Notes under the pieces: generated by a model
What the model was told of the DNA's origin: nothing
Seen by the model: the letters and a program-made list of their open reading frames with translations, nothing else
Databases searched by the model: none
Shown: positions 1-64,000 of the stretch, one piece after another
How positions within the stretch are numbered: position 1 is the first letter of the stretch
How the letters are laid out: each line of letters begins with the position of its first letter
From: Escherichia phage LF82-4
Length of the DNA stretch: 64,000 bases
Strand: one strand, 5' to 3'
Sequence record: PV660448
Translations under genes and position numbers: made by a program

Positions 1-183
1 AGGAGCAGCAAAAATAGTTAAGCCTGATTGCAGCCCTGCATTCAGTGCACCACCTAGTGCGATATTCAACATCGGAATACGAGTAGGGACTTCATCACGA
101 TTATTAAACAGCTTAGACTTAGTCAAGTCTGCAGTCATTTTAGAAGTAGAAGCTTTAATCAGACGAGATTTTAAATCAGACAT
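1..183 (-). CDS. uvsX: UvsX recombinase, N-terminal fragment (gene continues beyond window start)
   Basis: ATG at 181-183 (minus); translation MSDLKSRLIKASTSKMTADLTKSKLFNN... matches T4 UvsX N-terminus as recalled; open to window edge. Confidence 0.85.
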   Translation of the reverse strand, partial: MSDLKSRLIKASTSKMTADLTKSKLFNNRDEVPTRIPMLNIALGGALNAGLQSGLTIFAAP

Positions 184-281
184 TGTATTTTTCCATAGGC
201 ATCATTATATTTTACTCATGTTTAAAAGATAAGATGATTATATACTAAGGGTTATACAGCATTTAAAACTTTAAATGGCTC

Positions 282-830
282 TTAACGAGCCCATTTGATG
301 ATTTCTGTAATCAAACCATTACGTTCGCTTGCATTAAATCCTATAACTTTGTTAGCACCATCATGATTAAGTAATTGATATGTTTGGATTTTGTTATGAA
401 TTGCAAACTCTTCAAAATGTGAAATGACTGTATTAAAACCGAATGAAGACAAAGTAATAAGGTCGTCTTCAAAACTTTCAGTCATTTCGTTACGTGTTAA
501 AATAATTGTGAACACATCATGGTTTTGGCAAAGACGAACATAGTCCTGTTCATAAACGTCAAGAACCGAGTCCGCATCTTGTCGAATACGCCCATAAACC
601 CAGTTACTAATATATCCACGGTCTAACAGATAAATCTTAGTAGGGTCTAAATAATTCAACATCGTTTCGAAACAGCCAACTTCATTTCGAGACTTAACAT
701 CGAAACGCCCATCAACTGTTCGTTTAGGGAAATCAATCTTTACATATCTTTCACTAATTTCCATTATGTCATTAATGAAAGTTGTTTTACCAGCATTATC
801 TGGGCCGTCTACTAAAATAATTTTAGCCAT
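282..830 (-). CDS. thymidylate-kinase-like P-loop kinase (occupies the locus where T4 has beta-gt)
   Basis: 182 aa; Walker A GPDNAGKTT near N-terminus and DRGY LID-like motif typical of dNMP/TMP kinases; ATG start; stop 1 nt after upstream gene. Confidence 0.6.
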   Translation of the reverse strand: MAKIILVDGPDNAGKTTFINDIMEISERYVKIDFPKRTVDGRFDVKSRNEVGCFETMLNYLDPTKIYLLDRGYISNWVYGRIRQDADSVLDVYEQDYVRLCQNHDVFTIILTRNEMTESFEDDLITLSSFGFNTVISHFEEFAIHNKIQTYQLLNHDGANKVIGFNASERNGLITEIIKWAR

Positions 831-831
831 T

Positions 832-1731
832 TTATTCCTCGATTACGACATCTTCGTATTTAGGTATATTATACGGTGAAGAAATTAAAGCATTAAAGTA
901 GATGAACTCACCAAGACCTGGATGGAATACTTCTTCAGGATTTTCGAAATATTGAATTTTCGGACGTCCTTTAAGAATTTGATAGTACTCAGTTTTAGTT
1001 GGTTTAAAAATTCGAATCAGCGCTTCTTCAGGATACTTATTTCTGTCGAAGCTATTATTTGGATCGGTTATATAAAGCGGTTGACCTAATTGAATTGCAC
1101 ATTCAACCACTTGTTCAAAACGATAACATGGGTCACTAATTCGAAATGGATGAAAAATACCATCTAGATGAATAGGAGCCAAATCACCTACAAGACGCTG
1201 CATGATGGAAGGACGTATAACTTTCTGAGTTACGATAATCTTATTACCATCTGCACCGGCGTTAACCAGCACTTCTTTTTGACGTTCATTCAACACGGTA
1301 GTTTGAAGTGAACGATTAACTGACAACATATCGGTTTTTAAGAATTCGTCAATATAAAAACGTGGTTTATTAGGGTCTGCCGTGATATTGAAATTGAATT
1401 CTACATCAAAAGCGCCGTCATATCCAGTGATATCTGTTATTAGAAAATCACAATCATAATAAGCAATTAATGAATCAACCACAAATTCATTTTCAGACCA
1501 GAAATATTTACGAGTGTTATACGCGTTATCTTTATACCATAATGGAACAAACTTAAATTCCGGGAAAAGACGTTCACATTCTTTAATATCAGATGCATTA
1601 CGTGGATATGTAATCACATCACCTGGATTAGCACGGTGCAAATGAAGTTGGAAGTTGCCATCCTTAAGGATAGCATACTGTCCAGTTTCATAAGACCGCA
1701 TACTCAAGATAGGTACGCGGAAAATAGCCAT
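832..1731 (-). CDS. hypothetical 299-aa protein; candidate DNA sugar transferase by position only
   Basis: ATG overlaps stop of gene 42 (TAATG coupling); sits between uvsX and 42 where T4 has beta-glucosyltransferase; no motif recognised by eye. Confidence 0.55.
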   Translation of the reverse strand: MAIFRVPILSMRSYETGQYAILKDGNFQLHLHRANPGDVITYPRNASDIKECERLFPEFKFVPLWYKDNAYNTRKYFWSENEFVVDSLIAYYDCDFLITDITGYDGAFDVEFNFNITADPNKPRFYIDEFLKTDMLSVNRSLQTTVLNERQKEVLVNAGADGNKIIVTQKVIRPSIMQRLVGDLAPIHLDGIFHPFRISDPCYRFEQVVECAIQLGQPLYITDPNNSFDRNKYPEEALIRIFKPTKTEYYQILKGRPKIQYFENPEEVFHPGLGEFIYFNALISSPYNIPKYEDVVIEE

Positions 1732-2447
1732 TAGTCAAGGAATCCTTTAACATAATCAAAATCACGTTCAAACACATGGGCACTTACCATGGTATGAGTA
1801 TAATCACCAACTTCTACACCACATTCGTTAGCGATATAATGAAGTAATTTTCCTTGGAGATAAAAATCCAACTGCATAACAACAGCACAGTTCTGAGAAC
1901 GCATATGACAGTGGGTATAAAGCTTACCGTCACGAATATAATAAGTCACTGAGTCAGTACATGGATATTCAAGTGTTTCGTCCGAATCAAGCAAAGCCTG
2001 ATCAGAACTTTCTAGAATTTGGAACACAACTCTTCGAGAGTTAGGTTTCTCTTTAAGTTCTTTTAGAAGAGCTGGTAATTGGGCCGCAATGCGAGGACCA
2101 TAGAAAGTGTTGAAGTTCGCCGGCAAAGCGTCTGATTTAGGTTTAGAAATAAATTTAGCGACATTAGGATATGCCTTAAACGCTTCTTCTGCATCAGTAC
2201 CACCAGAAATCATAAACTTCCAGAAGTCTTCGGCATATTCATAAGAGATGCGGTTAATACGTGGGTCGGTCATTTTGAATGATGATGGATTGTCAACAAC
2301 TACTGTCATGGACCCGATTTCATTACAACGTCCAATACGAGAATCAGTTACGAATTCAGGATTTTCTAAAATTTCACGATTGACTGCTTTAAATGCGGCT
2401 TGAAAATCTGCGGCTTTGATATATTTCATTGTGTTATGTTTTCCCAT
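1731..2447 (-). CDS. 42: dCMP hydroxymethylase (thymidylate synthase fold)
   Basis: 238 aa; TS-family pattern incl. catalytic-Cys region EYPCTDSV and RSQN...QLDFY segment; GAGGT RBS 5 nt before ATG; T4 synteny. Confidence 0.85.
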   Translation of the reverse strand: MGKHNTMKYIKAADFQAAFKAVNREILENPEFVTDSRIGRCNEIGSMTVVVDNPSSFKMTDPRINRISYEYAEDFWKFMISGGTDAEEAFKAYPNVAKFISKPKSDALPANFNTFYGPRIAAQLPALLKELKEKPNSRRVVFQILESSDQALLDSDETLEYPCTDSVTYYIRDGKLYTHCHMRSQNCAVVMQLDFYLQGKLLHYIANECGVEVGDYTHTMVSAHVFERDFDYVKGFLD

Positions 2448-2489
2448 GTTTACCTCAATACAATTTATTATATACTCAATTCGTAAAGC

Positions 2490-2729
2490 TTATTTGAATT
2501 TCTTGGCAATGTTGATATAACGTAAAGCTTCAGAATCTATACTTCCAAGAACACTATGAAGGAATGCATCAGTGTAGTATTCCAATTGAACAGGTTCTTT
2601 AATCACTTTAGCCGCTTTGGTTTCAAACAGGCCCATAAGGGCCTTTTTAAGAATTTGTTCGTTAGTGTTCAGTTTTATAGTCAAAATCTCTTCATTAAGT
2701 TGGTGGTTAAAAGTTTTTCTAGAAATCAT
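2490..2729 (-). CDS. hypothetical protein (79 aa)
   Basis: ATGA overlap with upstream 386-aa gene; no TM segment so not an Imm homologue. Confidence 0.5.
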   Translation of the reverse strand: MISRKTFNHQLNEEILTIKLNTNEQILKKALMGLFETKAAKVIKEPVQLEYYTDAFLHSVLGSIDSEALRYINIAKKFK

Positions 2730-3886
2730 TCCGGGTACCTCAAAGCGTCATCAGAGTTAGTTATATCAATAATAGATATAGAGTTTTCTGATAACCCATT
2801 TTTAGATAACTGACGTTTATAATATCTTTCACAATATGTACACGTCGTCCCGCAGATTTCATTAGCACAATCGAAATCTGGATGTCTGAACCACCTTTTT
2901 TCTAAAAAACCGTCTAACAATGAGGTTTCAATATTTACTGTATGTGAAAACTCAGTCTCATTTTCAAGAGTGAAAATAGTCTCTAAAGGCTTCCACAGTT
3001 CTAACAAATTACCTTCAAACTTTTCAGAAGCGTATGCTTCAAGAACTTTCAAAATGTAGTCTGTGCTACCTGTACGTCCTGAAACTTTGAATTGAGTGAT
3101 ACCAATATCATTATAAAGTTTCAAATCTTGAGGACGAACAAAACGAGTTCTCAACCAGTTAAATGGGTCTGTATCACGAGCTTTAATGCAGTGTTGCATT
3201 GGATATCCATTTAAGGATTTAGCATCATCAGCTGTAACATCAGTACTATGGAAAATATAGCAAGAGTCACGATAACTACAATGTGTTGTATACCCTTTAC
3301 CAGCATTAGAACAGAACTCATTTACAAGAACTTCAAATATTATATTGTTCTTATTGCAAAACTCTGCTGCACGCTTCAGGAAAGAAACTGAACGGTTCTT
3401 ATGAATTCCACAGCAGACCTTTTTGATATTGTATTGGTCATGTAAGTATTTTATTTGAGTTACAGCATCGACATGTAGAATTGTTGAAACTTCAATCTCA
3501 ATGTCTTTATTGACTTCACGAACAATTTCCATAACAACAGGGTTAGCGATAGTAATACGCCATACGCCTATTGACCAAAGATACTGAACATAATCCTGAA
3601 TAGCTTTCTTCTTCCACTCGACTAGTTCTCTTTTTGAACCAGGATTTATCGTGTTGAGTGTATAGTTAAAGCAAATACCTAATTCGTTACAACGTTTAAC
3701 GTAATCTTCTAACATCTTTTTGTCAACGTCAGGAAGCCTAAAATCAGGTCTGGCTGCTACAAAAGCCATTTCTCTTGTAGAGCCATATACTTCGTTTATC
3801 AAGCTATTAGGATAGGTTTTATTGAGCTCTACGATTTTATCAAGAAGAGCTAAATCAAAATTCGTTCCGATTTTAAAAGTATTCAT
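2726..3886 (-). CDS. hypothetical 386-aa enzyme; tentative resemblance to peptidase-U32 (RlhA/TrhP/UbiU-type) family
   Basis: ATG start; TIM-barrel-like N-terminal pattern and Cys cluster FCSNAGKGYTTHCSYRDSC plus C-terminal CANEICGTTCTYC; assignment by eye only. Confidence 0.55.
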   Translation of the reverse strand: MNTFKIGTNFDLALLDKIVELNKTYPNSLINEVYGSTREMAFVAARPDFRLPDVDKKMLEDYVKRCNELGICFNYTLNTINPGSKRELVEWKKKAIQDYVQYLWSIGVWRITIANPVVMEIVREVNKDIEIEVSTILHVDAVTQIKYLHDQYNIKKVCCGIHKNRSVSFLKRAAEFCNKNNIIFEVLVNEFCSNAGKGYTTHCSYRDSCYIFHSTDVTADDAKSLNGYPMQHCIKARDTDPFNWLRTRFVRPQDLKLYNDIGITQFKVSGRTGSTDYILKVLEAYASEKFEGNLLELWKPLETIFTLENETEFSHTVNIETSLLDGFLEKRWFRHPDFDCANEICGTTCTYCERYYKRQLSKNGLSENSISIIDITNSDDALRYPE

Positions 3887-3942
3887 TTTTTTGCATCTCG
3901 CGTTAATTGATGCGATGGTTTTTGCAGGTCTTACTTAAATTA

Positions 3943-4344
3943 TTATAGATTTGGTTTATATGATTTAAATGTTTCGAATTCGCCTTTATTCATAAGAGCT
4001 TTGAATTCGTCAGGACGCATAGCTTTGTCGTCGATAATCCAATCATATACTGGTTTATGTGTTAGCAAATTATGGTACTTCAAACCAATGTTTTCCAAGT
4101 TCTGAATCAGACTTGGGAGAATGTCAATTGCTATACGACCAGGACCTACCGACTTCATACCACGGGCAGTGTAAAGCGTTATGGTATGCCCTGCATCATA
4201 CAGAGCATTAATGGCAGACACCATTTCGACGTCTGGTTTGAAGTTCACGTAATCACGATTGTTATTCCACTCTGTTATACAATCATCGACATCAAAACAA
4301 AGATTAAGCATGTTTTCTACACGGTGCATTAGATTCGTTCCCAT
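3943..4344 (-). CDS. HAD-superfamily small phosphatase (KdsC-like)
   Basis: 133 aa; HAD motif I FDVDDCIT, motif II ITLYTARG, motif IV IIDD; alternative ATG at 4329 overlaps upstream stop (TAATG). Confidence 0.6.
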   Translation of the reverse strand: MGTNLMHRVENMLNLCFDVDDCITEWNNNRDYVNFKPDVEMVSAINALYDAGHTITLYTARGMKSVGPGRIAIDILPSLIQNLENIGLKYHNLLTHKPVYDWIIDDKAMRPDEFKALMNKGEFETFKSYKPNL

Positions 4345-6014
4345 TGATGAGTGATATCGCCACCGATTGGACGATAAGAAACACCAGTTTCTTTATCAGT
4401 TAGTACCCATTTACCAGGATTTTTTGTAATCAGAGTAGCCGTTACAGGTTCTGCTACGTCATAACTAATAGAGCCGTCTTGAAGTACACGGCCCATGTTA
4501 CGTAATTGCTTAGTCAGAAGTTCCATACCTTTATAATATGCGGCTACCGCTTTAAGTGGATTATTCTTGAAATAACCACCTAATGCAATCCAGATAATTG
4601 CCACCGCCAAATGATGATACTCGTTAAACGAACTCATCTTTCCATATTTGTAAATTAATGGATTGATGTTAATAGTCACATTACAAGTTGTTTCATCAAT
4701 AGTAAACTGTCCCCAGGTCGGATTAGCATTGAATTCATCATAACCTGAAACAGCATAAAGCACTTTAGCTTCATCATACAATTTTGGCCCGTAAATCTTG
4801 GTTTCGCCAAAATATCCACGAGGGTCGATAAACTTGACTTCGCCGTTATCAGTAATCATAGTATTACTGAAGTTCGGGTCACCATGAATAACAGAGTACT
4901 GTCCCTGAGAACGATTATGATAACGAATAAGGTGTTCTAAAGCTTGTTTCAGCATTGGCTTCAGACGTCCAATCTTAGTGTAGTTCACATGTGTGATTTT
5001 ACCAAATGAATCAATCAATGGTTGAATACTTTCACAACGATCAATAACTTTCGTATAGAATTCTTTAGTGAAATCACGACGAACAGTTTCAGGACTTACA
5101 AAATACGTGTCTGTGCTGAATTTCAGTGCATCTAAAATTGCATCAACAATTTGTGGACGAGCAAGACTTGATTTGGATTTAATATATTCAAATGCCGGCT
5201 TACCTTTAATGCGTTCCATTTCAAAGTTATTTTCATTAACAGAAACTAACTGAGGAACTGAATCTGATTTCACTTTCAAATACCACGAAATCTCATCTTT
5301 CTGAAGAGCTCGTCCCTGTTCGGTTAATGCGAATTTAGTTACAGTTTCTTCACCAATTTCAACTGCATTAAAACTACGATTAAGTTCACGAACTTCATGA
5401 GCTTTTTCAAGTTTAGGCATATCACCTAAATCAATTAGATTCATAAGCTCTGATTTATTGAATGCGCCGCTGTAAAGGAATTCTACGAAATCACGTCCTT
5501 TGCAGTATTCATGAATTTCCTCATCGGTAGAACCCATATAGAATTCCCAGTCTTTGAACTGATAAATTCCTACAACATTACCACCTGTTGAACCTACGTT
5601 AGTGATATTTTCACCGTCGAAATTATACCGACATTCGTCACCCTTAACATAGATTGCGTTAACATTCCAAGACCATGAACCAAAATCAGGAATAATATCA
5701 CACCAGTTAACAATTACATTATGGCCATCTAAATCTTTGTGTAATTTAGCAAGAGCATAAGCAGAACCATACGCTTCATCAACTGTACGAATAGTCACAT
5801 TGAACCCTTCTTGCTCACAATAAGCTCGAACAGTTTCAGCAAATTTTGAATGAACTACTACAATAATTTCATCTGCGCCAAGGTCAGAATAAATTGTATA
5901 CAAATTGCTCAGAATAGTGTCTTGTTTATAGTTAACAAGCACCTTAGGAATATGATGCGTTATTGGATACAAACGAGTTGCCAGTCCAGCACCAAGAATA
6001 ACAGCTTTTTTCAT
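4329..6014 (-). CDS. bifunctional sugar-1-phosphate nucleotidylyltransferase / APH-type sugar kinase
   Basis: 561 aa; N-terminal LGAGLATRL nucleotidyltransferase signature; C-terminal HGDPNFSN and IDPRGYFG kinase motifs (aminoglycoside/choline-kinase fold); GAGGA RBS. Confidence 0.7.
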   Translation of the reverse strand: MKKAVILGAGLATRLYPITHHIPKVLVNYKQDTILSNLYTIYSDLGADEIIVVVHSKFAETVRAYCEQEGFNVTIRTVDEAYGSAYALAKLHKDLDGHNVIVNWCDIIPDFGSWSWNVNAIYVKGDECRYNFDGENITNVGSTGGNVVGIYQFKDWEFYMGSTDEEIHEYCKGRDFVEFLYSGAFNKSELMNLIDLGDMPKLEKAHEVRELNRSFNAVEIGEETVTKFALTEQGRALQKDEISWYLKVKSDSVPQLVSVNENNFEMERIKGKPAFEYIKSKSSLARPQIVDAILDALKFSTDTYFVSPETVRRDFTKEFYTKVIDRCESIQPLIDSFGKITHVNYTKIGRLKPMLKQALEHLIRYHNRSQGQYSVIHGDPNFSNTMITDNGEVKFIDPRGYFGETKIYGPKLYDEAKVLYAVSGYDEFNANPTWGQFTIDETTCNVTININPLIYKYGKMSSFNEYHHLAVAIIWIALGGYFKNNPLKAVAAYYKGMELLTKQLRNMGRVLQDGSISYDVAEPVTATLITKNPGKWVLTDKETGVSYRPIGGDITHQWERI

Positions 6015-6055
6015 GTTGTGGTCCTCATTGGTAAGTAGGAGTATTGTACACTATT

Positions 6056-6199
6056 CTAGTTAAAGCATCCATACTTTGCTTGTAGTCCAATCATAATCCA
6101 TCCGATTATAAGAGTCGGAATCATTACTGGAGCCGTTAAGCTCCAGTAGATAGTCATGACAAGCATCAATAGTAAAAGTCCTATTGTTATTGCTTTCAT
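6056..6199 (-). CDS. small hydrophobic protein (47 aa), not in ORF track
   Basis: ATG overlaps stop of the SIS gene (ATGA); MKAITIGLLLLMLVMTIYWSL... two hydrophobic segments; fills gap 6015-6195. Confidence 0.35.
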   Translation of the reverse strand: MKAITIGLLLLMLVMTIYWSLTAPVMIPTLIIGWIMIGLQAKYGCFN

Positions 6200-6831
6200 T
6201 GCTCGCCTCGTAACATGGCACCTAGTGCACCGCCTGGATGGAACTTAAGGAAATCATTAGAGGTAAATCCACGTTCAGACGAAAGGTTGATAGCAAAAGT
6301 ATCGATAAGCGCTAACAATAATGTAGTGGACATGGTCGGAGCCAGAGAATTCTCATCAACCTCTACTGCGATGCCTGTACAGAAAGAGTAATCAAAAAGG
6401 GCTTCATTTTCTTGTGGAATGTCTGGGTTACAATGCAACAGAATCTGTTTGACGTTCGGTCGAATCATTTTAAGATGCTTAGCCACGCCTATCATTTCTT
6501 CAGTTTTACCAGAACGACTAATATGAATCAACACATCATTAGGCGCAATAAATCCTGCATCACCGTGAGAATAATGCCCAGTGTTCAAGTACATACTTGG
6601 GATACCGAGTGAAGCAAATGTCTCAGAAGCTTTAGTTGCAATATTAGCATTCTTACCAACACCTGTAATAATTACTCGGCTTTCATAATTACTAAGTCCA
6701 GGGCGTCGAAGAGTTTCTAGAATAGCATTATAACGAGCAGGGTTTTGACTAATTACTTTGGCCATAGCGGCCAAAGAAGAAGCTTGTTTTATGATTGCGT
6801 CAATAGCGATATTAATAGGAGTAGTTTTCAT
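6196..6831 (-). CDS. SIS-domain sugar-phosphate isomerase (KdsD/GutQ-type arabinose-5-phosphate isomerase-like, no CBS domains)
   Basis: 211 aa; motifs GVGKNANIA, HISRSGKTEE, APTMSTT, HPGGALG characteristic of API SIS domains. Confidence 0.75.
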   Translation of the reverse strand: MKTTPINIAIDAIIKQASSLAAMAKVISQNPARYNAILETLRRPGLSNYESRVIITGVGKNANIATKASETFASLGIPSMYLNTGHYSHGDAGFIAPNDVLIHISRSGKTEEMIGVAKHLKMIRPNVKQILLHCNPDIPQENEALFDYSFCTGIAVEVDENSLAPTMSTTLLLALIDTFAINLSSERGFTSNDFLKFHPGGALGAMLRGEQ

Positions 6832-6871
6832 ATTTCTCTCATTTAATTAGTTTACCGTCCATGGCATTATA

Positions 6872-9583
6872 TCAAAAATCGAACATATCGAAGAGAGATG
6901 CTTTCTTCTCGTAATCGAGTTTCGCTGCTGATGTGAATCCTTCAAGTGGTTTAATAAATGTCTTCTCAAGGAGAACAGTGTAGTCCATCCAATGAAGTAC
7001 GTCGTCTTTAATTAAATCTGTGATTTCAGTACCAGAAGGCCATGCGATACATTTATCACCGAATGGGTTTCCTTCACGTAAAGGCAGAACATATACTTTT
7101 TCACCTTCTACAACTTGTGGAGCATCAATATTACCTTTGATAGCTCGGTTATATGTCAGAATTCCACGAATATGGAACGGACATTTAGGACCAGGGAATC
7201 CACCAACGTCATATTTAGCAATGTTATTCGCAGAAGATACCGACGCGATGCTAATATAATTCAATTGACGGAATTCTTTTTCAAACTCTTTAAAATATTC
7301 TTGTAATGATTCTTCACCTTCTTGAAGCATACGGCGAATACATTCTTTAAGAGCTTTCTGTACTGCTTTAGGGGTCGAAGATTTCTGTGTTTCGAGACCC
7401 ATGATTTTGAGTTTAGGCTCAGCGTATCTGGTTCCTTCCATATCCCACACGTTTAATGCATAACGTTTCTTACCAGTCCAGAATCCGCCAATACCTTTAG
7501 AACCGAGTGGAGGACCAGCGATAGCTTCTCGGTCCATGAACATTAAGTGTTGTTTATTGTTCATGTATTCACACATTTCACGGAAACCTCTATCAATAGC
7601 CGGTTCCATACGTTCACGAGCGAACTTATCTAAGAAGTCTACCCAATGGTTGGTATCACGGAATTTAGATTCACCAACCTTATCAATAATTTTATCTGCA
7701 GATACGTAAATAGAGTCTGTATCACCATAAAGAACGAAAGCTTCACCTTCTGTACCACAAACTTCGTTCAGATATTCATTAACTTTACGTTCAATCCACT
7801 GTAAAGCCATTTGCCCGAATGTTGTGATTGCAGTAGCATTACGCAAATCATAATAACGGAACCAAACGTTTCCAAGTGCACCATAAAGTGAGTTGATGAG
7901 CAATTTACGGTTAATCTGTGCAGTCATACCTGCAACTTCAGTACGTTGAGCTCTAAACAACATTTCATTAAGAGATTTAGCAGACAACTTTTTAATCTTT
8001 TCTTTAATCTCGTCAGTGAAGTCAAAACGATAATCAACATCTAATGGTTCATCAACAGAAAGATTAGGATTATGTAAGGCTTCTTTAATTATTTCACCAT
8101 TACGTTGAGCTGCAAGCATGTAACCTTTATGTTCTTTACGTTGATTAAAGACCTTAGTGATTTCAGTTGGAACTACACCATCACGGTCTTTATAATACAT
8201 CATGCCGTTAGGAGAGCAACTGTACACATCTGAAGGACGTTCAGCGATTGCGTTAATATAATCATGCAGTGGAGCTACTTTAAACGTTCCTGCTATTGTT
8301 TCCGGGCTAATATTCACTTGGCGAATAATACTTGGATACAGGGATGTAAGGTCGAAACTCATTACATATTTGTATCGATTTGGAATAGGTTCCTTAACAA
8401 AAGCACCGGGATAAGGTTGAACCGGGTGAGAACGACCTTGTGGAATCACCTTGCTCTGCTCTTTAAGGCTATTAAAAATAATAGCATCCCATGTTTTAAT
8501 TGGGCTAAACACAGATTGAATCTGTATCTTAGCATAATAACCCATGTCCAAACTCAAGTTGATGAACTGACGCTTAGCATCAATTTGCAATACACGATAC
8601 ACGTCGATAATGTTATAAGAAATATACCGTTGGTGATTGCTTTCACGAAGCTTAGAAATAGGGCCGTCATATTTCAGTTTACCAACGTTCAATTCAAATT
8701 CTGAAATGTAATCCAGAGAATACGACGGTTGATTGGTAAAAGAGAATTTTTTGTAAAGGTCGATATAATCAAGAACAGAGATACCGAACAATGTAATGAT
8801 TTCACGAGAACCATACATGTTTTCGATAACTTTAACACGAGTTTTACGATGTGGTGATAAACGTTTCGCAGTAGATTCGCCAAAAATATTCTTGATTCGG
8901 TTATACACATATGGAATATCAAATGACTCAACGTTCCATCCAGTCAAAATGACAGGAGTTTTCTGTTGCCAGAAGTTGAGATATTCCATCAACAATTCTT
9001 TTTCGTTATCGAACGGCATATAAATGATTTTATCGATAATTTCAGATGGAACTTCATCACCGCCTTGTTCTTGAAGCTTAGCCGCAATTTCGATAGACCA
9101 TTCTTCTACATTACCATACGGAGAATTCAATAGATCAAATACGTAGAACCTGTCGTCAATTGAGTCATAATGGGTGATAGCATCAATCGGATGTTTTGCT
9201 TGTGACGGCTCAGGGAACCCATCCGGAGATGTTACTTCGATGTCGAAGTTAGCCACACGAATTTTTGTATGGTCGTATTTGATTTCATAGTTATAAGTGT
9301 CAGACAAATACGCCAATTTGAAATCGTCCATGCCGAGTGCTTCAAGTCCGATATCTTCCATGCGTTTAATCCATTGGGAGGCATCACGCATATTAGCGAA
9401 CAACTTACGAGTACACGGCTTACCGTAGATATCGAAATATTTCGTAGCCTGACTTTCTGGGCAATGAGCAAACAATGATGGTTTATATTCTACTTCACGA
9501 GTACATTCACGGCCATTAGAATCGATGTAACGTTCAAAAATTGAATCACCAATCTGTTCAACCGTTAAGTAAAATTCTTTCAT
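6872..9583 (-). CDS. 43: DNA polymerase (family B)
   Basis: 903 aa; N-terminus MKEFYLTVEQIGDSIFERYIDSNG... and exo/pol motifs (FDIEV, YGDTDS) match RB69 gp43 as recalled. Confidence 0.97.
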   Translation of the reverse strand: MKEFYLTVEQIGDSIFERYIDSNGRECTREVEYKPSLFAHCPESQATKYFDIYGKPCTRKLFANMRDASQWIKRMEDIGLEALGMDDFKLAYLSDTYNYEIKYDHTKIRVANFDIEVTSPDGFPEPSQAKHPIDAITHYDSIDDRFYVFDLLNSPYGNVEEWSIEIAAKLQEQGGDEVPSEIIDKIIYMPFDNEKELLMEYLNFWQQKTPVILTGWNVESFDIPYVYNRIKNIFGESTAKRLSPHRKTRVKVIENMYGSREIITLFGISVLDYIDLYKKFSFTNQPSYSLDYISEFELNVGKLKYDGPISKLRESNHQRYISYNIIDVYRVLQIDAKRQFINLSLDMGYYAKIQIQSVFSPIKTWDAIIFNSLKEQSKVIPQGRSHPVQPYPGAFVKEPIPNRYKYVMSFDLTSLYPSIIRQVNISPETIAGTFKVAPLHDYINAIAERPSDVYSCSPNGMMYYKDRDGVVPTEITKVFNQRKEHKGYMLAAQRNGEIIKEALHNPNLSVDEPLDVDYRFDFTDEIKEKIKKLSAKSLNEMLFRAQRTEVAGMTAQINRKLLINSLYGALGNVWFRYYDLRNATAITTFGQMALQWIERKVNEYLNEVCGTEGEAFVLYGDTDSIYVSADKIIDKVGESKFRDTNHWVDFLDKFARERMEPAIDRGFREMCEYMNNKQHLMFMDREAIAGPPLGSKGIGGFWTGKKRYALNVWDMEGTRYAEPKLKIMGLETQKSSTPKAVQKALKECIRRMLQEGEESLQEYFKEFEKEFRQLNYISIASVSSANNIAKYDVGGFPGPKCPFHIRGILTYNRAIKGNIDAPQVVEGEKVYVLPLREGNPFGDKCIAWPSGTEITDLIKDDVLHWMDYTVLLEKTFIKPLEGFTSAAKLDYEKKASLFDMFDF

Positions 9584-9630
9584 TTAATTTCCTTTAGACG
9601 AGTTATTGTCTTTTGTTTGTTGATGAACTT

Positions 9631-9636
9631 ATTATA
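9631..9636 (-). promoter_or_regulatory. TATAAT -10 element upstream of gene 43
   Basis: minus-strand TATAAT 48 nt upstream of gene 43 ATG, immediately after regA terminator hairpin. Confidence 0.35.
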
Positions 9637-9643
9637 CTCCAAA

Positions 9644-9659
9644 TGGGACCGAAGTCCCA
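9644..9659 (-). terminator. stem-loop with UUCG tetraloop after regA (terminator or regulatory hairpin)
   Basis: minus strand TGGGAC-UUCG-GUCCCA followed by UUUGG; 5 nt after regA stop. Confidence 0.45.
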
Positions 9660-9664
9660 TTGCT

Positions 9665-10033
9665 TTAATTACCAATTGTATATTTTGCTTTCAAAGTCCA
9701 GTCATCTTTCTGTTTAAAAGAGATAACACGGAAGTTATTAGTCAGGCCAAACAGATCTTCACGAGCAGAGTCTTCAATAACAATCAATCCCCAGTCTTCA
9801 AGCAACTGAGCAATCGAATCACGTCGCTGATAGTCTTCACCATCAATATCAACCTGACGTCCGTCCATACGCAGCATTTCTTTAAAGTGGACGATGTAGT
9901 ATTTACCTTGCTTTTGGAGGATATGACAGGACTGATAAAGGACTTTATCCTTGTTATTAGCGATGCCCATACGGGTCAGAGTCTCTTTGACTTTAAGAAA
10001 ATCTTCGGGGTTCTTCAATTTAATTTCAATCAT
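9665..10033 (-). CDS. regA: translational repressor RegA
   Basis: 122 aa from ATG at 10033 (MIEIKLKNPEDFLKVKETLTRMGIANNKDKVLYQSCHIL...); close match to T4 RegA as recalled; upstream ATG at 10042 also possible. Confidence 0.9.
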   Translation of the reverse strand: MIEIKLKNPEDFLKVKETLTRMGIANNKDKVLYQSCHILQKQGKYYIVHFKEMLRMDGRQVDIDGEDYQRRDSIAQLLEDWGLIVIEDSAREDLFGLTNNFRVISFKQKDDWTLKAKYTIGN

Positions 10034-10035
10034 TT

Positions 10036-10599
10036 TTACCATTCCAATGCTAATTTTTTAAATTGTTTTTGTTCTTTCACATTTTTTGTAACTTCTTTGA
10101 GAAACTCATCAGTGACCATGGCCTTCAGTTCTTTAAGGACTATTGGCAACTTGTTATTTTTTTCAAGGAGCCGCTTATACTCGGTAGCATCATTCATGTT
10201 GATTGTGTAATGTTTCATCAACAGTTTGATAACTAGTAACTCTGAAGTGTCTTCGACTAGTTTAGCCCATTTAGAGAATCGACGACCACGCGGAATTGCC
10301 GCCATCATATAGTTGAAGTGCGCTTCATCACTTAATTCAGAACCGACTAAGTTCATCATGTAAACGGCTGGCATACATTCTGGGAACTGGGATAATGAGT
10401 TCTCAACCATAAATTTTGAGTAGTCGACCTGAGCAATTGACATAGATTTCTTTTCATTAATAGCATTAATGATTTTAAAGAATTCATTCTCAGGTTTTTC
10501 TTTAAACATATCAGCACATTTTTGAATCGCATCAGCGTCATTAGACTTCCATGCAATTTGGTGCTCGTTAAGTTGGACGTCATCATCAAATAAGTTCAT
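10036..10599 (-). CDS. 62: clamp loader small subunit
   Basis: 187 aa, same length as T4 gp62; position between 44 and regA. Confidence 0.85.
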
Positions 10600-10600
10600 A

Positions 10601-11563
10601 TTATTTCCAAGTCAGTTCGCAGGTCAGTTGAAGAAGCATATACATAACATGTAATTCAATATTACTTGCTAATCCATGAAACTTATTATTTTCGCCTGCA
10701 ATTTCATAAAGCGAAATAATACTTTTACCTGGTGCAACTTTGTCATAACATTCAGAAACTAATTTATCGATGAACCATGAATAATCAGCGGCATATTTTG
10801 GAGCTAATGCACGAAGTTGTTTGATATCTTTATTTTTCATTGCTTCTATGACATCATCCACCGTGCCACGATCATTTGTTACAATCGACAAAATACCTGC
10901 ATCAAGAACACCTTTAGACGAGTACTGGTCTAATTGACCAATTGTACGACGAAAGTCCGGGAAGTTCTTTTTAACCAGAGCTGCAACAACTTTCATATCA
11001 GCGATTTCGATATTTTCATTCTTACAGATTTCAACCATACGATGAATCATTTTCTTCATCATCGATATTTTATCTTCTTCGGTTGGACGTCCGAATTCGA
11101 TAACTCGACAACGACTACGTAACGGTTCGATAATTCCATCGATGTTGTTGGCAGTAATAATAATAGAACAGTTACTAGAGAATTCTTCCATGAATGTACG
11201 AAGGTGCCGTTGTGATTCAGCAAGGCCACTACGGTCAAATTCATCAATAACAATAACTTTAGGCTTGCCTTCCATTGAGACTGAACGAGCGAATGCAGTT
11301 AACGGGCCACGCACAAAATCAATCTTACAATCAGAACCGTTGACGAACATCATTTCGGCATTGATATCATTACATAATGCTTTTGCTACGGTTGTTTTAC
11401 CTGTACCAGGAGAAGGAGAGTGCAAAATAATATGAGGAAGTTTTCCTTTAGATACTAAAGACTTGAATGTTTCATGGTCATACGCAGGCAGAATACATTC
11501 GTCAATGGAAGAAGGACGATATTTCTGTTCTAGAATGTGTTCTTTGGAATTGATAGTAATCAT
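10601..11563 (-). CDS. 44: clamp loader ATPase subunit (AAA+)
   Basis: 320 aa; Walker [11 protein letters not shown], Walker [12 protein letters not shown] motif; T4 synteny. Confidence 0.95.
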
Positions 11564-11589
11564 GTAATTTTCCTCATTATCATTAAACT

Positions 11590-11605
11590 GGAGGATTTCT
11601 CCTCC
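11590..11605 (-). promoter_or_regulatory. stem-loop with GAAA tetraloop in 45-44 intergenic region
   Basis: minus strand GGAGGA-GAAA-UCCUCC, about 26 nt upstream of gene 44 ATG. Confidence 0.4.
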
Positions 11606-11638
11606 ATAATCGTACTACATTAAACGTAAAGCTTTGAC

Positions 11639-12325
11639 TTAGAAGTCGTGAGTAGAATCGGCTTCCATTGCAATAACATAACTTACTTGAGAGCTTTCAA
11701 ACTTGGCTGCAACTTTATCACCAGCTCCCCACAACATTACTTTATAGTTACCTGGCTGGATTTTCATATTAGCCATATTGATTACGAAGTTAAAGTTGTT
11801 AGAACCATCATAATCGGTAAGAGTCAAAGAATACTTAGGACGAGTTAGACCAGAATCTTCAACTTTATTATAGCCATTGATAACAATTTTACCATCTTTA
11901 TTTGTAATAGCAATTGTATCAATCTGAAGACCACGTGAAACTCGAAGCAATTGTTGAAGGTCTTCAGCTTTAATTTCAGTAATCACAGAAGCCACTGGGA
12001 ATTGAATTGGCTTATTAGGAAAAACAATGGTGCTCTTGTCGGCAGCAGGCCAATAAACTGTGGAACGTGTGTCCGCAATTTTAATATTGCCATCAGTGTG
12101 CATTGAAATTTCAGCATCGTCAGACACTAGACTCAAAATGCTTAAGAAGCTATTCAAATCATAAAGTGCTACGTCAAAATCAATTTCATCAGAGATATTT
12201 GCTTCCGCATAAGTGGTGCCATTAACTGCACGAGTCATAATAAATTTACCTTGACTCAGCAGAATGCCGGAGTTAATAGAGGCAAAGTTTTTCAGAATAG
12301 CGATAGTATCTTTAGACAGTTTCAT
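11639..12325 (-). CDS. 45: sliding clamp
   Basis: 228 aa from ATG at 12325 (MKLSKDTIAILKNFASINSG...), AAGGAAA RBS; track start at 12340 is TTG. Confidence 0.95.
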   Translation of the reverse strand: MKLSKDTIAILKNFASINSGILLSQGKFIMTRAVNGTTYAEANISDEIDFDVALYDLNSFLSILSLVSDDAEISMHTDGNIKIADTRSTVYWPAADKSTIVFPNKPIQFPVASVITEIKAEDLQQLLRVSRGLQIDTIAITNKDGKIVINGYNKVEDSGLTRPKYSLTLTDYDGSNNFNFVINMANMKIQPGNYKVMLWGAGDKVAAKFESSQVSYVIAMEADSTHDF

Positions 12326-12367
12326 TTTATTTCCTTTCAAGACAATTCAAAGTTTATAACAAATTTA

Positions 12368-12784
12368 TTATGCAGCAACCATCTGCTTTTTAATAGCTTC
12401 AGGCAGTGATTCAATATATTCTGGAATTTTAGAAGCAACAATTTCGCCAGCTGCAATTAATTGTTCATCGGCATCAACGCAGTAGAAATCTTCCAGGCGC
12501 TCAGAACCATCTTTATCAAGAACGATTTTTCCACCTGCTTCAATAGAATCTTTAAAGTGCTTACGCATCAGATGAATCCACATATCAGATACATCGTTAT
12601 CAATAAAACCATAAATCATAAAACGAGTTTCTTGTGGCAAAGATTGAAGCTTTTTAGCACTTGCGTCATCACAATGCAGGACCCATGCTTTACGAACACG
12701 ATTATGGTTATGCGGGTTAGCGTCAGTACGGATAGAAGTAACTTTCAGATCAGCAGCAGTGAAACCTTTAGCAGTAGTAAACAT
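12368..12784 (-). CDS. rpbA: RNA polymerase binding protein RpbA (by synteny)
   Basis: 138 aa between 45 and 46 as in T4. Confidence 0.65.
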   Translation of the reverse strand: MFTTAKGFTAADLKVTSIRTDANPHNHNRVRKAWVLHCDDASAKKLQSLPQETRFMIYGFIDNDVSDMWIHLMRKHFKDSIEAGGKIVLDKDGSERLEDFYCVDADEQLIAAGEIVASKIPEYIESLPEAIKKQMVAA

Positions 12785-12796
12785 ATTATTTCTCTC

Positions 12797-12997
12797 TTAT
12801 TCGTAGAAGTCAGTAACTGTCCATGCGGAATTGCGATTAGACATTATTTTATTATACTCATCTTTAAAAGCAGATTTGAGCATTTGTTCAGTAACAATAT
12901 GTTCTTCACCTGAAAACGTATTGGTCAAAACATATTTTTTAATTTCAGGGACAACAAGAAGATGTTGTCCGGTTGAATACTCCATGTTGTTCTCCAT
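12797..12997 (-). CDS. hypothetical protein (45.2-like)
   Basis: 66 aa; position as T4 45.2. Confidence 0.55.
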   Translation of the reverse strand: MENNMEYSTGQHLLVVPEIKKYVLTNTFSGEEHIVTEQMLKSAFKDEYNKIMSNRNSAWTVTDFYE

Positions 12998-13004
12998 TTA
13001 ATTT

Positions 13005-13027
13005 GATGTGGTCATTATAACCACATC
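13005..13027 (-). promoter_or_regulatory. stem-loop with TATAAT in loop (PeSL-like) upstream of 45.2-like gene
   Basis: minus strand GAUGUGGU-UAUAAUG-ACCACAUC, 8 nt before ATG at 12997. Confidence 0.4.
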
Positions 13028-13039
13028 GTGTTAAAGCGT

Positions 13040-14728
13040 TTATGAAACAGTCATTACAGTAAATCGTCCAACTTTACTCATCTGAAGATGTTGTCCATAA
13101 CGTTGAGGGTCATGGTCTCGATGAGAGATAATGAACACGTTAGTATTTTGTAAACTTCCAAGAATGGTATCTATAGCCTTAACAGCTTCAGAATCTACAG
13201 CGCCGTCAAAAACCTCATCAAGAATCAACGTGTTGATTTTAACACCAGAAACTTTTTCAGCAATATCTCGCCATGTAAACAACAATGCGATATCGATACG
13301 TGCCTTTTCACCTTGACTAAATGAAGCATAACTAAAATCTTCACGACCACGTGATTTTATAGATTCATTGAATTCTTCGTCAATAGAAAACACATAATCA
13401 GCTTCCATGATTTTAAGGTAATGGTTAATCTGCTTGTTGAACAGAGGCACATATTTTTTAATGATAGCACCTTTAATACCAGAATCTTTTAACATATCTG
13501 TTATAATACCACGATGGTATTTTTCAAGAACGTTATCCGATTTTGTTTTAATGATTTTATCAAGTTCTTTTTGAAGCAAAGCTATCTCATCGGCATGGTC
13601 GATAAATTCCGCCGAGGCTTGTTCTATTGCAGCTTTAACTTTCTTAGCTTTATCAATAGTGGCAATCATTGCTTGTTTCTTGGTACGAATATCAGATGCA
13701 AGGTCCTGTTTAGTCTTAACATTAGCTCTATATTCGTCCACTAGGACACTCAGATTATCTCTGTGACAGGTAAGTTGCTCGAATGAGTGATTACATTCAT
13801 GAAGCTTATCGGTAATCTTAGAGACAATAGGATCACCCTGGTGCAACTGTGATGCACAAGTAGGACATGTGCCACCGTCATGATACATCTTAATAACTTT
13901 GTTGTATGAGTCGATTTTAGATTTAATCAAGAATGCTTCTTGTCCTATCTTGTTGAATGCCTCAGTAGGGTCTTCATCAAGAACGATATTAAGTAGTCGC
14001 TCATTAGCTTCTTCGATTTCCGCTTTTAATGAACGAGCTTCTTTGGCTAGGTCGTCATACATATTCTGTAGACGCGCTACATTATCACCAGATAATTTCT
14101 TTTGACGTTCGATATTCTCGTTATAAATCTTAATTTGTTGGATAACACCATCTTTCTTAGCATCGAGAACTTGTCCCTGGGAATTAAGTTCTCGAACTTG
14201 AGACTTATTGATTTTATCCATTTCAGCGAGTGTGCCGACTTCTAAAAGGTCTTCGACAAGTTTTCTACGAGCAGGGGTGCTAAGAGCCATGAAAGGGGTA
14301 TACCCTGCCGTCCCAAGCACAACGATCTGTTTAAAAGACGCGTATGACATTCCGATGCTACGTTCAAATTCTTCTTGGAAGTCACGACTGCTGGCAGATT
14401 CATCGAGACGAACACCGTCAACGGAGATTTCGAAAATATTGGGCTTTTGGCCTCGTTTAATGAAGTATTTTTTATCATCGAATTCCATCCAAAGCTCAAC
14501 TAAGAGCTCTTTCTTGTTCGTGCTATTAATGATTTGTCCTTTCTTAACATCACGAAATGGTTTACCGAAAAGTCCGAAAGTAATGGCTTCTAACATCGTA
14601 GATTTACCACCGCCATTTTTACCAGTGATTAATGTCTTTTGGACTTTATCTAATTGGATATCAATAGGATTCCCACCTACCGACATGATGTTTTGATAAC
14701 GAACACGATTTAATTTAAATGATTTCAT
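13040..14728 (-). CDS. 46: recombination nuclease subunit (Rad50/SbcC-like)
   Basis: 562 aa; Walker A GKNGGGKST, zinc hook CPTC, signature/Walker B near C-terminus; T4 synteny. Confidence 0.95.
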   Translation of the reverse strand: MKSFKLNRVRYQNIMSVGGNPIDIQLDKVQKTLITGKNGGGKSTMLEAITFGLFGKPFRDVKKGQIINSTNKKELLVELWMEFDDKKYFIKRGQKPNIFEISVDGVRLDESASSRDFQEEFERSIGMSYASFKQIVVLGTAGYTPFMALSTPARRKLVEDLLEVGTLAEMDKINKSQVRELNSQGQVLDAKKDGVIQQIKIYNENIERQKKLSGDNVARLQNMYDDLAKEARSLKAEIEEANERLLNIVLDEDPTEAFNKIGQEAFLIKSKIDSYNKVIKMYHDGGTCPTCASQLHQGDPIVSKITDKLHECNHSFEQLTCHRDNLSVLVDEYRANVKTKQDLASDIRTKKQAMIATIDKAKKVKAAIEQASAEFIDHADEIALLQKELDKIIKTKSDNVLEKYHRGIITDMLKDSGIKGAIIKKYVPLFNKQINHYLKIMEADYVFSIDEEFNESIKSRGREDFSYASFSQGEKARIDIALLFTWRDIAEKVSGVKINTLILDEVFDGAVDSEAVKAIDTILGSLQNTNVFIISHRDHDPQRYGQHLQMSKVGRFTVMTVS

Positions 14729-14973
14729 ATGTATTCTCTTCGAATGAAGTCCTCTACATATTTTAACATGTCATCCCTATCAGCAAAATATTCATCTAGT
14801 TCTGCATACATAACAACACCTGGTGCGTACTCACAGGTAACATACATTGTTCCAAAGAAACGAGGAGTTGATTCCTCGTAATTCTCAGTCCATTCAACGA
14901 TACCAATATAACCGTCACCAATACTAAATTCGTGACGATGGATTTCATAGTCAGTCTTCGTCATTATACGCAT
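14725..14973 (-). CDS. hypothetical protein (46.1-like)
   Basis: 82 aa, overlaps gene 46 start by 4 nt. Confidence 0.55.
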   Translation of the reverse strand: MRIMTKTDYEIHRHEFSIGDGYIGIVEWTENYEESTPRFFGTMYVTCEYAPGVVMYAELDEYFADRDDMLKYVEDFIRREYI

Positions 14974-15208
14974 CCTCGATACATGCTTCAGCCATTTTAA
15001 GAATAGAGCCAGGAGTATCGTTGTCCATTATATTAAAGCTAAATTCAATAGCCCAGTCGGTACAGACATGAACGGCTTTAACTTCATTGCCTTCAACACG
15101 TAATGGCTCAATCCAATACTTGATAGTGTTCTCGAATCCATCATCATCTTTAACGTCTATTTCAACTTCAAGCCCGAGCCCAGCATTGTTAAATTCATCT
15201 AAAGTCAT
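14951..15208 (-). CDS. hypothetical protein (46.2-like)
   Basis: 85 aa between 47 and 46. Confidence 0.55.
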   Translation of the reverse strand: MTLDEFNNAGLGLEVEIDVKDDDGFENTIKYWIEPLRVEGNEVKAVHVCTDWAIEFSFNIMDNDTPGSILKMAEACIEDAYNDED

Positions 15209-16224
15209 TGTGTTGCCTCAATATAAAGTTCGTTAGAATATTTGACCAGCGCTTCTCTGTCTTCGTCTGAGATATCTGGAATCGCGTCAATATATTCTTT
15301 AATGATATCTTGAAGTGATTTAATCTCGATTTCCTGGTCGTCATCAGATTCAACACTGTTATCAACTTTAGAAACCATACGAAGAGAGTGAACTACTTTT
15401 TCAAGTTCAGATTCAAACTTAGTCAACTCTGAATCAATTTCTGATACTATAACACGTACGGCTAGATTAGTATAATCAGAATAATTAATTTTGCCTTTAA
15501 ACGGATAAGTGATTCGTCGATGCCATGTTGTTTCATTAGGAATAAATTCCATACGTTCAACATCAGTGTCAAATACCCAGAATCCACGTGGGTCGTTCTC
15601 GTCACCTGCAGTAAGGGTCCATGGTGTCCCAATATATTTGACGTTAGCAGCTTCAGAGATTGTGTGGAAGTGGCCAGACCAGACTTGTTTATAGGTCTTT
15701 AAGAAATCAGGTTCAAGCCCATGAGACTTCATTCCTTTATAGAAATAAAAGCCGTTCAGTTCCCAATGACCAACACAATACGCAGCAGAAGAAGTCTTGA
15801 TGTGCTCTAAGATTTCACCTGTATTTTCTTCACACATCCATGGAATTAAATCAATCAGACACCCATCGAAATCAACAGTCGTAGGTTTATCATAAATAAC
15901 AACATTTTTACGATGAGACAAAAGCTCTTGGGTTGTATTAGGGTATAAAGTTGTCTTATAAAAAAGGTCGTGGTTACCCAAAATAGTGTTAACGGTTATT
16001 CCAGCGTTTTCAGCCATATCAAATAATTCACGAGTAAACTCCATACAACGTTGTGTTGTGTGAGCTCGTACATCAAATACGTCCCCGTACTGTATCCATG
16101 TTGTTATTCCATTTTTAACAGAATAATCCACCATTTGTTTGAATCCATGACGTTGGATGTTTTGAATCCACTCATCATCCTTTTTTACACCTAAGTGCAA
16201 ATCGCCTACGTTAAGAATTTTCAT
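15205..16224 (-). CDS. 47: recombination nuclease subunit (Mre11/SbcD-like)
   Basis: 339 aa from ATG at 16224 (MKILNVGDLHLG...), AAGGTG RBS; phosphoesterase motifs GDLH, GNHD, GHWH. Confidence 0.93.
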   Translation of the reverse strand: MKILNVGDLHLGVKKDDEWIQNIQRHGFKQMVDYSVKNGITTWIQYGDVFDVRAHTTQRCMEFTRELFDMAENAGITVNTILGNHDLFYKTTLYPNTTQELLSHRKNVVIYDKPTTVDFDGCLIDLIPWMCEENTGEILEHIKTSSAAYCVGHWELNGFYFYKGMKSHGLEPDFLKTYKQVWSGHFHTISEAANVKYIGTPWTLTAGDENDPRGFWVFDTDVERMEFIPNETTWHRRITYPFKGKINYSDYTNLAVRVIVSEIDSELTKFESELEKVVHSLRMVSKVDNSVESDDDQEIEIKSLQDIIKEYIDAIPDISDEDREALVKYSNELYIEATQ

Positions 16225-17038
16225 ATTGCACCTTAAATTTACCATAAATTATACTGTGATAACTTAAATCAGGAAAACCTTCTGCGACGGCTAAAGGTCT
16301 AAACTTCTTAGGACTTATTCTACCACATTTTACCCAAAGAGCATATAGTGCTTCATAATATTCAAATAATGGTCCTTTACGAGCTTCAGAAACAGCTTTA
16401 CGCACTTTGTCCTTTATTGACGGGTCTAAATTTCTAAGGGTTTCACTAATTTTGTTTCGATGGGTTTCATTAATAAGATTTCCTTTAAGCCAGCCTTCGG
16501 GTTCAGTCCCTGGGACAAACATTTTCTTTTCTTTGCCATTATTATACCATTTGCGGCCTTTATTGTGACTAGAGGCTTTATATTCAGGAGAACGACCTTT
16601 TACATTACCTTCAGGTATATAAGGTAGAAAACTTTGTTCTAACGTTTCAGGGTTGTATGAGTGTATATGGCCTTTACCATTATGTGAGCCGTACAATGGG
16701 TGCTCTTCTTTTGGAAGTGATAATCCGAAAAATCCTTTAGGAGCAGCAATTGCTTTATTCATATACATCGGGTTATTGGCAGCATCCACCTTTAGTTGGA
16801 GTAAACGTTCAGCTTTTGTCGCTTCTTCTCTCGTGGCGTGTTCACTTACAATACATGAATCAAAAAGGTGTGGATTCATTTTTAGTTCAGAATTGTAAAT
16901 TTCCTTATATGCTTTTGATAAAACCGTTCCGTGATATCCAGCTTTATGCTTTGCAATACTTGTAGAACCTATATAAAACGGTGGAAGTTTGTCACCATCA
17001 TAAATCGTAAAATATACTATGTACATGTTATTCTCCAT
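16211..17038 (-). CDS. GIY-YIG homing endonuclease (Seg-like), free-standing
   Basis: 275 aa; GIY-YIG variant YIVYF...FYIGST, conserved R/E/N, NUMOD3-like HNKGRKWYNNG repeat; 3' end overlaps gene 47 start by 14 nt; locus where T4 has alpha-gt. Confidence 0.8.
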   Translation of the reverse strand: MENNMYIVYFTIYDGDKLPPFYIGSTSIAKHKAGYHGTVLSKAYKEIYNSELKMNPHLFDSCIVSEHATREEATKAERLLQLKVDAANNPMYMNKAIAAPKGFFGLSLPKEEHPLYGSHNGKGHIHSYNPETLEQSFLPYIPEGNVKGRSPEYKASSHNKGRKWYNNGKEKKMFVPGTEPEGWLKGNLINETHRNKISETLRNLDPSIKDKVRKAVSEARKGPLFEYYEALYALWVKCGRISPKKFRPLAVAEGFPDLSYHSIIYGKFKVQYENS

Positions 17039-17053
17039 TTTGTATAGAAATTA

Positions 17054-17082
17054 CTATATCATAGTTTATACTGTTTGTAAAC
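17054..17082 (-). promoter_or_regulatory. early-type promoter (GTTTAC -35, TATAGT-like -10) just upstream of the homing endonuclease gene
   Basis: minus strand GTTTAC...GATATAGT, ending 8-15 nt before ATG at 17038; no obvious RBS in the resulting leader. Confidence 0.35.
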
Positions 17083-17096
17083 CCTAGAAACGGAAA

Positions 17097-17116
17097 AGGA
17101 ACTCCGAAGAGTTCCT
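17097..17116 (-). terminator. hairpin with UUCG loop followed by U-rich tract
   Basis: minus strand AGGAACUC-UUCG-GAGUUCCU then UUUCC. Confidence 0.4.
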
Positions 17117-17288
17117 ATCCACATAGTACACCGTACAGAGGCTCATTTGAACTTTTAAATCGAATGGGCTTGTACGTAATAGTTCCTTCGGCTTTAGCTT
17201 TATCATAAGACTCTTTAAAACGTCTCATTCTTTCTGCTTTGCCTTTACGGATTTTATCGAAATTTTCAGAAGTCGGGATGTTCGTCAT
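17115..17288 (-). CDS. small hypothetical protein (57 aa), not in ORF track
   Basis: ATG at 17288 with GAGAGGTG RBS; MTNIPTSENFDKIRKGKAERMRRF...; fills 290-nt gap. Confidence 0.3.
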   Translation of the reverse strand: MTNIPTSENFDKIRKGKAERMRRFKESYDKAKAEGTITYKPIRFKSSNEPLYGVLCG

Positions 17289-17327
17289 GCATAAGCACCT
17301 CTCAGAAAATGCCTAAATCGATTTCTC

Positions 17328-17549
17328 TCATCGTTTCCACCATTTCTTAACTTGAAATGAATCGACCCACACGAGTTGTTTTGGGTCTGCCTTTACAATA
17401 GGCGGACAAATTTCTGTAATAGAACCGTCGTGATATTCCTTTTCGGAAATTTTAACACAAAGAGGACCTCCCAATTTAAGGGAGAACCCTGCGTTCAGCT
17501 TCAGACGTTTAAACTTTGTTTGAACTAGCGCCATTAATGATGTCCTCAA
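17328..17549 (-). CDS. hypothetical protein (73 aa)
   Basis: track ORF; start uncertain (overlaps upstream ORF by 41 nt). Confidence 0.45.
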   Translation of the reverse strand: MRTSLMALVQTKFKRLKLNAGFSLKLGGPLCVKISEKEYHDGSITEICPPIVKADPKQLVWVDSFQVKKWWKR

Positions 17550-17832
17550 TAGCCTGACGAGTAGTAATCCACTGGATTTTAATTAACTTGTCATTGTATG
17601 GTTGTCGTAGAATATCCCGAGATTTCTTAATAGCATATTCGTAAGCTTCGAAGTTGTTTTGAATTGCTGCTTCTTGAGCATGTGCATAAAGACGGTTTAG
17701 TTCAAAACGATTCTTTTTAAGAATCTTTTCGGATTTTTTACGTGCTTCAGCTTCATTTTTCTTTTGGATTTCTTGTAGCATTTTAGCTACTGCATCTTCT
17801 GCTTCTTTATTTTCAATAATCTCGGTAGTCAT
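17509..17832 (-). CDS. hypothetical protein (107 aa), charged/helical
   Basis: ATG start 2 nt after upstream stop. Confidence 0.6.
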   Translation of the reverse strand: MTTEIIENKEAEDAVAKMLQEIQKKNEAEARKKSEKILKKNRFELNRLYAHAQEAAIQNNFEAYEYAIKKSRDILRQPYNDKLIKIQWITTRQAIEDIINGASSNKV

Positions 17833-17833
17833 A

Positions 17834-18049
17834 TTATCTCATTAAATTAAAATAAAAACGTCCATCCTCTTCAATACAGAACTCGTACTCAACTGGAGTC
17901 CCATTTATTGAAAATGACACGTCATGTGGGTTCAAAGGGTCGATGTCAAAATTAATTTTAAATTCACGACCCAACAGTTTTACCAAATAAGGGATTGCTT
18001 CGTCAAAAGGTTCTTCTAAGTAGTTAGAGATGTCAATTGTCATCCTCAT
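17834..18049 (-). CDS. hypothetical protein (55.x-like)
   Basis: in-frame ATGs at 18127, 18049 and 18043; start ambiguous; overlaps gene 55 3' end. Confidence 0.4.
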
Positions 18050-18608
18050 ATAAAAAATCCAAACTAGGCGAATCGCTAACAACTTCCTTCTTTTCAGCCC
18101 CAGGAGCTTTATAAGCGGATTCTTCATAATGCGTCATTTTATCGTAGATGTCTTGAATAAACGTTTCATCTACCAACGCTACCATATCATCGTCATGACT
18201 GTCGTAGACATTATGAACGAAGTAACTATATTTCTTTGCAACTTCCTTACGTTCTTTTTTGATACGTTGGACAAAAGCATTAAAACAAGCTCGAGTTATG
18301 TATGCATGTGGGTTATTGTACTTAGTTTCGTCGAAATTATGAAGTCCCTTAATAGAGGCTTCAATCCCATCTGCAATCATCTCCTGCTTCCAAGACTGGG
18401 TATATCCTGAAAAGTTGAAACGTTTGGACAGGCCTTCGGCGATAAGCATAATTGCTAAACCGATGGTATCATTCTGACGAATAATTTTGTTTGGGTCTTT
18501 ATTATTTAAGAGCTCCTTTTTCCACTCGATTATAGCGGCGAGAAGCTCTTTATTATTCACATAGTTATTTTTAGGTTTTTGTTCAGTCATAAGTACCTCT
18601 TGGCTCAA
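18033..18608 (-). CDS. 55: late-transcription sigma factor
   Basis: 191 aa; N-terminus ...[21 protein letters not shown]... resembles T4 gp55 as recalled; synteny. Confidence 0.93.
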
Positions 18609-18612
18609 TTCA

Positions 18613-18646
18613 TAGGTCTATTATATCATAATATTTAGAGACCTAT
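18613..18646 (-). promoter_or_regulatory. promoter-early stem-loop (8-bp inverted repeat ATAGGTCT/AGACCTAT enclosing TATAAT) upstream of gene 55
   Basis: read directly; ends about 5 nt upstream of gene 55 ATG region. Confidence 0.4.
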
Positions 18647-18662
18647 CTTAAAGCACGAGATA

Positions 18663-18932
18663 CTATCGGAGCAAACAATAAGCCTGGAATACTTTTTCCA
18701 TTAAACGTTTGAACTCATGGATATCGATATAAAGCTCGGTTAATCCAGCTCCATAAAGAAAATCTAAAAAGTTCTCATGTGTTTCGTTATAGTCGCCTTC
18801 GTTTAATTGAGATACATGAGTTTCCCAAAAACCGACACCTTTAACAAATGGAAAATACGTAACTTTCATAAAGTTGTCGACGTAAAATTCGCCCAGCTTT
18901 TCTTCAGTTATACTGATTCGAGTTAATTTCAT
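18663..18932 (-). CDS. hypothetical protein (89 aa)
   Basis: track ORF in densely packed minus-strand array. Confidence 0.55.
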   Translation of the reverse strand: MKLTRISITEEKLGEFYVDNFMKVTYFPFVKGVGFWETHVSQLNEGDYNETHENFLDFLYGAGLTELYIDIHEFKRLMEKVFQAYCLLR

Positions 18933-19156
18933 TCTAGTTCCTTTGCTGCAAATAAGGCAGCATCCAATGAATCAAATTGGTCAACGAAATCAATATTCAA
19001 CGCATCGTCAACCGTAGCATATAACCACCATTGTTTGAATTCGTATTCTAGAATAAATCCAGGACCTTCAATCTGAGGAAGACCTAGGCTATTTGTACCA
19101 ACTTCGTAACCAGCTAGACGCAGGTCATTAATCAAAGTTTCTGTTAATACGCTCAT
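18929..19156 (-). CDS. hypothetical protein (75 aa)
   Basis: 4-nt overlaps with both neighbours. Confidence 0.55.
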   Translation of the reverse strand: MSVLTETLINDLRLAGYEVGTNSLGLPQIEGPGFILEYEFKQWWLYATVDDALNIDFVDQFDSLDAALFAAKELE

Positions 19157-19485
19157 TTTGCCGCCTTAACAATTTTCAGGTCAACGAATTTTTTCTTACG
19201 TTGATTTTTCATACGACGGATAGTCTTTTCAGAGATTTCATGTTTCTGATAAGCTTTAGATTCAACACCAAATGCAGCAACGTCAAATTCAGAAAGAATA
19301 TATTGTACTAGAATTTCACGAATAGAATTACGTCCAATTTTCTGGTCGTGTTTTTGCATGATTTCATAAAGACGGAATTCCCACGCGTCAAGAACTTGAG
19401 GAGTAACAATACCACCTTTTTCTAGAAGACTAACAACTTTATCGAAAGCGAAAGAGTTCACTACGTTTTTGATTTTAGTAGACAT
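19153..19485 (-). CDS. hypothetical protein (110 aa)
   Basis: ATG at 19485 with GAGGAAAA RBS; track start at 19524 lies inside the upstream promoter cassette. Confidence 0.55.
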   Translation of the reverse strand: MSTKIKNVVNSFAFDKVVSLLEKGGIVTPQVLDAWEFRLYEIMQKHDQKIGRNSIREILVQYILSEFDVAAFGVESKAYQKHEISEKTIRRMKNQRKKKFVDLKIVKAAK

Positions 19486-19503
19486 ATTATTTTCCTCTGT
19501 TAT

Positions 19504-19548
19504 TTTATTATCCAACGAGAGCATTATACTCTGCTCTCAAGAGTTTGT
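19504..19548 (-). repeat. 45-bp promoter cassette, copy A (identical to 49445-49489)
   Basis: tttattatccaacgagagcattatactctgctctcaagagtttgt; contains 7-bp inverted repeat GAGAGCA/TGCTCTC around TATAAT. Confidence 0.8.
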
Positions 19549-19551
19549 GCG

Positions 19552-19791
19552 TTATTTCGTGATAAGATAATGTAAATAGTTTGCTTGACGAACACTGATA
19601 TCAACACCCATATCAAAGATACCTTTATAGAACGGGTATTTGTTTTCAGTAGAATCTAGACTAAAAGCCTTTCCGCCACAACTAACGGTAATAGCATCAG
19701 TTAAAGTGTCATATACAAACTTAATAGTTGAGCCGTTCACTACAACTTCAAGACGTTTTTTCGATGTAATAATGTCTAATTCTTGTTCCAT
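19552..19791 (-). CDS. hypothetical protein (79 aa)
   Basis: track ORF. Confidence 0.55.
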   Translation of the reverse strand: MEQELDIITSKKRLEVVVNGSTIKFVYDTLTDAITVSCGGKAFSLDSTENKYPFYKGIFDMGVDISVRQANYLHYLITK

Positions 19792-19808
19792 GATATTCTC
19801 CTCAAATT

Positions 19809-19835
19809 GGTAGGAAGAAGTGTTATCTTCCTACC
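19809..19835 (-). promoter_or_regulatory. 10-bp inverted repeat hairpin GGTAGGAAGA/TCTTCCTACC between genes
   Basis: read directly; 18 nt upstream of ATG at 19791. Confidence 0.4.
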
Positions 19836-19846
19836 ATCATAAACTA

Positions 19847-20047
19847 TTAACCGAACTTTTTAGCGCCTTTCCAGCCTTCGTACATAATTGCGCAAGTCAA
19901 TAGCACAGCATGTTGGCATTCTTTGTATTTGTAAATCCAGAACCAGCGTAAAAAGTCTTCATCCTCAACACCGTTGAGTTTCATATTGGCAAAGAATTCG
20001 GCACGTTCTTCACGAAGCTTTTGCGATAACATAGATTCAGGATTCAT
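19847..20047 (-). CDS. hypothetical protein (66 aa)
   Basis: ATG at 20047 overlapping upstream stop (ATGA); track start 20059 is GTG. Confidence 0.5.
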   Translation of the reverse strand: MNPESMLSQKLREERAEFFANMKLNGVEDEDFLRWFWIYKYKECQHAVLLTCAIMYEGWKGAKKFG

Positions 20048-20178
20048 TTTGTATTCCACGCCCCATTTTCATCGATGAACTTAATCCAGTCATTTACAGA
20101 CCATTTAGTTGTATCACCCTTTGGATTAACATTTAAAGTATATAATCCTTGCTTAAAAAGCATTCGTTTGATATTCAT
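20044..20178 (-). CDS. small hypothetical protein (44 aa)
   Basis: ATG at 20178 with GAGGAAA RBS, 7 nt after upstream stop; longer track ORF overlaps neighbour by 86 nt. Confidence 0.4.
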   Translation of the reverse strand: MNIKRMLFKQGLYTLNVNPKGDTTKWSVNDWIKFIDENGAWNTK

Positions 20179-20185
20179 AATTTCC

Positions 20186-20479
20186 TCAACTGTAACGATA
20201 ACATTCGTTAGCTTTACGTTTGGCTTCAGTATGAGAAGTATTATAATCATACTCTTCTTTACTGTAAACATCTTTTTTCAACTTACGAACTTCTTTGCGG
20301 AGTTGTCGATTCATTTCATTCTTGACTTCAGAATCAACACCTTTCATACGTTTCCATTTATCTGAGCGGAAGATGTTTTCAACCATGTCTTTGTGGCTAA
20401 CACCGTCAGGAGCTTTACGCTTACCAAAATAGTCGTAATCGCGAACTTTCAAATCTTTACGACGATATGTTTTACCCAT
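20186..20479 (-). CDS. lysine/arginine-rich basic protein (97 aa)
   Basis: ATG at 20479 with GAGGT RBS; MGKTYRRKDLKVRDYDYFGKRK... Confidence 0.5.
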   Translation of the reverse strand: MGKTYRRKDLKVRDYDYFGKRKAPDGVSHKDMVENIFRSDKWKRMKGVDSEVKNEMNRQLRKEVRKLKKDVYSKEEYDYNTSHTEAKRKANECYRYS

Positions 20480-20486
20480 AAGTACC

Positions 20487-20735
20487 TCAGAGGTTGATTG
20501 ATACAATGCGTTTGATAAAATTCACTTCACTTACTGAAAGGTCTTTAAGTCCGATTGATTCTAAACGCTGAGTAAGCGTCAACATCGGGATATAGTCCCA
20601 ATGAGTTTTATTTGCTTGATAAGTACGGACGCCATTAGCAATTTCAACATGTAAATCGGAAATGGTAATGAATACCGGATGCTCGTCATTAACTTTAAGG
20701 GTTAGAACAACCTTCTTTGAATCTAAACTAATCAT
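20487..20735 (-). CDS. hypothetical protein (82 aa)
   Basis: ATGA overlap with upstream gene. Confidence 0.55.
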   Translation of the reverse strand: MISLDSKKVVLTLKVNDEHPVFITISDLHVEIANGVRTYQANKTHWDYIPMLTLTQRLESIGLKDLSVSEVNFIKRIVSINL

Positions 20736-20914
20736 GGCTTAATTTCCTTCGCAATTGAACAGAAGATACTACGGTCACAAAGCATTTCACCAATTTCTGG
20801 GTATTTGATTGAACGGTACCAAACATCCAGGCTTGAAACTCTGGTTATCTGTACTGCATTACCGTTGACAGAATAGTACTGGTCAACCTTAATTTCTTTA
20901 TCTTCAATTGTCAT
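20732..20914 (-). CDS. hypothetical protein (60 aa)
   Basis: ATG at 20914 with GAGGAAA RBS; longer track ORF starts further upstream. Confidence 0.45.
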   Translation of the reverse strand: MTIEDKEIKVDQYYSVNGNAVQITRVSSLDVWYRSIKYPEIGEMLCDRSIFCSIAKEIKP

Positions 20915-21064
20915 TTTGTTTTCCTCTATAGCAGATGGTTTAATCTTAACATATCTATCGAGGATGTAAACTGTTTTATGAAAATATTTTTGATTTGAGA
21001 GGGGCACAAGGAGATAGTGAAGTGAAGATTCCAATGGATTATATTAGAAATGAGATAAAGAAGA

Positions 21065-21079
21065 CCAGGCGGCACCTGG
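21065..21079 (-). terminator. GC-rich hairpin followed by U-rich tract, after nrdH-like gene
   Basis: minus strand CCAGG-UGCCG-CCUGG then UCUUCUUUAUCUC. Confidence 0.45.
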
Positions 21080-21403
21080 TCAATCTTCTATGATATCAGA
21101 GTCGTATCCTAATGAAATCAAGGACTTTTTAAACTCTGCAATATTCTTTTGTTTCTTATCATTTAAAAATATGACAGGATAACGAATATTAAGTGAAGTG
21201 AATCCTGCACGTTTAGCAAGAGATACGATTAAAGGACGGTCATATTCAATCTTACCATTATTAGTGAGGACTTTATAAAATGTATAAGGAGCATTGAGCT
21301 CCTTTAAAAGTTTTGTAACAGTATAACATCCTGGACAACGTCCAACTTCTTCAGGGATGCCATAAATTTCAATCTTGTTCTTTAAGTTCGAGTTTTGTTC
21401 CAC
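21080..21403 (-). CDS. glutaredoxin-like protein (NrdH-like), start codon unresolved
   Basis: CPGC redox motif in IEIYGIPEEVGRCPGCYTV; no in-frame ATG near domain start; candidate GTG at 21403 with AAGGAA upstream; overlaps upstream ORF. Confidence 0.5.
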   Translation of the reverse strand: MEQNSNLKNKIEIYGIPEEVGRCPGCYTVTKLLKELNAPYTFYKVLTNNGKIEYDRPLIVSLAKRAGFTSLNIRYPVIFLNDKKQKNIAEFKKSLISLGYDSDIIED

Positions 21404-21686
21404 GAGAAATAATTCCTTGGTAAGCCCAATAAGGAGGATTAACCGAATCCTCACCCGAGTTTTCTTCAGGAAAATAAACCTGGATAACGAAGCCGGATTC
21501 ATCAAATGTAAAATAAACTGTAGGCAGTTCACCTAACAATTCGGCACGAGCATTAATTTCTTCGAGGTCTTGTTCACGTCCAGCCCAAAAACTAGGATTT
21601 AGATTACATTCGTAAAAATAATAGTCATTACCGAACATATCAAACCCCTTCCAACTCTCTACCACGTACCGCTCAAAACTAATCAT
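21369..21686 (-). CDS. hypothetical protein (105 aa)
   Basis: track ORF. Confidence 0.5.
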   Translation of the reverse strand: MISFERYVVESWKGFDMFGNDYYFYECNLNPSFWAGREQDLEEINARAELLGELPTVYFTFDESGFVIQVYFPEENSGEDSVNPPYWAYQGIISRGTKLELKEQD

Positions 21687-21688
21687 AA

Positions 21689-21904
21689 TTAAGCCTTTTT
21701 ATCAAGAACAGAATTCAGTTTGTTAGTAATTTTATCCAGACGCTCATTGAACTCATTAGAAGATAAGCCCTTTTCTGGAGAAATTAAACTAATCACGAAA
21801 AATACACCAGTAAAAGGAATAAGAAAAATAGCTCCAACTGCCATAAACAGAAAGAATGTTACAGTTGTAAGAAAATCAGCTAAACCTTTACGAAATTTAT
21901 ACAT
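21689..21904 (-). CDS. small membrane protein (71 aa)
   Basis: hydrophobic segment FLTTVTFFLFMAVGAIFLIPFTGVFFVISLI. Confidence 0.55.
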   Translation of the reverse strand: MYKFRKGLADFLTTVTFFLFMAVGAIFLIPFTGVFFVISLISPEKGLSSNEFNERLDKITNKLNSVLDKKA

Positions 21905-21912
21905 ATTTACCC

Positions 21913-22023
21913 TTAATTAATTAACCAAGCGTTGATAAGCAAACCATATTGCGAATAAAATTCTGGGCCAAAATGAAAAATCATATCATTTATAGTATCC
22001 ATAATATAATTCAATTTAATCAT
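21913..22023 (-). CDS. small hypothetical protein (36 aa)
   Basis: ATG at 22023, 2 nt after nrdG stop; longer track ORF overlaps nrdG by 119 nt. Confidence 0.3.
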   Translation of the reverse strand: MIKLNYIMDTINDMIFHFGPEFYSQYGLLINAWLIN

Positions 22024-22486
22024 GTTTCCACACCCCATCGGTATTTGACCAAAGTCGCTGATTATCTGATCCTCGCCACAGCTTTTTGGTCGGAAGATTT
22101 TTCTCATACTTCCCATCAATAATAACATCAACATATTTAAGCATTTTTAGTTGTTTAATATCTTCAAACTTATATCCTGTCCACAACCAAATGCTTTTAT
22201 TGGGATAAAGATTTTTAATAGTTTGAACCACAGAGTGAATCACATCTCGGTTATCAGGATAGAGAGGGTCACCTCCGGTTATAGTCAATCCTTCTATATA
22301 ATCATTATTCAAACATTCAATTAATTGTTCTAGTGTTTCACCAGTGAATGGAATACCATTTCTAGCATTCCATGTTGATTTATTATAACACCCTTCGCAT
22401 TTATGCAAACAACCTGTGACGAAAAGAACGACCCTACAACCAGGGCCATTCACAAAATCGCAAGGATAAAATCTATCATAATTCAT
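22016..22486 (-). CDS. nrdG: anaerobic ribonucleotide reductase activating protein (radical SAM)
   Basis: 156 aa; Cys cluster CLHKCEGCYN; 4-nt overlap with nrdD. Confidence 0.9.
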   Translation of the reverse strand: MNYDRFYPCDFVNGPGCRVVLFVTGCLHKCEGCYNKSTWNARNGIPFTGETLEQLIECLNNDYIEGLTITGGDPLYPDNRDVIHSVVQTIKNLYPNKSIWLWTGYKFEDIKQLKMLKYVDVIIDGKYEKNLPTKKLWRGSDNQRLWSNTDGVWKHD

Positions 22487-24300
22487 TGGTGTTTAACCCT
22501 ATGCATGATTTCTTTATTTTTGCCGAGATTAAATCCACGTTCGTTCGGGTTCCCCAAATAACCGCACGTTCTTCTTATGGTGTTCATCTTTTTAGGATCA
22601 GTTTCTCCACAAACTGAACAAACAAATCCATTTTCAGTAGGAGTCATCTCATGGGTACTTCCACACGTAAAACATTTATCTACTGGCATGTTAACACCAA
22701 AATAATCTAAATGTTGTGCAGCATAATCCCACACGGCCTCAAGACCTTTTAAGTTATTTTTCATATCAGGAAGTTCAACATAAGAAATGTGACCACCTGT
22801 CGCAATGAAATGATATGGCGCTTCACGAGAAATCTTTTCAAACGGAGTAATATTTTCTTCTACTGAAACATGGAAACTATTAGTGTACCAGCCTTTATCA
22901 GTAACATCCTTTACACTTCCATATTTTTCTGTATCAAGTTTACAGAAGCGATAACAAAGGTTTTCAGCAGGAGTAGAATACAAGCTAAAAGCAAATCCGG
23001 TTCTTTCAGTCCACTGTTTAAGACGAGCATTCATTTTAGTTAAAATTTCTTGCCCAATATCACGACCGACAAGAATATTCAATTCGTGAATACCAATGTA
23101 TCCTAAAGACACTGAACTTCTACCGTTTTTAAATAACTCAATTATGTCGTCATCAGGTTTAAGACGAACCCCGAATGCACCTTCTTGGTAAAGAATAGGA
23201 GCAACAGTCGCTTTAACACCCTTTAAAGAACTAATTCTACACATCAAGGCTTCAAAACACAGATCCATTCGTTCATTAAATAATTCGATAAATTTCTGTT
23301 CATTGAACTGTGTTCCAATATAAGAATCTAATGCGATACGAGGAAGATTCAGTGTTACAACACCAAGATTATTACGTCCATCAAGAATTTCATTACCAGT
23401 CGAATCTTTCCATACGCTCAAGAAACTACGGCAGCCCATTGGAGAAACTGGAACTGAAGAACCGGTAATAGCTTTATTATTCTTAACAGAAATAATGTCA
23501 GGATACATTCTTTTGCTTGCACATTCTAACGCAAGTTGTTTAATATCATAGTTCGGATCATCTTTATAAAGATTAACACCTTCTTCAACAAACATAACAA
23601 GTTTAGGAAAAATAGGAGTTATTCCATCACGACCAAGACCTTTAATCCGATTTTTCAGAATTGCCTTCTGAATCATTCGTTCAGTCCAATCGGTTCCCGT
23701 ACCAAATGTAATTGTTACAAAAGGCGTTTGTCCGTTTGAACTAAAGAGAGTATTTACTTCATATTCATAAGCTTGGAACGCATCGTATACGTCTTTTTCT
23801 GTTTTAGATTGGGCATAATTCAACGCATCAGCGATTTGCCATTTTTCTGCATCCTCAATATGTTTTGCATAGGTGCGTTTAACATAAGGAGAAAGAACTT
23901 TATCGACATTCGCAAATGTAGTTCCGCCATACTGATGTGAAGCAACTTGTGCAGTAATTTGTGCCATAATTGCAGTAGCAACACCAATCGATTTAGGCGT
24001 TTCAATTTGAGCATTGCCTAATTTAAATCCATTCTCAAGCATCCCCTTTAAATCGACTAAACAGCAATTAGTAAATGGAAGAGCAGGAGAATAATCAATA
24101 TCATGCATATGAATGATTCCGCTTTCATGCGCATTCATAATAAAAGACGGGACCATATTTTTGGCAATGTGCTTAGACACAATACCAGCCATAAGGTCCC
24201 GTTGAGTTGGAAAAACACGAGAATCTTTATTAGCATTCTCGTTCAAAAGATCTTTATTAGTTTTATAAATTAATCCTTCAATTTCTTTTTCAATTTTCAT
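22483..24300 (-). CDS. nrdD: anaerobic ribonucleoside-triphosphate reductase (glycyl radical enzyme), uninterrupted
   Basis: 605 aa; C-terminal glycyl-radical motif RRTCGYLG and Zn-ribbon CFTCGS...CSVCG; single continuous ORF (no intron). Confidence 0.95.
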   Translation of the reverse strand: MKIEKEIEGLIYKTNKDLLNENANKDSRVFPTQRDLMAGIVSKHIAKNMVPSFIMNAHESGIIHMHDIDYSPALPFTNCCLVDLKGMLENGFKLGNAQIETPKSIGVATAIMAQITAQVASHQYGGTTFANVDKVLSPYVKRTYAKHIEDAEKWQIADALNYAQSKTEKDVYDAFQAYEYEVNTLFSSNGQTPFVTITFGTGTDWTERMIQKAILKNRIKGLGRDGITPIFPKLVMFVEEGVNLYKDDPNYDIKQLALECASKRMYPDIISVKNNKAITGSSVPVSPMGCRSFLSVWKDSTGNEILDGRNNLGVVTLNLPRIALDSYIGTQFNEQKFIELFNERMDLCFEALMCRISSLKGVKATVAPILYQEGAFGVRLKPDDDIIELFKNGRSSVSLGYIGIHELNILVGRDIGQEILTKMNARLKQWTERTGFAFSLYSTPAENLCYRFCKLDTEKYGSVKDVTDKGWYTNSFHVSVEENITPFEKISREAPYHFIATGGHISYVELPDMKNNLKGLEAVWDYAAQHLDYFGVNMPVDKCFTCGSTHEMTPTENGFVCSVCGETDPKKMNTIRRTCGYLGNPNERGFNLGKNKEIMHRVKHQ

Positions 24301-24770
24301 TTTAAACTCTTTCTAAGCTGCTTTTTGAATGAAGCTATTAATTGTGTTTTAGTATCAGATTCATTATATTCAAATCCTCTTTGAAGCATCTCGGTCATCA
24401 TTTCCTCTTTACCTAGTCTTGAGAACTCTTTAGTTTTGTCTGGAACAAAATTAGGATGGATATTATTATCAGAATAATCTTGTTTCAAATAAGCAAGAAG
24501 AGCTTCAAGCCATTCGAGGTAGTCGACATCACGTCCTTTAAGACCGGAACGGTTGAACTTATGCTTCATTTGACCTTCTGCTGCGTTGCACAGATTACAG
24601 AGTAATCCACGAACTCTACCGGCTTTTGGCCCGTTTAATTCATGGTCGTGGTCAAGATGGTTACCTTGAACATCAGGGTCTAATTCACGGTGGCAAATAG
24701 GACACTTACCATTCTGTGCATCATAAAATTTTTGTTTTTCTTCTTTATATTTTGCGCCTGATAATAACAT
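24297..24770 (-). CDS. 49: endonuclease VII (Holliday junction resolvase)
   Basis: 157 aa; Zn-binding CPICHREL and HLDHDHE...LLCNLCN motifs. Confidence 0.9.
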   Translation of the reverse strand: MLLSGAKYKEEKQKFYDAQNGKCPICHRELDPDVQGNHLDHDHELNGPKAGRVRGLLCNLCNAAEGQMKHKFNRSGLKGRDVDYLEWLEALLAYLKQDYSDNNIHPNFVPDKTKEFSRLGKEEMMTEMLQRGFEYNESDTKTQLIASFKKQLRKSLK

Positions 24771-24805
24771 GATAAACCCTTACCTTAAATAGATAAGGGT
24801 ATTTA

Positions 24806-25231
24806 TTAACTTAAACGTCTTTCTAAATATTCAATGTATTCTGCGGCTGCTTGCATCAGGTTACCTTCATAGCCGTCGTTATTTTCTTGTCCAGCTAATT
24901 TAGCTAATGCATAAGAAATTCGTTCACCTTCGAATTCACCAAGTTTACTACCTAGCACATCAGCAATATCAGCCGAATCAATTTCTTCGAGTTCATCTAT
25001 TGAATGGGATTCCCAGAAGCACCAAAGAGAAGTATCACGGTCATAGATGCAAAGTTTCTCACCTGTGTTCAACATCACTTCGATAATGCCATGGTCGCCA
25101 TAACCATCTTCGGTAGTAGTACCAATTACCTTGAGGATTGTTCCTTTCTTTAATTCAGGAAACTTGACTTGTAGTTCTTCGTCTTCTTTAACAATCTTGA
25201 ACCATTTACCGCGAGTTTCAGAAATATTCAT
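24806..25231 (-). CDS. hypothetical acidic protein (142 aa)
   Basis: ATG at 25231; alternative ATG at 25369 would add a 46-aa extension. Confidence 0.5.
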   Translation of the reverse strand: MNISETRGKWFKIVKEDEELQVKFPELKKGTILKVIGTTTEDGYGDHGIIEVMLNTGEKLCIYDRDTSLWCFWESHSIDELEEIDSADIADVLGSKLGEFEGERISYALAKLAGQENNDGYEGNLMQAAAEYIEYLERRLS

Positions 25232-25232
25232 A

Positions 25233-25403
25233 TCAATATTCTCTATAAAAGTTACGATGAGAACGTTTAGCTTTGCGAAGCTGACGTTTAGTAGGACGAA
25301 CTGTAAATAGTTGTCCAGAGAAAAAATTCGAATCGGTTTTAATAAGCAAATACCAATCATGCTTGCCATTTTTTAATAAACGGTACAATAATTTAACTTG
25401 CAT
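25233..25403 (-). CDS. small basic protein (56 aa)
   Basis: ATG at 25403 with GGAAGAG RBS; track start is TTG. Confidence 0.35.
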   Translation of the reverse strand: MQVKLLYRLLKNGKHDWYLLIKTDSNFFSGQLFTVRPTKRQLRKAKRSHRNFYREY

Positions 25404-25531
25404 AATAATCTCTTCCCATTTCCATATCAATTAATTCATTTATTGAAGGTTCATCATAACATGGTTCTTCGTCGTTGTAAACCGTTTCGACGTCTGGCTC
25501 GACAGTCTCCCATCGAGCAGAATACCACGGT

Positions 25532-25867
25532 TTAACCCCGGAGTTTATTGAGCTCTTCATAATCAATCCAGGATTCTAGCCCTGACGGCAGGTCACATTC
25601 AATGTTCCACAGAAGCTCTTCAATGGCTTGCAGGCGATTATATTCTTCAACAGTAATAGTAACCATTGTTTCAGGCTTTTTAACCATCATGTCATTCATC
25701 AGAATGTACAGATCTTCACAAACAGCCGGGTCGTCCCATGTCCATATTTCAGCATCTCGAACCAATGAAGTCGGAATAGAATTTAAAACTTCAAGCTTAG
25801 TAGGAGCGTCAGGACCGAGAAGAGTTGCTACAAATTTATATGCTTTGGCGAAATCAATATCGTTCAT
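25532..25867 (-). CDS. hypothetical protein (111 aa)
   Basis: track ORF. Confidence 0.55.
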   Translation of the reverse strand: MNDIDFAKAYKFVATLLGPDAPTKLEVLNSIPTSLVRDAEIWTWDDPAVCEDLYILMNDMMVKKPETMVTITVEEYNRLQAIEELLWNIECDLPSGLESWIDYEELNKLRG

Positions 25868-25885
25868 TTAAAATATTCTCGCAGT

Positions 25886-26182
25886 TTATTGTTCTACCCA
25901 GGCACAGGAAACTTCGAAATCAGGACCACCGTATTCCCAGTGATATTCACCAACAGGAATCCAGTCACCGTGCTCGTTTTCTTCGTAGTCTTCAGGTTCA
26001 AGACCAACGAATCGCCATTGAACACCTATGATTCGATTACCCATTAATATACGAAATTCACCCCATGGATTATCGATAGCATATTGGATATCGTTCTTAG
26101 CACGAGAACACATTTCTTGATATAACAAAGCTTCTAATTCGCCCTGATCATAAGGGCCCGGGAAAGTTAAATCAATACTCAT
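25886..26182 (-). CDS. hypothetical protein (98 aa)
   Basis: 4-nt overlap with nrdC. Confidence 0.55.
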   Translation of the reverse strand: MSIDLTFPGPYDQGELEALLYQEMCSRAKNDIQYAIDNPWGEFRILMGNRIIGVQWRFVGLEPEDYEENEHGDWIPVGEYHWEYGGPDFEVSCAWVEQ

Positions 26183-26442
26183 TTAAAATATTCTCGCAGT
26201 TGGTCAAATCCACCAATATGACTTCCATCAGGAGCAAATACTTGAGGCATAGTCAATCCAACTTGTGATTCACGTCCTAGTTTATTCAGAAGCTCGTCAA
26301 TTTTTTCTTCATCAAATACACCTTTCTCTGGCATAACATTAATGAATTCGAATGGCTGTTTCTTAACAGTCAGCAATCGTTTCGCATTATCACAATAAAT
26401 GCATTTATGAATAGTAGAGTCATACCCGTACACTTTAAACAT
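26179..26442 (-). CDS. nrdC: glutaredoxin/thioredoxin (NrdC)
   Basis: 87 aa from ATG 26442 (MFKVYGYDSTIHKCIYCDNAKRLL...); CIYC redox motif; matches T4 NrdC as recalled. Confidence 0.9.
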   Translation of the reverse strand: MFKVYGYDSTIHKCIYCDNAKRLLTVKKQPFEFINVMPEKGVFDEEKIDELLNKLGRESQVGLTMPQVFAPDGSHIGGFDQLREYFK

Positions 26443-26848
26443 TATTTTTCCTTTCATCGATTAAATATGCAATGCCAAATACAATACATGTAATAAAACC
26501 TGTGATACAGATAGAAACCAACAACACTGTACCAAAGAACCAAATCAAGTTATCTTTAGTAGTTTGTTTGATATCCATCTCACGAATTTCTATAGCTATC
26601 GTATCACCTTTATTCAGAAGCGTATAAAACGACGGTGATACACGCCTGTCAAAAACTCGTCCTTGCTCATCTTTATAGACTGCAATAAATTCTAATTTAG
26701 AATATTTTCCTGTAGATTGGCCTGAGATTAATTCCACTACCTCCACAGGAATTACTTTAGTTTCCATGTAAGTATTCTGACTGTTCCAAATGAATGGAAT
26801 AACGGCAAAAACTAAAGCTGCGATAAAACAACGAAGGCTATATCTCAT
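26435..26848 (-). CDS. membrane protein (137 aa)
   Basis: N-terminal and C-terminal hydrophobic helices. Confidence 0.55.
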   Translation of the reverse strand: MRYSLRCFIAALVFAVIPFIWNSQNTYMETKVIPVEVVELISGQSTGKYSKLEFIAVYKDEQGRVFDRRVSPSFYTLLNKGDTIAIEIREMDIKQTTKDNLIWFFGTVLLVSICITGFITCIVFGIAYLIDERKNNV

Positions 26849-27153
26849 TATAATATTCTCTCAAATTTGTGGAAGCATTTACGGCATTTCAATTTCAAGT
26901 TATCAGTGGTCCAGTTAACCAGTTGGACTTGGATAGTTCCACATTCCGGGCATGGATGTTTTGCTGCTGATTTGGCAGCATTTTCACGTCGTTCAACCAT
27001 TTTCATTATTTCGTTCCATGCTGGAGGAACGAACTCTTCTTCACCGTGGATTTTATCTCGCTGAACAAATTCAATCTTTGAACTATCGTCAATAAACTTA
27101 ACCAAGCCATGATTAGTGCTCATATCAATATCCTCTAAAAGACGTAGTTTCAT
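26848..27153 (-). CDS. zinc-ribbon protein (101 aa)
   Basis: CPECG...CRKC four-Cys motif. Confidence 0.55.
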   Translation of the reverse strand: MKLRLLEDIDMSTNHGLVKFIDDSSKIEFVQRDKIHGEEEFVPPAWNEIMKMVERRENAAKSAAKHPCPECGTIQVQLVNWTTDNLKLKCRKCFHKFERIL

Positions 27154-28103
27154 TATAACACCTCAATGGCATTTCGTAAACCGTCCGCTTTCGCATTCAG
27201 AGCTTTTAACGATTTAGTCTGTTCTTTAATCTGGGCTTCGACTTCTTTCAGACGAGATTTGAGATATTCACGTTCTTCGCTCAAGTTGTCAACTTTTTCT
27301 ACTTTAGGTTCTTTAATAGTCTTAAGTTTATACTCGTTAGGGTTCTTCAGCTTAATTCGGGTGCGAGAACTGTATAACATTGAACCGTTATCTTCGGATT
27401 CGTCGAACGTTTCAACAACATCCATAGTCTCTAACAATGTAATAAGTTTATAAGACAATGAACGAACGGTTTTGTTATGCTTATTAATTTCTTCAGCTTT
27501 CATGGTACCGAGATTACGTGAGTAGTAATAAGGAACCTGGATATCAATTGATAATGATGCGTTACCATTACCGGTCGGTTTGAATACTGCAGTAACCCAA
27601 TCTTTAACATGAACTTTATTTGTACGACCATCACCGCCCGTGAATAATTTACGAGAATGTTTAAAAAGCATATTCACTTGGTTATTGAATTCACAAGCAA
27701 ATTTATCAGCGAATTTAGTTTCAGGAATGGTAGATAACCAATCAGCCAAATGAGTCTTTTTAACATCATTAATAATAGTGAATTCAACCAAATCAGTTTT
27801 AGATGTCACAGATTTAATAAAGCTCGGTTTCATAAAGTTTTTAATGTTATCGCGAGCTACAGTAGAAGATAATAAACGAGAACGTTTGAACCATTGAAGC
27901 AGTGTCCCTAATGAATGAGAATACGCATTCTGAGTATCTTTACAGATATGATTTTCTTGACCTGTGTATGTACCAAAATCGCGAAGAATACCACTTACTA
28001 CATCTCGGTGTGGAACATCAAATCCTAGTGCACCAACAGCGCGCTGGGCACGAACGTTAGCGATAAGACCGGCAAAGTATTCAATGTAATGTGAACGTGT
28101 CAT
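27153..28103 (-). CDS. hypothetical 316-aa protein with C-terminal coiled coil
   Basis: own promoter cassette at 28127-28161; heptad-like C-terminus LKSRLKEVEAQIKEQTKSLKALNAKADGL. Confidence 0.6.
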   Translation of the reverse strand: MTRSHYIEYFAGLIANVRAQRAVGALGFDVPHRDVVSGILRDFGTYTGQENHICKDTQNAYSHSLGTLLQWFKRSRLLSSTVARDNIKNFMKPSFIKSVTSKTDLVEFTIINDVKKTHLADWLSTIPETKFADKFACEFNNQVNMLFKHSRKLFTGGDGRTNKVHVKDWVTAVFKPTGNGNASLSIDIQVPYYYSRNLGTMKAEEINKHNKTVRSLSYKLITLLETMDVVETFDESEDNGSMLYSSRTRIKLKNPNEYKLKTIKEPKVEKVDNLSEEREYLKSRLKEVEAQIKEQTKSLKALNAKADGLRNAIEVL

Positions 28104-28126
28104 AATATTTTCCTCTCGTTAAGATA

Positions 28127-28161
28127 GATTTATTATACTCCAACCATCCTTGGTTGTAAAC
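28127..28161 (-). promoter_or_regulatory. early promoter cassette (GTTTAC -35, 18-nt spacer with CAACC/GGTTG inverted repeat, TATAAT -10), copy 1
   Basis: minus strand GTTTACAACCAAGGATGGTTGGAGTATAATAAAT; 32-bp core identical to 29147-29181. Confidence 0.6.
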
Positions 28162-28165
28162 CGTT

Positions 28166-29125
28166 TTATGATTTTAATGCATTCATTGCATTAAAAAGTT
28201 TAGAGTACTGCAACTGGAGATTCGTTACAACACTTTGAGCATCACGAAGCTTAGCTTGTGCTTTGTCAAGTTCAACGGACAGTTGGTCTGCAGTAGCCTT
28301 GATTTGGTTGTAATGATAATCTTCGGCCGGAAGAAGGTCATTAGAAACATTTAGTTTTACTGCCGACAGTTTGCACACATTTGGCAAACCTTTAAACATA
28401 CCGGGTTGTGTCGGAGAATATGCGCTTAGAACCTCTGCATTACCGACTGGTGTTGCTGTAATATTGCCTTCAAACAATGCATTTTCCTTTTTAAGATTTT
28501 GATAGTATTCAGAGTCTTTGTGCCACCATGGCGCAGGAACCTTTTTACCAATAGATACACGAGCCTGGATAGCGATATGGCCCTTATTCTTGATAGGGTC
28601 GATAATATTAAGCTCACGAGAATAAATTGCTTTAATTTGGTGAATATTATCACCTAACACTTCCAACGCTTGGTGGAATACACGAGCAACGTTATCGTTC
28701 TTAGGTTTATATGTAAGAGTGAACTCGTTCTCACTGATAACCATGATTTCTAACTTATCGTAAGTATATTTCAAATGTTTCATGTTAATTGCTTGAGGAC
28801 GAATACGAGAAGCAATGGCCATCAGATTGTTAAGGTTATTTCGGAACTGTTTAGCGAAATATTGTCCTTCACCGCCGATACAAAAATTACGAAGTTTCTG
28901 TTTGGCTAATAAACGGCTGAACTCACCATTTTTAATGAACTCTTTAACGGGTGTGTTAGTAATGCATTCAAATTGAGTAAACATACGAGAATTAATCCCA
29001 TAATATGAACAGATTTCCTCAATCTCTTCAGGAGTCTTTACAGGCATACGGATAGGATTAGGTCCTGGAGTATATGCGTTCGAGGTAAATTCTTTGATAA
29101 GTTCTCTACGTGTAATAAAAGCCAT
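28166..29125 (-). CDS. hypothetical 319-aa protein with C-terminal coiled coil
   Basis: own promoter cassette at 29147-29181. Confidence 0.6.
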   Translation of the reverse strand: MAFITRRELIKEFTSNAYTPGPNPIRMPVKTPEEIEEICSYYGINSRMFTQFECITNTPVKEFIKNGEFSRLLAKQKLRNFCIGGEGQYFAKQFRNNLNNLMAIASRIRPQAINMKHLKYTYDKLEIMVISENEFTLTYKPKNDNVARVFHQALEVLGDNIHQIKAIYSRELNIIDPIKNKGHIAIQARVSIGKKVPAPWWHKDSEYYQNLKKENALFEGNITATPVGNAEVLSAYSPTQPGMFKGLPNVCKLSAVKLNVSNDLLPAEDYHYNQIKATADQLSVELDKAQAKLRDAQSVVTNLQLQYSKLFNAMNALKS

Positions 29126-29146
29126 TTTATATTCCTCATGTTGAAA

Positions 29147-29181
29147 AATTTATTATACTCCAACCATCCTTGGTTGTACAT
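29147..29181 (-). promoter_or_regulatory. early promoter cassette, copy 2 (-35 variant TGTACA)
   Basis: atttattatactccaaccatccttggttgta shared with copy 1. Confidence 0.6.
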
Positions 29182-30176
29182 CATTCCTTAAGAAGTTTTA
29201 CTACTTGAATAAGATTAGCTCGTTCTGTTTTATTTTTACCGTTTAAGCCTGCTAATCGTGAGATTTCATCGTCAGTCTGTTGAATAGTTACATTAAGTTC
29301 GTTAATCAAAGCTTCAAAGTATTTGATTTGCTCAGCATGTTTTGATTCAAATTTCTGAACCGGAATAACGTCTTGGTTCAGTCCATCAATAAGGTCTTTA
29401 AGAGCATCTTCTTGGTTGATATCATATTCAACTTCCTTTATTTCTTCAACGAGCTCGTCTTTATATCTAACGTCTTTTAGTCCTGGTGCTGGTCCTGAAA
29501 TCTCTTCTTTAAGAGTACAAACATACCCAATACGGTATCCAATGCCGTCTCGCTTGATATCAACTTCGTCGATAAATCCACAATGTTTAAGTCCAGAGCC
29601 GATTATGTCAAAATATCCTTGACGACGTCCTTCAAACGTTACACGAACTACTAAGACAGTTTTGCCACCGACCTTTTGAAGCTCACATTTATAAAAGTCC
29701 GTTGAACCTGAATAACGTGGATGAGTTTTAAAGTTCATCTGACGATCTAGGCCCATTTGTAAACGTGCTGTTACGGCCATAAAACGTGTTTGGTTCTCGT
29801 TAAGATGAGCAACAATCCATTTCAAAGGCATTTTACACTGTTCACGACCGAACAAATCAGTACGTCCTAGATTACGCAGGATGTTGTTAGAGTTAATCAT
29901 CGACAGAACGTTAAGTTTATTCAACGCGCTGAAGATTCCGTCAGCCATTGATTTTCCATAACCTTTACACGCTTTAATAAGTGCTCGCGGCAGATTAGTA
30001 TAGATTTCAGACGGCATATGAAAATCAAATTTACTAGTCAGTAATTGATGAACTTGGATAGCAATTTGCTCATAATTAAGTGCTCTGCGATCGTTATGGT
30101 CTTTAAACCACACTTTAATCTGTGAAGCACATAAACCGTTAATTTCATGTTTTACCGCATCAGATGTAATGCTCAT
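29181..30176 (-). CDS. hypothetical 331-aa protein with C-terminal coiled coil
   Basis: track ORF; promoter 30213-30236. Confidence 0.6.
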   Translation of the reverse strand: MSITSDAVKHEINGLCASQIKVWFKDHNDRRALNYEQIAIQVHQLLTSKFDFHMPSEIYTNLPRALIKACKGYGKSMADGIFSALNKLNVLSMINSNNILRNLGRTDLFGREQCKMPLKWIVAHLNENQTRFMAVTARLQMGLDRQMNFKTHPRYSGSTDFYKCELQKVGGKTVLVVRVTFEGRRQGYFDIIGSGLKHCGFIDEVDIKRDGIGYRIGYVCTLKEEISGPAPGLKDVRYKDELVEEIKEVEYDINQEDALKDLIDGLNQDVIPVQKFESKHAEQIKYFEALINELNVTIQQTDDEISRLAGLNGKNKTERANLIQVVKLLKE

Positions 30177-30212
30177 AACTATTTCCTCAGATTGAATTGG
30201 AACTCAAAACCA

Positions 30213-30236
30213 TTATAACCCGTCCTTGGGTAAAGC
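30213..30236 (-). promoter_or_regulatory. early-type promoter (CTTTAC -35, CCAAGGA spacer motif, TATAAT -10)
   Basis: minus strand CTTTACCCAAGGACGGGTTATAATGG. Confidence 0.45.
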
Positions 30237-30238
30237 GT

Positions 30239-30766
30239 TTATGCGTGAACCGTCTTTAAACGTTCTTCAAATTTCCGAAGAGTACTAATACGTTCTGCTT
30301 TCTGTTTTGTATAGTTTGCAATACGTTCTGAAGTGAGAGCGTATCGTTCGTTTACTGTTTCTTTCATGAAGTCAGGGATTTCACGAGAAGCTTTAATTTC
30401 ATCAAACTTGTCGAGTACTGCCTGGTCTTCAGCGATTAAATTTTCGTACATCTCGATATCTTTCTTGATAAACTCGATATCTTCCTGGGTTACTTTGGAT
30501 AAACGAGACGCTTTATCCTTTTTGTACTGCTCGTTAGTTTCACGAGACCAGAATAATGTACGTTTTTTGTTAGTGTTTTTGTAGACTTCCACAATTCCAA
30601 CTGAATCGATGATAACAATCCAATTCCAGCGAGATTTGAAAATCTGACCTCCGTCCACGGTAATCTCGTTATCATAAGCAACGTCATTAAAGAACTTGCT
30701 CTGTGCTTCAGATTTAAATTTACCGTCGTTATAATTTACCAGGTTGAAAATATCTTTAGCGTTCAT
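30239..30766 (-). CDS. hypothetical protein (175 aa)
   Basis: track ORF with ATG. Confidence 0.6.
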   Translation of the reverse strand: MNAKDIFNLVNYNDGKFKSEAQSKFFNDVAYDNEITVDGGQIFKSRWNWIVIIDSVGIVEVYKNTNKKRTLFWSRETNEQYKKDKASRLSKVTQEDIEFIKKDIEMYENLIAEDQAVLDKFDEIKASREIPDFMKETVNERYALTSERIANYTKQKAERISTLRKFEERLKTVHA

Positions 30767-30785
30767 GTTTTACCTCCAGTAGTTG

Positions 30786-30822
30786 ATAGGTCTATAATAA
30801 CACAACCATAGACCTTGTAAAC
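30786..30822 (-). promoter_or_regulatory. promoter-early stem-loop, family ttgataggtctataataaca
   Basis: GTTTAC -35; inverted repeat AGGTCTAT/ATAGACCT around TATTAT. Confidence 0.5.
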
Positions 30823-30824
30823 AA

Positions 30825-31112
30825 CTAAAAGAAACTTTTTTCAGTATTTTTTCCACTGAACCAAACCGACTTCGGGGTTTTCTGTAACTTTTCAGATTTA
30901 AGTTTCTCTTCCTGTTCTTTCTTATATACACTCTTGTCGTACTGGAGCATCTCTATGGCATTCTTTTGCAAACGATCTAAGGTAATTAAGGCTTTAGTTT
31001 TTCCTTTCAAGGAAGAGTCCTGGCGAACCTCCTCGCTATATTGCATTGTAGAACTAACCATACGATGAGCATAGAGTTCGACTGCGGCTTTAATTTTTTG
31101 CATAAAATCCAT
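30825..31112 (-). CDS. hypothetical protein (95 aa)
   Basis: track ORF; an alternative overlapping ORF 31007-31213 exists. Confidence 0.45.
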   Translation of the reverse strand: MDFMQKIKAAVELYAHRMVSSTMQYSEEVRQDSSLKGKTKALITLDRLQKNAIEMLQYDKSVYKKEQEEKLKSEKLQKTPKSVWFSGKNTEKSFF

Positions 31113-31250
31113 AACATATCCTCTTTGATTTGTACATCATTATTTTTAAATATTTCTATGCCCTCAGTAGGTTCCTGGTGTCCTTCTTTGAGGTAAGCCA
31201 TATGATTATTCATCTTTATGGCTTTTGTTACCTCAGGACTTCCTGTAAGC

Positions 31251-32231
31251 TTATTTCAGTAAAGTTACTTCAGAGATTTCCTCCCAACCATCTTTATCAG
31301 TTGAAATAAAATCTGCCACATAAAGAGCCGTACGTAATGATACATTGCGAAGACGAGACACGTTAGCCTTCATCCAGGACAATGCTTTGTACGTTTCAGC
31401 ATTAGTCAAGCCACGTTTCTGCATCATGTCAGTAGATAATATTACATCTTCAACTCGAACCATAATCTCTTCATTAGAGTGTACTCCAAGGTCGAGATAC
31501 ACTGAACGAGATACTAAAGCTTGAAGGTGCGGAGCAAGTTTCGAACCGCGTTCTAACTCTTTATCGATATCAACGTTTGTAATGAAAACAATAGTACCTT
31601 CAAACTCAAATTCTTTATCGATACCCTTATCATCAAGATAAGATGATGCAGTGCTCCAGCAAACTTTGCGTTTATCATCAGTATCTAATGCTGCTTTAAG
31701 AAGGTTCAAGATATCTATATCCGAGAATACATCAACATCGTCGATTAAGAGAACGCTGTCTGCATCACGGTTGAGCCAAAGTTGTTCGTAAAGGCCAATA
31801 CCAGAGATTTTACCATTAATGCTTTTGTATTTGATGAAACCATTATCATTAGCATTATTAAGCGCTTTATCCAGAGAATACGTCTTACCAATACCAGCTG
31901 CACCTGAAATAATGAGTGAACGAATTTTGCCATCGATAATGCCATTCGTCATCATGTTCATTACTTTAAAGCGTTTGTTGATACGAGTTTTCATATCTTC
32001 AGTGCTTTCAACAACTGCAACTGGTGTCGTCTCAACTCCTTCCATTACGATGTCTGATTTGAAGACCCATACTCCACGTTCAGAACCATCAATCATAACG
32101 AAAATTTTACCGTCACCTAAGTGGGAACATTCAGGATTAAGCTTTGCTGGGAACCATGTCTTTGTGGCAACATAAGAACCGGAGATTTCATTATTACGAT
32201 AGATACCTTTTTTGATTTGAACGTTGAACAT
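31251..32231 (-). CDS. P-loop ATPase (AAA-like)
   Basis: 326 aa from ATG 32231 (GGAG RBS); Walker A GAAGIGKT, Walker B LLIDDVD. Confidence 0.6.
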   Translation of the reverse strand: MFNVQIKKGIYRNNEISGSYVATKTWFPAKLNPECSHLGDGKIFVMIDGSERGVWVFKSDIVMEGVETTPVAVVESTEDMKTRINKRFKVMNMMTNGIIDGKIRSLIISGAAGIGKTYSLDKALNNANDNGFIKYKSINGKISGIGLYEQLWLNRDADSVLLIDDVDVFSDIDILNLLKAALDTDDKRKVCWSTASSYLDDKGIDKEFEFEGTIVFITNVDIDKELERGSKLAPHLQALVSRSVYLDLGVHSNEEIMVRVEDVILSTDMMQKRGLTNAETYKALSWMKANVSRLRNVSLRTALYVADFISTDKDGWEEISEVTLLK

Positions 32232-32261
32232 TTTATTCTCCAAATTTACTCATTTCGTTTT

Positions 32262-32299
32262 GATAGGTCTATAATAACATATCCTAAAAACATGTACAC
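32262..32299 (-). promoter_or_regulatory. promoter-early stem-loop, family ttgataggtctataataaca (GTGTAC -35 variant)
   Basis: 20-bp core identical to 30784-30803. Confidence 0.45.
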
Positions 32300-32329
32300 T
32301 ACTTTTTAAAAATATTTTGACCCCCTAAA

Positions 32330-32343
32330 GGGCCCGAAGGCCC
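32330..32343 (-). terminator. GC hairpin with UUCG loop after 329-aa gene
   Basis: minus strand GGGCC-UUCG-GGCCC followed by UUUAGGGGG; 3 nt after stop. Confidence 0.4.
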
Positions 32344-32346
32344 TTA

Positions 32347-33336
32347 TCATTTATAGTATGAATTGTGGTTTTCTAAGTAGACTTGCTCAAGGAAGTCATC
32401 CCAGAAACTCATATCTACTTTTTGCTGCATACCATTCTTGGCAGCTTGTTCTGACGCATGTTCAACTTGGTCAACGATATCTTCTAGGAATTCTTGTACA
32501 GTTTTAAACGTATGTTTACCAAGCTTAACATCGAGAATAAATGGAGCATCCTGAAGCGGGTAAACCAGGTCGCCGGTTTTGTAAATTTCTAAGAGCTGAA
32601 GTCCACCACGGCATGCGTGACTCAATGCTTTCCAATCAATGCCTTCATTGGCTTCTGCCTTACGAGCACGTTCACCGTAGTTCTCTTCAAGTTTAACCAG
32701 GATGGCATTGAACTCTTTGTTAGTTAACGTATCTTGGAATTTACGGTCTAACAGACTATAGAATGTTTGCTTACCTGTTTTCTCGTTTTCAGTTTCAACC
32801 CATGAAGCAAATTCACCTATAGGCAAAACATTCTTCATATGTGATAAACGAATTACTGCACCGTTATCAAAGTATTGTCCCCATTCATTAGAACGTTTAA
32901 GGGCTTGACGAAGAACAGCCAGCCGAGAACCCTTGACACCGTATTTAGAAGCTTGCTTACGGACATACCCTAAATAAGATTTCATGTTAGTGGTATAGAA
33001 ACGAGACCTGTTATCTTGAATATACTTCCATACATCAGGCAAATCAGATTTAACTACTAGACTTTGTGGAGTGTGAAGCATATCTAATGCGACGGTTTCA
33101 CCATCCGCAGCTAGTTTAAAGAAATATTTGAGACTATATAACTCATGGTCTACGTCGTCTTTTGTGTTCTTAGAAGATGTGTTATTCGTGTTCTTGCTCA
33201 TATGTTCTTTAACGTTACCGGTCAAGATATCACGAGCATGAGGGACATAAATTTCTTTAAAATCGACGTCAGACTCAGGAGTAGACGTTCCATAAAGGTG
33301 GCTACCAAAGTAGCCTTTCATAATTGTTTTCATCAT
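32347..33336 (-). CDS. predicted nucleotidyltransferase (Pol-beta fold) with C-terminal domain of unknown function
   Basis: 329 aa; N-terminal GS-x13-DVD motif (FGSHLYGTSTPESDVDF) typical of the Pol-beta nucleotidyltransferase superfamily. Confidence 0.6.
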   Translation of the reverse strand: MMKTIMKGYFGSHLYGTSTPESDVDFKEIYVPHARDILTGNVKEHMSKNTNNTSSKNTKDDVDHELYSLKYFFKLAADGETVALDMLHTPQSLVVKSDLPDVWKYIQDNRSRFYTTNMKSYLGYVRKQASKYGVKGSRLAVLRQALKRSNEWGQYFDNGAVIRLSHMKNVLPIGEFASWVETENEKTGKQTFYSLLDRKFQDTLTNKEFNAILVKLEENYGERARKAEANEGIDWKALSHACRGGLQLLEIYKTGDLVYPLQDAPFILDVKLGKHTFKTVQEFLEDIVDQVEHASEQAAKNGMQQKVDMSFWDDFLEQVYLENHNSYYK

Positions 33337-33806
33337 TTAGCCTTATATTCAAGAGTAGGACAGACTTTTTCTTTATGAGCTTTAAGGTATTCACCTATTA
33401 ATGATTTCTTACGTTCAATAGGCTCAAGTCCATTTTTAATTCGTTCTTGGTTTTGTGCAATGAGCTCAATTTCTTTATAATATTTTCTGTCGTTATATTT
33501 GTCTAACAACCAAGACGGACCAATTACCAACCCGGTAGCAATAAAAGCCATGACTGCTACAATTAAAATGCCTACACCAATTGAGGCTGGAACTAATGTC
33601 CATAGACTGCTAAAAACAAAGAATTTAGTTAAAATTTCCTGGCCAATGATTGTGACTGCTGCTAAAATCGCAAATCCAATAATTGAAGCAGCCAATACCG
33701 GGATTAACGTTTTCCAAAAATAAGCACACAACGTTTTAGGACGATTCCATGTACTATTGAATGCAGCATAAATTTTATAGTGCCAAGAGTTTTCATTGAT
33801 AATCAT
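33333..33806 (-). CDS. polytopic membrane protein (157 aa)
   Basis: three hydrophobic helices. Confidence 0.55.
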   Translation of the reverse strand: MIINENSWHYKIYAAFNSTWNRPKTLCAYFWKTLIPVLAASIIGFAILAAVTIIGQEILTKFFVFSSLWTLVPASIGVGILIVAVMAFIATGLVIGPSWLLDKYNDRKYYKEIELIAQNQERIKNGLEPIERKKSLIGEYLKAHKEKVCPTLEYKAK

Positions 33807-33815
33807 AATAATTCC

Positions 33816-34352
33816 TTATTTCAAAGTCGGGATAATAGAATCAAGATAAGCTTTAAGAGCAACTGCTTCGTCTTTGGTAAACGTAGTAATATGTGAACGT
33901 AAATCATCAATTTGACGAATAGTTACGACATCACCATCTTCATAAGAATTCCGTACATCCAACGTCGTGGTATAGTTTAGAGCTACCGGATTAATAATAA
34001 AAGCACCACGTCCTTTACCCCATTGAAGTTTAGCCTTTTCGGGTGTTTCAGGTGTTTCAGAATTCAAGAATTCTTTAACCTTATCAACGAATGTTTTCCA
34101 ATTATCAATAGAAAGACACATATCTTCAGTTTCGATATTAGCACCACGTTCCCCACGATAAAAACGAACTTGTAGCTCATTGCCAATACTAGTTACGCTA
34201 TTAAATCCTGAAGGAGCATAAGATAAAATCTCTTCCAATTCCATAGGAAGAATAGTAATACTATCATCTTCTTGAGTGAAAAGATAGGTATTACCGAGTT
34301 TTTCGATAGTCAAGTCACCGAACATTTCAGTTGTTTCAATTACAGTTTTCAT
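33816..34352 (-). CDS. hypothetical protein (178 aa)
   Basis: ATG at 34352; track start 34364 is TTG. Confidence 0.55.
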   Translation of the reverse strand: MKTVIETTEMFGDLTIEKLGNTYLFTQEDDSITILPMELEEILSYAPSGFNSVTSIGNELQVRFYRGERGANIETEDMCLSIDNWKTFVDKVKEFLNSETPETPEKAKLQWGKGRGAFIINPVALNYTTTLDVRNSYEDGDVVTIRQIDDLRSHITTFTKDEAVALKAYLDSIIPTLK

Positions 34353-34353
34353 A

Positions 34354-34533
34354 TTATTCACCAATTAAAGTTTCAACAAAATTCACCAAATCATTCTGAC
34401 GAGCATCAACTTGCTTTTCATAGAAGTCTCCGCTATCATTTACTGCGTGATAAGCTACATCATTTAAATCAGTATCGGCTTCACGCAAGTCATGGATAAG
34501 GTCCATCAATTTATTAGCTTGTTCACGGGTCAT
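34354..34533 (-). CDS. small protein (59 aa), not in ORF track; paralogue of 34912-35091
   Basis: MTREQANKLMDLIHDL...; stop overlaps next ATG; N-terminus similar to MTRKEKISKLMFLIEEY of the other small gene. Confidence 0.4.
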   Translation of the reverse strand: MTREQANKLMDLIHDLREADTDLNDVAYHAVNDSGDFYEKQVDARQNDLVNFVETLIGE

Positions 34534-34640
34534 TTTACCATACTCGTTTCAATAAGATTCACTATGCCGTTTACCATGTTATAAGTAAACATCGGATAAT
34601 TGTATTGTACTACAACATAAGCGATAAGCAAAAGTTTCAT
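34530..34640 (-). CDS. hydrophobic peptide (36 aa), not in ORF track
   Basis: ATG at 34640 with GGAG RBS; TGA overlaps downstream ATG. Confidence 0.25.
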   Translation of the reverse strand: MKLLLIAYVVVQYNYPMFTYNMVNGIVNLIETSMVK

Positions 34641-34659
34641 TTTGTTCTCCGTTCGTTTT

Positions 34660-34698
34660 GGTAGGACTACTATAACATAGTCCTACCAAGATGTAAAC
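34660..34698 (-). promoter_or_regulatory. promoter-early stem-loop, family taggactactataacatagtcct
   Basis: GTTTAC -35; 9-bp inverted repeat GTAGGACTA/TAGTCCTAC around TATAGT-like -10. Confidence 0.5.
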
Positions 34699-34931
34699 TA
34701 CCGATTGTGTTTTAAATGTTGATAAAGTTCTTCAACTTGTTTAGGGTCCAAAACAATTAGGTCATTTTCTTGGCGAAGATAAAGCCATCCCTTATCCCCA
34801 GGACCATTTTTACAAAACATCGCCACCATATCATCATCTTCAGCGCTTTCAGGTAAAAGTTCAAGCACACCGTCTTCAGATTTTCCAGTATAATCGTAAA
34901 GCATAATATCCTCACATAATCTCGTTAACAT
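34698..34931 (-). CDS. hypothetical protein (77 aa)
   Basis: track ORF. Confidence 0.5.
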   Translation of the reverse strand: MLTRLCEDIMLYDYTGKSEDGVLELLPESAEDDDMVAMFCKNGPGDKGWLYLRQENDLIVLDPKQVEELYQHLKHNR

Positions 34932-35091
34932 ACATTTGCAATTCGGTGTGAGCGTCGGCCATCTTTTTCATAGCTCTGTTAATGTCGATGTCTCCATCTT
35001 CGCAACCATGAGCATTTTCCCAATCAGATACCGCATTAGCGTACTCTTCAATCAAAAACATCAACTTAGAAATCTTTTCTTTACGTGTCAT
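34912..35091 (-). CDS. small protein (59 aa), paralogue of 34354-34533
   Basis: ATG at 35091 directly after SD-bearing inverted-repeat arm. Confidence 0.45.
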   Translation of the reverse strand: MTRKEKISKLMFLIEEYANAVSDWENAHGCEDGDIDINRAMKKMADAHTELQMYVNEIM

Positions 35092-35095
35092 AACG

Positions 35096-35147
35096 TTCTC
35101 CTCTAGTAAGTAAGGTCTACTATAACACAACCTGAGGAGAAGTAAAC
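35096..35147 (-). promoter_or_regulatory. promoter-early stem-loop with SD in 3' arm (8-bp inverted repeat TTCTCCTC/GAGGAGAA flanking TATAGT)
   Basis: minus strand GTTTAC TTCTCCTCAGGTTGTGT TATAGT ...CTAGAGGAGAACGTT ATG. Confidence 0.55.
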
Positions 35148-35155
35148 TGCTAAAT

Positions 35156-35186
35156 GCAAAAAAGCCCCAACCTTTCGGAAGGGGCT
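35156..35186 (-). terminator. intrinsic terminator, copy 1 of 3 identical hairpins
   Basis: minus strand AGCCCCUUCCGAAAGGUUGGGGCU followed by UUUUUUG; 5 nt after stop of 35191-35748. Confidence 0.6.
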
Positions 35187-35190
35187 TTGA

Positions 35191-35748
35191 TTAGTTTTTG
35201 TAATATCGTAAAGGGTTGATATGGAATGAAAGCATTGCGCGTGGAATAGGACGTCTCAAAAGACTCTTAAGTTTCCAACCACAGTAAACACGCAGATAAA
35301 ATGTAATACCACCAACCTTAAGATAAGGTATAGCAGCGAATAATCCCCATGCAGACTCGTTCCAAACTAAAAGATATCCATGATGTGCTGGGTCAGGAGA
35401 TCCTGATTTAGTTTCGGCGTTGCCTTTATAGTGCCATTTTGATGAAGCTTCGCGACCTAAAACATGATACGAAAAATTATATGCTTTGTTGCGCCATAAC
35501 CAAGCTACGCGTTGAGCATATTTACCTATAACAGGAATTTTACGTATTTTAGACCAACGTTCAACATGGCCACGGTCACCATCGATAGGATTATCGTAAG
35601 TCATCATCCAGTCAAAGCCATAAGGTAGTTTACCGGTTTTTTCACTATGGAATGGAACTACAAATGGTGCTAGAATAATTGCTAAAATCGCTGCGATCCA
35701 ATCTATAGGAACAAGAACAACCCAACTTACATATTTTAAAAATTTCAT
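35191..35748 (-). CDS. membrane-anchored protein (185 aa), late-promoter driven
   Basis: N-terminal TM helix; TATAAATA late promoter 25 nt upstream; AGAGAGGA RBS. Confidence 0.6.
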   Translation of the reverse strand: MKFLKYVSWVVLVPIDWIAAILAIILAPFVVPFHSEKTGKLPYGFDWMMTYDNPIDGDRGHVERWSKIRKIPVIGKYAQRVAWLWRNKAYNFSYHVLGREASSKWHYKGNAETKSGSPDPAHHGYLLVWNESAWGLFAAIPYLKVGGITFYLRVYCGWKLKSLLRRPIPRAMLSFHINPLRYYKN

Positions 35749-35772
35749 ATATCCTCTCTTAGTTTACAAGGA

Positions 35773-35780
35773 TATTTATA
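35773..35780 (-). promoter_or_regulatory. late promoter TATAAATA
   Basis: exact T4 late consensus on minus strand, 25 nt upstream of ATG at 35748. Confidence 0.6.
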
Positions 35781-35809
35781 CAAAAAGCCCCAACCTTTCG
35801 GAAGGGGCT
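35781..35809 (-). terminator. intrinsic terminator, copy 2 of 3 identical hairpins
   Basis: same 24-bp hairpin plus U-tract, 7 nt after rI stop. Confidence 0.6.
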
Positions 35810-35815
35810 AGTAAA

Positions 35816-36118
35816 TTAGATAGATGTAGGCTCTAATTTTATTTTCATGAACTCGGCAAATTGTCTGGCGGTTTTTATGCCTTGTTCATGACATTCAAAT
35901 GCATCATCACAGGGGCTATTTTTGTAATGCTTTGCCATATACTTATAGAATTTTTCAGAGTTCTCGACATTTTGAATTTCAAACAAAGTATATACGTTTT
36001 TAATCCCTGATTCCATAAAGTTATCAAAGTATGGGTCAATATGTGCAGTACCAACGATAGGAGTTGTTGCTGCAAAAAACCCCAGCATCGCCATGACAGC
36101 TATCGCTCTTAAGGCCAT
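35816..36118 (-). CDS. rI: lysis inhibition regulator (periplasmic, signal-anchored)
   Basis: 100 aa; MALRAIAVMAMLGFFAATTPIVG signal; ...DPYFDNFMESGIKNVYTLFE... resembles T4 RI as recalled. Confidence 0.85.
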   Translation of the reverse strand: MALRAIAVMAMLGFFAATTPIVGTAHIDPYFDNFMESGIKNVYTLFEIQNVENSEKFYKYMAKHYKNSPCDDAFECHEQGIKTARQFAEFMKIKLEPTSI

Positions 36119-36130
36119 ATAGGCCTCCTG

Positions 36131-36343
36131 TTAATTTTGGCCAGTATTTATTTTTCGCCTTTGGACGGCCTTAACATCTGTGAGGTATTTTTCCAGCTTG
36201 CGCTTGCGTGTATAATCAGCTTTAGAACCAGTTTGACGGATATCCTCGTTTAAATGAGAAATAGAATGTCCTAATTCTCTTCGGATTTCATCCAATTGGG
36301 TTACAGTAAGATTACGAAGTTGTCTTTCGTTTAATTGCTGCAT
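36131..36343 (-). CDS. hypothetical protein (rI.1-like)
   Basis: 70 aa; late promoter TATAAATA at 36368-36375. Confidence 0.55.
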
Positions 36344-36367
36344 ATATACCTCTTGGTTAGATATTAG

Positions 36368-36375
36368 TATTTATA
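36368..36375 (-). promoter_or_regulatory. late promoter TATAAATA (inside 3' end of tk)
   Basis: exact late consensus on minus strand, 25 nt upstream of ATG at 36343. Confidence 0.55.
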
Positions 36376-36952
36376 ACAACCCTGTCAAATCATTCCAATG
36401 CTTCCGGCATAATGACACATATCTATCGGTATCACCAATTTCAATTTGACTGCCATCTGTAATTGGAAGTCCGTCTTCCGTGACTCTAGCTACCATTGTG
36501 GCCTTTTTACCACAATGACAGACACCTTTAAGTTCAACAAGCTTATCGGCAATAGCCATTAATGCTTGAGAACCTTCAAATAGATTACCTTTAAAATCTG
36601 TTCGTAGTCCATATGCCATTACCGGCACATTGTATACGTCAACAATACGACTAAGTTGATACACCTTTTCAGTAGTTAAGAACTGAGCTTCGTCAACAAA
36701 TACGCAGTGAATATCCTTTTGTGCTGCAGCCCATTTATAGAATTCAAAGATATCCATGTCTTTTGTAATTATATTGGCATCCTGACGAATACCAATACGA
36801 GAGACTATTTCACCTTTTGAATTACGAGTATCAATAGCCGGTTTAAGAACTAATACACCCATGCCACGTTCTTTATAGTTATGTGCGGCAGTAAGTAATG
36901 AAGCAGACTTACCAGCGTTCATAGCGGCATAGGTAAAAATTAAACTAGCCAT
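36371..36952 (-). CDS. tk: thymidine kinase
   Basis: 193 aa; P-loop NAGKSASLL, C-terminal Zn motif CHCG...C; T4 synteny. Confidence 0.93.
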   Translation of the reverse strand: MASLIFTYAAMNAGKSASLLTAAHNYKERGMGVLVLKPAIDTRNSKGEIVSRIGIRQDANIITKDMDIFEFYKWAAAQKDIHCVFVDEAQFLTTEKVYQLSRIVDVYNVPVMAYGLRTDFKGNLFEGSQALMAIADKLVELKGVCHCGKKATMVARVTEDGLPITDGSQIEIGDTDRYVSLCRKHWNDLTGLL

Positions 36953-37142
36953 AAGAGTCCTTAGTTAAATTTTCTAAATATGTTTCTAAATCATTTTCAG
37001 CTTTATTGATAGATTTTACTAATTCGTAGTATGTTTCGGCATCTCCATATTCAGAAGATATTTCAAAAGACAAATCCTTTTCTAAACTAATAATTTCACC
37101 AACTAAAAATAATATTTCGTTCTTTTGTTCGCGAGTAATCAT
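36945..37142 (-). CDS. hypothetical protein (tk.x-like)
   Basis: 65 aa. Confidence 0.5.
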   Translation of the reverse strand: MITREQKNEILFLVGEIISLEKDLSFEISSEYGDAETYYELVKSINKAENDLETYLENLTKDSYG

Positions 37143-37330
37143 AATGAATTTATATAATCAATAAGTTCTTGCTCTTTATCGTCAAAATCTTTACACAGTT
37201 CTTCGTATTCGTCAGTATTAAAAGGACCGCATTCATTACAAACTTTTTCCAATTCGCTATTTTTATCCATAACTTCGTGGATAAGAGAAAAGAGTTTGTC
37301 TTTTTGTTCTTTACTTAAACTCATAACCAT
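37139..37330 (-). CDS. hypothetical protein (tk.x-like)
   Basis: 63 aa; N-terminal region similar to previous ORF (possible duplication). Confidence 0.5.
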   Translation of the reverse strand: MVMSLSKEQKDKLFSLIHEVMDKNSELEKVCNECGPFNTDEYEELCKDFDDKEQELIDYINSL

Positions 37331-37548
37331 GTCACCTTTAAACAGTATTCTTCTACATGCTGTTTACGACCTTTCTTATCAATAAAGGTATATTCAACGA
37401 ATGTTCCAATGTAGTCTTTATCGACATCATGTGGACTATTAATTGGACATTTAGTACGACAAATGCGTTCCCATTGACGAATAATTACTGCTTTATTTTT
37501 AGGATCAAACGGATGTGGGTAATGCACATTCATAATAATGGTTCCCAA
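37321..37548 (-). CDS. hypothetical protein (75 aa)
   Basis: track ORF. Confidence 0.5.
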   Translation of the reverse strand: MGTIIMNVHYPHPFDPKNKAVIIRQWERICRTKCPINSPHDVDKDYIGTFVEYTFIDKKGRKQHVEEYCLKVTWL

Positions 37549-38027
37549 TCAACAATCACAATTTCTAGTTTAGTGGAATATGTATCAAGAATTTCTTCAA
37601 TGATATCCCAGTTTCCACCACCTATACCTGCACCAATTCTTGGCATGTAAATCACAGGCTTTGCTATCTTATTCTTTCCGAATTTATTTAATTCTATTAT
37701 ACAATTCATTAAAGCAGAGTACTCAAAATTAGGTCCGGGCTCAAACTGTGTATAAAGATTAAAGCAATAAGCTTTATGGGTCTTAAAATATTTTTCATAA
37801 ACCGAATAGGAACCGAGTTTAGACTCGTCTCCGAATTCGGTTTGAAGTTTATCGGCTTCTAAAATTTTTGGATAAGCCTTTGCTAATTGTCCTGCTACAC
37901 CAGCGCCCATTGTATGAAAACAATTGCACCCATGAGCAATATTATTACCTTTAGAAAACAGGGCGACAATATCGCCCTTGATATAGTTTTTAATCACTTG
38001 CTGCAAGTCCTCTAGTATAAGAGTCAA
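37530..38027 (-). CDS. macro-domain protein (ADP-ribose binding/hydrolase fold)
   Basis: motifs NNIAHGCNCFHTMGAGVAG and IGAGIGGGNW resemble macro-domain signatures; start is non-ATG (TTG at 38027 or GTG at 37997 with GAGGA RBS). Confidence 0.6.
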   Translation of the reverse strand: MTLILEDLQQVIKNYIKGDIVALFSKGNNIAHGCNCFHTMGAGVAGQLAKAYPKILEADKLQTEFGDESKLGSYSVYEKYFKTHKAYCFNLYTQFEPGPNFEYSALMNCIIELNKFGKNKIAKPVIYMPRIGAGIGGGNWDIIEEILDTYSTKLEIVIVDWEPLL

Positions 38028-38337
38028 CTAGACGGTCCACCATAGAATTGCATGCTGCCTTATCTTTAGGTTCCGCCACCGAGCATTCTAATATTTGCCA
38101 TTTTTTATAGTATCTTTTAATTAAGGTAGACGCCTTGAACCTACTAGACGCCCCATCTTTTTCTCCGTCTTTATATGCATATAACAATTTTTGTGAAAAA
38201 TCTACTTTACACTCTTGACTTTTACCACAATAATCAGACGCCGTTCTGTTTGTATACTCCGTTACATCAGTATATGTAGTATTAGCAAGAGCGTTAAATG
38301 AAACCAAGCCAACTATTAAAGCCAACATTTTGGTCAT
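37990..38337 (-). CDS. secreted protein with signal peptide (115 aa)
   Basis: MTKMLALIVGLVSFNALA signal. Confidence 0.55.
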   Translation of the reverse strand: MTKMLALIVGLVSFNALANTTYTDVTEYTNRTASDYCGKSQECKVDFSQKLLYAYKDGEKDGASSRFKASTLIKRYYKKWQILECSVAEPKDKAACNSMVDRLVDSYTRGLAASD

Positions 38338-38876
38338 TCTTTTATTTCCAGTAGTTTATTTGATTTAAGGTAATTAGCCTTTTCTAGGACTTCAGAAGCA
38401 TATTTACTTCCAGCACTTGTCTTCCATCCAGCATTATATGAGGATATGGCTTTCCTTATATCCCCGTTATGTATATTTAACCAATAAGAAAATTCGATAT
38501 AAGCCCATCTTGCTGAATTAGACCGCTTAGATAGCATTTTCTTAATTTGGGCATCAGTCATATTATAACCAAGCTGGTTAATTCTTGCCCTCATTGTTGG
38601 TAGATAATTTTGGAACATTCCATACGCATGGTGACCTTTCTTATCTTTAAGATTAATACCGGCAGATGATTCCTGCCATAGTATTGCGGCCATTATGTAT
38701 CCAAGTCCTTTCTTATGCATATTTTCATGCGTTTTAAATTTTCCATCCTTAGAAAACTGTTCCCCAAACTGATAAGCATAATTCAAGTTATCGAGTTGGA
38801 CATTACTAAAAGTATGCTCGGAGCTATGTGCTGATAACGAAAGAGCAAATAGACCAGCGAGTAGTGCTTTTCTCAT
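38334..38876 (-). CDS. periplasmic lytic-transglycosylase-like protein (SLT domain)
   Basis: signal peptide; ILWQESS catalytic-Glu motif, GMFQ and SYNAG motifs. Confidence 0.6.
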   Translation of the reverse strand: MRKALLAGLFALSLSAHSSEHTFSNVQLDNLNYAYQFGEQFSKDGKFKTHENMHKKGLGYIMAAILWQESSAGINLKDKKGHHAYGMFQNYLPTMRARINQLGYNMTDAQIKKMLSKRSNSARWAYIEFSYWLNIHNGDIRKAISSYNAGWKTSAGSKYASEVLEKANYLKSNKLLEIKE

Positions 38877-38884
38877 GTTTACCT

Positions 38885-39343
38885 CTAGATTTTAATCACT
38901 GCTTTAGAAGCTTTTCCTGGTAGTCGTTTACTGTTAATAATAGCCATTCTGCATTGAAGAGTCTTCATTTTGAATGCTGGATTTTCGCGACAAACTGTAA
39001 GTCCTAACCAAAGATTTCCATCAGTTATTTCTAAACGGCCTGGGCGATATTCGACACCTTCGACAAAATCTTCATCAACATCTGGACGTGCCGGCATTGA
39101 TAAAAATTCTGCAACTTCTTTAGCATGATTTTTTACTTTATGAAATAATTCAAAAACGTAATTCTCATCTATTTCTCTCTGGATGGCACGATCTAAGAGA
39201 TGTTGAGAATACTTGATATGAAAGCCTGGTAGTCCAAGAGACTTTGCAGCATCTTTTATACCGGCATTTATTTTGCGGAACTCCGTTTCAAAGATTCGAC
39301 GGAGTTTATTACGGCGGATAAAAACTTCCGAATTGATAGTCAT
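38885..39343 (-). CDS. regB: endoribonuclease RegB
   Basis: 152 aa from ATG 39343 (MTINSEVFIRRNKLRR...); matches T4 RegB as recalled; track start is TTG. Confidence 0.85.
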   Translation of the reverse strand: MTINSEVFIRRNKLRRIFETEFRKINAGIKDAAKSLGLPGFHIKYSQHLLDRAIQREIDENYVFELFHKVKNHAKEVAEFLSMPARPDVDEDFVEGVEYRPGRLEITDGNLWLGLTVCRENPAFKMKTLQCRMAIINSKRLPGKASKAVIKI

Positions 39344-39350
39344 TTTGATT

Positions 39351-39400
39351 TCTCCTCTAGTTGACAAGTCTATAGTAACACAACTAGAGGAGAAGTAAAC
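39351..39400 (-). promoter_or_regulatory. promoter-early stem-loop with SD in 3' arm (10-bp inverted repeat TCTCCTCTAG/CTAGAGGAGA) upstream of regB
   Basis: minus strand GTTTAC TTCTCCTCTAGTTGTGT TACTAT ...CTAGAGGAGAAATCAAA ATG. Confidence 0.55.
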
Positions 39401-39699
39401 TACTCTTTGAAAGGAATTAACTTTTTAACTGCTTTAGATACTTCGTCACGAACCTGATGGAAGTTCTTGAGCTGTTCAAGGCGTTGTTCGTAATACGCAA
39501 TCTCATCTTCTTCAAGACAATCGTCAGCGTCTTCTTTCAGATATGCCTTGTACTCATTAAAGAGGGCCCATAGGCGGTTCTCAAAGTCATCAAGGCTTTG
39601 AATTTTCTTGTGCTTCGGAACAAGGCCAAAAGGATTGCTTTCAGTTATGCGTCTAGATGCTTCATAATGAGTTCCAAAGCCTGATAGGATTTGAGCCAT
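39400..39699 (-). CDS. hypothetical protein (vs.3-like position)
   Basis: 99 aa; ATG start. Confidence 0.55.
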
Positions 39700-39965
39700 T
39701 AGTATTTTTCCTCAGGTCGAAATACTGCACGACAGGCCCACATGCTGGCTTCTTTTAGATGTTGCTTAGCATACTTAAGAGCCTGTACTGCATCCATATC
39801 TTCTTTGGTTTGTTGCTCTGTTTCATTTTCTTTCAAGATATATGCTTCTTCAATCAGAGCATCAAACAACAATCCAAGACGGACTTCTGCATCTTTAATA
39901 GCGTTCACTTTACCGATTTTATCGTCGGTATGCGGCTTGTAGCCTTTGATGTCTTCAATCGACAT
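39699..39965 (-). CDS. hypothetical protein (88 aa; position of T4 vs.4)
   Basis: ATG at 39965; longer track ORF N-terminus is an out-of-context extension. Confidence 0.5.
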
Positions 39966-40179
39966 AAGGAATTTCCTCATCGGTGACAAGGTCATATTCG
40001 ACCAATTGGATAGGCTCGTTAATACCATATCCACGTACAGTGATATCGGTTGTCGGATATTTTCCAGTAATATCACCCATTCTAAATGCTTCAGTGAATG
40101 ATTGCTCACCTGAGCAACTAAACCAGGCGGCAAAACATTTTAAAACATCTTCAGACCCTTCTATAATCAATTTAGCCAT
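39955..40179 (-). CDS. hypothetical protein (74 aa)
   Basis: ATG start; 1-nt overlap with GrcA-like stop. Confidence 0.5.
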   Translation of the reverse strand: MAKLIIEGSEDVLKCFAAWFSCSGEQSFTEAFRMGDITGKYPTTDITVRGYGINEPIQLVEYDLVTDEEIPYVD

Positions 40180-40541
40180 TATAGACTCTCAGTAAAGGTA
40201 CGAGCGATAACGTCGCGCTGCTGTTCCGGAGTCAGAGAGTTAAAGCGAACTGCATAACCGGATACACGAATGGTCAGCTGAGGATATTTTTCCGGATGCT
40301 TAACTGCATCTTCCAGAGTTTCACGACGCAGAACGTTAACGTTCAGGTGTTGACCACCTTCAATTTTAACTTTAGGTTGATGTTCAATTTCAATTTCACG
40401 GGCATGTAAACCGTAGAAAATTTCCGGGTCTACAATAGCGTCTTCTTTAAAAGTCTTAGAGACGATAATCCGGGCTTGAGTACCATCTTCAAAATAAATA
40501 GTGCCTTTATGTACACCTTCAAGAATTTGATATGCTTTCAT
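40179..40541 (-). CDS. autonomous glycyl radical cofactor (GrcA/YfiD-like)
   Basis: 120 aa; C-terminal ~60 aa (…[59 protein letters not shown]) match E. coli GrcA as recalled incl. glycyl-radical site RVSGYAV; 3' half visibly GC-richer. Confidence 0.8.
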
Positions 40542-40547
40542 ATAACC

Positions 40548-40856
40548 TCAATTAGAAAATAAATTTATCCAAGTTTTTTCTTTAATCAAAAATGGGTCGG
40601 AATTAAACGCCATTAAACTTTGAGTGATTAATCCCTTAAACGGCCCATCAATAAATTCCATTTTGAAATGCGGAATACTAGTCATCAACCGTGCATTAGG
40701 AGCAGTACAAAGAACCTGCTGCCCCGCGAAAGGACCTTTAGTCAAACTGTATCGTTTAGGTTTAAAATGGTAAATCTCATAATTTTCTACAAGAGCCCTT
40801 TTATTGCATACTGGGCTGTTATAACAATATTCAAAAACTTCAATAGTGGTCATCAT
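40548..40856 (-). CDS. hypothetical protein (102 aa)
   Basis: track ORF. Confidence 0.5.
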   Translation of the reverse strand: MMTTIEVFEYCYNSPVCNKRALVENYEIYHFKPKRYSLTKGPFAGQQVLCTAPNARLMTSIPHFKMEFIDGPFKGLITQSLMAFNSDPFLIKEKTWINLFSN

Positions 40857-41392
40857 TGCATTCCAATCACAAAAAATTGAGGACGAGCATTACCGCCGAT
40901 GCAATATTTGCTTTTGCAACAGTGTTGGACTGTTTTAATATGGACATTGTAAATCTTATCCATATCAGGAGCTTTAATAGGCTCGTCAATTATGTACAGA
41001 ATACGAGAAAGCGTTAATCCACGGAATTTAGAACCTTCATTGCCAATAAAACTACGGACAGAATCGGTAAATAAACGGAATCGAATATCATCGCTAGAAT
41101 AACGAGAAAATTCTTTTTTAATGTTGCCAGCAGAAATTTTAGCATAGGCTGAAGTATTAGAAAGAACAATAACTGTTCCACCATCATACAGCCAATTAGC
41201 AGCAAAGTTAGTCACAGCAATTGATTTACCTGATTGTCGGCCGCCGTCTAAACGAAGTGTACAGTACTGCTTGAGTACGTCTTCAAACGGTGGGATATAA
41301 CCGTTCTTACAAATTTCTTCTACTCTAGCATCAGAATGGTGTGTAAAAGCATTCATCAGGGATAGATAAGGTCCAGTTAAAAATGTTCTCAT
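40853..41392 (-). CDS. hypothetical protein (179 aa) with P-loop-like GGRQSGKS
   Basis: ATG start; Walker-A-like motif. Confidence 0.55.
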   Translation of the reverse strand: MRTFLTGPYLSLMNAFTHHSDARVEEICKNGYIPPFEDVLKQYCTLRLDGGRQSGKSIAVTNFAANWLYDGGTVIVLSNTSAYAKISAGNIKKEFSRYSSDDIRFRLFTDSVRSFIGNEGSKFRGLTLSRILYIIDEPIKAPDMDKIYNVHIKTVQHCCKSKYCIGGNARPQFFVIGMQ

Positions 41393-41452
41393 TTAGTTTC
41401 TCTTTTAGGTTGGGCCATTCCGTGGCGCATGAATTGTCCATTTCTGTATTTA

Positions 41453-41503
41453 CCCCTCTAAGTAATTATGAATATACTATCACAATTCTAGGAGAAAGTA
41501 AAC
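41453..41503 (-). promoter_or_regulatory. promoter-early stem-loop with SD-like 3' arm
   Basis: minus strand GTTTAC TTTCTCCTAGAATTGTG ATAGTA ...CTTAGAGGGG. Confidence 0.4.
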
Positions 41504-41505
41504 TG

Positions 41506-41808
41506 TTATTTACCTTTAATTACTTTAGCTGCTTCGATAGCCGCTTGCTGAAGGTCATCCATAGACATACCGAATTTAGAAGCAAAGTTATCAATTTTCT
41601 TTTCGACAGCATTCAAAGGCTTGGCCTGTTTACCTTCATTAGCGCCAGGAAGAGCGAGAATACGCTCTTTGTCAATATAAAGGCTTACAAGTTTCTTACG
41701 GTCTTTATCGGACAAATCATGAAATGAATGGGCCTTTTTATTTATAGCGGCTTCTAATTTACCTGCACTCACTCGCGCTTCAGTAATAAATTCTTGATAT
41801 GTTTTCAT
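41506..41808 (-). CDS. internal head protein (capsid-targeting sequence)
   Basis: N-terminus MKTYQEFITEARV... = T4 IP capsid-targeting signal. Confidence 0.75.
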   Translation of the reverse strand: MKTYQEFITEARVSAGKLEAAINKKAHSFHDLSDKDRKKLVSLYIDKERILALPGANEGKQAKPLNAVEKKIDNFASKFGMSMDDLQQAAIEAAKVIKGK

Positions 41809-41839
41809 TTTTTGTTTCCTTGTTTGTTTTGATAGAGTA

Positions 41840-41869
41840 ATTATACCATATTAATACTTAAGCGTAAAC
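41840..41869 (-). promoter_or_regulatory. early promoter (GTTTAC -35, TATAAT -10)
   Basis: minus strand GTTTACGCTTAAGTATTAATATGGTATAAT; upstream of IP gene 41506-41808. Confidence 0.5.
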
Positions 41870-41872
41870 AAT

Positions 41873-42133
41873 TTAAGCTTTACCGCCAGAAATAATTCCG
41901 AAGTTGTTAAAATCGTATCCAATATCGTCAACATCTACTTTAGGATTTACTACAACATAAGCAATTTCACTACGTTTTGCATAGGTGTTGATTTCTTTAC
42001 CATCGCCACCTAAGAAAGAATACCCATTACGTTTTAATGAGCCAAAGTCTTCGGCATCACCAATGAAAGCTTTAACTTTAAATTTAGGACCTTTGGCATC
42101 TGCTTCAATGATAAATTCTTGATACATTTTCAT
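41873..42133 (-). CDS. internal head protein (capsid-targeting sequence)
   Basis: N-terminus MKMYQEFIIEADAKG. Confidence 0.7.
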   Translation of the reverse strand: MKMYQEFIIEADAKGPKFKVKAFIGDAEDFGSLKRNGYSFLGGDGKEINTYAKRSEIAYVVVNPKVDVDDIGYDFNNFGIISGGKA

Positions 42134-42139
42134 TTTTCC

Positions 42140-42553
42140 TTAGTAAATTGATTTACCATAGTATTTGTACCAAGTAGGACGTTGAGCAATTTTTTCATCT
42201 AAGCGTGCTTGACTTATCGCAACGGACGCTTCGGACGGGACATAATTATTACGAAATTCGGCAGGGATGTCGGAAATATCCTGGACTGTCGTGTCCTTGA
42301 TTTTGAAACCACGTTTCAAGCATTCAGCGATTAGCTCGATTTGTCGTAAACGTAAAAATTCAAGTTTGTCGTAAAAGAATGTTACGTGACCTGTGCCTAA
42401 GATAAATGTTGGAGAGATTTTAAAATCCTTTACACGTTTACCGTTTTGGACATGTTTACGGACTGCACTAAATACGCGTGGTAATTCACGATACTCAGCC
42501 ATAAGATGTTGATCGGTCAGTTCAGAAACAAGTGTTAAATTGATACGAGTCAT
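42140..42553 (-). CDS. denV: endonuclease V (pyrimidine dimer DNA glycosylase)
   Basis: 137 aa from ATG 42553 ([28 protein letters not shown]...); matches T4 DenV as recalled. Confidence 0.93.
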
Positions 42554-42556
42554 AAT

Positions 42557-42610
42557 TTCCTCCAAGTAGTTGATGAATGTATAGTATCAAAACCCTTGGA
42601 GGAAGTAAAC
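42557..42610 (-). promoter_or_regulatory. promoter-early stem-loop with SD in 3' arm (10-bp inverted repeat TTCCTCCAAG/CTTGGAGGAA) upstream of denV
   Basis: minus strand GTTTAC TTCCTCCAAGGGTTTTG ATACTATA ...CTTGGAGGAAATT ATG. Confidence 0.55.
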
Positions 42611-42611
42611 A

Positions 42612-42893
42612 CTATTTTTCTGAAGCGCCTGAAATATATTTTTCAAGACGTTGTTTCATCAGCGAGCCGTTCTTAGCGATTTCTTCCGGTTTATCGCACA
42701 TACGTAACAAGGCTTCAAGCTTAGCGATATCGCTGGTACGTTCAAATTTGCGAGTATCTATCTTACTAGCAAGTTCAGAAATACGTGCTAATAGACTTTC
42801 GGCTTCAACCAAAGCTGCACCTAGCTTAGTTGCAAATGTGTCAGTAGCTTCGTTAAGAATAGATTCTGATAAAAATTCACTATATGTTTTCAT
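42612..42893 (-). CDS. internal head protein (capsid-targeting sequence)
   Basis: ATG at 42893 gives [13 protein letters not shown]...; overlaps e stop (ATGA). Confidence 0.7.
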
Positions 42894-43378
42894 ATATACG
42901 CTTTCCAAGTTCCTGTTTTAAATGTTGAGATTACGCGTTTCGCGCGATTAGGTGTCTGACGATACCATTTAGATTGGGCGAGATTTACTGCCGCTTCATC
43001 CCAACGTTTCTGTTGAAGCATACGAAGAGAATTAGTAAAACCAGCAACGCCTGCTACACCCATTTGGAAGACCATATTGACCAATGCACATCGACGAACC
43101 GCGTCTAAAGAATCATATACCGGTTTAAGTTTAGCATTACCCAAGATTCCGCGAACGGCTTTATCGACGTCTTCGTTAAATAGCTTTTCAGCCTCATCAA
43201 GGGTAATTGTACCGTTGCATTTACGACCGATCATTCTGTCAAGTTCAGCTTTAGCTACGGCTAAAGACGGGTTCTTTGTTACTAAATGGCCTATGCCAAT
43301 CGTCCAAAAGCCTTCAGTGTCTTTGTATAAAGTCAGTCTAAGACCTTCGTCATTACGAAGCATTTCAAATATATTCAT
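42890..43378 (-). CDS. e: lysozyme (endolysin)
   Basis: 162 aa from ATG 43378 ([32 protein letters not shown]...); matches T4 lysozyme as recalled; track start is GTG inside upstream hairpin. Confidence 0.95.
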
Positions 43379-43380
43379 AA

Positions 43381-43404
43381 TACCTCCCACGTTTATAGGA
43401 GGTA
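43381..43404 (-). promoter_or_regulatory. stem-loop sequestering the lysozyme Shine-Dalgarno (7-bp stem UACCUCC/GGAGGUA, loop UAUAAACGUG)
   Basis: read directly; SD GGAGG is the 3' arm, 4 nt before ATG; loop carries TATAAA late-promoter-like element. Confidence 0.6.
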
Positions 43405-43412
43405 TTTATTAC

Positions 43413-43871
43413 TTATAGGATGGTAGTGAGCACCTTGTATAACGATTTGCCCATTACATATTCCCATTGAGAAGGTTTAATTAAAGCGAATGCATCAAAT
43501 TCAGGAATCTGTCGTCCGTCTGGGAATGTATGATAGGAATTACAAACACTGTTTCTGAATTGCTCATGCTCTACAGGGATGGTATATAGGAACAGATGAA
43601 TATTCTTATTGTCTGAGTAATGATGTTCACCTAGGTCTTTCAGGAAGGCAGGGTCATATTGTGTAAACCCAGTTTCTTCTTCGCATTCACGAATAGCGGC
43701 TTCAATAGGAGATTCGCCAGGTTCGACACGGCCTTTAGGAATATCCCACCGATGAGCTAATGCACCTTTAGGACGAGAACCAGTTACACGACCCATGAAT
43801 AATTCTTTATTTTCGGTAAGGAAAATAATACCGGCAGATAGTTCTTTCACTTTATTTTTCTTACTCATCAT
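43413..43871 (-). CDS. nudE: Nudix hydrolase
   Basis: Nudix box GRVEPGESPIEAAIRECEEETGF. Confidence 0.85.
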   Translation of the reverse strand: MMSKKNKVKELSAGIIFLTENKELFMGRVTGSRPKGALAHRWDIPKGRVEPGESPIEAAIRECEEETGFTQYDPAFLKDLGEHHYSDNKNIHLFLYTIPVEHEQFRNSVCNSYHTFPDGRQIPEFDAFALIKPSQWEYVMGKSLYKVLTTIL

Positions 43872-44097
43872 CTCGGTCCCATGATTTGGCCATTAATTCA
43901 GACATAAATTCTTCAATGCGCGTTTCTTTAGATGGACTTTCACTATTAGAGACCGCAAGTTTGTAATCTGCAATAGGACGGAACAAATCAAGGTCCATAT
44001 TAAGATCGTCTTTGATTTGTTCTTCAGATACGTCTTTATCATACGTATACAAATAACTATCACCCGATTCTGATTTAACGTAAATTGCTATGCTCAT
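43861..44097 (-). CDS. hypothetical acidic protein (78 aa)
   Basis: track ORF. Confidence 0.5.
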   Translation of the reverse strand: MSIAIYVKSESGDSYLYTYDKDVSEEQIKDDLNMDLDLFRPIADYKLAVSNSESPSKETRIEEFMSELMAKSWDRDDE

Positions 44098-44492
44098 CTC
44101 AAATTCCTACATTCGGTAATAAAACGTTCAACTTCATTATTCTTGGCCTTTATCTTGTCTTTACGTTCCTGTAAACTACTTTTAACAAGATTAATAATGA
44201 TGCCTATAGTACCTCCACCAATAATACCACCAATAATACTTACGATAGTAGATGCTAATAATATAGCGATAATATCTGGTATGGCAAAGGCACTTACTTT
44301 AGTACTAAAAAACCATACCGACGGTACAAATATAATCCATCCTGTTATCCATTGGCACTTATTGAAAAACTTTTCAAGCTCAGCTTGAGTTGTTCTTATT
44401 ACTTCATCGATAGGTTGATATCCATTAATGTATCTGTTCACGATAATACCTGCTGGCTGGTCGATTTTAAATTCTTGACAAATACGTTTCAC
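44094..44492 (-). CDS. membrane protein (132 aa)
   Basis: two TM helices incl. glycine-zipper IIGGIIGGGTIGIII. Confidence 0.55.
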   Translation of the reverse strand: MKRICQEFKIDQPAGIIVNRYINGYQPIDEVIRTTQAELEKFFNKCQWITGWIIFVPSVWFFSTKVSAFAIPDIIAILLASTIVSIIGGIIGGGTIGIIINLVKSSLQERKDKIKAKNNEVERFITECRNLR

Positions 44493-44573
44493 TAAGTAGG
44501 ATGGACATCCTGTCCAATCTACTGAATAGTACGAAATACCTTCATTACTTAGACCAATATGTTTTGTTAATCA

Positions 44574-45260
44574 TTACCAGCCTTCCATAGGGAATTCCAG
44601 ATAAACTTGAGCATTGACACGAATTTCATTGGTAATCTTTTTAACTCGGTCTGTATTACGAGATACACGTCCGAACCAACGCCATCCATTACTAATTGCA
44701 CGAGAACCAGTGTGCCATGTTTGCCAATCAAACTGAAGAAGAGTACGGTCCGGAGCTTCCCATTTCTCTAGTTCACCTTTTTCAATTTTTTCGAGGACTT
44801 CTTTGTGCCATTGGCGATAGATAAGTTCGCCATCAGGAATCTGACTGAACTCTGCAGTTCCTGTTGCAAAATGAGTAGGACACACGTCAGCGTTAACAAG
44901 ACCAAGAATATGTTCAGAATGGTAACGAGGGTTATCATAGTCAGGTTGTCCTGCAGTAATAAAGTGTTGGCCGACTGGAATATCAGGGCGAGGAACATCG
45001 TCATGGTGATATCCAGGAATAGCAGGATACCAACCAGGCATCAGCATATGAACCCGAGAATCAAATACAACATGTTGATTAGTCCAATCAATTGGGAGAT
45101 TGGCAATAAAGCTACGAGTAATAGGACCGCCGTTATCCCAAGCAAAACTCAAATCACAGTTAAAGAACATTGGTTCATTTTTGATTTGGTCATTTTGTAC
45201 GTTATGAGCAAAACCACCTACTGCGCGAGCTTGACTATTAAACACTTTAGAACTATTCAT
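44574..45260 (-). CDS. hypothetical protein (228 aa)
   Basis: ATG start; His/Asp-rich segment YHHDDVPRP (possible metal site), no firm family. Confidence 0.55.
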   Translation of the reverse strand: MNSSKVFNSQARAVGGFAHNVQNDQIKNEPMFFNCDLSFAWDNGGPITRSFIANLPIDWTNQHVVFDSRVHMLMPGWYPAIPGYHHDDVPRPDIPVGQHFITAGQPDYDNPRYHSEHILGLVNADVCPTHFATGTAEFSQIPDGELIYRQWHKEVLEKIEKGELEKWEAPDRTLLQFDWQTWHTGSRAISNGWRWFGRVSRNTDRVKKITNEIRVNAQVYLEFPMEGW

Positions 45261-45261
45261 A

Positions 45262-45567
45262 TTATTTTCCTCGACATTCTTTAATGAAATTTTCTAGATT
45301 GGTAGATTCAATAGCTTTTTTACGAGCTTCTGCATGTTCTTCTTCAGACAATTTACATTTATAATTAACCCAGACGTTATGGTCAAAACTAGTCGTGGCA
45401 TATAATAACAATGCTCCAACGAATAGCAAAAACGGCGATAAGAATACAAAACCAGGAACACCATCCATATCGTAAGCCTTTTGTAATACTGCAACAGAAA
45501 GGGCTGCGTAAAAAGGTGATGCAAATATTGTTAAAAGACCAATTCGGTTGGTTTCGCCTAATTTCAT
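45262..45567 (-). CDS. membrane protein (101 aa)
   Basis: two hydrophobic helices; GAGGAGAAT RBS. Confidence 0.55.
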   Translation of the reverse strand: MKLGETNRIGLLTIFASPFYAALSVAVLQKAYDMDGVPGFVFLSPFLLFVGALLLYATTSFDHNVWVNYKCKLSEEEHAEARKKAIESTNLENFIKECRGK

Positions 45568-45588
45568 AATATTCTCCTCATGTTTTTA

Positions 45589-45626
45589 ATAGGACTACTA
45601 TAACATAGTCCTATAATTGTGTAAAC
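45589..45626 (-). promoter_or_regulatory. promoter-early stem-loop, family taggactactataacatagtcct
   Basis: GTTTAC -35; inverted repeat ATAGGACT/AGTCCTAT. Confidence 0.5.
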
Positions 45627-45638
45627 AGTTTTGTGAAG

Positions 45639-46595
45639 TTATTTGAAAGGTTTTACCATATGGAAATTTTGTTTGAAACGTTTGACGTAATCATTTTTGC
45701 CGAGCTTATGATACATAGCCACTACTTCATAATAGTTCTCGTATGCGTACTCACGGAACCATCCGGAGGTGATGCTTGTACAGACTTTTTCCAATGCCAT
45801 CATAAAACTGGCTTCAGGGTTAATTTTAAAGTTATTAGGAATCTGAGAACGTTCTAATGCTAATACACATGATTCTTCGTATACACCGGCCAATTTGACC
45901 ATTTCTGGTAATGATTCGAACTTCTCGCGTGAGGTCATGACTTCAGAACCATCTTTCATATAAAATGTATACGCTGGACGGTCTGTTAGTGCAATGGCTT
46001 CATGAATAGTATCATGGTCATATGTATAGATGTCATCTTTAAAGAACGCACTTTTAGAAGTGTCAAGAACCGGGTGAGCATAGTTCAAAGTTTCTTTCTG
46101 GCGTTTCAACATAATTTCAGTAAGTTCATCGTTCAGTGTAACACCTTTACCACGAAGATACTGAATATGGTTCATAGTCTTTAAAAAGAATGGATTATTT
46201 TTCTTGAAACGATGAGACATCTTAATTGCAAGACATATCTCAGGAGTTGCCCAGTAAAACCCAGTCAAACGGTCTTTAGTCAAATTTTTCTTGGCGTATT
46301 TTAAAAGGTCATAAGAAGATGTGAAATCTTCAGGAGTGAGTTCACCGACTAATTCACGGACATTAGTGATTGCCGGAACAATATATGCTTCAAAATGAGT
46401 TTCACGTCCATTATGGAAGCATTTGAAAACTTGGACATCAGGGTTATCTTGGTGAACATATACACCCATCATTTGATTTTTGAATACATTCCAAGAACCT
46501 TGGTCCGCAATAAAGTCCCAATCACTATTTTTGATAGCGCTAGAATCAATAAGGCCATGGTAGTGAAGTGCACGAGAACCAATAACTAACATCAT
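45639..46595 (-). CDS. hypothetical protein (318 aa)
   Basis: track ORF; N-terminal GSRALHYHG...SDWDF weakly nucleotidyltransferase-like. Confidence 0.55.
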   Translation of the reverse strand: MMLVIGSRALHYHGLIDSSAIKNSDWDFIADQGSWNVFKNQMMGVYVHQDNPDVQVFKCFHNGRETHFEAYIVPAITNVRELVGELTPEDFTSSYDLLKYAKKNLTKDRLTGFYWATPEICLAIKMSHRFKKNNPFFLKTMNHIQYLRGKGVTLNDELTEIMLKRQKETLNYAHPVLDTSKSAFFKDDIYTYDHDTIHEAIALTDRPAYTFYMKDGSEVMTSREKFESLPEMVKLAGVYEESCVLALERSQIPNNFKINPEASFMMALEKVCTSITSGWFREYAYENYYEVVAMYHKLGKNDYVKRFKQNFHMVKPFK

Positions 46596-46620
46596 AATAT
46601 TTTCCTCGAATTTAGATTAC

Positions 46621-46872
46621 TTAAATTTCGCGACATGCGATATTATATTCATCCCAGAGGTCGTCATGTGAAGCCTCTACCAATGGAACGATTGTACCAT
46701 TTATATCTTCATTATAAGGGCAAATTGTACAGTGCGCATCTTCGAATCGGATGCCTTTGTGTTCAGATTTTTTATAACGCATATCGAATATCTTTGCAAA
46801 CTTTTCACGAGTAATAGTTTTAGCAACTACTTCGGTTCCTATACTTTCGTAATAAACCATTGTTGTCTCCAT
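46621..46872 (-). CDS. hypothetical protein (83 aa)
   Basis: track ORF. Confidence 0.5.
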   Translation of the reverse strand: METTMVYYESIGTEVVAKTITREKFAKIFDMRYKKSEHKGIRFEDAHCTICPYNEDINGTIVPLVEASHDDLWDEYNIACREI

Positions 46873-46880
46873 TTAATTTG

Positions 46881-46918
46881 ATAGGACTACTATAACATAG
46901 CCCTATCTTGTTGTAAAC
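46881..46918 (-). promoter_or_regulatory. promoter-early stem-loop, family taggactactataacatagtcct (one arm mismatch)
   Basis: GTTTAC -35; gataggactactataacatagccctatc. Confidence 0.45.
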
Positions 46919-46922
46919 TGTT

Positions 46923-47120
46923 TTAGCAAGAATAACTAGATGATACCCAGCCTTGAACAGTGATACTATTGTGGGATAATGAGATCGCGTCCTGGAGATT
47001 CAGACCTGCATTATCTTCAATCCACAATGTAACTTCTTCACGCTCTTCGGTTGCAATCTGGAACAGGTTTTCTAGAGCAGCTACGGCCGTACGTACAGCA
47101 CAATCTAATTCACGAGACAT
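46923..47120 (-). CDS. small protein with conserved C-terminal W-V-S-S-S-x-x-C motif (paralogue 1)
   Basis: ends ...QGWVSSSYSC. Confidence 0.5.
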   Translation of the reverse strand: MSRELDCAVRTAVAALENLFQIATEEREEVTLWIEDNAGLNLQDAISLSHNSITVQGWVSSSYSC

Positions 47121-47129
47121 ATGATTTCC

Positions 47130-47402
47130 TTAACAAGTGTGAGAAGATGCAACCCAACCACCAGTTTCGAGGCTCAGGTTGTAGTCGTATTGGTAAACGT
47201 CAGCCCATTCGGCATAACCGTTTTTTGTACAACGTTCAAGATCGGCTTTAAGATGTCCGGGTGAATGATAGGTTCCACCCATACCATAAGCTGGGTACAA
47301 GTTGAATGTTGTGTTTTGTTTATCAGCAATTTCTTTGGCAGCCTCAATAGCTGCATAGATTTTTGCTACAGCTTCAGCCAGTTCGGTTTGTTCTTTAGAC
47401 AT
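47130..47402 (-). CDS. small protein with conserved C-terminal W-V-[AS]-S-S-x-x-C motif (paralogue 2)
   Basis: ends ...GGWVASSHTC. Confidence 0.55.
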   Translation of the reverse strand: MSKEQTELAEAVAKIYAAIEAAKEIADKQNTTFNLYPAYGMGGTYHSPGHLKADLERCTKNGYAEWADVYQYDYNLSLETGGWVASSHTC

Positions 47403-47411
47403 AATGATTCC

Positions 47412-47717
47412 TTAGCACAACGCAGAAGATGAAACCCAAGCACCTTCAGTAATAACGTATCCATTACCTTCACGCTTAACATCGCCGCCATTATTTTCAA
47501 TTTCATCTTTCATCCACTGGGATACGATTTCACCCTTAGGATAATAAGTACGACCGCTACCATAATCACCTACAGAAAATGATACGGCATATTGGTCTGC
47601 GATCTTTGTTGCTTCTTCTTCGATACGTTCAGCTTGATTCAGAAGTTTATAAATTGCATCTGAAGCGGATTTGGCATCATTAAACTCTGGTACTTTAATT
47701 TCAATAATCTTACTCAT
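47412..47717 (-). CDS. small protein with conserved C-terminal W-V-S-S-S-x-x-C motif (paralogue 3)
   Basis: ends ...GAWVSSSALC. Confidence 0.55.
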   Translation of the reverse strand: MSKIIEIKVPEFNDAKSASDAIYKLLNQAERIEEEATKIADQYAVSFSVGDYGSGRTYYPKGEIVSQWMKDEIENNGGDVKREGNGYVITEGAWVSSSALC

Positions 47718-47776
47718 TTTCTACATTCCTTAATAAAGTTTTCGATTGTTTCATTTTCACGTTTAGCTAGGAGTTC

Positions 47777-47806
47777 ATTATAACTAATCATTTGAGAAGC
47801 GTAAAC
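47777..47806 (-). promoter_or_regulatory. early promoter (GTTTAC -35, TATAAT -10)
   Basis: minus strand GTTTACGCTTCTCAAATGATTAGTTATAAT. Confidence 0.5.
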
Positions 47807-47815
47807 AGCATAAAT

Positions 47816-48208
47816 TCAGTTAAGGCTTTTGCATCTTATTTCCTTAACGAATTCCATAGCTTCTTCATATTCATACTTTTTAACAGCTTCATCATACTGA
47901 GCTTGGGCTTTTGCGCACTGAACTTTCCATTCTCTTAATCGGGCTCTGTGATGACGGCCTTGGTACCAATATCCCATCCAGTTAATAGGCATTAATAAAA
48001 ATGGTACAATAAGTGGTGCGACGAACATTAATGAAAATGCTGCATCAGACGATATAACTTCACTAGAATCTAAAACGGCTCCTATAATCATAAAGATTAA
48101 AAATGCTAAAGCTAAAATAGGGCCAAATAGTACTTCATTTGGGATTAATTTACGCTTGTATTCATACGCCCAGGGCTTACTTGGCATGTACAGGGTTGGC
48201 TTTGACAT
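47816..48208 (-). CDS. membrane protein (130 aa)
   Basis: ATG at 48208; two TM helices; track start is TTG. Confidence 0.5.
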   Translation of the reverse strand: MSKPTLYMPSKPWAYEYKRKLIPNEVLFGPILALAFLIFMIIGAVLDSSEVISSDAAFSLMFVAPLIVPFLLMPINWMGYWYQGRHHRARLREWKVQCAKAQAQYDEAVKKYEYEEAMEFVKEIRCKSLN

Positions 48209-48779
48209 ATTCTCTACATTCCATAATAAATTGCTCAAGGATTAAATTGTTAGTGAAATTAGGACTAACAACCATAGTTTCATAAAGCGCATCAATAGCA
48301 CTTAAAGCATCAACTCTCTTAAGCAAAGGCTTGCCTTCATACATAGTTTCAGAATCGACGATTAACGTAAAGTAGTATTTTTTATTATCGACTAGAACTT
48401 CTGTATCGATATAAAACATATTAGACCTCAGAAGCTTATCTCTAAAACCATAATAATCTTCAGAGCGTTCGCTGATATATTCCCATTCAGTGTTTAAACA
48501 ACAAACAGACCACGTAGGAGCAACGAAATCAGTGAATCTAATATCATAGTCTGCAACTAGTTTAGCAATAGCTCCGATATCATGAATCATAATACCTGGG
48601 GCTAATAAAGATTTTCTGCTATGGCTAGCCGTTTTCTCAGTGGTTTCATAAGAAGACGACCAATACCATTTACGTCCGGTTGCAACATATCGTAATGAAT
48701 CAACTAAAGACGTAGGTGGATTTACCTTATCTCGGAACTCTTCGAACATTGAGTCAATATCATTATTTTGGTTTCGCAT
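48177..48779 (-). CDS. hypothetical protein (200 aa)
   Basis: ATG at 48779 with AAGGAG RBS; track start is TTG. Confidence 0.55.
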   Translation of the reverse strand: MRNQNNDIDSMFEEFRDKVNPPTSLVDSLRYVATGRKWYWSSSYETTEKTASHSRKSLLAPGIMIHDIGAIAKLVADYDIRFTDFVAPTWSVCCLNTEWEYISERSEDYYGFRDKLLRSNMFYIDTEVLVDNKKYYFTLIVDSETMYEGKPLLKRVDALSAIDALYETMVVSPNFTNNLILEQFIMECREYVKANPVHAK

Positions 48780-48802
48780 GTTAACTCCTTTATTATCCAA
48801 AA

Positions 48803-48820
48803 GGAGGACCGGAGTCCTCC
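48803..48820 (-). terminator. hairpin (7-bp GC-rich stem) followed by UUUUGG
   Basis: minus strand GGAGGAC-UCCG-GUCCUCC UUUUGG, after stop at 48829. Confidence 0.5.
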
Positions 48821-48828
48821 GTATTATT

Positions 48829-49422
48829 TTATTTCAAAGAGTTAATATATTCTTGTACATCAGCAGAAGTGGTTTCGACACCGGCTGGAGTGCCATTGAA
48901 CGTTTCAACACGAGTCAGAGTGTCTTCGATATCAACCTTAGTCAGTGCAGCGATTTCAATCACATCATCAGCCGTAGAGATACCAAGGGCATTGGCTGCT
49001 CGAGTTTCACGAATGTATTCGAGTTTGATTGCCAGGTTCTGACGAGCATCATCAAGTTCAACCACCTTACGAGCAATTTCAATTCGCATAGCGGCATACC
49101 CATCAGCTTTTGTATTAAGTTGTTCGGCAGTTCGACGATACAGAAGACCAAGCTTAGCATGCATGGTAACATCTTGTCCTTCAGCCAGGAGCTTACGAAT
49201 TTCACGTTCCTTAGAAGCGGCTTGCTTGTTCTTTTCATTAACAAGTTCGCGAATACGTTTTTCTTCATTAATAGATTTAACAGAAGCCGTTTTTAGTTCT
49301 TTGATTTGGGTAATCAACTTATCTGCAGCTGCGTTATACTGTTCTTCGACAGTCAGATTTTTAGCCATAGCAGTACCCAGTTTAGTGCGGATGAATTCAA
49401 CAAGTTTCTTCAGTGTGTTCAT
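48829..49422 (-). CDS. hypothetical coiled-coil protein (197 aa)
   Basis: ATG at 49422; track start is TTG. Confidence 0.55.
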
Positions 49423-49444
49423 ATTATTACCTTTCAATTGGTGG

Positions 49445-49489
49445 TTTATTATCCAACGAGAGCATTATACTCTGCTCTCAAGAGTTTGT
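49445..49489 (-). repeat. 45-bp promoter cassette, copy B (identical to 19504-19548)
   Basis: minus strand TTTACA -35 ... TATAAT -10 embedded in GAGAGCA/TGCTCTC stem-loop. Confidence 0.8.
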
Positions 49490-49492
49490 AAA

Positions 49493-49720
49493 TTATTTTT
49501 TAATCAAATTGACATAAAACTTGGCATCTTCGGGGTGCATGCCTTCGCAGTATTCTTCAACCATGAACTTCTTAACAGCTTCATAAGGACCACTCAGATT
49601 AAGCTCAGTTGTCCAGAACTTGGAATCTTGTACTGAATCGATACGAACTTCAGGGTGACGGTTGCGAATAACTTCTTCTGTGTATTCATAATCAACGACA
49701 TCAATACTAACTTTAGCCAT
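49493..49720 (-). CDS. hypothetical protein (75 aa)
   Basis: track ORF; GAGGAAAA RBS. Confidence 0.55.
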   Translation of the reverse strand: MAKVSIDVVDYEYTEEVIRNRHPEVRIDSVQDSKFWTTELNLSGPYEAVKKFMVEEYCEGMHPEDAKFYVNLIKK

Positions 49721-49766
49721 TTTGTTTTCCTCTTGATTTGATGTGATTACTATAACATAAACTTAC

Positions 49767-49931
49767 TTAGATGTAAACTATTTCAACATCACCTTTAGCT
49801 GCTTTATAACCTTCGGCCCAAGATACAACAGAGTTTTTATCTGAGGATTCAAATTCAGGCATTGGACTTTCACCAATATTCACACAGTATGTTTCTTCAT
49901 TTTCATCGAACCAAATAATTAAAGTAGTCAT
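49767..49931 (-). CDS. small acidic protein (54 aa), not in ORF track
   Basis: ATG at 49931 with GGAG RBS; fills 280-nt gap. Confidence 0.35.
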   Translation of the reverse strand: MTTLIIWFDENEETYCVNIGESPMPEFESSDKNSVVSWAEGYKAAKGDVEIVYI

Positions 49932-49950
49932 TTTGTTTACTCCACTGTAG

Positions 49951-49990
49951 TTGATAAGTCTATAGTATCACCATCCTTGGTGCTTGTACA
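49951..49990 (-). promoter_or_regulatory. promoter-early stem-loop, family ttgataagtctatagtatca
   Basis: TGTACA -35, CCAAGGATGG spacer motif, TACTAT -10. Confidence 0.45.
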
Positions 49991-49999
49991 TCATTATTT

Positions 50000-50305
50000 T
50001 TAATTTTTCCAACTTAACAACTTGTAGTGTCCTTCATTCGTACGAGGTTTATCCCAATAGATATTAATAAACGATGTCTCACCAATAGAAGTCGGCGGTT
50101 TTTTCTCTACAGTAAGACCTTCGCTTTCTAACCACTCAATGACTTTTGTAGATAAAGCTAAAGAAACATGTAATGGACAACGACAGTATTTTTCACCTTT
50201 AGCTGAAGACTCGTACATCATTTCTAAAATACGTTTTTGCACTTTTTTAAAAATAGTTTCAGCAGATTCTTCAGATTTTTTATTCAGTTCAGTGTAAAGA
50301 CTCAT
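50000..50305 (-). CDS. hypothetical protein (101 aa)
   Basis: track ORF with ATG. Confidence 0.55.
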   Translation of the reverse strand: MSLYTELNKKSEESAETIFKKVQKRILEMMYESSAKGEKYCRCPLHVSLALSTKVIEWLESEGLTVEKKPPTSIGETSFINIYWDKPRTNEGHYKLLSWKN

Positions 50306-50322
50306 AATATTCTCCTCTGCGG

Positions 50323-50362
50323 TTGATAAGTCTATAGTATCATGTCCTTAGAAGAAGTAAAC
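50323..50362 (-). promoter_or_regulatory. promoter-early stem-loop, family ttgataagtctatagtatca
   Basis: GTTTAC -35; 20-bp core identical to 49951-49970. Confidence 0.45.
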
Positions 50363-50392
50363 AACTTTTTAAACTTTTTCTGCCCTAGATAC

Positions 50393-50421
50393 CAAAAAGC
50401 CCCAACCTTTCGGAAGGGGCT
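50393..50421 (-). terminator. intrinsic terminator, copy 3 of 3 identical hairpins
   Basis: same 24-bp hairpin AGCCCCUUCCGAAAGGUUGGGGCU plus U-tract. Confidence 0.55.
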
Positions 50422-50462
50422 AAGCCTTGCGGCAACCTTGTCGGGGTTTCCACCTACTAGGT

Positions 50463-50554
50463 AAGTGTTTGTACGAAACGCCGGGATTCGAACCCGGTTA
50501 TTAAGCAGTTGACGCTACTCAATATTTTTAAAAGGCCATATCTCGACCATATCC
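50463..50554 (-). ncRNA. tRNA-like structured RNA candidate (acceptor stem plus canonical T-arm, non-canonical interior)
   Basis: minus strand 7-bp acceptor pairing CGGAACG/CGUUUCG and T-arm CCGGG-UUCGAAU-CCCGG; no canonical D/anticodon arms found by hand; lies in 330-nt ORF-free gap. Confidence 0.3.
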
Positions 50555-50732
50555 GAACGTTCCGTCAAAAACGCTACTCGGCTTACGGCAAAGATATTTC
50601 CTCGAATCGATAATTCTGTGCGCCGTTTCTGCTGTGATGTAAGGGGATATTAACGAATCATAAAGATTTATTAAGACCAGTCCTTACTCAGGGAACATCA
50701 GTCCGACGACTTACCGGTAGCGACCCGGCTTC

Positions 50733-51077
50733 TTATTTTGGCATATCATCAATTTGCTCTCGACGCCGACGCCATAGATTAATCGCTTCATAAACACATT
50801 CAGCATTTGGTATATGGCGACAATAGTATAGTGATTCGCGTTTCTGGAACCGATGTTGCAATGGGATTTCGTTTAAAAGGTCTTTACGGTCAAAGTATTC
50901 AAAACTAGTTAACCCGGAACGGTTTTTAAGAAACTTCCAATGGCCAAATTCATTTTGGAAATAAACGTAATCAGCGTGTTGATATAATGAATTAATCAAC
51001 CGGTCGGAAATAACTGTATCCTGTTCGTTAAAATAAAACGTTAAATCATGAACTACCAGATAAATATTGCCTTTCAT
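50733..51077 (-). CDS. hypothetical protein (114 aa)
   Basis: ATG start; 8 nt after HEG stop. Confidence 0.55.
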   Translation of the reverse strand: MKGNIYLVVHDLTFYFNEQDTVISDRLINSLYQHADYVYFQNEFGHWKFLKNRSGLTSFEYFDRKDLLNEIPLQHRFQKRESLYYCRHIPNAECVYEAINLWRRRREQIDDMPK

Positions 51078-51084
51078 ATTTTCC

Positions 51085-51753
51085 TCACTTAAATTTTAGT
51101 TTATAGCCTTTAATCCAACCTTCCGGAATAGGATCGGTTTTCTTAATTTTCTTAGATTTCTTTTCTTCTAATGAATGAATCCACATAGTACCAAACTGGG
51201 AATTTTTCTCGCCTTGTTGGTGTTTGTTCCTGGCGTGGGTATCTTTCATTTTAGCAATAGTTTCGGAAGTATGATTTTTATTTAAAAACGACTTAGTGCT
51301 AGAGAATTTTTCTCTGTATTCAGGTAAAGTCCACAGATGCTTTAATTTCTCTGAACCCATTTTACGATATTTTTCTTGAAGCACTTCATCAGAATCAAAT
51401 CTCTCTTTAAAAGCTTTGGCTCCTTTAATAGAGGCTTCTTTCTTTTTATAATTAAATTCGTAAGTATTTAAATGGTCCCAACCACCTTCGCCACCAAGTT
51501 TTAAATTATATACGTCAGAACGATTCAAAAATTCTTCGTTTACGATATTTTTCTCGGCTTCAAACATCTGCTCTTTAGTGTCAAAGAATTCTAAAATTTC
51601 TTTATTAAAATTTTCTATACCATACTTGTCTTGGGCTCTTTTTAATAATTTACCAGAACCCATATATCCATCATCTAAATTTTCGGTAGAATGAGCGCCT
51701 ATATAGATTTTATTATTAATTTTATTTGTTATTTTATAAGTGTAATGGAACAT
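51085..51753 (-). CDS. GIY-YIG homing endonuclease (SegB-like) in tRNA region
   Basis: 222 aa; GIY-YIG YTYKITNKINNKIYIGAH, NUMOD3-like repeats KNHTSETIAKMK and GEKNSQFGTMW. Confidence 0.8.
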   Translation of the reverse strand: MFHYTYKITNKINNKIYIGAHSTENLDDGYMGSGKLLKRAQDKYGIENFNKEILEFFDTKEQMFEAEKNIVNEEFLNRSDVYNLKLGGEGGWDHLNTYEFNYKKKEASIKGAKAFKERFDSDEVLQEKYRKMGSEKLKHLWTLPEYREKFSSTKSFLNKNHTSETIAKMKDTHARNKHQQGEKNSQFGTMWIHSLEEKKSKKIKKTDPIPEGWIKGYKLKFK

Positions 51754-51794
51754 AAATATCTCCTATTTCTAAGAGTATTTATGTTCCCAAAATA

Positions 51795-51866
51795 TGGCCC
51801 TGGCTGGTTTCGATCCAGCTACCTATCAGTTATGAGCTGACAGCTCTCCCATTGAGCTACAGGGCC
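51795..51866 (-). tRNA. tRNA with anticodon CAU (Met or Ile2-type)
   Basis: 72 nt cloverleaf folded by hand: acceptor GGCCCUG/CAGGGCC, D-arm GCUC/GAGC, anticodon stem GUCAG/CUGAU with loop CUCAUAA, T-arm GCUGG/CCAGC; no encoded CCA. Confidence 0.8.
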
Positions 51867-51960
51867 TTAATAACTTTCTATTATGAAAGGCACTTTAGAG
51901 CACCTTTGGTAATAGAGGGTAGATTAATAATAACACATAATTCTTAAAGCAAATTACGTT

Positions 51961-52251
51961 TTACCATACCATATTAATGTAATTATACTCAATACATTCA
52001 AGATTTAAAGGATTCTTGAAAATATCATATTCAAGAGGACCTTTTTCTGTTTCAATAAAGAAATCAAAGTTCACACTATTAAATTTGCGGTCTTCCCAAA
52101 GTAATTTAACCTGTGAAGATGAACGGTCGACGTAAACCTTTTCAACTTCAAAGTGGGTCAAAATACCATAGTAATCGACTAGTGCTTTAGCTGCACGTTG
52201 ATCGCTTTCATATCCATTCTCAACGGATTTTACCTTAGCATAAAGAATCAT
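51961..52251 (-). CDS. hypothetical protein (96 aa)
   Basis: track ORF. Confidence 0.55.
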   Translation of the reverse strand: MILYAKVKSVENGYESDQRAAKALVDYYGILTHFEVEKVYVDRSSSQVKLLWEDRKFNSVNFDFFIETEKGPLEYDIFKNPLNLECIEYNYINMVW

Positions 52252-52610
52252 GAATGTTCCACCACTTCAAAGGTGTGAGCATCAACAATATGATACCAGT
52301 CAAAATTTTCTTCTGCGTTTTTATAAATTTCGCGAAGAGCCTCAACAGTTTTTCCTGTAGCAACAAGGTCGTCAATACCACCAAGAGGATAACAGTCATA
52401 ACCAGCAAACAGAAGGAAATTAATAGTTTCTGTAGGTTCTGGATGCAAAACACCATTATCATCTACCACTTCAAAGAAAGTGTAAGAAGGAGTACAAGTT
52501 TTAATCCAAGCCCATGCTTGAGCTGCTGAATCAAATGGTCTGCGTATCAAACGACAATCAGGGTCTTTAGAAGGATTTGCTTCAAAATCCGCATATACGT
52601 GATATTTCAT
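52248..52610 (-). CDS. hypothetical protein (120 aa)
   Basis: ATG at 52610 with AAGGTGAG RBS; track start is TTG. Confidence 0.55.
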   Translation of the reverse strand: MKYHVYADFEANPSKDPDCRLIRRPFDSAAQAWAWIKTCTPSYTFFEVVDDNGVLHPEPTETINFLLFAGYDCYPLGGIDDLVATGKTVEALREIYKNAEENFDWYHIVDAHTFEVVEHS

Positions 52611-52611
52611 T

Positions 52612-52797
52612 TTACTCACCTTTTGCAATTTTATCCATAACGATAGCGATTAAGCCGATTAGAAATGCTACTACCAATGAGATAGAATTTTCTGTTGTTG
52701 TCAGTAGTCCACAAATGAATCCTACAAACATCGAAAAACTAAAAGCCATTGAAGCAATTACTACAGCAACATTACGAATCAGTTCAGCGCGTTTCAT
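52612..52797 (-). CDS. small membrane protein (61 aa)
   Basis: two hydrophobic helices. Confidence 0.5.
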   Translation of the reverse strand: MKRAELIRNVAVVIASMAFSFSMFVGFICGLLTTTENSISLVVAFLIGLIAIVMDKIAKGE

Positions 52798-52816
52798 TTT
52801 ATTCTCCTCAGTAGTT

Positions 52817-52855
52817 GATAGGGTAATAGTATCACTACCCTATCTAAAAGTAAAC
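52817..52855 (-). promoter_or_regulatory. promoter-early stem-loop (9-bp inverted repeat GATAGGGTA/TACCCTATC)
   Basis: GTTTAC -35 at 52850-52855. Confidence 0.5.
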
Positions 52856-52866
52856 GGTTTTATAAA

Positions 52867-53175
52867 CTATTTTATTCCGCGTGATGCAATCGTATTCTGC
52901 CGTTTAACACCAGTTTGTTTAAAGTCATGACTGTCGATTTGATCGGTGCGAGCAACTCCGAATGATGATTTAATCTTAGCTTTAGATCCTTTAGTTATAG
53001 AAATAAACATCTCGGAAGACCCTTTCTTAAAGTCTGATGCAGATACTTCAACACCGTTCTTAGCAAGTGACCTCAGAATTGCATCCGCGTACTCATCATC
53101 AAGACTCGCTTGAGTATTAATAACAAATGTCTTTGGTGCAGCCGCTTCATTGATAAATTCTTTATAGGTTTTCAT
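52867..53175 (-). CDS. internal head protein (capsid-targeting sequence)
   Basis: N-terminus MKTYKEFINEAAAP. Confidence 0.7.
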   Translation of the reverse strand: MKTYKEFINEAAAPKTFVINTQASLDDEYADAILRSLAKNGVEVSASDFKKGSSEMFISITKGSKAKIKSSFGVARTDQIDSHDFKQTGVKRQNTIASRGIK

Positions 53176-53197
53176 TTTATTTTCCTAATTAATTTTG

Positions 53198-53235
53198 ATA
53201 GGACTACTATAACATAGTCCTATTAGCATGTAAAC
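53198..53235 (-). promoter_or_regulatory. promoter-early stem-loop, family taggactactataacatagtcct
   Basis: GTTTAC -35; inverted repeat ATAGGACT/AGTCCTAT. Confidence 0.5.
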
Positions 53236-53238
53236 TAC

Positions 53239-53526
53239 TTACAGAAGGGTTTTTGCAATAATTTTAAGCTGAGCTACAGAAATATGCTTAGCTTTAAACA
53301 GTGCAGTCTCTTCAGCCGGAGAGATAACAATAGTAGCGCCATCTTTCTTAGCAGACCATCCATCCCCTAAGTAAACAGTACCTTTTACTTCTTCGCCATC
53401 AACCAGACTAATCATTGGTTTACCCTCACGTCCTTTATTTGCTTTAATAACTTCGGAAGTAAGGGTCGCTTCGGTCAGAGTAGAAACGTTAGCATCAGGT
53501 GATATAAATTCTTTATAGGTTTTCAT
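53239..53526 (-). CDS. internal head protein (capsid-targeting sequence)
   Basis: N-terminus MKTYKEFISPDANV. Confidence 0.7.
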   Translation of the reverse strand: MKTYKEFISPDANVSTLTEATLTSEVIKANKGREGKPMISLVDGEEVKGTVYLGDGWSAKKDGATIVISPAEETALFKAKHISVAQLKIIAKTLL

Positions 53527-53554
53527 TTTATTTCCTTGAGGTTGTTTATTTTAT

Positions 53555-53590
53555 AGGATGATAGTAACACACCATCATCCTTATGTAAAC
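53555..53590 (-). promoter_or_regulatory. promoter-early stem-loop (8-bp inverted repeat AGGATGAT/ATCATCCT)
   Basis: GTTTAC -35 at 53585-53590. Confidence 0.5.
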
Positions 53591-53603
53591 TGTTTTGTGA
53601 AAA

Positions 53604-54289
<686 letters not shown>

Positions 54290-54293
54290 TTTA

Positions 54294-55028
54294 TTACCTT
54301 AAGATTTTTTCAATTTTAGAATAAAGCTCTTCTAACGAGCCGTCGTTTGTAATAACTAAGTCGCCTTCTTCAATAGGCAACCCAGCTTCTGTAATATGTT
54401 TATCAGTGGATTCCGTACCAGAGCGAACCACATGAATAACTGTAGCACCCATCGCTCTAGCGGTTTCCATTTCATGGACTTGTCGTGTATCGGTCACAAC
54501 GTAGTAATCGAAATCACTTCCAATATAATCCATATAGTTTAATGCAAAAAGCTTAACCCAATACATACGGTCAAATAAATTAACGACAACATCCGTACCG
54601 AGGGCTTGCATAAGACGGCGGATCGACCATGTGTCGTTGATATTATTTATAGCTTCACGCAGGGCTTCATATGGTTTAATATCTAGATATGAATATCCAC
54701 CTTCTAACGATGATAATACTTTAACATTATTAATTGGTAAATATTGACTTTGCAAATAAATTAGCGCTTCTTCCAATAATTCAATAACATCCAACTTATT
54801 GAGATTTAATGGTGTTTCACGGTCGTATCCAATGCCTTCAAAGTATTCGTATTTCAACTCTGTGAATACATCAGGATTTTCAGCATGTCTACGTCCCCAG
54901 GCTATTGCTAGAGCGTCTTTAATTGGATATGCTAATTGGTATTTTACGGATTTAAAGTTTGAATTGATGTAATCAGCAGTAGTGTCTTTACCACTACGTT
55001 TGATGCCACTTAAAAAGATTAGCTCCAT
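54294..55028 (-). CDS. 1: deoxynucleoside monophosphate kinase
   Basis: 244 aa; MELIFLSGIKRSGKDTTADYI... matches T4 gp1 as recalled. Confidence 0.93.
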   Translation of the reverse strand: MELIFLSGIKRSGKDTTADYINSNFKSVKYQLAYPIKDALAIAWGRRHAENPDVFTELKYEYFEGIGYDRETPLNLNKLDVIELLEEALIYLQSQYLPINNVKVLSSLEGGYSYLDIKPYEALREAINNINDTWSIRRLMQALGTDVVVNLFDRMYWVKLFALNYMDYIGSDFDYYVVTDTRQVHEMETARAMGATVIHVVRSGTESTDKHITEAGLPIEEGDLVITNDGSLEELYSKIEKILR

Positions 55029-55081
55029 AGGTTTTCCTCATATAATTTATAAGTGATTATAACATACGGAGCTAGAAGCGA

Positions 55082-55666
55082 TTAACGCAAGGAAGGGTGT
55101 CTAGAAATGGATTTAGATTCGGCTGCTTGACGAGGCTGTTGAGATACAATGACTTCGCCGTCTTTTTCTATCGTCATATACGCGTAGTGAATAGTTGCTA
55201 CGCACGTAACGGCAGGATCAGAATCTTCAGTGTAACTAAATTCAATTTCGCTCAAATCAGAAATCCATGGTTTATAGAAATTTGCCGTCAAAACGACTTC
55301 AGTCTTATTGTTGTTTAAAATGTGCAAAGTAACAAACTCAGGACCATCGGCATGGGCTGTATTATGACCGGTTATATAGTTATTAGTGCTGAGCATCCAT
55401 TTATACATGTTCATCCAGGACGTCATGTCTTCATCAACTATAAATCGTACAATAAAAGGGTCATATTCAAATGTAGTGCCTGCGCGCATTGCACGTCCTA
55501 ACCCCATTGTGCCTGTCACAGTTTCAACAACAGGAATTCTCACACCTGGCAATGGTGCCGTTTGGGCATTGAGCACAAAACCTGAAGTTCGTGTACTATC
55601 TGGGATATCCACAACAAAGTTTGTTATATTTGTTTGGTTAAAAATCTGTCTCGTTGGACGAGTCAT
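55082..55666 (-). CDS. 3: tail completion / sheath stabiliser protein (by synteny)
   Basis: 194 aa from ATG 55666 with GAGGTG RBS; position between 1 and 2. Confidence 0.75.
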   Translation of the reverse strand: MTRPTRQIFNQTNITNFVVDIPDSTRTSGFVLNAQTAPLPGVRIPVVETVTGTMGLGRAMRAGTTFEYDPFIVRFIVDEDMTSWMNMYKWMLSTNNYITGHNTAHADGPEFVTLHILNNNKTEVVLTANFYKPWISDLSEIEFSYTEDSDPAVTCVATIHYAYMTIEKDGEVIVSQQPRQAAESKSISRHPSLR

Positions 55667-55768
55667 AAGCACCTCAAAAACGCTTTAATAAAAATACAGT
55701 ATAATGGTTTTAGGTCTCTTCCATTAATCCGGTTCAACAGAATATCAGAAGAACGGAAGAGAATAGAA

Positions 55769-56590
55769 TTAAGATTTCCAAACAGTATTCGCAGAGAAAC
55801 GTTTTCCTTTTGACATAAATTGCTGAGTAGGTAACATGATTATGTTAGCCCAGTCTTTAGGAGCGATTTCTGTTATTGTTCCTCTAATGTGGCCTGGCAG
55901 GTATGCTTTAATCATTTTGTCAGCACCTTGAAATCCTTTCACCTTGCTCCAGTCTATCTTCAACTTTGTGTTATTAGTAATAGTAGTTGTGCTAGCATAT
56001 TGCTTCAGCAATTCTTCAAGAAACTGTTGACGTGCTTTAGGTGGGATATAGTGCAAGTTTAACCCGTACATCAAATTATGTTTACCTAATCCTAAATAAA
56101 TAATCAAAGGATATCGGTCCCAGTATGGCAGAGTATCTTTATGTTTAGCATCATACACGTAAGTATAAATTTTGCCTGGTGTAGGCTTGACTACTTTGTG
56201 ACCTTTTACACTTTTCTTAATTGTTTCAACAAACCACTTAGATGATTTGTTGTTTACTGCTGCGCCTTCATTTCTAATCTTTTCTCGTATTGAACTGCGA
56301 AACGAGTTTATCATCAGAAGTTGTCGTTCTTGCTTATTGAGTTTATTTTTAGGTTTGGATTCAAGCGTTTCAATTTTCTGTGCAGTCTTAATAGATGATG
56401 CATATCTAGACATTGCAGATGTAAACGACGAGTATTTTATTCCTTTTGATTCTGCAAATGCTTTTGCAGTGATTCCTTTCTCTTTAGCTTTCTTGTATTC
56501 TAATCCTATCTCAATCCATTTTCTTTCATTCATAGACTGAGCAATCTTAGGGGCTTGTACGCCTTCAGATATAATTTGGAATATGCTCAT
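55769..56590 (-). CDS. 2: DNA end protector protein
   Basis: 273 aa; [10 protein letters not shown]..., GLNLHYIPP and [22 protein letters not shown] match T4 gp2 as recalled. Confidence 0.93.
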
Positions 56591-56592
56591 AA

Positions 56593-57042
56593 TTACCCCT
56601 TGTATCCGAGTTTCCTAAGTCCGTCTTCGGTTAGAACTCGAAATTTTATATTTCTCTTTTCTGCGACAGCAGAAGCAGCTTTCCATTTGTCGCAGTTCAC
56701 AGACCAGGTGTATATTTCATTCATATAACGTTTCTTTGCTGCGGTCGTAAGATTTGCAGGCTTAATAGGTGGTTGAGTTTCTTTCTTTGGTTTTATTTCT
56801 ACAAAGAACTCTTGACCTGATGCATCTTTCATCCATATGTCCATATAGTATCGACGTTTCTTACCTTCAGCATTACAAAAATATGGAATTACGGCTGTTT
56901 CACTACCCCATGCAATAATTTCCGGATTTTTATCCAACCATTCGAAAAAGAATTTTTCCCAGTTTGAACGATACGTTATTTTGGTATGGTCTCCACGGTA
57001 TTTTTTTAAATTTTTTGGGACCCATTTACCAGAGTAGGCCAT
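56593..57042 (-). CDS. 4: head completion protein
   Basis: 149 aa; synteny and N-terminus resemble T4 gp4. Confidence 0.88.
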
Positions 57043-57053
57043 GTTGTCCTCCT

Positions 57054-57061
57054 TATAAATA
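57054..57061 (+). promoter_or_regulatory. late promoter TATAAATA for gene 53 operon
   Basis: exact late consensus on plus strand 43 nt upstream of gene 53 ATG. Confidence 0.6.
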
Positions 57062-57068
57062 GTATTAT

Positions 57069-57076
57069 TATTTATA
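57069..57076 (-). promoter_or_regulatory. late promoter TATAAATA for gene 4 (divergent)
   Basis: exact late consensus on minus strand 27 nt upstream of gene 4 ATG; AGGAGGA RBS in leader. Confidence 0.55.
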
Positions 57077-57103
57077 CCAATTTAATATTGGAAGGAGACT
57101 ATT

Positions 57104-57679
57104 TTGTTATTTACATTCTTCGACCCAATAGGATATAGTGCTAAAACAGTTGATAAGAATGCACCTACTATTCCTATGACAGACATATTTCGTAACTATA
57201 AAGAGTACTTTAAACGTGTTGCTGCCAATTATAGATTACGTTCTTATTACATTAAAGGCTCTCCACGTCCTGAAGAACTAGCAAACATAATTTATGGCAA
57301 CCCTCAATTATACTGGGTCCTTTTGATGTGTAATGATAACTATGATCCGTATTATGGTTGGATTACATCTCAGGAAGCAGCGTATCAAGCGTCTATTCAG
57401 AAATATGCAAATGCTGGCGGAGACCAAATTCTTTACCATATTAACGAGAATCGTGAGAAATTTTACAATTTAGTTTCATACCCAGACGAGCCTTTAGTGT
57501 GGTATGATAAAGGTGATGAAGCTCGTAAGTATCCGCAATATAAAGGACCTTTAGCTGCAGTAGATACTTATGAAGCGGCAATATTAGATAATGAAAAACT
57601 TCGTAAAATAAAAATTGTTGCAAAAGAAGATATAAACTCGTTTATTACTGATTTGATTCGTGAGATGGAGATTGCATAA
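57104..57679 (+). CDS. 53: baseplate wedge protein
   Basis: 191 aa; MLFTFFDPIGYSAKTV... matches T4 gp53 as recalled. Confidence 0.93.
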   Translation: MLFTFFDPIGYSAKTVDKNAPTIPMTDIFRNYKEYFKRVAANYRLRSYYIKGSPRPEELANIIYGNPQLYWVLLMCNDNYDPYYGWITSQEAAYQASIQKYANAGGDQILYHINENREKFYNLVSYPDEPLVWYDKGDEARKYPQYKGPLAAVDTYEAAILDNEKLRKIKIVAKEDINSFITDLIREMEIA

Positions 57680-59412
57680 TGGAAATGATTAGCAGTAGCC
57701 TTAATTGGTTCGTGGGTGTTGTTGAGGACAGAATGGACCCATTAAAACAAGGGCGAGTTCGAGTTCGAGTCGTTGGTCTTCATCCAGCACAGAGAGCACA
57801 AGGTGATGTACAAGGTATTCCTACAGAAAAACTTCCGTGGATGACTGTTATTCAACCTATTACGTCTGCATCAATTTCAGGTATTGGTGGTTCTGTTACA
57901 GGTCCTGTTGAAGGAACTCGAGTATATGGTCATTTCTTAGACAAATGGAAAACAAACGGGATTGTACTTGGTACATACGGCGGAATCGTACGTGAAAAGC
58001 CTAATAGACTTGAAGGTTTTTCAGACCCGACTGGCCAATATCCGCGACGTTTAGGTAATGATACGAACGTATTAAACCAAGGTGGTGAAGCTGGTTATTA
58101 TTCAAACTCTAACGTAATTCAAGATAACAACTTGGATTATGGTATAAACCCAGATGATACAGATTTGGCAAATATTCCAGAAGATGATGACCCTAATTTT
58201 ACAATAACAGAAATGTTACGTCGTGACGAAGGACTTCGTGATAAAGTGTATTGGGACCATCTAGGGTATCCTACAGTAGGTATTGGACACCTTATCGTAA
58301 TGGAAAAGACCCGAGATATGTCTCGAATTAATAAATTGTTATCTGACCAAGTAGGGCGTGAAGTAACAGGAAATCCAGGGACTATTACATTAGAAGAAGC
58401 AACAGCGTTATTTGAGAAAGACCTTGCTAAGATGCAGAAAGATATTCGTTCTAATTCTAAAGTAGGTCCTGTTTATGCCAAAATGAATAGGTCTCGCCAA
58501 ATGGCATTAGAAAACATGTGCTTCCAAATGGGTGTTGGCGGTGTAGCAAAATTCAATACTATGCTTAAAGCAATGGCCGCAGGCGATTGGAAAACTGCAT
58601 ACAAATCTGGGCGTGATTCGTTATGGTTCCAACAGACTAAAGGACGTGCTTCACGCGTAACAACAATTATTTTAACTGGTAACATGGAATCATACGGTGT
58701 TCCTGTTAAAACACCACCTTCGCCTGGTGTTGGTGCCGATTTAGTTACTAGAAATACAGATCCAGAAGATCCGGCTAGTCCTCCTGTTCCATTAGATTCA
58801 CGTATCCTTTTTAAAGAACCGGAATCAAGTTATCGTGGTGAATACCCGTATGTTCATGCTATGGAAACAGAAAGCGGACATATCCAAGAGTTTGACGACA
58901 CTCCAGGTAATGAACGTTATCGCTTAGTTCATCCGACAGGGTCATATGAGGAAGTTTCTCCATCCGGTCGTCGTACTCGTAAAACTGTAGAAGACCTTTT
59001 TGACATCACTAATGGCGATGGGAACTTCTTGATTTCTGGTGATAAACTTGTTAACGTTGGTGCTAATGAAATATATTATAACATGGCAGACCGCCTCCAT
59101 CAAATAGATGGCAGCGACACAATCTTTATTCGTGGTAACCAAACTAAAACTGTTGAAGGCGATGGAACTCTTTACGTTAAGGGCAATATCAAAATAGTTG
59201 TTGACGGAAATGCAGATATTCTTGTTAAAGGTGATGCTAAGACTCAAGTTGAAGGGAATCATGACTATACTGTCAATGGTAATGTTAAATGGACTGTCAA
59301 TGGTAATGTTGATATGACTGTTGCTGGCAATTGGTCTGAGACAATGACTACAATGAGCTCAATAGCTTCAGGACAATATACTGTTGACGGATCTCGTATT
59401 GATATTGGGTAA
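57679..59412 (+). CDS. 5: baseplate hub/central spike with lysozyme domain
   Basis: 577 aa; N-terminal OB domain, central T4-lysozyme-like domain (...ITEMLRRDEGLRDKVYWDHLGYPTVGIGHL...), C-terminal VxGxxxxx beta-helix repeats. Confidence 0.95.
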   Translation: MEMISSSLNWFVGVVEDRMDPLKQGRVRVRVVGLHPAQRAQGDVQGIPTEKLPWMTVIQPITSASISGIGGSVTGPVEGTRVYGHFLDKWKTNGIVLGTYGGIVREKPNRLEGFSDPTGQYPRRLGNDTNVLNQGGEAGYYSNSNVIQDNNLDYGINPDDTDLANIPEDDDPNFTITEMLRRDEGLRDKVYWDHLGYPTVGIGHLIVMEKTRDMSRINKLLSDQVGREVTGNPGTITLEEATALFEKDLAKMQKDIRSNSKVGPVYAKMNRSRQMALENMCFQMGVGGVAKFNTMLKAMAAGDWKTAYKSGRDSLWFQQTKGRASRVTTIILTGNMESYGVPVKTPPSPGVGADLVTRNTDPEDPASPPVPLDSRILFKEPESSYRGEYPYVHAMETESGHIQEFDDTPGNERYRLVHPTGSYEEVSPSGRRTRKTVEDLFDITNGDGNFLISGDKLVNVGANEIYYNMADRLHQIDGSDTIFIRGNQTKTVEGDGTLYVKGNIKIVVDGNADILVKGDAKTQVEGNHDYTVNGNVKWTVNGNVDMTVAGNWSETMTTMSSIASGQYTVDGSRIDIG

Positions 59413-59415
59413 TAT

Positions 59416-59931
59416 ATGGCACAAATACTTCCTTTAAATACCGACTTAGGAGAAGACATGGAAGTGGCGTCTATTGACGTCCTTTTTACTCCTCAGCTAG
59501 AAACGTCCGAAACTTTAGTGTCAATAAATATAACAGATTATGAACCGACACAAGGCATTACGGTAGATGGTAATCGTTTATATGGAACATATGAAAGTGT
59601 GTTTAGCTTTTCTTCGGATGCATTGAAATATCGATTAAATGATGATTTTAAAACTGCATCTTCATGGGATGATTTACCGAAAGATGAATCCGCACAGTTA
59701 TATTTGTGGAGAGCTCCTCAGAATCTTCGTAAAGTGTTTAGTTATACGGTTGAAATGATTTATAACTACCAAGAAGAAAGTTCATCAGGCGGCACAAGAA
59801 GTGACTCTGGTGCAGAACCTCCACCGGCTCCAGTACAAAAAACTCTTACTAAGGTTTATACAAAAACTATAGTAGGAAATTGGAGCAAATGGGCACAACA
59901 ATTACGAAACTATGTTTATATGAGGCCATAA
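59416..59931 (+). CDS. baseplate-associated protein 5.1 (by synteny)
   Basis: 171 aa between 5 and 5.4. Confidence 0.7.
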
Positions 59932-59933
59932 AA

Positions 59934-60227
59934 ATGTCTGGCTTAAGTTACGACCAGTGCGTTACAACAGGTCATGAAGCATGGCCTCCTACGGTAATTA
60001 ACGCTTCTCAATCTAAAGTATTCACCGGTGGTATTCCTGTTCTTGTAGCAGGAGACCAAATAACACCTCATACAGAAATTAAAAAACCATACGAGACTCA
60101 TGGTGGTGTTACTGAACCTCGTACATCTAAAGTATATGTCACCGGTAAAAAGGCCGTTCAAATGGCTGACCCAATTTCATGCGGGGATACTGTTTCTCAG
60201 GCCTCGTCAAAAGTCTTTATCAAATAG
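59934..60227 (+). CDS. 5.4: PAAR-repeat spike tip protein
   Basis: 97 aa from ATG 59934 ([21 protein letters not shown]...); matches T4 gp5.4 as recalled. Confidence 0.9.
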
Positions 60228-60235
60228 GAATTAAA

Positions 60236-62206
60236 ATGGCAAACACTCCTGTAAATTATCAATTAACCCGAACAGCGAATGCTATTCCCGAGATTTTTAT
60301 CGGGGGCACATTTGCCGAAATCAAACAAAACATTATCGAATGGCTCAATGGACAGAACGAATTTCTTGATTATGATTTTGAAGGTTCGCGTTTAAACGTA
60401 TTGTGCGACCTTTTAGCATATAATACTCTTTATATCCAACAGTTCAGTAATAGTGCGGTGTATGAAAGCTTTATGCGCACTGCAAACTTGCGTAGCTCTG
60501 TTGTACAAGCGGCTCAAGATAACGGATACCTGCCTGCATCTAAATCGGCAGCACAAACAGAAATTATGCTCACATGTACGGATGCGTTAAATAGAAACTA
60601 TATCACTATTCCGCGTGGTACTCGTTTCCTGGCGTATGCTAAAGGTACTTCTGTTAACCCGTATAACTTTGTTTCCACCGAAGACGTCATTGTAGTTAAA
60701 GACAAAAATAATCAATATTTCCCACGTCTTAGGTTAGCTCAGGGACGTATTGTTCGTACTGAATTAACATTTGATAAATTAAAACCTATCATTATTCGTG
60801 ATAAGAACATTGACCGTAATTTGGTTAAATTGTATGTTGACGGAGCAGAATGGATTAACTGGACTCGCAAATCGATGGTTCATGCTGGTTCTACTTCAAC
60901 CATTTATTATATGCGAGAAACTGTTGACGGGAACACTGAATTTTATTTTGGTGAAGGTGAAATCTCTATTAACACATCAGAAGGTGCTTTAACATCTAAC
61001 TACGTTGGCGGCCTTAAACCTGTCCAGGGTTCTAAAATCGTAATTGAATATATTTCTACTAATGGTGCTGAAGCAAATGGTGCAGTAGGATTCTCTTATG
61101 CTGATACATTAGCTAATATCACAGTTATTGGAATTAATGAAAACCCAAGTAATAACCCTGACTTCGTTGGTGCGGATGGCGGTGGCGACCCTGAAGATAT
61201 TGAACGTATCCGTGAATTAGGTACAATTAAACGCGAAACTCAACAACGATGTGTGACTGCGACAGATTACGACACATTCGTCTCTGAACGATTTGGTTCT
61301 ATTATTCAAGCGGTTCAGACATTTACGGATTCATCTAAGCCTGGGTACGCATTTATTGCTGCTAAACCTAAGTCTGGGTTATATTTGACTTCCGTCCAAC
61401 GAGACGATATTAAAAATTATCTTAATGAGTATAACTTAGGGACGATAACTCCTGTTGTTATTTCTCCTGATTATTTGTTTATTAAAATGAATATTCGCGT
61501 TACGTATGCATTGAACAAATTACAGGAATCTGAACAATGGTTAGAAGGCCAAATTATTAATAAAATCGACCGGTATTATATTGAAGACGTGGAAATTTTT
61601 AACTCGTCATTCGCAAAATCTAAAATGCTAACGTATGTCGATGACGCAGATATTTCTATCATTGGTTCGTCTGCGACTATTCAAATGGTTCGCGAGGTAC
61701 AGAACTTCTACAAAACACCTGAAACAGGTATTAAATACAATAACCAGATTAAAGATAGAACATTAGAATCTAACGTGTTTTCATTTGATAGTTTACGCGT
61801 TGACCCTGAAACGGAAGCTACTATTAAATACGACGTTCGCATTGTAGGTTCAGATAGAAATGACCGTGGCATTGGACAAGTTATCATTGGCCCGTTTGCA
61901 GATGGCGACGTTATAGAAAATGCTTATATTCAACCATATACTGGTGACGATTTTAATAAACTTCATGTTACGGACGGAAGAAACAAATATTACTCTATAG
62001 GTGAAGTAAATTATCCTGCTGATTCAATTTATTGGAATATAGCTAAAATTGATTTAACTTCTGATAGGTTTGAAGTTCAAACTATTGAACTCTATTCAGA
62101 CCCAGCTGATGATGTTATCTTTACTAAAGACGGGTCATTAATTGTATTTGAAAATGACTTACGTCCGCAATATTTAACCATAGATTTGGAGCCTATTTCA
62201 CAATGA
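60236..62206 (+). CDS. 6: baseplate wedge protein
   Basis: 656 aa from ATG 60236 (MANTPVNYQLTRTANAIPEIFIGG...); track start further upstream is non-ATG. Confidence 0.93.
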   Translation: MANTPVNYQLTRTANAIPEIFIGGTFAEIKQNIIEWLNGQNEFLDYDFEGSRLNVLCDLLAYNTLYIQQFSNSAVYESFMRTANLRSSVVQAAQDNGYLPASKSAAQTEIMLTCTDALNRNYITIPRGTRFLAYAKGTSVNPYNFVSTEDVIVVKDKNNQYFPRLRLAQGRIVRTELTFDKLKPIIIRDKNIDRNLVKLYVDGAEWINWTRKSMVHAGSTSTIYYMRETVDGNTEFYFGEGEISINTSEGALTSNYVGGLKPVQGSKIVIEYISTNGAEANGAVGFSYADTLANITVIGINENPSNNPDFVGADGGGDPEDIERIRELGTIKRETQQRCVTATDYDTFVSERFGSIIQAVQTFTDSSKPGYAFIAAKPKSGLYLTSVQRDDIKNYLNEYNLGTITPVVISPDYLFIKMNIRVTYALNKLQESEQWLEGQIINKIDRYYIEDVEIFNSSFAKSKMLTYVDDADISIIGSSATIQMVREVQNFYKTPETGIKYNNQIKDRTLESNVFSFDSLRVDPETEATIKYDVRIVGSDRNDRGIGQVIIGPFADGDVIENAYIQPYTGDDFNKLHVTDGRNKYYSIGEVNYPADSIYWNIAKIDLTSDRFEVQTIELYSDPADDVIFTKDGSLIVFENDLRPQYLTIDLEPISQ

Positions 62207-64000
62207 CAGTAAAAGCGCCAGCAGTCACGAGTCTCAGATTATCTAAATTGTCCGCAAACCAAGTTCAAATTCGCTGGGATGAGGTTGGCGCTAATTTCTA
62301 CTATTTTGTGGAAATAGCTGAGACCAAAACAGCTAACGGGGAAGCAATTCCCCGTAATAGCTATAGATGGACTAATTTAGGATATACCGCTGATAACAAT
62401 TTCTTTGAGTCTGGTTTAAATTCATTAACAACATATATGATGCGTGTGGCTACAGCAGCGGAGGGATTTGAGCAGTCTGATTGGAGATACACCGAAGAGT
62501 TTGAAACATTTGAAATAAACGCTTACACATTCCAACATATGATTGAAATGCAATTAGCTAACGAGTTTATTTCTGAAAAATTTACAAAAAATAATACAAG
62601 CTACGTTGATTTTAATAATGACACGATCATGGCAGCACTGATGAGCGAGTCGTTCCAATTTAGTCCTGCATACACCGATGTGTCATCGATTAGAAATTTT
62701 ATAATTGGTGAAAATCAGTATCATGAAATCCAGGGGCATATCCAGGATGTATGTAAAGATATAAATCGAGTATATCTAATGGAATCTGAAGGAATTCTTT
62801 ACCTTTTTGAAAGATTCCAACCTATTGTAAAAGTGTCTAATGATAAAGGCCAAACATGGAAAGCGGTTAAATTGCTTAATGACCGTGTAGGATATCCACT
62901 TTCACGAACCGTATATTACCAATCAGAATATACGACGTATTTGCTCGGCTATGATAAGATTTTTTACGGGCGTAAATCATCCGATATTCGTTGGTCTGCT
63001 GATGATGTTCGTTTCAGTTCACAAGACGTAACATTTGCTAAAATCGGGGACCAATTAAATTTAGGTTTTGATGTAGAGATTTTCGGTACATACGCGTCAT
63101 TACCAGGAAACGTATCACGTATTGCAGAAGCTATTACTTGTAATGATGACTATGTTTATATTGCGGCCAGAGATAAAGTTCGCTTCGTTAAAACCAGTAA
63201 CGCTCCTATTGATTCAGATCCATTATCTCCGACCTATTCCGAACGGTTGTTTGAACCTGAGATGTTTACAATAACAGGCAACCCTAAAGCAGTTTGTTAT
63301 AAAATGGATTCTGTTGGTGGAAGAATATTCGCTCTTATTATTGGTGAAGTCGAAAACGTTAATGACGACCCAAGAACAAAGCCTATTTTGGATTCTGTTG
63401 ATAAAGGTGTATACGTTTTAGACCATGACGCTGGAACATTTAAAAGGATATTTGGTAATACTGAAGAAGAACGCCGTCGTATAGAACCGGCTTTCACCAA
63501 TATGTCTACTGACGGTGTTGAGCTTTATATCTCTTCTAGTAATTTTAAATTTTTAGAATCTGATATTGTTGACGACCCGGAAACGCAATCTAAGTATGGA
63601 CTTTTAGGAGCGGTTAAGTATGAATATCCTAGAGAATGGCTCGCAGATAAACATTACCATATGATGATTTTCGCATCAAACGAAGAAAGTAATTGGGAAA
63701 CTTTTTCACCAACTCCTATGCAGTATTATGCAGAACCTTTCTTTAGTTATTCTAGAAAATCAGGCACACGTTCTTGGATTAATAACTCTGATAGAGCGGT
63801 AGTGATTTATTCTGATTTGCTTTACACAAAGGTAGTGGAAAGCTACCCTAGCACTTCACCTGATCGTAAAGTTCACGAATACTGGAATGATGGCGATTGT
63901 AAGATTGTTATGCCGAATATAGAATTCACTGGATTTAAAAAATACGCGTCTGGTATGTTGTTTTATAAATCATCAGGTGAAATAATTTCATATTATGATT
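62203..64000 (+). CDS. 7: baseplate wedge initiator, 5' part (continues beyond window end)
   Basis: ATG at 62203 overlapping gene 6 stop (ATGA); frame traced open to window end; MTVKAPAVTSLRLSKLSANQVQIRWDEVGANFYYFVEIAETK... matches T4 gp7 as recalled. Confidence 0.9.
   Translation, partial: MTVKAPAVTSLRLSKLSANQVQIRWDEVGANFYYFVEIAETKTANGEAIPRNSYRWTNLGYTADNNFFESGLNSLTTYMMRVATAAEGFEQSDWRYTEEFETFEINAYTFQHMIEMQLANEFISEKFTKNNTSYVDFNNDTIMAALMSESFQFSPAYTDVSSIRNFIIGENQYHEIQGHIQDVCKDINRVYLMESEGILYLFERFQPIVKVSNDKGQTWKAVKLLNDRVGYPLSRTVYYQSEYTTYLLGYDKIFYGRKSSDIRWSADDVRFSSQDVTFAKIGDQLNLGFDVEIFGTYASLPGNVSRIAEAITCNDDYVYIAARDKVRFVKTSNAPIDSDPLSPTYSERLFEPEMFTITGNPKAVCYKMDSVGGRIFALIIGEVENVNDDPRTKPILDSVDKGVYVLDHDAGTFKRIFGNTEEERRRIEPAFTNMSTDGVELYISSSNFKFLESDIVDDPETQSKYGLLGAVKYEYPREWLADKHYHMMIFASNEESNWETFSPTPMQYYAEPFFSYSRKSGTRSWINNSDRAVVIYSDLLYTKVVESYPSTSPDRKVHEYWNDGDCKIVMPNIEFTGFKKYASGMLFYKSSGEIISYYD

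Follow-up and report, generated by a model that had tools for sequence, protein, structure and literature searches.

A putative Seg-type GIY-YIG homing endonuclease gene adjoining a mosaic gene 47 in an RB69-like Mosigvirus

The Seg endonucleases of phage T4 cut hundreds of base pairs away from their own genes, which leads to co-conversion of flanking DNA and to marker exclusion (PMC2988022). SegG, encoded by gene 32.1, cleaves the neighbouring gene 32 at a distance and causes co-conversion; segG is listed among seven 'promoter-less cassettes', yet it is also listed with the genes for which the 3' end of the upstream gene contains an endonuclease-specific middle or late promoter (PMC2988022). 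SegF cleaves gene 56, and the name 'intronless homing' was introduced for this enzyme. The structural prototype of GIY-YIG homing enzymes is I-TevI, the endonuclease of the td intron, which is built of a catalytic domain, a linker and a C-terminal helix-turn-helix. MobB is a free-standing T4 homing endonuclease of the HNH type, encoded between gene 47 and a-gt.2, a hypervariable interval. At gene 47, T4 carries no seg gene, and RB69, the type phage of Mosigvirus, is reported to be devoid of homing endonuclease genes.

The window analysed here is a 64,000-nucleotide stretch of Escherichia phage LF82-4 (sequence record PV660448), an RB69-like Mosigvirus. Directly upstream of gene 47, it contains an intact minus-strand open reading frame (ORF) of at most 275 aa (16211..17038), whose TAA (16213-16211) overlaps the start of gene 47 by exactly 14 nt; the true start of gene 47 is ATG 16224 (MKILNVGD..., like T4 gp47). 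An earlier note on this DNA had described both the ORF and the overlap, and both are real. Translation of the ORF probably begins at the second ATG (17026), which would yield a protein of 271 aa; this start is used by all homologues and by the gene caller's 271-aa product (P0001). Four comparisons with homologues were made; dS could be computed for three of them, and these gave a dN/dS of 0.11-0.22. The features of the region are as follows:

14932..15845, minus strand: second-tier tract, the rest of gene 47 and 46.2, with approx. 2% divergence (18 mismatches) from the closest relative, phage LF82-1
15205..16224, minus strand: gene 47, Mre11/SbcD-like recombination nuclease subunit (Metallophos match), chimeric here
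15846..16227, minus strand: foreign 5' tract of gene 47 (nt 1-379), with 140 mismatches in 382 nt (approx. 37%) relative to LF82-1
16211..17026, minus strand: putative homing endonuclease coding sequence, 271 aa, identical to P0001 (maximal ORF to 17038)
16228..17093, no strand assigned: segment of 866 bp without counterpart in LF82-1, where it replaces 45 bp
16229..16234, minus strand: gene 47 Shine-Dalgarno sequence AAGGTG, read from the sequence, inside the last codons of the endonuclease ORF (..K V Q Y E N S stop)
17033..17036, minus strand: Shine-Dalgarno sequence GGAG, read from the sequence, 6 nt 5' of ATG 17026 and within codons 1-2 of the maximal ORF
17053..17081, minus strand: predicted sigma-70/T4-early-type promoter within the inserted segment, (G)TTTACA, 17-nt spacer, TGaTATAGT (extended -10)
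17097..17116, minus strand: intrinsic terminator, a hairpin (AGGAACTC-TTCG-GAGTTCCT) with a T run behind it, 3' of the a-gt.2 homologue

Remote homology supports the view that this ORF encodes a free-standing Seg-type GIY-YIG homing endonuclease with predicted nuclease activity. No Pfam family, GIY-YIG (PF01541) included, matched the protein at E≤1, NCBIfam gave nothing relevant (only a spurious RelB match), and PDB phmmer and profile searches likewise gave nothing relevant. After this failure of direct annotation, the protein was assigned via its homologues, HHalign and structure prediction. HHalign of the endonuclease family against T4 SegA-G, I-TevI and I-TevII returned a probability of 97.4% (E 1.2e-11), and PF01541 is weakly matched by 26 of the 46 homologues (best E 4.7e-4). 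In the AlphaFold2 model (mean pLDDT 87; 93-97 over aa 11-90), the catalytic domain adopts the GIY-YIG fold, a three-stranded sheet with helices, and the top three Foldseek matches of the model are I-TevI. In particular, HHalign pairs Y13, Y22, E77 and N94 with Y6, Y17, E75 and N90 of I-TevI. These four residues are invariant in 46/46 homologues, as are the motifs T11-I12-Y13 and Y22-I23-G24-S25 with the exception of I12 (conserved in at least 90%). The canonical catalytic arginine (I-TevI R27) has no aligned counterpart; the R27 segment falls in an insertion, which is absent from T4 SegA-G too in the same alignment. Position 30 on helix 1 is lysine or arginine in 45 of the 46 homologues, and R70 is found in 44. 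When the family is aligned with SegA-G, as the earlier note had proposed, and with I-TevI and I-TevII, the GIY-YIG Tyr, Tyr, Glu and Asn come into register. The Seg-like GIY-YIG assignment made in that note thus holds by remote homology (HHalign, PF01541 in homologues), whereas direct Pfam, NCBIfam and PDB searches do not recover it.

In the numbering of the 275-aa ORF, the GIY-YIG domain (approx. aa 5-105) is followed by β-hairpin repeats (approx. aa 105-190; IHSYNP..PEG.VKGR and KWYNNG..PEGWLKG), one NUMOD3-like helix and a C-terminal helix-turn-helix (approx. aa 205-275). The protein is modular: its N-terminal domain resembles SegG, its middle repeats SegE, and its C-terminal domain MobD and SegA. 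Among T4 proteins, SegG matches the catalytic domain best (aa 8-115), and the two proteins have the motifs PP.YIGS and AER..QL.V.A.NP.Y.N in common; however, their similarity is very low (16 bits), and they differ in DNA-binding modules and in target (gene 32 versus, presumably, gene 47). Like the gene described here, segG lies directly upstream of an essential replication/recombination gene whose expression signals are located in or near the endonuclease gene; unlike segG, the present cassette has its own predicted early-type promoter. As with SegF and SegA-E, the gene is free-standing, polymorphic between relatives and overlaps its neighbour by a few nucleotides, and its product joins a GIY-YIG N-terminus to modular DNA-binding domains. 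The middle W.NNG...P.GW.KG repeats are like those of SegE, the helix-turn-helix is like that of SegA, and the GY.GS motif after YIG is common to both sides (GYHGT here, DGYMGSG in SegA-E); none of the T4 seg genes, however, is orthologous to this gene. The plan of I-TevI, together with its conserved Tyr, Tyr, Glu and Asn, recurs in this protein, which differs in not being intron-encoded, in having no zinc finger, in the absence of the R27 segment from the alignment and in an identity of only 12-17%. MobB has an unrelated catalytic domain and shows no similarity (phmmer score -0.5), and its gene is located at a-gt/a-gt.2, not at the start of gene 47. A SegB-like gene elsewhere in the window passes the Pfam GIY-YIG model, whereas the gene-47-linked endonuclease fails it.

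Two other labels do not fit. The earlier note had called the gene GIY-YIG/NUMOD, but no NUMOD model matches this protein at E≤1 (Pfam), and NUMOD3 is found in only 15 of the 46 homologues, most of them variants whose middle module differs (e.g., P0028); by eye, a single NUMOD3-like helix (ETHRNKISETLRN) can be seen. An HNH identity is proposed by PHROG 10820 ('HNH endonuclease'), which matches at E 4e-75, and by several GenBank and RefSeq labels, including those given by RefSeq to homologues in QL01, teqhad and others; the C-terminal domain also resembles that of the HNH enzyme MobD. This identity is refuted to the point that it has virtually no chance of being correct: HNH families matched none of the 46 homologues, fold and alignment both show the catalytic domain to be GIY-YIG, and the similarity to MobD is limited to a common C-terminal DNA-binding domain (aa 165-274). 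The 'HNH' labels of this family are wrong, and the Pfam GIY-YIG model misses it.

The lineage is present in at least 197 phage records, labelled variously 'hypothetical', 'HNH' or 'SegE'. Homologues down to 40% identity occupy the same junction in at least four genera, Mosigvirus, Tequatrovirus, Dhakavirus and Marfavirus, as well as in two unclassified T4-like metagenome contigs. In the sequences compared, the subfamily always lies directly upstream of gene 47, whose start codon it overlaps, and the gene 47 sequence ATGAAAATTCT encodes the ..ENS motif that is conserved at the C-terminus. A literature search found no described gene-47-linked homing endonuclease and no biochemical or genetic test of any member of this subfamily. 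The repertoire of T4 homing endonucleases gains a widely distributed, uncharacterised Seg-like lineage, whose apparent target is the essential recombination gene 47.

Among close relatives, the gene is rare. In a search with the 4-kb region, all 145 phage records matching at ≥95% lack it, as the earlier note had supposed of the relatives, and of the 706 records that match, not one reaches a query coverage of ≥80%; for the endonuclease gene itself, DNA matches go no higher than 67%. In place of the insertion, LF82-1 has 45 bp, in which lie a MotA-box middle promoter (TTTGCTTTA-N12-TAGAAT) and the Shine-Dalgarno sequence of gene 47. To the right of the insertion, whose junction on that side is marked by the terminator hairpin common to relatives without the gene, identity to LF82-1 is 99.97%. 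On the other side, divergence is graded: the first 119 codons of gene 47 (nt 1-357) show 58% amino acid identity to LF82-1, the foreign tract ends in the conserved block ..DFDGCLIDL.., the second-tier tract follows, and from 13500 to 14931 there are no mismatches. Mosigvirus AV109, which carries the endonuclease gene, exhibits the same gene 47 divergence pattern with the same endpoint. In its 5' tract, gene 47 clusters with that of other phages carrying the long-form gene, whereas its 3' part clusters by genus.

This gradient looks like a co-conversion tract, and the foreign 5' tract of gene 47 is the probable site of an immune target-site allele. Since the gene is absent from the relatives and the flanking mosaic is as expected from homing, these relatives are the best candidates for the target, as had been suggested before. 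With its nested co-conversion tracts, this Mosigvirus locus would then illustrate intronless homing cleanly in a natural setting. Between genera, gene 47 generally varies more in its 5' part, so modular exchange of the gp47 N-terminal domain could also occur without the enzyme. In addition, the gene 47 flank of Tequatrovirus teqhad, another carrier, is 95% identical to that of T4; thus, a long divergent tract is not universal. Comparison of carriers with non-carriers did not pinpoint the recognition site, as the Mosigvirus tract is too divergent to map it. Over the first 120 nt, teqhad and T4 differ by only four silent changes (gene 47 nt 9, 10, 15 and 18), which are ambiguous as site marks because they lie inside the overlap with the endonuclease ORF. 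A scan of IMG/VR for close relatives gave only distant partial matches, and a single identical copy was found, in a Logan contig that is 100% identical to the window over 7.3 kb and is thus the same phage; no sampled genome represents the lineage that donated the cassette and the 5' tract of gene 47.

It is fairly likely that this modular Seg-type GIY-YIG endonuclease homes, with co-conversion, into the gene 47 region of Mosigviruses that lack it. In a mixed infection with such a phage, the enzyme would bind via its β-hairpin and helix-turn-helix modules and introduce a double-strand break in or near the 5' approx. 380 nt of the recipient gene 47. The phage recombination machinery would repair the break with the endonuclease-carrying genome as template, copying the cassette and the adjoining 5' part of gene 47, and the divergent gene 47 sequence of the donor would render its own genome immune to cleavage. 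The cassette would supply its own sigma-70-type promoter and GGAG ribosome-binding site; the insertion would have removed the MotA-dependent middle promoter and Shine-Dalgarno sequence of gene 47, for which the sequence in the last codons of the endonuclease would now serve. Given this replacement of signals, it might be proposed that the enzyme is domesticated or decaying, no longer cuts or no longer homes, and is kept for the promoter and Shine-Dalgarno sequence of the essential genes 47 and 46 or for DNA binding. Embedded host-gene signals are indeed a known mechanism for the retention of T4 seg and mob genes (PMC2988022), and the canonical arginine is not aligned. However, active T4 Seg enzymes likewise lack an aligned arginine, all other catalytic residues are invariant, the ORF is intact with a dN/dS of approx. 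0.1-0.2, and rarity among close relatives fits a recent gain rather than long retention; this explanation is therefore unlikely.

Somewhat less probable still is that the enzyme is primarily a weapon of competition, which cuts gene 47 of co-infecting relatives (marker exclusion or crippled replication) and spreads as a side effect. The presumed target encodes an Mre11-like nuclease needed for recombination-dependent replication, and in T4 the Seg enzymes are responsible for excluding T2 markers (PMC2988022). In sequence, such a weapon would look the same as homing; however, gp46/47 would be provided in trans during co-infection, and the mosaic pattern points to gene conversion and not to destruction alone. 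More plausible, although less likely than not, is an extension of homing in which the gene-47-linked subfamily is a long-term resident: homing would repeatedly shuffle the N-terminal third of gp47 between genera, and in Mosigvirus the cassette would govern how the essential 47-46 operon starts transcription and translation, its early-type extended -10 promoter taking over from the MotA middle promoter and the gene 47 Shine-Dalgarno sequence residing inside the ORF. If so, a phage that lost the cassette would pay a cost, and gp46/47 would be expressed with altered timing. gp47 itself belongs to the machinery believed to resect the breaks that homing induces. Under the homing explanation preferred here, the gene is selfish, real but ordinary; it arrived together with a foreign first third of gene 47 and leaves the established view of such elements unchanged. 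When therapy Mosigviruses with and without the cassette are mixed in one preparation, preferential exchange of the gene 47 region would be expected.

The gene lies between genes 47 and 55, as the earlier note had stated, with homologues of a-gt.2, a-gt.3, a-gt.4 and a-gt.5 on its 55 side. The matching T4 interval (47 to a-gt.2) holds 47.1, a-gt and mobB, and tblastn of the whole window found no a-gt, b-gt, 47.1 or mobB; thus, the statement that T4 has a-gt here and the window does not is correct. From this, it had been proposed that the endonuclease may have been involved in an exchange of the a-gt locus, which would explain the missing gene. This proposal is contradicted by two arrangements. 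Mosigviruses without the endonuclease gene have no a-gt either, only the 45-bp promoter-bearing spacer, and teqhad has an intact a-gt beside an endonuclease homologue that is inserted exactly at the 47.1/47 junction. Because the teqhad homologue adjoins an intact a-gt, the endonuclease is tied to gene 47 and not to a-gt. Moreover, glucosyltransferases are known to be missing from RB69 and JS98 (PMC2993671), and the window has an RB69-type sugar-hmC gene cluster adjoining gene 43 instead of a-gt (PMC6024577). A role in a-gt exchange is accordingly very improbable; judging from these comparisons, what moved with the endonuclease is the 5' third of gene 47.

The earlier note had also inferred tightly limited expression from a leader with no obvious ribosome-binding site. 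This argument was built on the wrong start codon, and the missing site is an artefact of that choice: GGAG (17036-17033) precedes the second ATG by 6 nt, and the AV109 homologue has AAGGAG at the equivalent position. A hairpin sequestering the ribosome-binding site, as in I-TevI and mobE, was rejected as evidence of translational control, as the leader fold (-7.9 kcal/mol, z = -0.54) is no better than that of shuffled sequences. The predicted promoter (17053..17081) matches the consensus at 10 of 12 positions and includes the TG; this is a consensus match only, and promoter-like sites are overall no more numerous in the region than in shuffled sequences. The AV109 cassette has GTTTACG-17-TGtTATAAT at the same place. 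On the strand of the gene, no MotA-box, late (TATAAATA) or strict early-promoter motif was found between 16100 and 17330. The GGAG at 17036-17033 doubles as a candidate RegB (GGAG) cleavage site, and a RegB homologue is present in the window at 38891-39343.

The endonuclease gene is a 275-codon open reading frame on the minus strand (17038 to 16211) that runs 14 nt into gene 47 before ending at TAA (16213-16211). Gene 47 itself truly begins with the ATG at 16224; its product starts with MKILNVGDLHLG, as does T4 gp47. The coordinates and the 14-nt overlap reported in the earlier note are therefore correct. The minus-strand leader reads ...TATACAAAATGGAGAATAACATGTAC... and contains two candidate start codons: the first ATG (17038) lacks a Shine-Dalgarno sequence, and the second (17026) follows GGAG with a 6-nt spacer. 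All homologues start at the position of the second Met, as does the identical 271-aa product (P0001) predicted by the gene caller of a large public protein collection. The earlier remark that the leader has no obvious ribosome-binding site is thus an artefact of choosing the longest reading frame. No significant RNA structure was detected in the leader around this ribosome-binding site (z = -0.54). The flanking signals are as follows:

17116-17097, minus strand: intrinsic terminator hairpin upstream of the promoter match; it closes the a-gt.2 homologue
17081-17053, minus strand: sigma-70-type promoter match upstream of the leader (TTTACA, 17-nt spacer, TATAGT preceded by TG)
16234-16229, minus strand: new gene 47 Shine-Dalgarno sequence AAGGTG, within the last codons of the endonuclease

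The GGAG motif is also the target of the RegB endoribonuclease, a homologue of which (77% identical to that of T4) is encoded at 38891-39343 on the minus strand. It may be speculated that such a ribosome-binding site in a RegB-encoding phage could restrict endonuclease expression.

With the endonuclease protein as query, Pfam returned no match at E<=1, NCBIfam nothing meaningful, and a PDB sequence search no match. In the large protein collection, 47 homologues were found; the conserved core of their alignment is the first ~100 residues, and T11, Y13, G15, P19, Y22, I23, G24, S25, Y35, G37, E51, F59, E77, N94, and G102 are invariant (275-aa numbering). Compared profile to profile with aligned T4 SegA-G, I-TevI, and I-TevII, the family scored 97.4% probability (E 1.2e-11, residues 7-108), with Y13, Y22, E77, and N94 paired with I-TevI Y6, Y17, E75, and N90. 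An AlphaFold2 model built from the homologue alignment (mean pLDDT 87) had the I-TevI catalytic domain as its top three Foldseek matches in the PDB, and its C-terminal helices resemble homeodomain/Myb-type helix-turn-helix DNA-binding domains. No residue of the endonuclease aligns with R27, the catalytic arginine of I-TevI, and this also holds for the experimentally active T4 Seg proteins; the corresponding helix has a basic residue, K30, and 45 of 46 homologues have K or R at this position. The reading frame is under purifying selection: four homologue comparisons were made, and in the three for which dS could be computed, dN/dS was 0.11-0.22. From the Seg/I-Tev profile match, the four invariant catalytic residues, the predicted fold, and this selection it is concluded that the protein is a divergent but genuine GIY-YIG enzyme, an identity proposed from the first reading.

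In PHROGs, the protein matches phrog_10820, whose label is "HNH endonuclease" (E 4e-75), and, weakly, phrog_314 ("homing endonuclease"). When 46 homologues were scanned individually, 26 gave sub-threshold matches to Pfam GIY-YIG, 15 matched NUMOD3, and none matched an HNH family. The HNH label is wrong, since fold and alignment are those of GIY-YIG enzymes.

In the comparison with T4 SegA-G that the earlier note had proposed, none of the T4 Seg proteins proved to be an orthologue; the protein is a mosaic of modules. Its catalytic domain is nearest to that of SegG, SegE has repeats similar to its two beta-hairpin repeats (IHSYNP..PEGNVKGR and KWYNNG..PEGWLKG), and the C-terminal ~80 residues are like the corresponding ends of SegA and of MobD, an HNH enzyme.

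The gene is polymorphic among close relatives. The 4-kb query region matched 706 phage records, the best of which (<=99% identity) are RB69-like Mosigviruses (LF82-1, p000v, O157 typing phages, ATK47, and others); coverage reached at most 78%, because all of them lack about 820 bp. Among 50,697 phage records, none had a DNA match to the gene itself above 67%, and the best protein match (62%) was to five AV109-group Mosigviruses, at the same position. In the window, 866 bp (16228-17093) stand for 45 bp of LF82-1 (L001 2729-2773); these 45 bp include the Shine-Dalgarno sequence of gene 47 as well as a middle promoter of canonical MotA-box type (TTTGCTTTA-N12-TAGAAT). Both are missing from the window, where the only remaining promoter candidate is the cassette's own. 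In the AV109 cassette, the elements are arranged likewise (terminator, GTTTACG-17-TGtTATAAT, AAGGAG). Genes 47-46 may therefore fall into different regulation classes in phages that are otherwise 98-100% identical. In T4, all promoters specific to endonuclease genes are middle or late and none is early (PMC2988022), whereas the window and AV109 cassettes carry a predicted early-type extended -10 promoter.

The canonical MotA-box promoter precedes gene 47 in relatives lacking the endonuclease, and Dhakavirus QL01 retains it upstream of its endonuclease; the sigma-70 extended -10 promoter stands in its place in the window and AV109. In AV109 (L002 3892-4192), the cassette is accompanied by a further change: the homologues of a-gt.2 and a-gt.3, at 17115-17549 in the window, are lost, and ~300 bp of unrelated sequence stand in their place.

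Over 3,407 nt right of the insertion, the window differs from LF82-1 by 1 mismatch; on the left side, divergence from LF82-1 is stepped:

15846-16227 (gene 47 nt 1-379): 140 mismatches in 382 nt
14932-15845: 18 mismatches
13500-14931: 0 mismatches

AV109 shows the same gene 47 pattern with an identical endpoint, in a conserved block encoding DFDGCLIDL, and the 5' tracts of the two phages are only 76% identical. When the 5' 360 nt and 3' 600 nt of gene 47 were compared separately in eight genomes, the 3' part grouped strictly by genus; the 5' part of the window clustered with AV109 and an unclassified metagenomic phage (L008), whose endonuclease, at 69% identity, is closer than any other non-identical homologue. 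This mosaic has the appearance of gene conversion in which a tract was acquired along with the endonuclease gene; that tract probably lies within a younger one donated by a Mosigvirus. T4 Seg enzymes cut inside the gene next to their own, at a distance of hundreds of bp or more, and carry flanking markers with them (PMC2988022), a behaviour that the gene 47 mosaic matches. Intronless homing aimed at gene 47 is the best-supported explanation. The gene structure, fold, polymorphism, and mosaic are established by the analysis; the enzyme, presumably expressed from the cassette's own promoter, would cleave a target in gene 47 and gain biased inheritance.

Homologues occupy exactly the same junction in other genomes, with 1-23 nt of overlap at the start of gene 47:

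teqhad (Tequatrovirus): a-gt intact; 47.1 sequence kept immediately upstream
QL01 (Dhakavirus): homologue at the gene 47 junction
Klebsiella phage EI (Marfavirus): homologue at the gene 47 junction
L008 (metagenome contig): homologue at the gene 47 junction
L013 (metagenome contig): homologue at the gene 47 junction, endonuclease only 40% identical

The conserved C-terminal ..ENS motif of the family is an alternative reading frame of gene 47's ATGAAAATTCT, which supports a long stay of the family at the junction. The earlier note had linked the endonuclease to the a-gt locus. However, a-gt is also missing from Mosigviruses lacking the endonuclease, teqhad has both an intact a-gt and a homologue, and the window holds an RB69-type sugar-hmC cluster between uvsX and gene 43; that link is therefore unsupported, and the gene is tied to gene 47, not alpha-gt. 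The cluster is consistent with arabinosyl-hmC in RB69 (PMC6024577), and RB69 and JS98 are known to lack glucosyltransferases (PMC2993671). Homologue P0028, with a different middle module (NUMOD3 repeats), is located before topoisomerase gene 39, and a relative with the N-terminal domain only lies in a head-gene region; the insertion site therefore follows the DNA-binding module.

In phage IME281 (L015/L016, 2501-3178), a homologue with the same catalytic and C-terminal domains and a NUMOD3 middle module lies directly upstream of gene 39 with an 8-nt overlap; here, the module swap accompanies the site change.

No published description of a gene-47-linked homing endonuclease was found in the literature searched. 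The endonuclease belongs to a well-known kind, a tidy example unsurprising to the specialist, and is useful for correcting annotations.

A second free-standing GIY-YIG gene (51085-51753, minus strand, 222 aa) shares 75% identity with T4 SegB and is recognised by Pfam GIY-YIG (E 1.3e-6); it adjoins tRNA-Met (51795-51866), the tRNA region being its setting in T4 too. The phage thus has at least two homing endonuclease genes; RB69, the type Mosigvirus, was reported to have none. The sugar-hmC interval comprises seven genes (282-6831, minus strand) flanked by uvsX (1-183) and gene 43 (6872-9583); in T4, segA, b-gt, 42, and imm occupy this place. Among the products are a protein of thymidylate-synthase fold with only 25% identity to T4 gp42, a nucleotidyltransferase of 561 aa, a SIS-domain protein, and one of 299 aa without a Pfam match, and the cluster fits an RB69-type arabinosyl-hmC pathway. 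Finally, part of nrdD (23764-24300, minus strand) has 97.8% protein identity to T4, well above neighbouring genes (gp43 61%, gp55 91%, RegB 77%), which could reflect strong constraint or recent exchange near the I-TevII homing region.

Follow-up and report, generated by a model that had tools for sequence, protein, structure and literature searches.

Why should the same 45 nucleotides stand, without a mismatch, in front of two unrelated genes some 30 kb apart in a phage genome? The window analyzed here, a 64,000-nucleotide stretch of Escherichia phage LF82-4 (record PV660448), is that of an RB69-like Mosigvirus. An exact search of this window finds the 45-mer TTTATTATCCAACGAGAGCATTATACTCTGCTCTCAAGAGTTTGT at two places and no more, namely 19504-19548 (copy 1) and 49445-49489 (copy 2); on the minus strand, which is the coding strand at both loci, it reads ACAAACTCTTGAGAGCAGAGTATAATGCTCTCGTTGGATAATAAA. 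Because the neighboring bases differ on both sides (t at 19503 versus g at 49444, and g at 19549 versus a at 49490), 45 nt is the maximal length of the exact repeat, confirming the mismatch-free 45-bp duplication described in the first-pass annotation. A weaker likeness extends slightly beyond the repeat (82% over 78 nt; D10, one of several repeat families in the window). The window holds no further copies of the 45-mer at up to three mismatches, a covariance model of the family recovers these two copies and no others in the window, and no match arose in 100 dinucleotide shuffles, i.e., chance would yield none. Each copy stands upstream of a gene on the minus strand, with a gap to the ATG of 18 nt at gene 55.2 and 22 nt at gene e.6, in agreement with the earlier estimate of about 20 nt. 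At both loci, the stop codon of the upstream gene ends 3 nt before the repeat, directly preceding the −35 position, and a Shine-Dalgarno sequence (SD) and the ATG come after it. The downstream proteins of 110 aa and 197 aa have no BLASTP similarity to each other, and the proposal of a regulatory cassette in front of genes without shared descent was right on both counts. The repeat represents a compact T4-type regulatory cassette that is present twice, each time before a different, unrelated early gene; the feature is genuine, but ordinary and of a kind already known. We consider it probable that the 45 nt form the core of a portable early cassette of this type, in which three overlapping modules, i.e., a promoter, a hairpin and a RegB site, are combined.

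As a sigma-70 early promoter core, the repeat covers approximately positions −33 to +13; it takes in the 3′ half of the −35 box, the perfect −10 hexamer TATAAT and the 17 nt that separate the two boxes. T4-type early promoters are read by the unmodified host RNA polymerase as soon as infection begins. They are characterized by a GTTTAC-like −35 element at −36 to −31, a TAtAAT −10 element and A-rich upstream sequence, and in RB69 by C-rich positions −3 to −1 (PMC1524935). Copy 2 (minus strand) has these sequence features, with aaaaaataATTTACA...TATAAT and CTC at −3 to −1. In the promoter scan, its full promoter, TTTACA-17-TATAAT at 49464-49492, matches the sigma-70 consensus at 11/12 positions; it is the predicted RB69 promoter Pe:72069 (score 25.3), and the site is labeled "promoter" in GenBank records NBG1 and ATK47/48. 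Copy 2, which is identical in RB69, NBG1, ST2, mar005p1 and MRostami, is located between frd.3 (49493-49720, minus strand; 75 aa; Pfam Phage_FRD3, E = 1.3e-38) and the e.6 homologue (48829-49422, minus strand; 197 aa; open reading frame and RB69 annotation). The scan for terminators places an intrinsic terminator after e.6 at 48803-48820 on the minus strand (fold of −14.4 kcal/mol and then UUUU; TransTerm "e.5<--e.6" in RB69). As read from these signals, e.6 is a one-gene unit, with copy 2 as its predicted promoter and the intrinsic terminator as its end.

Copy 1 (minus strand; exact match; 74.2 bits with the covariance model) is located between a 79-aa gene homologous to RB69ORF075c (19552-19791, minus strand; TAA stop) and the gene 55.2 homologue (19153-19485, minus strand; 110 aa; DUF7570; Pfam PF24454, E = 1.8e-39; RB69 synteny). 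This copy and its flanks are 100% identical to the LF82-series phages, p000v, CEV1, UGJNEcP1/2 and phage 55. Its −10 hexamer TATAAT at 19523-19528 is invariant across 14 family variants. The −35 position at 19546-19551 reads CGCACA, matches TTGACA/TTTACA at 3/6 positions, does not have the T4-type early-promoter −35 sequence and was missed by the promoter scan; a TGn motif is absent from this copy. Because this −35 is CGCACA and lies half outside the repeat, copy 1 probably has low promoter strength. With a score of only 8.9, its RB69 orthologue falls in the lowest HMM score class (Nolan et al., 2006; PMC1524935). Altogether, the promoter signals suggest that copy 2 is probably strong and copy 1 probably weak, and copy 1 may be retained for RNA functions, its promoter being weak or dead.

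The cassette also folds into a hairpin (−12.6 kcal/mol, z = −3.2), located at 19516-19539 in copy 1 and, with the same stem, at 49457-49480 in copy 2, both on the minus strand. Element positions 10-17 pair with 26-33 in a stem of 8 bp around an 8-nt loop, with arms at −23 to −16 and −7 to +1 and the −10 box in the loop; the 3′ end of the copy 1 hairpin coincides with the predicted +1. Several lines of evidence support the stem. Among 14 different variants, drawn from six genera, pairing is kept in 94.6% of cells versus 33-58% if the partner is shifted. Both sides change in five of the eight stem pairs, and 0/500 shuffles reach the observed value, a statistic that overstates independence because the 14 sequences include close relatives. 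Moreover, there are nine G·T wobbles versus one A·C wobble in the stems, and the sense-strand fold is the more stable one in 13/14 variants. Covariation together with the sense-strand G·U bias suggests that the hairpin probably acts in RNA. Rho-independent terminators consist of a GC-rich hairpin with a U-tract behind it. The cassette hairpin is not followed by a U-tract, its tail being GUUGGAUAAUAAA, and it was not called as a terminator by the simple scan of the window or by TransTerm in RB69; for these reasons, a terminator role is doubtful. Hairpins at this position are common in the window: among 22 promoter-like sites on its minus strand, 9/22 have strong −10 hairpins versus a background of 2.2% (p = 4e-10), and other promoter sub-families have unrelated stems at the same position. 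One of these neighbors, with the elements GTTTAT ... GGTAGGAAG/CTTCCTACC, forms a hairpin at 19808-19836 on the minus strand, upstream of the 79-aa gene (−18.1 kcal/mol, z = −3.9); its RB69 counterpart is Pe:42816. The 79-aa gene is 52-78% identical to class II phages versus 92-100% downstream and, by this divergence profile, behaves as a swapped module between two cassettes.

The hairpin is followed by GGAUAAUAAA, which matches the RegB/S1 cleavage consensus GG^AG/U-R-A-Y-A-R-A-A, i.e., GGA, G or U, and an A-rich 7-mer (GGAGAAUAAAA) (PMC3014915; PMC1702504). Such sites are single-stranded, belong to the intergenic region of an early gene and are cut between GG and A. On the minus strand, the candidate site of copy 1, GGAUAAUAAAA at 19503-19513, matches GGA[G/U]RAYARAA at 11/11 positions in its GGAU form, and that of copy 2, GGAUAAUAAAC at 49444-49454, at 10/11 with a C at site position 11. 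The motif scan gave four sense-strand matches versus 0.52 expected. Both candidate sites are intergenic, and their A-rich 7-mer is unpaired in the MFE folds; in these folds, the GGA triplet takes part in an outer helix of 3 bp (U7-A38, C8-G37, U9-G36), which is weak and missing from one centroid structure. The window also contains regB, the gene of the endoribonuclease for which cleavage of the cassette tail is proposed (38885-39343, minus strand; Pfam REGB_T4, E = 1.5e-68). RegB cleavage has been demonstrated experimentally in the T4 motB and 55.2 leaders (PMC1702504); the motB site GGAGUAUAAAA forms the tail of the family member in T4, and the 14-nt tail of copy 1 recurs unchanged in the T4 55.2 leader. 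While most T4 GGAU sites resist RegB, that of 55.2 is one of only two GGAU sites cut among 30 tested (PMC1702504), and RegB of RB69 has diverged from that of T4 (PMC3014915). By analogy with T4, the cassette tail would be cut by RegB in LF82-4.

The perfect identity of the two copies was initially taken as evidence for recent copying or gene conversion, i.e., one copy was pasted over the other in LF82-4 with too little time to diverge since then. This explanation is unsupported by the distribution of the element, and we regard such an event as unlikely. Approximately 170 Mosigvirus records, with more than 160 genomes, have the element at both of these loci, and in the class I clade the 55.2 and e.6 copies have 0-1 differences even with flank divergence of up to ~6%. 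As expected from conversion, no other promoter pair in the window is as similar as the two copies (45/45 versus 37/45 for the next), class II (RB69-type) phages have an allele with 3-4 differences at the 55.2 locus, and at this locus a mosaic boundary, at which identity changes from ~53% to ~93%, falls at the 5′ edge of the element. However, the element difference of 9% between class I and class II equals the regional divergence (90.4%). Similarly, the sole common polymorphism, G33/A33, is shared by both loci, which would fit an exchange between them, but the alleles of the two loci occur in all four combinations and assort independently within genomes (7/17 versus 2/8, Fisher p = 0.66), and G33A is a stem position (G·U to A-U), making parallel mutation plausible. 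Because the alleles are unassociated between the loci, the G/G state in the window is merely one assortment. The constraints on the promoter core, the stem and the RegB/S1 site overlap across all 45 nt and can, therefore, alone hold the copies identical. Thus, the identity of the copies reflects shared origin and multilayer constraint, possibly with occasional recombination between copies, and no recent duplication. Because of the class II allele and the sharp mosaic boundary, an older recombination or conversion at the 55.2 locus is plausible, and ordinary divergence fits these data equally.

Other explanations concern what the element does. Copy 1 might be no promoter and only an RNA module, i.e., hairpin and RegB site, of a polycistronic ORF075c-55.2 transcript, as in T4, in which the 55.2 leader consists of a UUCG hairpin, U5 and GGAUAAUAAAA within the 3′ end of 55.3 and has no promoter. 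The 3/6 −35 position missed by the scan and the low score of the RB69 orthologue are in line with this idea. We nevertheless find it rather doubtful because the −10 box and the whole spacer of copy 1 are identical to those of the strong e.6 promoter, and because T4 early promoters use extra contacts (UP element and other conserved positions), which makes a weak −35 tolerable (PMC2988021). The perfect dyad symmetry centered on the −10 box might also suggest a palindromic operator, in which the inverted repeat binds a dimeric repressor that shuts off early promoters; these promoters fall silent a few minutes into infection, independently of AsiA (PMC2988021). However, the half-site sequence varies freely while complementarity is kept, three different stems in RB69 alone would be unreadable by a single sequence-specific protein, and the unrelated stems at the same position in other promoter sub-families of the window point in the same direction. 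Because the sense-strand G·T wobble bias is also unexpected for a duplex site, an operator is highly improbable. Lastly, identical short repeats dispersed in a genome, in T-even phages rich in homing endonucleases, could be the terminal repeats or footprint of a mobile element or a homing endonuclease target. We give almost no credence to this possibility: no endonuclease or transposase gene adjoins either copy, there are no target-site duplications and no terminal inverted repeats besides the internal hairpin, and the positions are fixed across the genus.

For the cassette with its three overlapping modules, we suggest the following mode of action. Transcripts from the cassette promoter would start at or just after the 3′ arm of the hairpin, so that the hairpin would form solely in readthrough transcripts of the upstream gene. 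In this RNA, the hairpin, as judged from its sequence, would most likely function as an attenuator and/or as a 3′-end barrier that protects the upstream cistron. Cleavage at the putative RegB/S1 site, GG^AUAAUAAA(A) at +4 to +14, would part upstream from downstream RNA and would also remove the 5′ triphosphate end from the cassette promoter's own transcripts. The latter would help the early shut-off of 55.2 and e.6 expression.

Homologues of the element are present in at least six T4-like genera. RB69 has four discrete members, before 55.2, e.6, ndd and ORF231c, and all four cassettes were predicted as early promoters (Pe:42515, Pe:72069, Pe:136687 and Pe:165022; Nolan et al., 2006; PMC1524935); they comprise the orthologous sites (55.2 and e.6) and paralogues (ORF231c and ndd). 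In contrast to the description given here, they were treated in that study as ordinary early-promoter HMM matches, with hairpins, palindromes and near-identity unmentioned. The architecture of the cassette fits the published class of promoter-early stem-loop (PeSL) cassettes of T4-type phages (Arbiol et al., 2010, PMC2839356; Comeau et al., 2014, PMC4122927). Like PeSLs, which are present in many copies in plastic early regions at indel or replacement junctions between related phages, it combines an early promoter, a promoter-embedded stem-loop, placement between stop codon and SD, multiple copies, and an association with indels and replacements. For instance, contig L009 has an extra ORF inserted at the e.6 cassette and bracketed by ACAAAC boxes. 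The PeSL class is further defined by demonstrated activity as promoter and terminator and by mini-circles that arise when copies recombine. Copy 1, with its perfect −10 and 3/6 −35, resembles the "degraded" PeSLs (PMC4122927). By contrast, the described PeSLs come from RB49/phi1, PST/T4 and nt-1/KVP40 and not from RB69-type phages; the LF82-4 stem is AT/GC-mixed, without polyG/polyC and without a U-tract, making strong termination doubtful; and the sub-family in LF82-4 has a RegB/S1 site directly 3′ of the stem, of which the PeSL passages considered here make no mention. Unlike in these PeSL descriptions, the LF82-4 stem is backed by covariation and sense-strand bias.

The T4 motB promoter and leader are homologous to the cassette. 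They have the layout GTTTACAAACTCTTG-stem-GAGTATAAT-stem-GTGGAGTATAAAA with 36/45 identical positions, and GTTTAC-N18-TATAAT lies directly upstream of motB. Primer-extension stops have been reported for this promoter (PMC1702504), and the tail of the leader is a model RegB/S1 substrate (Sanson and Uzan, 1993; Durand et al., 2006, PMC1702504). The T4 cassette differs in the downstream gene, motB, in the stem GGGACCA/TGGTCCC and in having a GGAG site rather than GGAU. The T4 55.2 leader, which is cut by RegB despite its GGAU (Durand et al., 2006, PMC1702504), precedes the same downstream gene as copy 1, and the 14 nt shared with it, TTGGATAATAAAAT, are directly 3′ of a hairpin. In T4, however, this is a UUCG tetraloop hairpin with U5 inside the end of gene 55.3 and without promoter signals, whereas the LF82-4 hairpin is promoter embedded. 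T4-type genomes have one or two cassette copies versus four in RB69-type genomes. The morons of lambdoid phages are promoter-gene-terminator insertions of differing GC content that arise by illegitimate insertion. Similar to these, e.6 and ndd are small gene units with their own transcription signals and appear to be one-gene units composed of a cassette promoter and an intrinsic terminator; in contrast to morons, the composition in LF82-4 is even throughout, and exchange appears to rely on the homology of the cassettes to each other.

The exact 45-bp repeat at 19504-19548 and 49445-49489 of the LF82-4 window consists of two copies of an early cassette of the PeSL (promoter-early stem-loop) type that also bears a RegB site. 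The first-pass annotation had described an exact duplication, with each copy about 20 nt in front of the start codon of an unrelated gene, and had taken it for a regulatory cassette; on all of these points it was right. On exact comparison, the 45-mer occurs in precisely these two places in the window and nowhere else at ≤3 mismatches. The maximal exact repeat is 45 nt, the adjoining bases being unlike at either end, and weaker similarity extends beyond it (82% over 78 nt; repeat family D10). Shuffled sequences yield no 45-mer matches, ruling out a chance or low-complexity origin. The genes at both copies are on the minus strand, and at both loci the stop codon of the upstream gene ends 3 nt short of the repeat. 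The window is from an RB69-like T-even phage (Mosigvirus). In RB69 nomenclature, copy 1 is flanked by RB69ORF075c and 55.2 (110 aa; 19153-19485, minus strand; DUF7570), the ATG of which is 18 nt past the repeat, and copy 2 lies between frd.3, a member of the Phage_FRD3 family, and e.6 (197 aa; 48829-49422, minus strand), with the ATG 22 nt past the repeat. The 110-aa and 197-aa proteins are unrelated. A letter-perfect noncoding 45-mer in an AT-rich, fast-recombining phage genome is explained by the use of each base in one or more of three signals that overlap, i.e., a promoter, an RNA stem, and an RNase site.

On the coding (minus) strand, the repeat reads ACAAACTCTTGAGAGCAGAGTATAATGCTCTCGTTGGATAATAAA, and its positions 21-26 are a perfect TATAAT. 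In copy 2, the three bases preceding the repeat complete TTTACA at a 17-nt spacer, giving 11/12 matches to the sigma-70 consensus. Copy 1 has CGCACA at the -35 position (3/6), and the promoter scan did not call its promoter. A MotA-dependent middle promoter at copy 1 was rejected because, by eye, no TGCTT box lies at the right distance. The predicted start is near repeat position 33; thus, the repeat spans approximately -33 to +13, and the hairpin described below cannot belong to the promoter's own transcript. In the region 19483-19524, the -10 also contains an ATG (TATA-ATG), which starts a 123-aa ORF (19153-19524) that overruns the promoter. This longer form of gene 55.2 is annotated in some GenBank records, e.g., phi25-307 (372-nt CDS), while RB69 gene 55.2 starts at the downstream ATG with a Shine-Dalgarno sequence. 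Stretching gene 55.2 across its promoter by way of the ATG in TATAATG is a recurrent annotation error.

Repeat positions 10-17 pair with 26-33 in an 8-bp hairpin that places the -10 in the loop (-12.6 kcal/mol, z = -3.2). Among 14 distinct variants, stem pairing is present in 94.6% of cells compared to 33-58% with the partner slid, both partners vary in five of the eight stem pairs, and the observed score was not reached by any shuffle. Three different stems coexist within RB69, which argues against recognition by a sequence-specific DNA-binding protein. Moreover, the sense strand has nine G.T wobbles versus a single A.C, and in 13 of the 14 variants the sense sequence folds more stably, pointing to sense RNA, i.e., readthrough from the upstream gene. 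Altogether, these covariation patterns point to a stem under selection that would act in RNA. An intrinsic terminator was considered and rejected: no U-tract follows the cassette hairpin, and neither the terminator scan nor TransTerm called it. Proper terminators are present downstream of e.6 (48803-48820) and of ndd, and these two genes, therefore, look like one-gene units. The hairpin-around-the--10 architecture is general in the window; hairpins of -8 kcal/mol or stronger surround the -10 at 9 of 22 promoter-like sites, the background rate among 30-mers being 2.2% (p = 4e-10).

The tail of copy 1, GGAUAAUAAAA, matches the consensus of strong RegB sites, GG*AG/U-R-A-Y-A-R-A-A (PMC3014915), at 11/11 positions and that of copy 2, GGAUAAUAAAC, at 10/11. 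The sense strand of the window has just four matches to the full motif (0.52 expected), and the three other than that of the cassette are GGAG Shine-Dalgarno sites. RegB itself is encoded within the window. In T4, the homologue of the cassette, GTTTAC-AAACTCTTGGGACCAGAG-TATAAT-GGTCCC, lies directly upstream of motB, and its exact tail is GGAG-U-A-U-A-A-A-A, the site in the motB leader that served Durand et al. (2006) as model substrate (PMC1702504). Among 30 intergenic GGAU motifs of T4, only those at ORF 55.2 and motB.2 were cut (PMC1702504). The T4 55.2 leader contains TTGGATAATAAAAT, 14 nt of which are the same as in the copy 1 tail, and this site, too, stands directly 3' of a hairpin. We infer that RegB would also cleave the cassette tail in LF82-4. 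UAA triplets are abundant in the tails (19503-19513 and 49444-49454) and in the start regions (19483-19495 and 49420-49432) of 55.2 and e.6, i.e., AUAAUAAA and AAUAAUAUG. Because these regions resemble the RB69 RegA SELEX consensus AAUAAUAAUAA (quoted in PMC3014915), translational repression of both genes by RegA is conceivable.

The cassette belongs to a family that is widespread in T4-type phages. A BLAST search with the 45-mer matched 716 phage records; a Mosigvirus genome has as many as four sites, and T4-type genomes have one or two. In other genera, a family member lies near ndd or pseT. RB69 has four members (upstream of 55.2, e.6, ndd, and ORF231c), and a covariance model recovers exactly this set in RB69 and, in the window, only copies 1 and 2. 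In the search for more distant members, the model added only one weak RB69 match at 63434-63473 (E = 0.16). This match (21.7 bits), upstream of RB69ORF123c, may be a degenerate fifth member. A scan of IMG/VR returned only three contigs. All four RB69 sites appear among the HMM-predicted early promoters published in 2006 (Pe:42515, 72069, 136687, and 165022), and that paper does not mention hairpins (PMC1524935). Hence, the kind of cassette and the RB69 sites as predicted promoters are already known, and the covariation-backed hairpin and the packaging of promoter, hairpin, and RegB site are modest additions. The cassette joins three formerly separate literatures, i.e., predicted RB69 early promoters, PeSL shuffling cassettes, and RegB target sites, and provides a concrete, testable model in which T4-like phages equip newly gained early genes with both expression and a timed decay of the mRNA.

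The perfect identity of the two copies had been ascribed to recent copying, and this proposal is not supported. RB69 and many other phages have the e.6 copy in identical form. Alleles at the 55.2 locus fall into two classes: class I comprises the window, LF82, p000v, TH12, phi25-307, and others, and class II comprises RB69, ST2, mar005p1, MRostami, and ECO111. The class I element is the e.6 copy or one base off, and the class II element differs at three to four positions, among them a compensatory change of the pair C16.G27 to A.T; the 3' end of the upstream gene is also different in class II. Both loci have either G or A at position 33, a stem position (T10.G33 versus T10-A33). All four locus combinations occur, and allele-specific BLAST cross-tabulation gives no within-genome association (7/17 versus 2/8, p = 0.66), for which reason concerted evolution within genomes was rejected. 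Thus, the identity is probably not recent, as judged from these allele distributions. Because the 9% difference between the class I and class II elements equals the regional divergence and the alleles are unassociated, an old replacement at the 55.2 locus is possible but not demonstrable.

The element also behaves as a cassette. Compared with class II phages, the 50 nt preceding the copy 1 element are 52-54% identical, and identity is 92-100% over the element and past it. A second low-identity block coincides with the next intergenic cassette (19795-19845); the 79-aa gene upstream of copy 1 is, therefore, a swapped module flanked by two cassettes. The informative IMG/VR contig, which is metagenomic (IMGVR_UViG_3300030021_000002), has an extra 93-aa ORF (14006-14287; region 13982-14300) between frd.3 and the e.6 element, and both junctions of this insert fall at the ACAAAC box. 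At the left junction, TAAtgcACAAAC + gccaaggatggtgat form a chimeric promoter similar to a further promoter sub-family that the window has near 49967. Two PeSL reports describe the same pattern of replacement and insertion (PMC2839356, PMC4122927). Window positions 19100-19900 share 100% identity with the Escherichia phage LF82 series, while over 40-60 kb the best identity to any record is only 97.7%, with the LF82 series, Shf125875, and TH12 equally close; thus, the source genome is a mosaic. A far-reaching scenario, which we regard as unlikely, treats the 45-nt unit as a mobile and self-contained "express-then-destroy" module composed of a promoter, a hairpin protecting the 3' end of the upstream cistron, and a RegB site. 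Such a module would spread among T4-like intergenic sites by recombination at the -35-proximal ACAAAC box and the RegB tail, drive gene-cassette shuffling, and impose a uniform early-on/early-off program on the gene behind it. The -10 hairpin of this module might, in addition, link readthrough transcription with how active the embedded promoter is.

In the search for known RNA families, Rfam at gathering thresholds gave only a tRNA in the window. At 51795-51866, both Rfam and ARAGORN give tRNA-Met alone, while tRNA-Arg is annotated beside tRNA-Met at the syntenic place in RB69 and LF82-1; tRNA-Arg may, therefore, be absent or degenerate in LF82-4. A GC-rich, terminator-like hairpin, AGCCCCUUCCGAAAGGUUGGGGCUUUUU (-16 to -20 kcal/mol), is present in three near-identical copies on the minus strand (35150-35186, 35773-35809, and 50385-50421) and is a repeated terminator cassette; owing to a mismatch within it, the simple terminator scan did not call it. 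Finally, the window contains a second, larger sub-family of early-promoter/hairpin cassettes that reads GTTTAC..GATAGGACTATGTTATAGTAGTCCTATC on the minus strand (34653-34704, 45581-45632, 46873-46924, and 53190-53241; also 49733-49784, 52810-52861, and 53545-53596). Its members share 33-36 of 45 positions with each other and have -10 hairpins of -13 to -19 kcal/mol.

What the first reader, a model, noticed from the sequence alone, without database searches (positions are those of the whole stretch)
32347..33336. Pol-beta-fold nucleotidyltransferase of unknown specificity
The N-terminus has the G-S-x(9-13)-D-x-D signature (FGSHLYGTSTPESDVDF) of the nucleotidyltransferase superfamily that includes CCA-adding enzymes, antibiotic NTases, MNT toxin-antitoxin components and cGAS/CD-NTases. 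It is followed by about 230 residues I cannot assign and a GC-hairpin terminator. In a phage this could modify host or phage RNA/protein, or interfere with nucleotide-signalling defences.
Basis: partly seen in the sequence, partly recalled or inferred. Interest (0 to 1): 0.55.

Follow-up and report, generated by a model that had tools for sequence, protein, structure and literature searches.

The report
T4 NrdC.11-type RlaP RNA nucleotidyltransferase
The gene is real and is the RB69-group copy of phage T4 nrdC.11, an already catalogued member of the RlaP family of enzymes that add one or two nucleotides to broken RNA ends; its likely job is helping the phage repair host-cut tRNA, so it is a known kind of gene whose role in the phage has not been tested.

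Summary
Window 32347-33336 on the minus strand is a 329-aa ORF with G11-S12-x10-D23-x-D25, followed 2 nt after the stop by a C(UUCG)G hairpin. The window is an RB69-like T4-type phage, 100% identical to Escherichia phage LF82-1, where this gene is annotated "nucleotidyltransferase". It is the ortholog of T4 nrdC.11.

It passes Pfam's RlaP threshold (PF10127, 49.4 bits against a cut-off of 23) and matches PHROG 388 (E 4e-126). An MSA-based AlphaFold model (pLDDT 94.5) shows an NTase core plus a helical C-terminal domain. The nearest solved folds are HalB, 3c18 and kanamycin NTase, at fold level only.

A 2025 preprint shows that Pseudomonas RlaPs add 1-2 NMPs to RNA 3'-OH ends. It already lists T4 NrdC.11 as an RlaP of unknown function.

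What I add:
- This subfamily matches canonical RlaP significantly only over residues 1-132.
- It carries a conserved stretch of about 95 residues (133-228) and a DWKAxSHAxR motif.
- Bacterial homologs lie in Hen1-Pnkp, RtcB, RtcA and Ro60 neighbourhoods.
- In 21 of 80 bacterial loci a canonical RlaP is directly adjacent.
- The phage encodes Pnkp, Rnl1 and Rnl2 elsewhere in its genome.

Best reading: an accessory tRNA-repair enzyme. Already known; interest is low to moderate.

The parts
32347..33336 (-). CDS of 329 aa (38.0 kDa, pI 6.4): ortholog of T4 nrdC.11, RlaP-family (PF10127) Pol-beta-superfamily nucleotidyltransferase
   Evidence: ORF. RB69 annotation names it nrdC.11. It is 100% identical to the LF82-1 'nucleotidyltransferase'. 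Pfam RlaP E 6.4e-13. PHROG 388 E 3.9e-126. AF2 model pLDDT 94.5.
33259..33309 (-). NTase signature, residues 10-26 FGSHLYGTSTPESDVDF: G11-S12 and the metal-binding D23-x-D25
   Evidence: Translation. G11 is invariant; S12, D23 and D25 are at least 90% conserved in 145 homologs. It aligns to the GSRAWG...SDYDVR motif of canonical RlaP.
33148..33156 (-). D61-V-D63 at the start of strand 62-68: candidate third catalytic carboxylate. It corresponds to the region of D88 in canonical RlaP.
   Evidence: D61 and D63 are at least 90% conserved. Strand assignment comes from the model. The hhalign register has a one-column uncertainty. Which Asp is the third ligand is inferred, not shown.
33082..33084 (-). 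D85 (motif ALDMLH), a conserved acidic residue that aligns with the invariant E110 of canonical RlaP
32653..32940 (-). Residues 133-228, a subfamily-specific segment: helix 136-155, three-stranded beta-meander 177-201, helix 206-228. It carries conserved G136, R138, Y220, G221 and R223, and is not alignable to canonical RlaP.
   Evidence: Secondary structure. Conservation. The hhalign match to canonical RlaP stops at residue 132. Pfam covers only residues 7-152.
32608..32637 (-). DWKALSHACR (residues 234-243), the most conserved C-terminal motif (R243 invariant). It is a possible counterpart of K-x-Y-x-Y-A-L-R in canonical RlaP.
   Evidence: This motif served as the search pattern that recovered 376 viral and 156 genomic relatives. 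The C-terminal alignment is collinear but not significant (E 0.04).
32328..32345 (-). C(UUCG)G hairpin 2 nt after the TGA stop, overlapping a second in-frame TAA. Probably an mRNA 3'-end stabiliser or weak terminator between nrdC.11 and nrdC.10.
   Evidence: It is conserved after RB69 nrdC.11. There is no adjacent U-tract on the coding strand.
33333..33336 (-). ATGA overlap of the nrdC.11 start codon with the stop codon of the upstream membrane-protein gene (33333-33806), suggesting translational coupling
   Evidence: RB69 shows the same 4-nt overlap.

Best explanation
The gene encodes the RB69-group ortholog of T4 NrdC.11, a Pol-beta-superfamily nucleotidyltransferase of the RlaP family (RNA-ligase-associated Pol-beta, PF10127). 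By analogy with the characterised Pseudomonas RlaPs, it most likely uses two divalent metals (Mn2+ preferred in those enzymes). The metals would be held by D23, D25 and a third carboxylate (D61 or D63). The enzyme would transfer one or two untemplated NMPs from NTP to the 3'-OH of a broken RNA. In the infected cell the probable substrate is the 5' half of a host tRNA whose anticodon loop has been cut and trimmed by a nucleotide-excising anticodon nuclease such as RloC. The proposed sequence is: phage Pnkp removes the 3' phosphate, NrdC.11 replaces the lost nucleotide, and Rnl1 or Rnl2 seals the 3'-OH/5'-P nick. That would make it an accessory, conditionally useful counter-defence arm of the T4 tRNA-repair pathway. 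SHOWN here: the ORF, the motif, family membership, the fold, the RNA-repair gene context of bacterial homologs, and the presence of Pnkp, Rnl1 and Rnl2 in the same phage. INFERRED: the activity on RNA 3' ends, the tRNA substrate, and the link to RloC-type nucleases.
For: - Family: Pfam RlaP scores 49.4 bits against a cut-off of 23. 144 of 145 diverse homologs also hit RlaP. Comparison with a profile of canonical RlaPs gives probability 95%, E 3.7e-8.
- Biochemistry of the family: PfRlaP and PaRlaP add 1-2 NMP to RNA 3'-OH, do not act on DNA or protein, and partly restore aminoacylation of a tRNA that lacks one anticodon-loop nucleotide. T4 NrdC.11 is placed in RlaP cluster 5 (bioRxiv 10.64898/2025.12.29.696909).
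- Context of this subfamily in bacteria: on an Asticcacaulis plasmid the order is Hen1, Pnkp, NrdC.11-like (37.6% identity), canonical RlaP. In Deferribacter, RtcB lies 2.5 kb upstream. Of 80 genomic loci, 32 have an RNA-repair-type neighbour: 15 have Hen1, Pnkp, RtcB or an RNA ligase, and 21 have a directly adjacent canonical RlaP. Pfam families among the immediate neighbours are RlaP 15, PNKP_ligase 4, Ro60-vWA 3 and RtcA 2.
- The same phage genome (LF82-1) encodes Rnl2, Pnkp and Rnl1. The product of an RlaP reaction (3'-OH) is chemically compatible with 5'-P ligases.
[quoted passage not shown] Restoration of such nucleotides by RlaP in phages has been predicted (PMC7824862).
- The gene is dispensable on laboratory hosts: a T4 nrdC.11-mobD.3 deletion is viable (PMC9825161). 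That fits an accessory counter-defence role.
Against: - No experiment on any phage NrdC.11 was found.
- Significant similarity to the characterised RlaPs covers only residues 1-132. The C-terminal roughly 200 residues, including a conserved segment of about 95 residues, are not significantly alignable, so substrate specificity may differ.
- In the phage the gene is not next to any RNA-repair gene. Its neighbours are proteins of unknown function. Among 27 distant viral loci only 3 have an RNA ligase within 6 kb.
- Bacteria often keep both this type and a canonical RlaP side by side, which argues that the two are not functionally interchangeable.
- The RlaP tRNA-repair model is itself still a proposal from a preprint; untemplated addition restores the correct nucleotide only in a fraction of molecules.
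Confidence: 0.6

Rival explanations
1. It is an RNA 3'-end nucleotidyltransferase, but its target is not the trimmed anticodon loop. It might rebuild damaged tRNA 3' (CCA) ends attacked by host toxins, or it might tail host or phage RNAs to alter their stability.
For: Pseudomonas RlaPs labelled full-length tRNA- and rRNA-sized species as well as tRNA fragments in total E. coli RNA, and they show little NTP specificity. Two of 27 distant viral loci have a PolyA_pol-head (CCA-adding type) enzyme nearby. The subfamily-specific segment could confer a different RNA specificity.
Against: In PfRlaP assays the preferred end was the 5'-half 3' end of a cleaved-tRNA mimic, and reactivity of the 3'-half (acceptor) end dropped when the halves were annealed. 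Bacterial homologs associate with nick-sealing machinery (Pnkp/Hen1, RtcB) rather than with CCA enzymes. There is no similarity to class I or II CCA-adding enzymes.
Confidence: 0.2
2. It nucleotidylylates a protein or a small molecule. One possibility is AMPylation of a host HEPN-type RNase toxin, as MntA antitoxins do. Another is modification of a metabolite, as aminoglycoside NTases do.
Against: The MntA score is 12.9 bits against a cut-off of 60. TM-scores to KNTase are only 0.3-0.4 at about 10% identity. RlaPs did not label E. coli proteins. There are no PADLOC hits. Gene context in bacteria is RNA repair, not toxin-antitoxin.
Confidence: 0.07
3. It synthesises a nucleotide or oligonucleotide signal, or a decoy, that subverts a host defence. 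For example it could make HalB-like oligodeoxyadenylate that keeps the Hailong effector off, or it could interfere with CBASS.
Against: Identity to HalB is only 14% with rmsd 4.2 A, the level of similarity expected between any two minimal NTase families. There are no CD-NTase, cGAS or PADLOC profile hits. RlaPs need a 3'-OH RNA acceptor and stop after 1-2 additions.
Confidence: 0.04

Closest known systems
T4 NrdC.11 (synonym tk.-11; '38.9 kDa protein') and its orthologs in T4-type phages
   Same: Same gene. RB69 annotates the syntenic, near-identical ORF as nrdC.11 'similar to T4 AAD42629'. Tequatrovirus copies are about 78% identical over the full length. Order is conserved: membrane protein, nrdC.11, nrdC.10. 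The NTase domain (COG3541) was noted as early as 2006 (PMC1524935).
   Different: Nothing of substance. Unlike T4 there is no mobD homing-endonuclease gene next to it, and unlike RB69 there is no ORF102c between nrdC.11 and nrdC.10.
Canonical RlaP (PF10127), e.g. Pseudomonas fluorescens/aeruginosa RlaP in rtcB-rlaP-rtcA operons
   Same: It passes the Pfam gathering threshold. It shares the G-S...D-x-D core, a further conserved Asp on the next strand, and the acidic residue D85 (E110 in canonical RlaP). The layout is an N-terminal NTase domain plus a C-terminal helical domain. Bacterial homologs of this subfamily sit in RNA-repair operons.
   Different: It is about 60-80 residues longer. Significant profile similarity covers only residues 1-132. 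It has a conserved additional segment (133-228) with a beta-meander and its own C-terminal motif DWKAxSHAxR. It falls in a separate SSN cluster (cluster 5 against cluster 1a). In bacteria it frequently co-occurs with a canonical RlaP rather than replacing it. Its activity is untested.
Hailong HalB, kanamycin nucleotidyltransferase ANT(4') and NTase-like protein 3c18 (nearest solved structures)
   Different: Identity is 9-16% and TM-scores are 0.25-0.4. There is no profile-level sequence relationship. The acceptors differ: dATP oligomerisation for HalB and aminoglycoside for ANT(4').

Membership tests
RlaP (Pfam PF10127, RNA-ligase-associated Pol-beta NTase) | Scores above the curated Pfam gathering threshold | tested here: met
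   49.4 bits against a cut-off of 23, E 6.4e-13, residues 7-152 to HMM positions 23-148 of 249. 144 of 145 homologs also match.
RlaP (Pfam PF10127, RNA-ligase-associated Pol-beta NTase) | Pol-beta NTase catalytic signature: hG[GS]-x9-13-D-x-D plus a third carboxylate | tested here: met
   G11-S12-x10-D23-x-D25. D61, D63 and D85 are conserved in at least 90% of homologs. The motifs align with canonical RlaP. Which residue is the third metal ligand is not resolved.
RlaP (Pfam PF10127, RNA-ligase-associated Pol-beta NTase) | C-terminal helical domain homologous to that of canonical RlaP | tested here: inconclusive
   The model has a helical C-terminal domain. However, hhalign is significant only for residues 1-132. 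The C-terminal halves align collinearly but without significance (E 0.04, probability about 1%).
RlaP (Pfam PF10127, RNA-ligase-associated Pol-beta NTase) | Gene neighbourhood with RNA ligase or RNA-repair genes | tested here: inconclusive
   Not met in this window: neighbours are of unknown function, and Pnkp, Rnl1 and Rnl2 lie more than 80 kb away in the same genome. Met for bacterial homologs of the subfamily: a Hen1-Pnkp operon, RtcB nearby, and 32 of 80 loci with repair-type neighbours.
RlaP (Pfam PF10127, RNA-ligase-associated Pol-beta NTase) | Adds 1-2 NMP to the 3'-OH of RNA (Mn2+-stimulated) | not testable with these tools
   Shown only for the P. fluorescens and P. aeruginosa enzymes.
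CCA-adding enzyme / poly(A) polymerase (PF01743) | Match to the PolyA_pol head-domain profile | tested here: not met
   No hit at E<=1.
MntA-type MNT antitoxin (NF047752) | Scores above the NCBIfam equivalog cut-off; small (about 100-140 aa) NTase paired with a HEPN toxin gene | tested here: not met
   12.9 bits against a cut-off of 60, touching only residues 9-26. The protein is 329 aa and has no adjacent HEPN gene.
cGAS/DncV-like CD-NTases (CBASS) | Profile or fold match to a CD-NTase | tested here: not met
   No Pfam or PADLOC hit. No CD-NTase among the top PDB fold matches.
Hailong HalB NTase | Close structural or sequence relationship; adjacent HalA-type effector | tested here: not met

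The most novel reading that the evidence does not exclude
The NrdC.11-type enzymes may be a functionally distinct branch of RlaP rather than a simple equivalent. They carry a conserved extra module of about 95 residues (helix, beta-meander, helix). In bacteria they are kept side by side with a canonical RlaP inside Pnkp/Hen1-type repair operons. This suggests a different or complementary specificity: a defined nucleotide or a defined RNA end, a second step after the canonical enzyme, or a heteromeric complex with it. T4-type phages have retained only this branch, which might then give higher-fidelity restoration of excised anticodon nucleotides than the random addition seen with Pseudomonas RlaP.
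Probability: 0.2. Interest if true: 0.5.

Novelty: already known. Interest (0 to 1): 0.25.

Why it matters
T4 tRNA repair by Pnkp and Rnl1 against PrrC is the textbook phage counter-defence. RloC-type nucleases were proposed to defeat it by removing a nucleotide. An RlaP enzyme conserved across about 1500 sequenced T4-type and related phages would be the phage's next move in that arms race. This idea is already in the literature as a prediction, so the finding adds no new concept. The phage enzyme has never been assayed, however. The subfamily-specific module and the pairing with canonical RlaP in bacteria give a concrete and inexpensive biochemical question to address.

Tried and rejected
- The single-sequence AlphaFold run was useless (pLDDT 42). 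It was redone with a 145-sequence alignment.
- Sequence and profile searches of the PDB found nothing real. The PfRlaP crystal structure is not in the copy searched.
- The afdb50 fold library was unavailable.
- The Burroughs & Aravind 2016 paper that defined RlaP is not held, and the preprint has no text supplements. I could not check whether the pairing of NrdC.11-type and canonical RlaP is already described.
- NrdC.10 (AAA-type ATPase, immediately downstream) was considered as a functional partner and rejected. It accompanies nrdC.11 only in 32 of 80 viral loci, all close T4 relatives, and in 0 of 80 bacterial loci.
- Neighbourhoods of distant viral homologs are heterogeneous and give only weak support (RNA_ligase 3 and PolyA_pol 2 of 27 loci).
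- No second, canonical RlaP was found in the window or in the sampled parts of LF82-1. No Escherichia phage appears among the 80 phage records that carry a canonical RlaP.
- PADLOC gave no defence-system match.
- Small ORFs on the plus strand inside the gene (49, 51 and 77 aa) were treated as chance ORFs.

Full report
**1. The observation**

Window 32347..33336 holds a 329-aa ATG-initiated ORF on the minus strand. Residues 10-26 are FGSHLYGTSTPESDVDF, i.e. G11-S12-x10-D23-x-D25, the Pol-beta nucleotidyltransferase signature.

The start ATG overlaps the TGA stop of the upstream membrane-protein gene as ATGA. The gene ends TGA-TAA. Two nucleotides after the stop comes AAGGGCC-UUCG-GGCCCUU at 32328-32345.

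That hairpin is unique in the window (0.03 expected by chance). It recurs just downstream of RB69 nrdC.11. It lacks an adjacent U-tract on the coding strand. I therefore read it as a C(UUCG)G stability hairpin or weak terminator; such hairpins are known in T4 intercistronic regions (from my own knowledge, not checked here). A sigma-70-like promoter match follows at 32298-32271, ahead of the next gene.

**2. Identity of the gene**

- The 1.9-kb region is 100% identical to eleven Escherichia phage LF82-x records and 97% identical to RB69 (Mosigvirus).
- RB69 annotates the gene as nrdC.11, "similar to T4 AAD42629; synonym tk.-11". LF82-1 annotates it as "nucleotidyltransferase".
- Pfam gives RlaP (PF10127), "RNA repair pathway DNA polymerase beta family", at 49.4 bits against a gathering cut-off of 23, covering residues 7-152.
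- PHROG 388 "nucleotidyltransferase" matches the full length at E 3.9e-126.
- NCBIfam offers only a sub-threshold touch of MntA on the motif. PADLOC gives nothing.
- All 120 closest clusters in the 5.8-billion-protein collection carry a precomputed PF10127 hit. Many are mis-named "thioredoxin", an error propagated from the nrdC gene name.
- The family is large: 3245 50%-identity clusters at E<=1e-3 and 745 at E<=1e-30, nearly all about 310-350 aa and matching end to end.
- Homologs occur in 1520 of 50,697 phage records: T4-type phages of Escherichia, Klebsiella, Aeromonas, Acinetobacter, Vibrio and others.

**3. Structure**

A single-sequence AlphaFold run failed (pLDDT 42). With a 145-sequence alignment (A1) the model reached pLDDT 94.5 and pTM 0.87. 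Its elements are:

- an alpha/beta NTase core, with strands 3-10, 24-31, 45-49 and 62-68;
- helices up to residue 155;
- a three-stranded beta-meander at 177-201;
- five further helices to the C-terminus.

Conserved positions (at least 90% of 145 homologs):

- G11, S12, D23, D25 and K27;
- N57, D61 and D63;
- D85;
- Y124, Q128, K131 and Y132;
- G136 and R138;
- Y220, G221 and R223;
- D234-W-K-A-x-S-H-A-x-R243;
- K271.

These comprise a catalytic acidic cluster and many basic and aromatic residues of the kind expected to line an NTP/RNA cleft. I could not inspect the model coordinates, so the identity of the third metal ligand (D61 or D63 against D85) remains inferred.

**4. What is known about the family**

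- RlaP was defined by Burroughs and Aravind (NAR 2016; cited, paper not held) from its linkage to RNA ligases.
- Iyer et al. state that RlaP is the most prevalent such NTase in jumbo phages, that it tracks RNA ligases, and that it is predicted to restore nucleotides removed by RloC-type nucleases before ligation (PMC7824862).
- A December 2025 preprint (Carruthers, Fatma and Huang, 10.64898/2025.12.29.696909) characterises P. fluorescens and P. aeruginosa RlaP:
  - they add one or two NMPs (any NTP, also dATP) to RNA 3'-OH ends;
  - they do not act on DNA or protein;
  - they prefer Mn2+ or Co2+;
  - they prefer the 5'-half end of a cleaved-tRNA mimic;
  - they partly rescue aminoacylation of a tRNA lacking one anticodon-loop nucleotide.
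- The crystal structure in that preprint is an N-terminal NTase domain plus a C-terminal helical domain.
- The same preprint names T4 NrdC.11 as an RlaP "of unknown function" in SSN cluster 5, separate from the enzymes studied, which are in cluster 1a.
- The NTase domain (COG3541) in nrdC.11 orthologs was noted in 2006 (PMC1524935).
- T4 tolerates a nrdC.11-mobD.3 deletion (PMC9825161).
- I found no experiment on the phage protein.

**5. What I could add**

(a) Relationship to canonical RlaP. Comparing the NrdC.11-type profile (A1) with a profile of 14 canonical RlaPs (A4) gives probability 95% and E 3.7e-8, but only over residues 1-132. The C-terminal halves align collinearly: DWKAxSHAxR falls opposite K-x-Y-x-Y-A-L-R, followed by matching P-rich and K-G-x-E stretches. 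That alignment is not significant (E 0.04). Residues 133-228 (helix, beta-meander, helix, with conserved G136, R138, Y220, G221, R223) therefore look like a subfamily-specific module. Homology of the remaining C-terminus is plausible but unproven.

(b) Gene context.

- In the phage, the neighbours are a membrane protein, MobD.1 (y05I-like), the NrdC.10 AAA-type ATPase and other proteins of unknown function.
- NrdC.10 accompanies nrdC.11 only in close T4 relatives (32 of 80 viral loci) and never in bacteria (0 of 80).
- Distant viral loci are heterogeneous: RNA_ligase in 3 and PolyA_pol in 2 of 27 loci.
- Bacterial homologs of this specific subfamily are informative.
  - On an Asticcacaulis plasmid the gene order is Hen1, Pnkp, NrdC.11-like (37.6% identity, E 3e-45), canonical RlaP.
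  - In Deferribacter, RtcB lies 2.5 kb upstream.
  - Across 80 genomic loci recovered with the DWKAxSHAxR pattern, 32 have an RNA-repair-type neighbour: 15 have Hen1, Pnkp, RtcB or an RNA ligase, and 21 have a canonical RlaP within 400 nt.
  - Pfam scanning of the immediately flanking ORFs ranks RlaP (15), PNKP_ligase (4), Ro60-vWA (3) and RtcA (2) at the top.

(c) The phage's own repair genes. The phage that is identical to the window over the 1.9-kb stretch compared encodes Rnl2, Pnkp and Rnl1 elsewhere in its genome. These provide the 3'-phosphatase, 5'-kinase and 5'-P ligase activities that are chemically compatible with an RlaP product.

(d) Distribution of the two RlaP types in phages. 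Canonical RlaP occurs in 80 phage records, mostly jumbo phages of Pseudomonas, Brevundimonas and Caulobacter, and in no Escherichia phage. No second RlaP is present in the window or in the sampled parts of LF82-1.

**6. Interpretation**

The most likely function is untemplated addition of one or two nucleotides to RNA 3'-OH ends, as an accessory step of phage tRNA repair. It would be aimed at anticodon nucleases that remove nucleotides. RloC's wobble excision was proposed precisely as a way to defeat T4 repair.

Family membership and fold are shown. The activity, the substrate and the biological target are inferred.

Rivals, in decreasing order of likelihood, are:

- another RNA end as target, such as CCA-end repair or RNA tailing;
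- protein or small-molecule nucleotidylylation, as in MNT or KNTase enzymes;
- synthesis of a signalling or decoy oligonucleotide, as in HalB or CD-NTases.

The last two rest only on generic fold similarity. They are disfavoured by the profile results and by the bacterial gene context.

**7. Verdict**

The gene is nevertheless already annotated and already placed in a named, partly characterised family, so the finding is "already known".

Residual interest lies in two points. The phage enzyme has never been assayed. The NrdC.11-type branch also differs from the characterised RlaPs: it has an extra conserved module, and in bacteria it is paired with a canonical RlaP. It may therefore have a distinct specificity. 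Interest 0.25.

Noticed in passing
window 32347-33336 and its homologs in public records: Many GenBank and UniRef records name nrdC.11 orthologs 'thioredoxin' (e.g. Shigella phage ESh15/ESh27, Escherichia phages AV110 and FL31). This is an annotation error propagated from the neighbouring gene name nrdC; the protein is an NTase.
   Followed up: partly
L086:6001-7790, and L087-L166 (e.g. L138, L160, L148, L110): In bacteria and archaea the NrdC.11-type NTase is often followed directly by a canonical RlaP paralog (21 of 80 loci within 400 nt). Several of these pairs lie inside Hen1-Pnkp operons. This suggests two non-redundant NTases in one RNA-repair system.
   Followed up: partly
window 31251-32243 (-): NrdC.10 is a 330-aa protein with a Walker A motif (GAAGIGKT), weak AAA_22, AAA_16 and STAND hits, and a weak C-terminal HTH_37 hit. 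PHROG 1250 lists it as unknown function. It lies downstream of nrdC.11 only in close T4 relatives.
   Followed up: partly
window 33333-33806 (-) and 33816-34364 (-): The upstream genes are a 157-aa multi-pass membrane protein (PHROG 944, RB69ORF104c), whose stop overlaps the nrdC.11 start as ATGA, and MobD.1, which matches Pfam 'y05I-like putative transcription factor' N- and C-terminal domains.
   Followed up: partly
window ~4764-5150 and ~7017-7652 (from LF82-1 98963-99349 and 101216-101851; offset 94199): Genes annotated phosphoheptose isomerase and arabinose-5-phosphate isomerase sit between the DNA polymerase gene and the dNMP-metabolism genes. From my own knowledge these are probably part of the RB69-group arabinosyl-hydroxymethylcytosine DNA modification pathway; this was not checked here.
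   Followed up: no
window 51795-51866 (-): A single tRNA-Met (CAT) gene is the only tRNA in the 64-kb window.
   Followed up: no
phage records OL964745.1 (T4, 159,752 bp) and NC_041936.1 (ECD7): One T4 record retains only the last roughly 12% of nrdC.11, which looks like a genome-reduced deletion derivative. In ECD7 the gene matches in two pieces covering 67%, so it may be disrupted or a pseudogene.
   Followed up: no
L087:6141-7331 (MAG 'Bacilli bacterium', probably phage-derived contig): The closest 'genomic' homolog (52% identity) is flanked by a TET-associated glycosyltransferase (PF20691). This points to a contig from a phage with modified DNA binned into a MAG.
   Followed up: no
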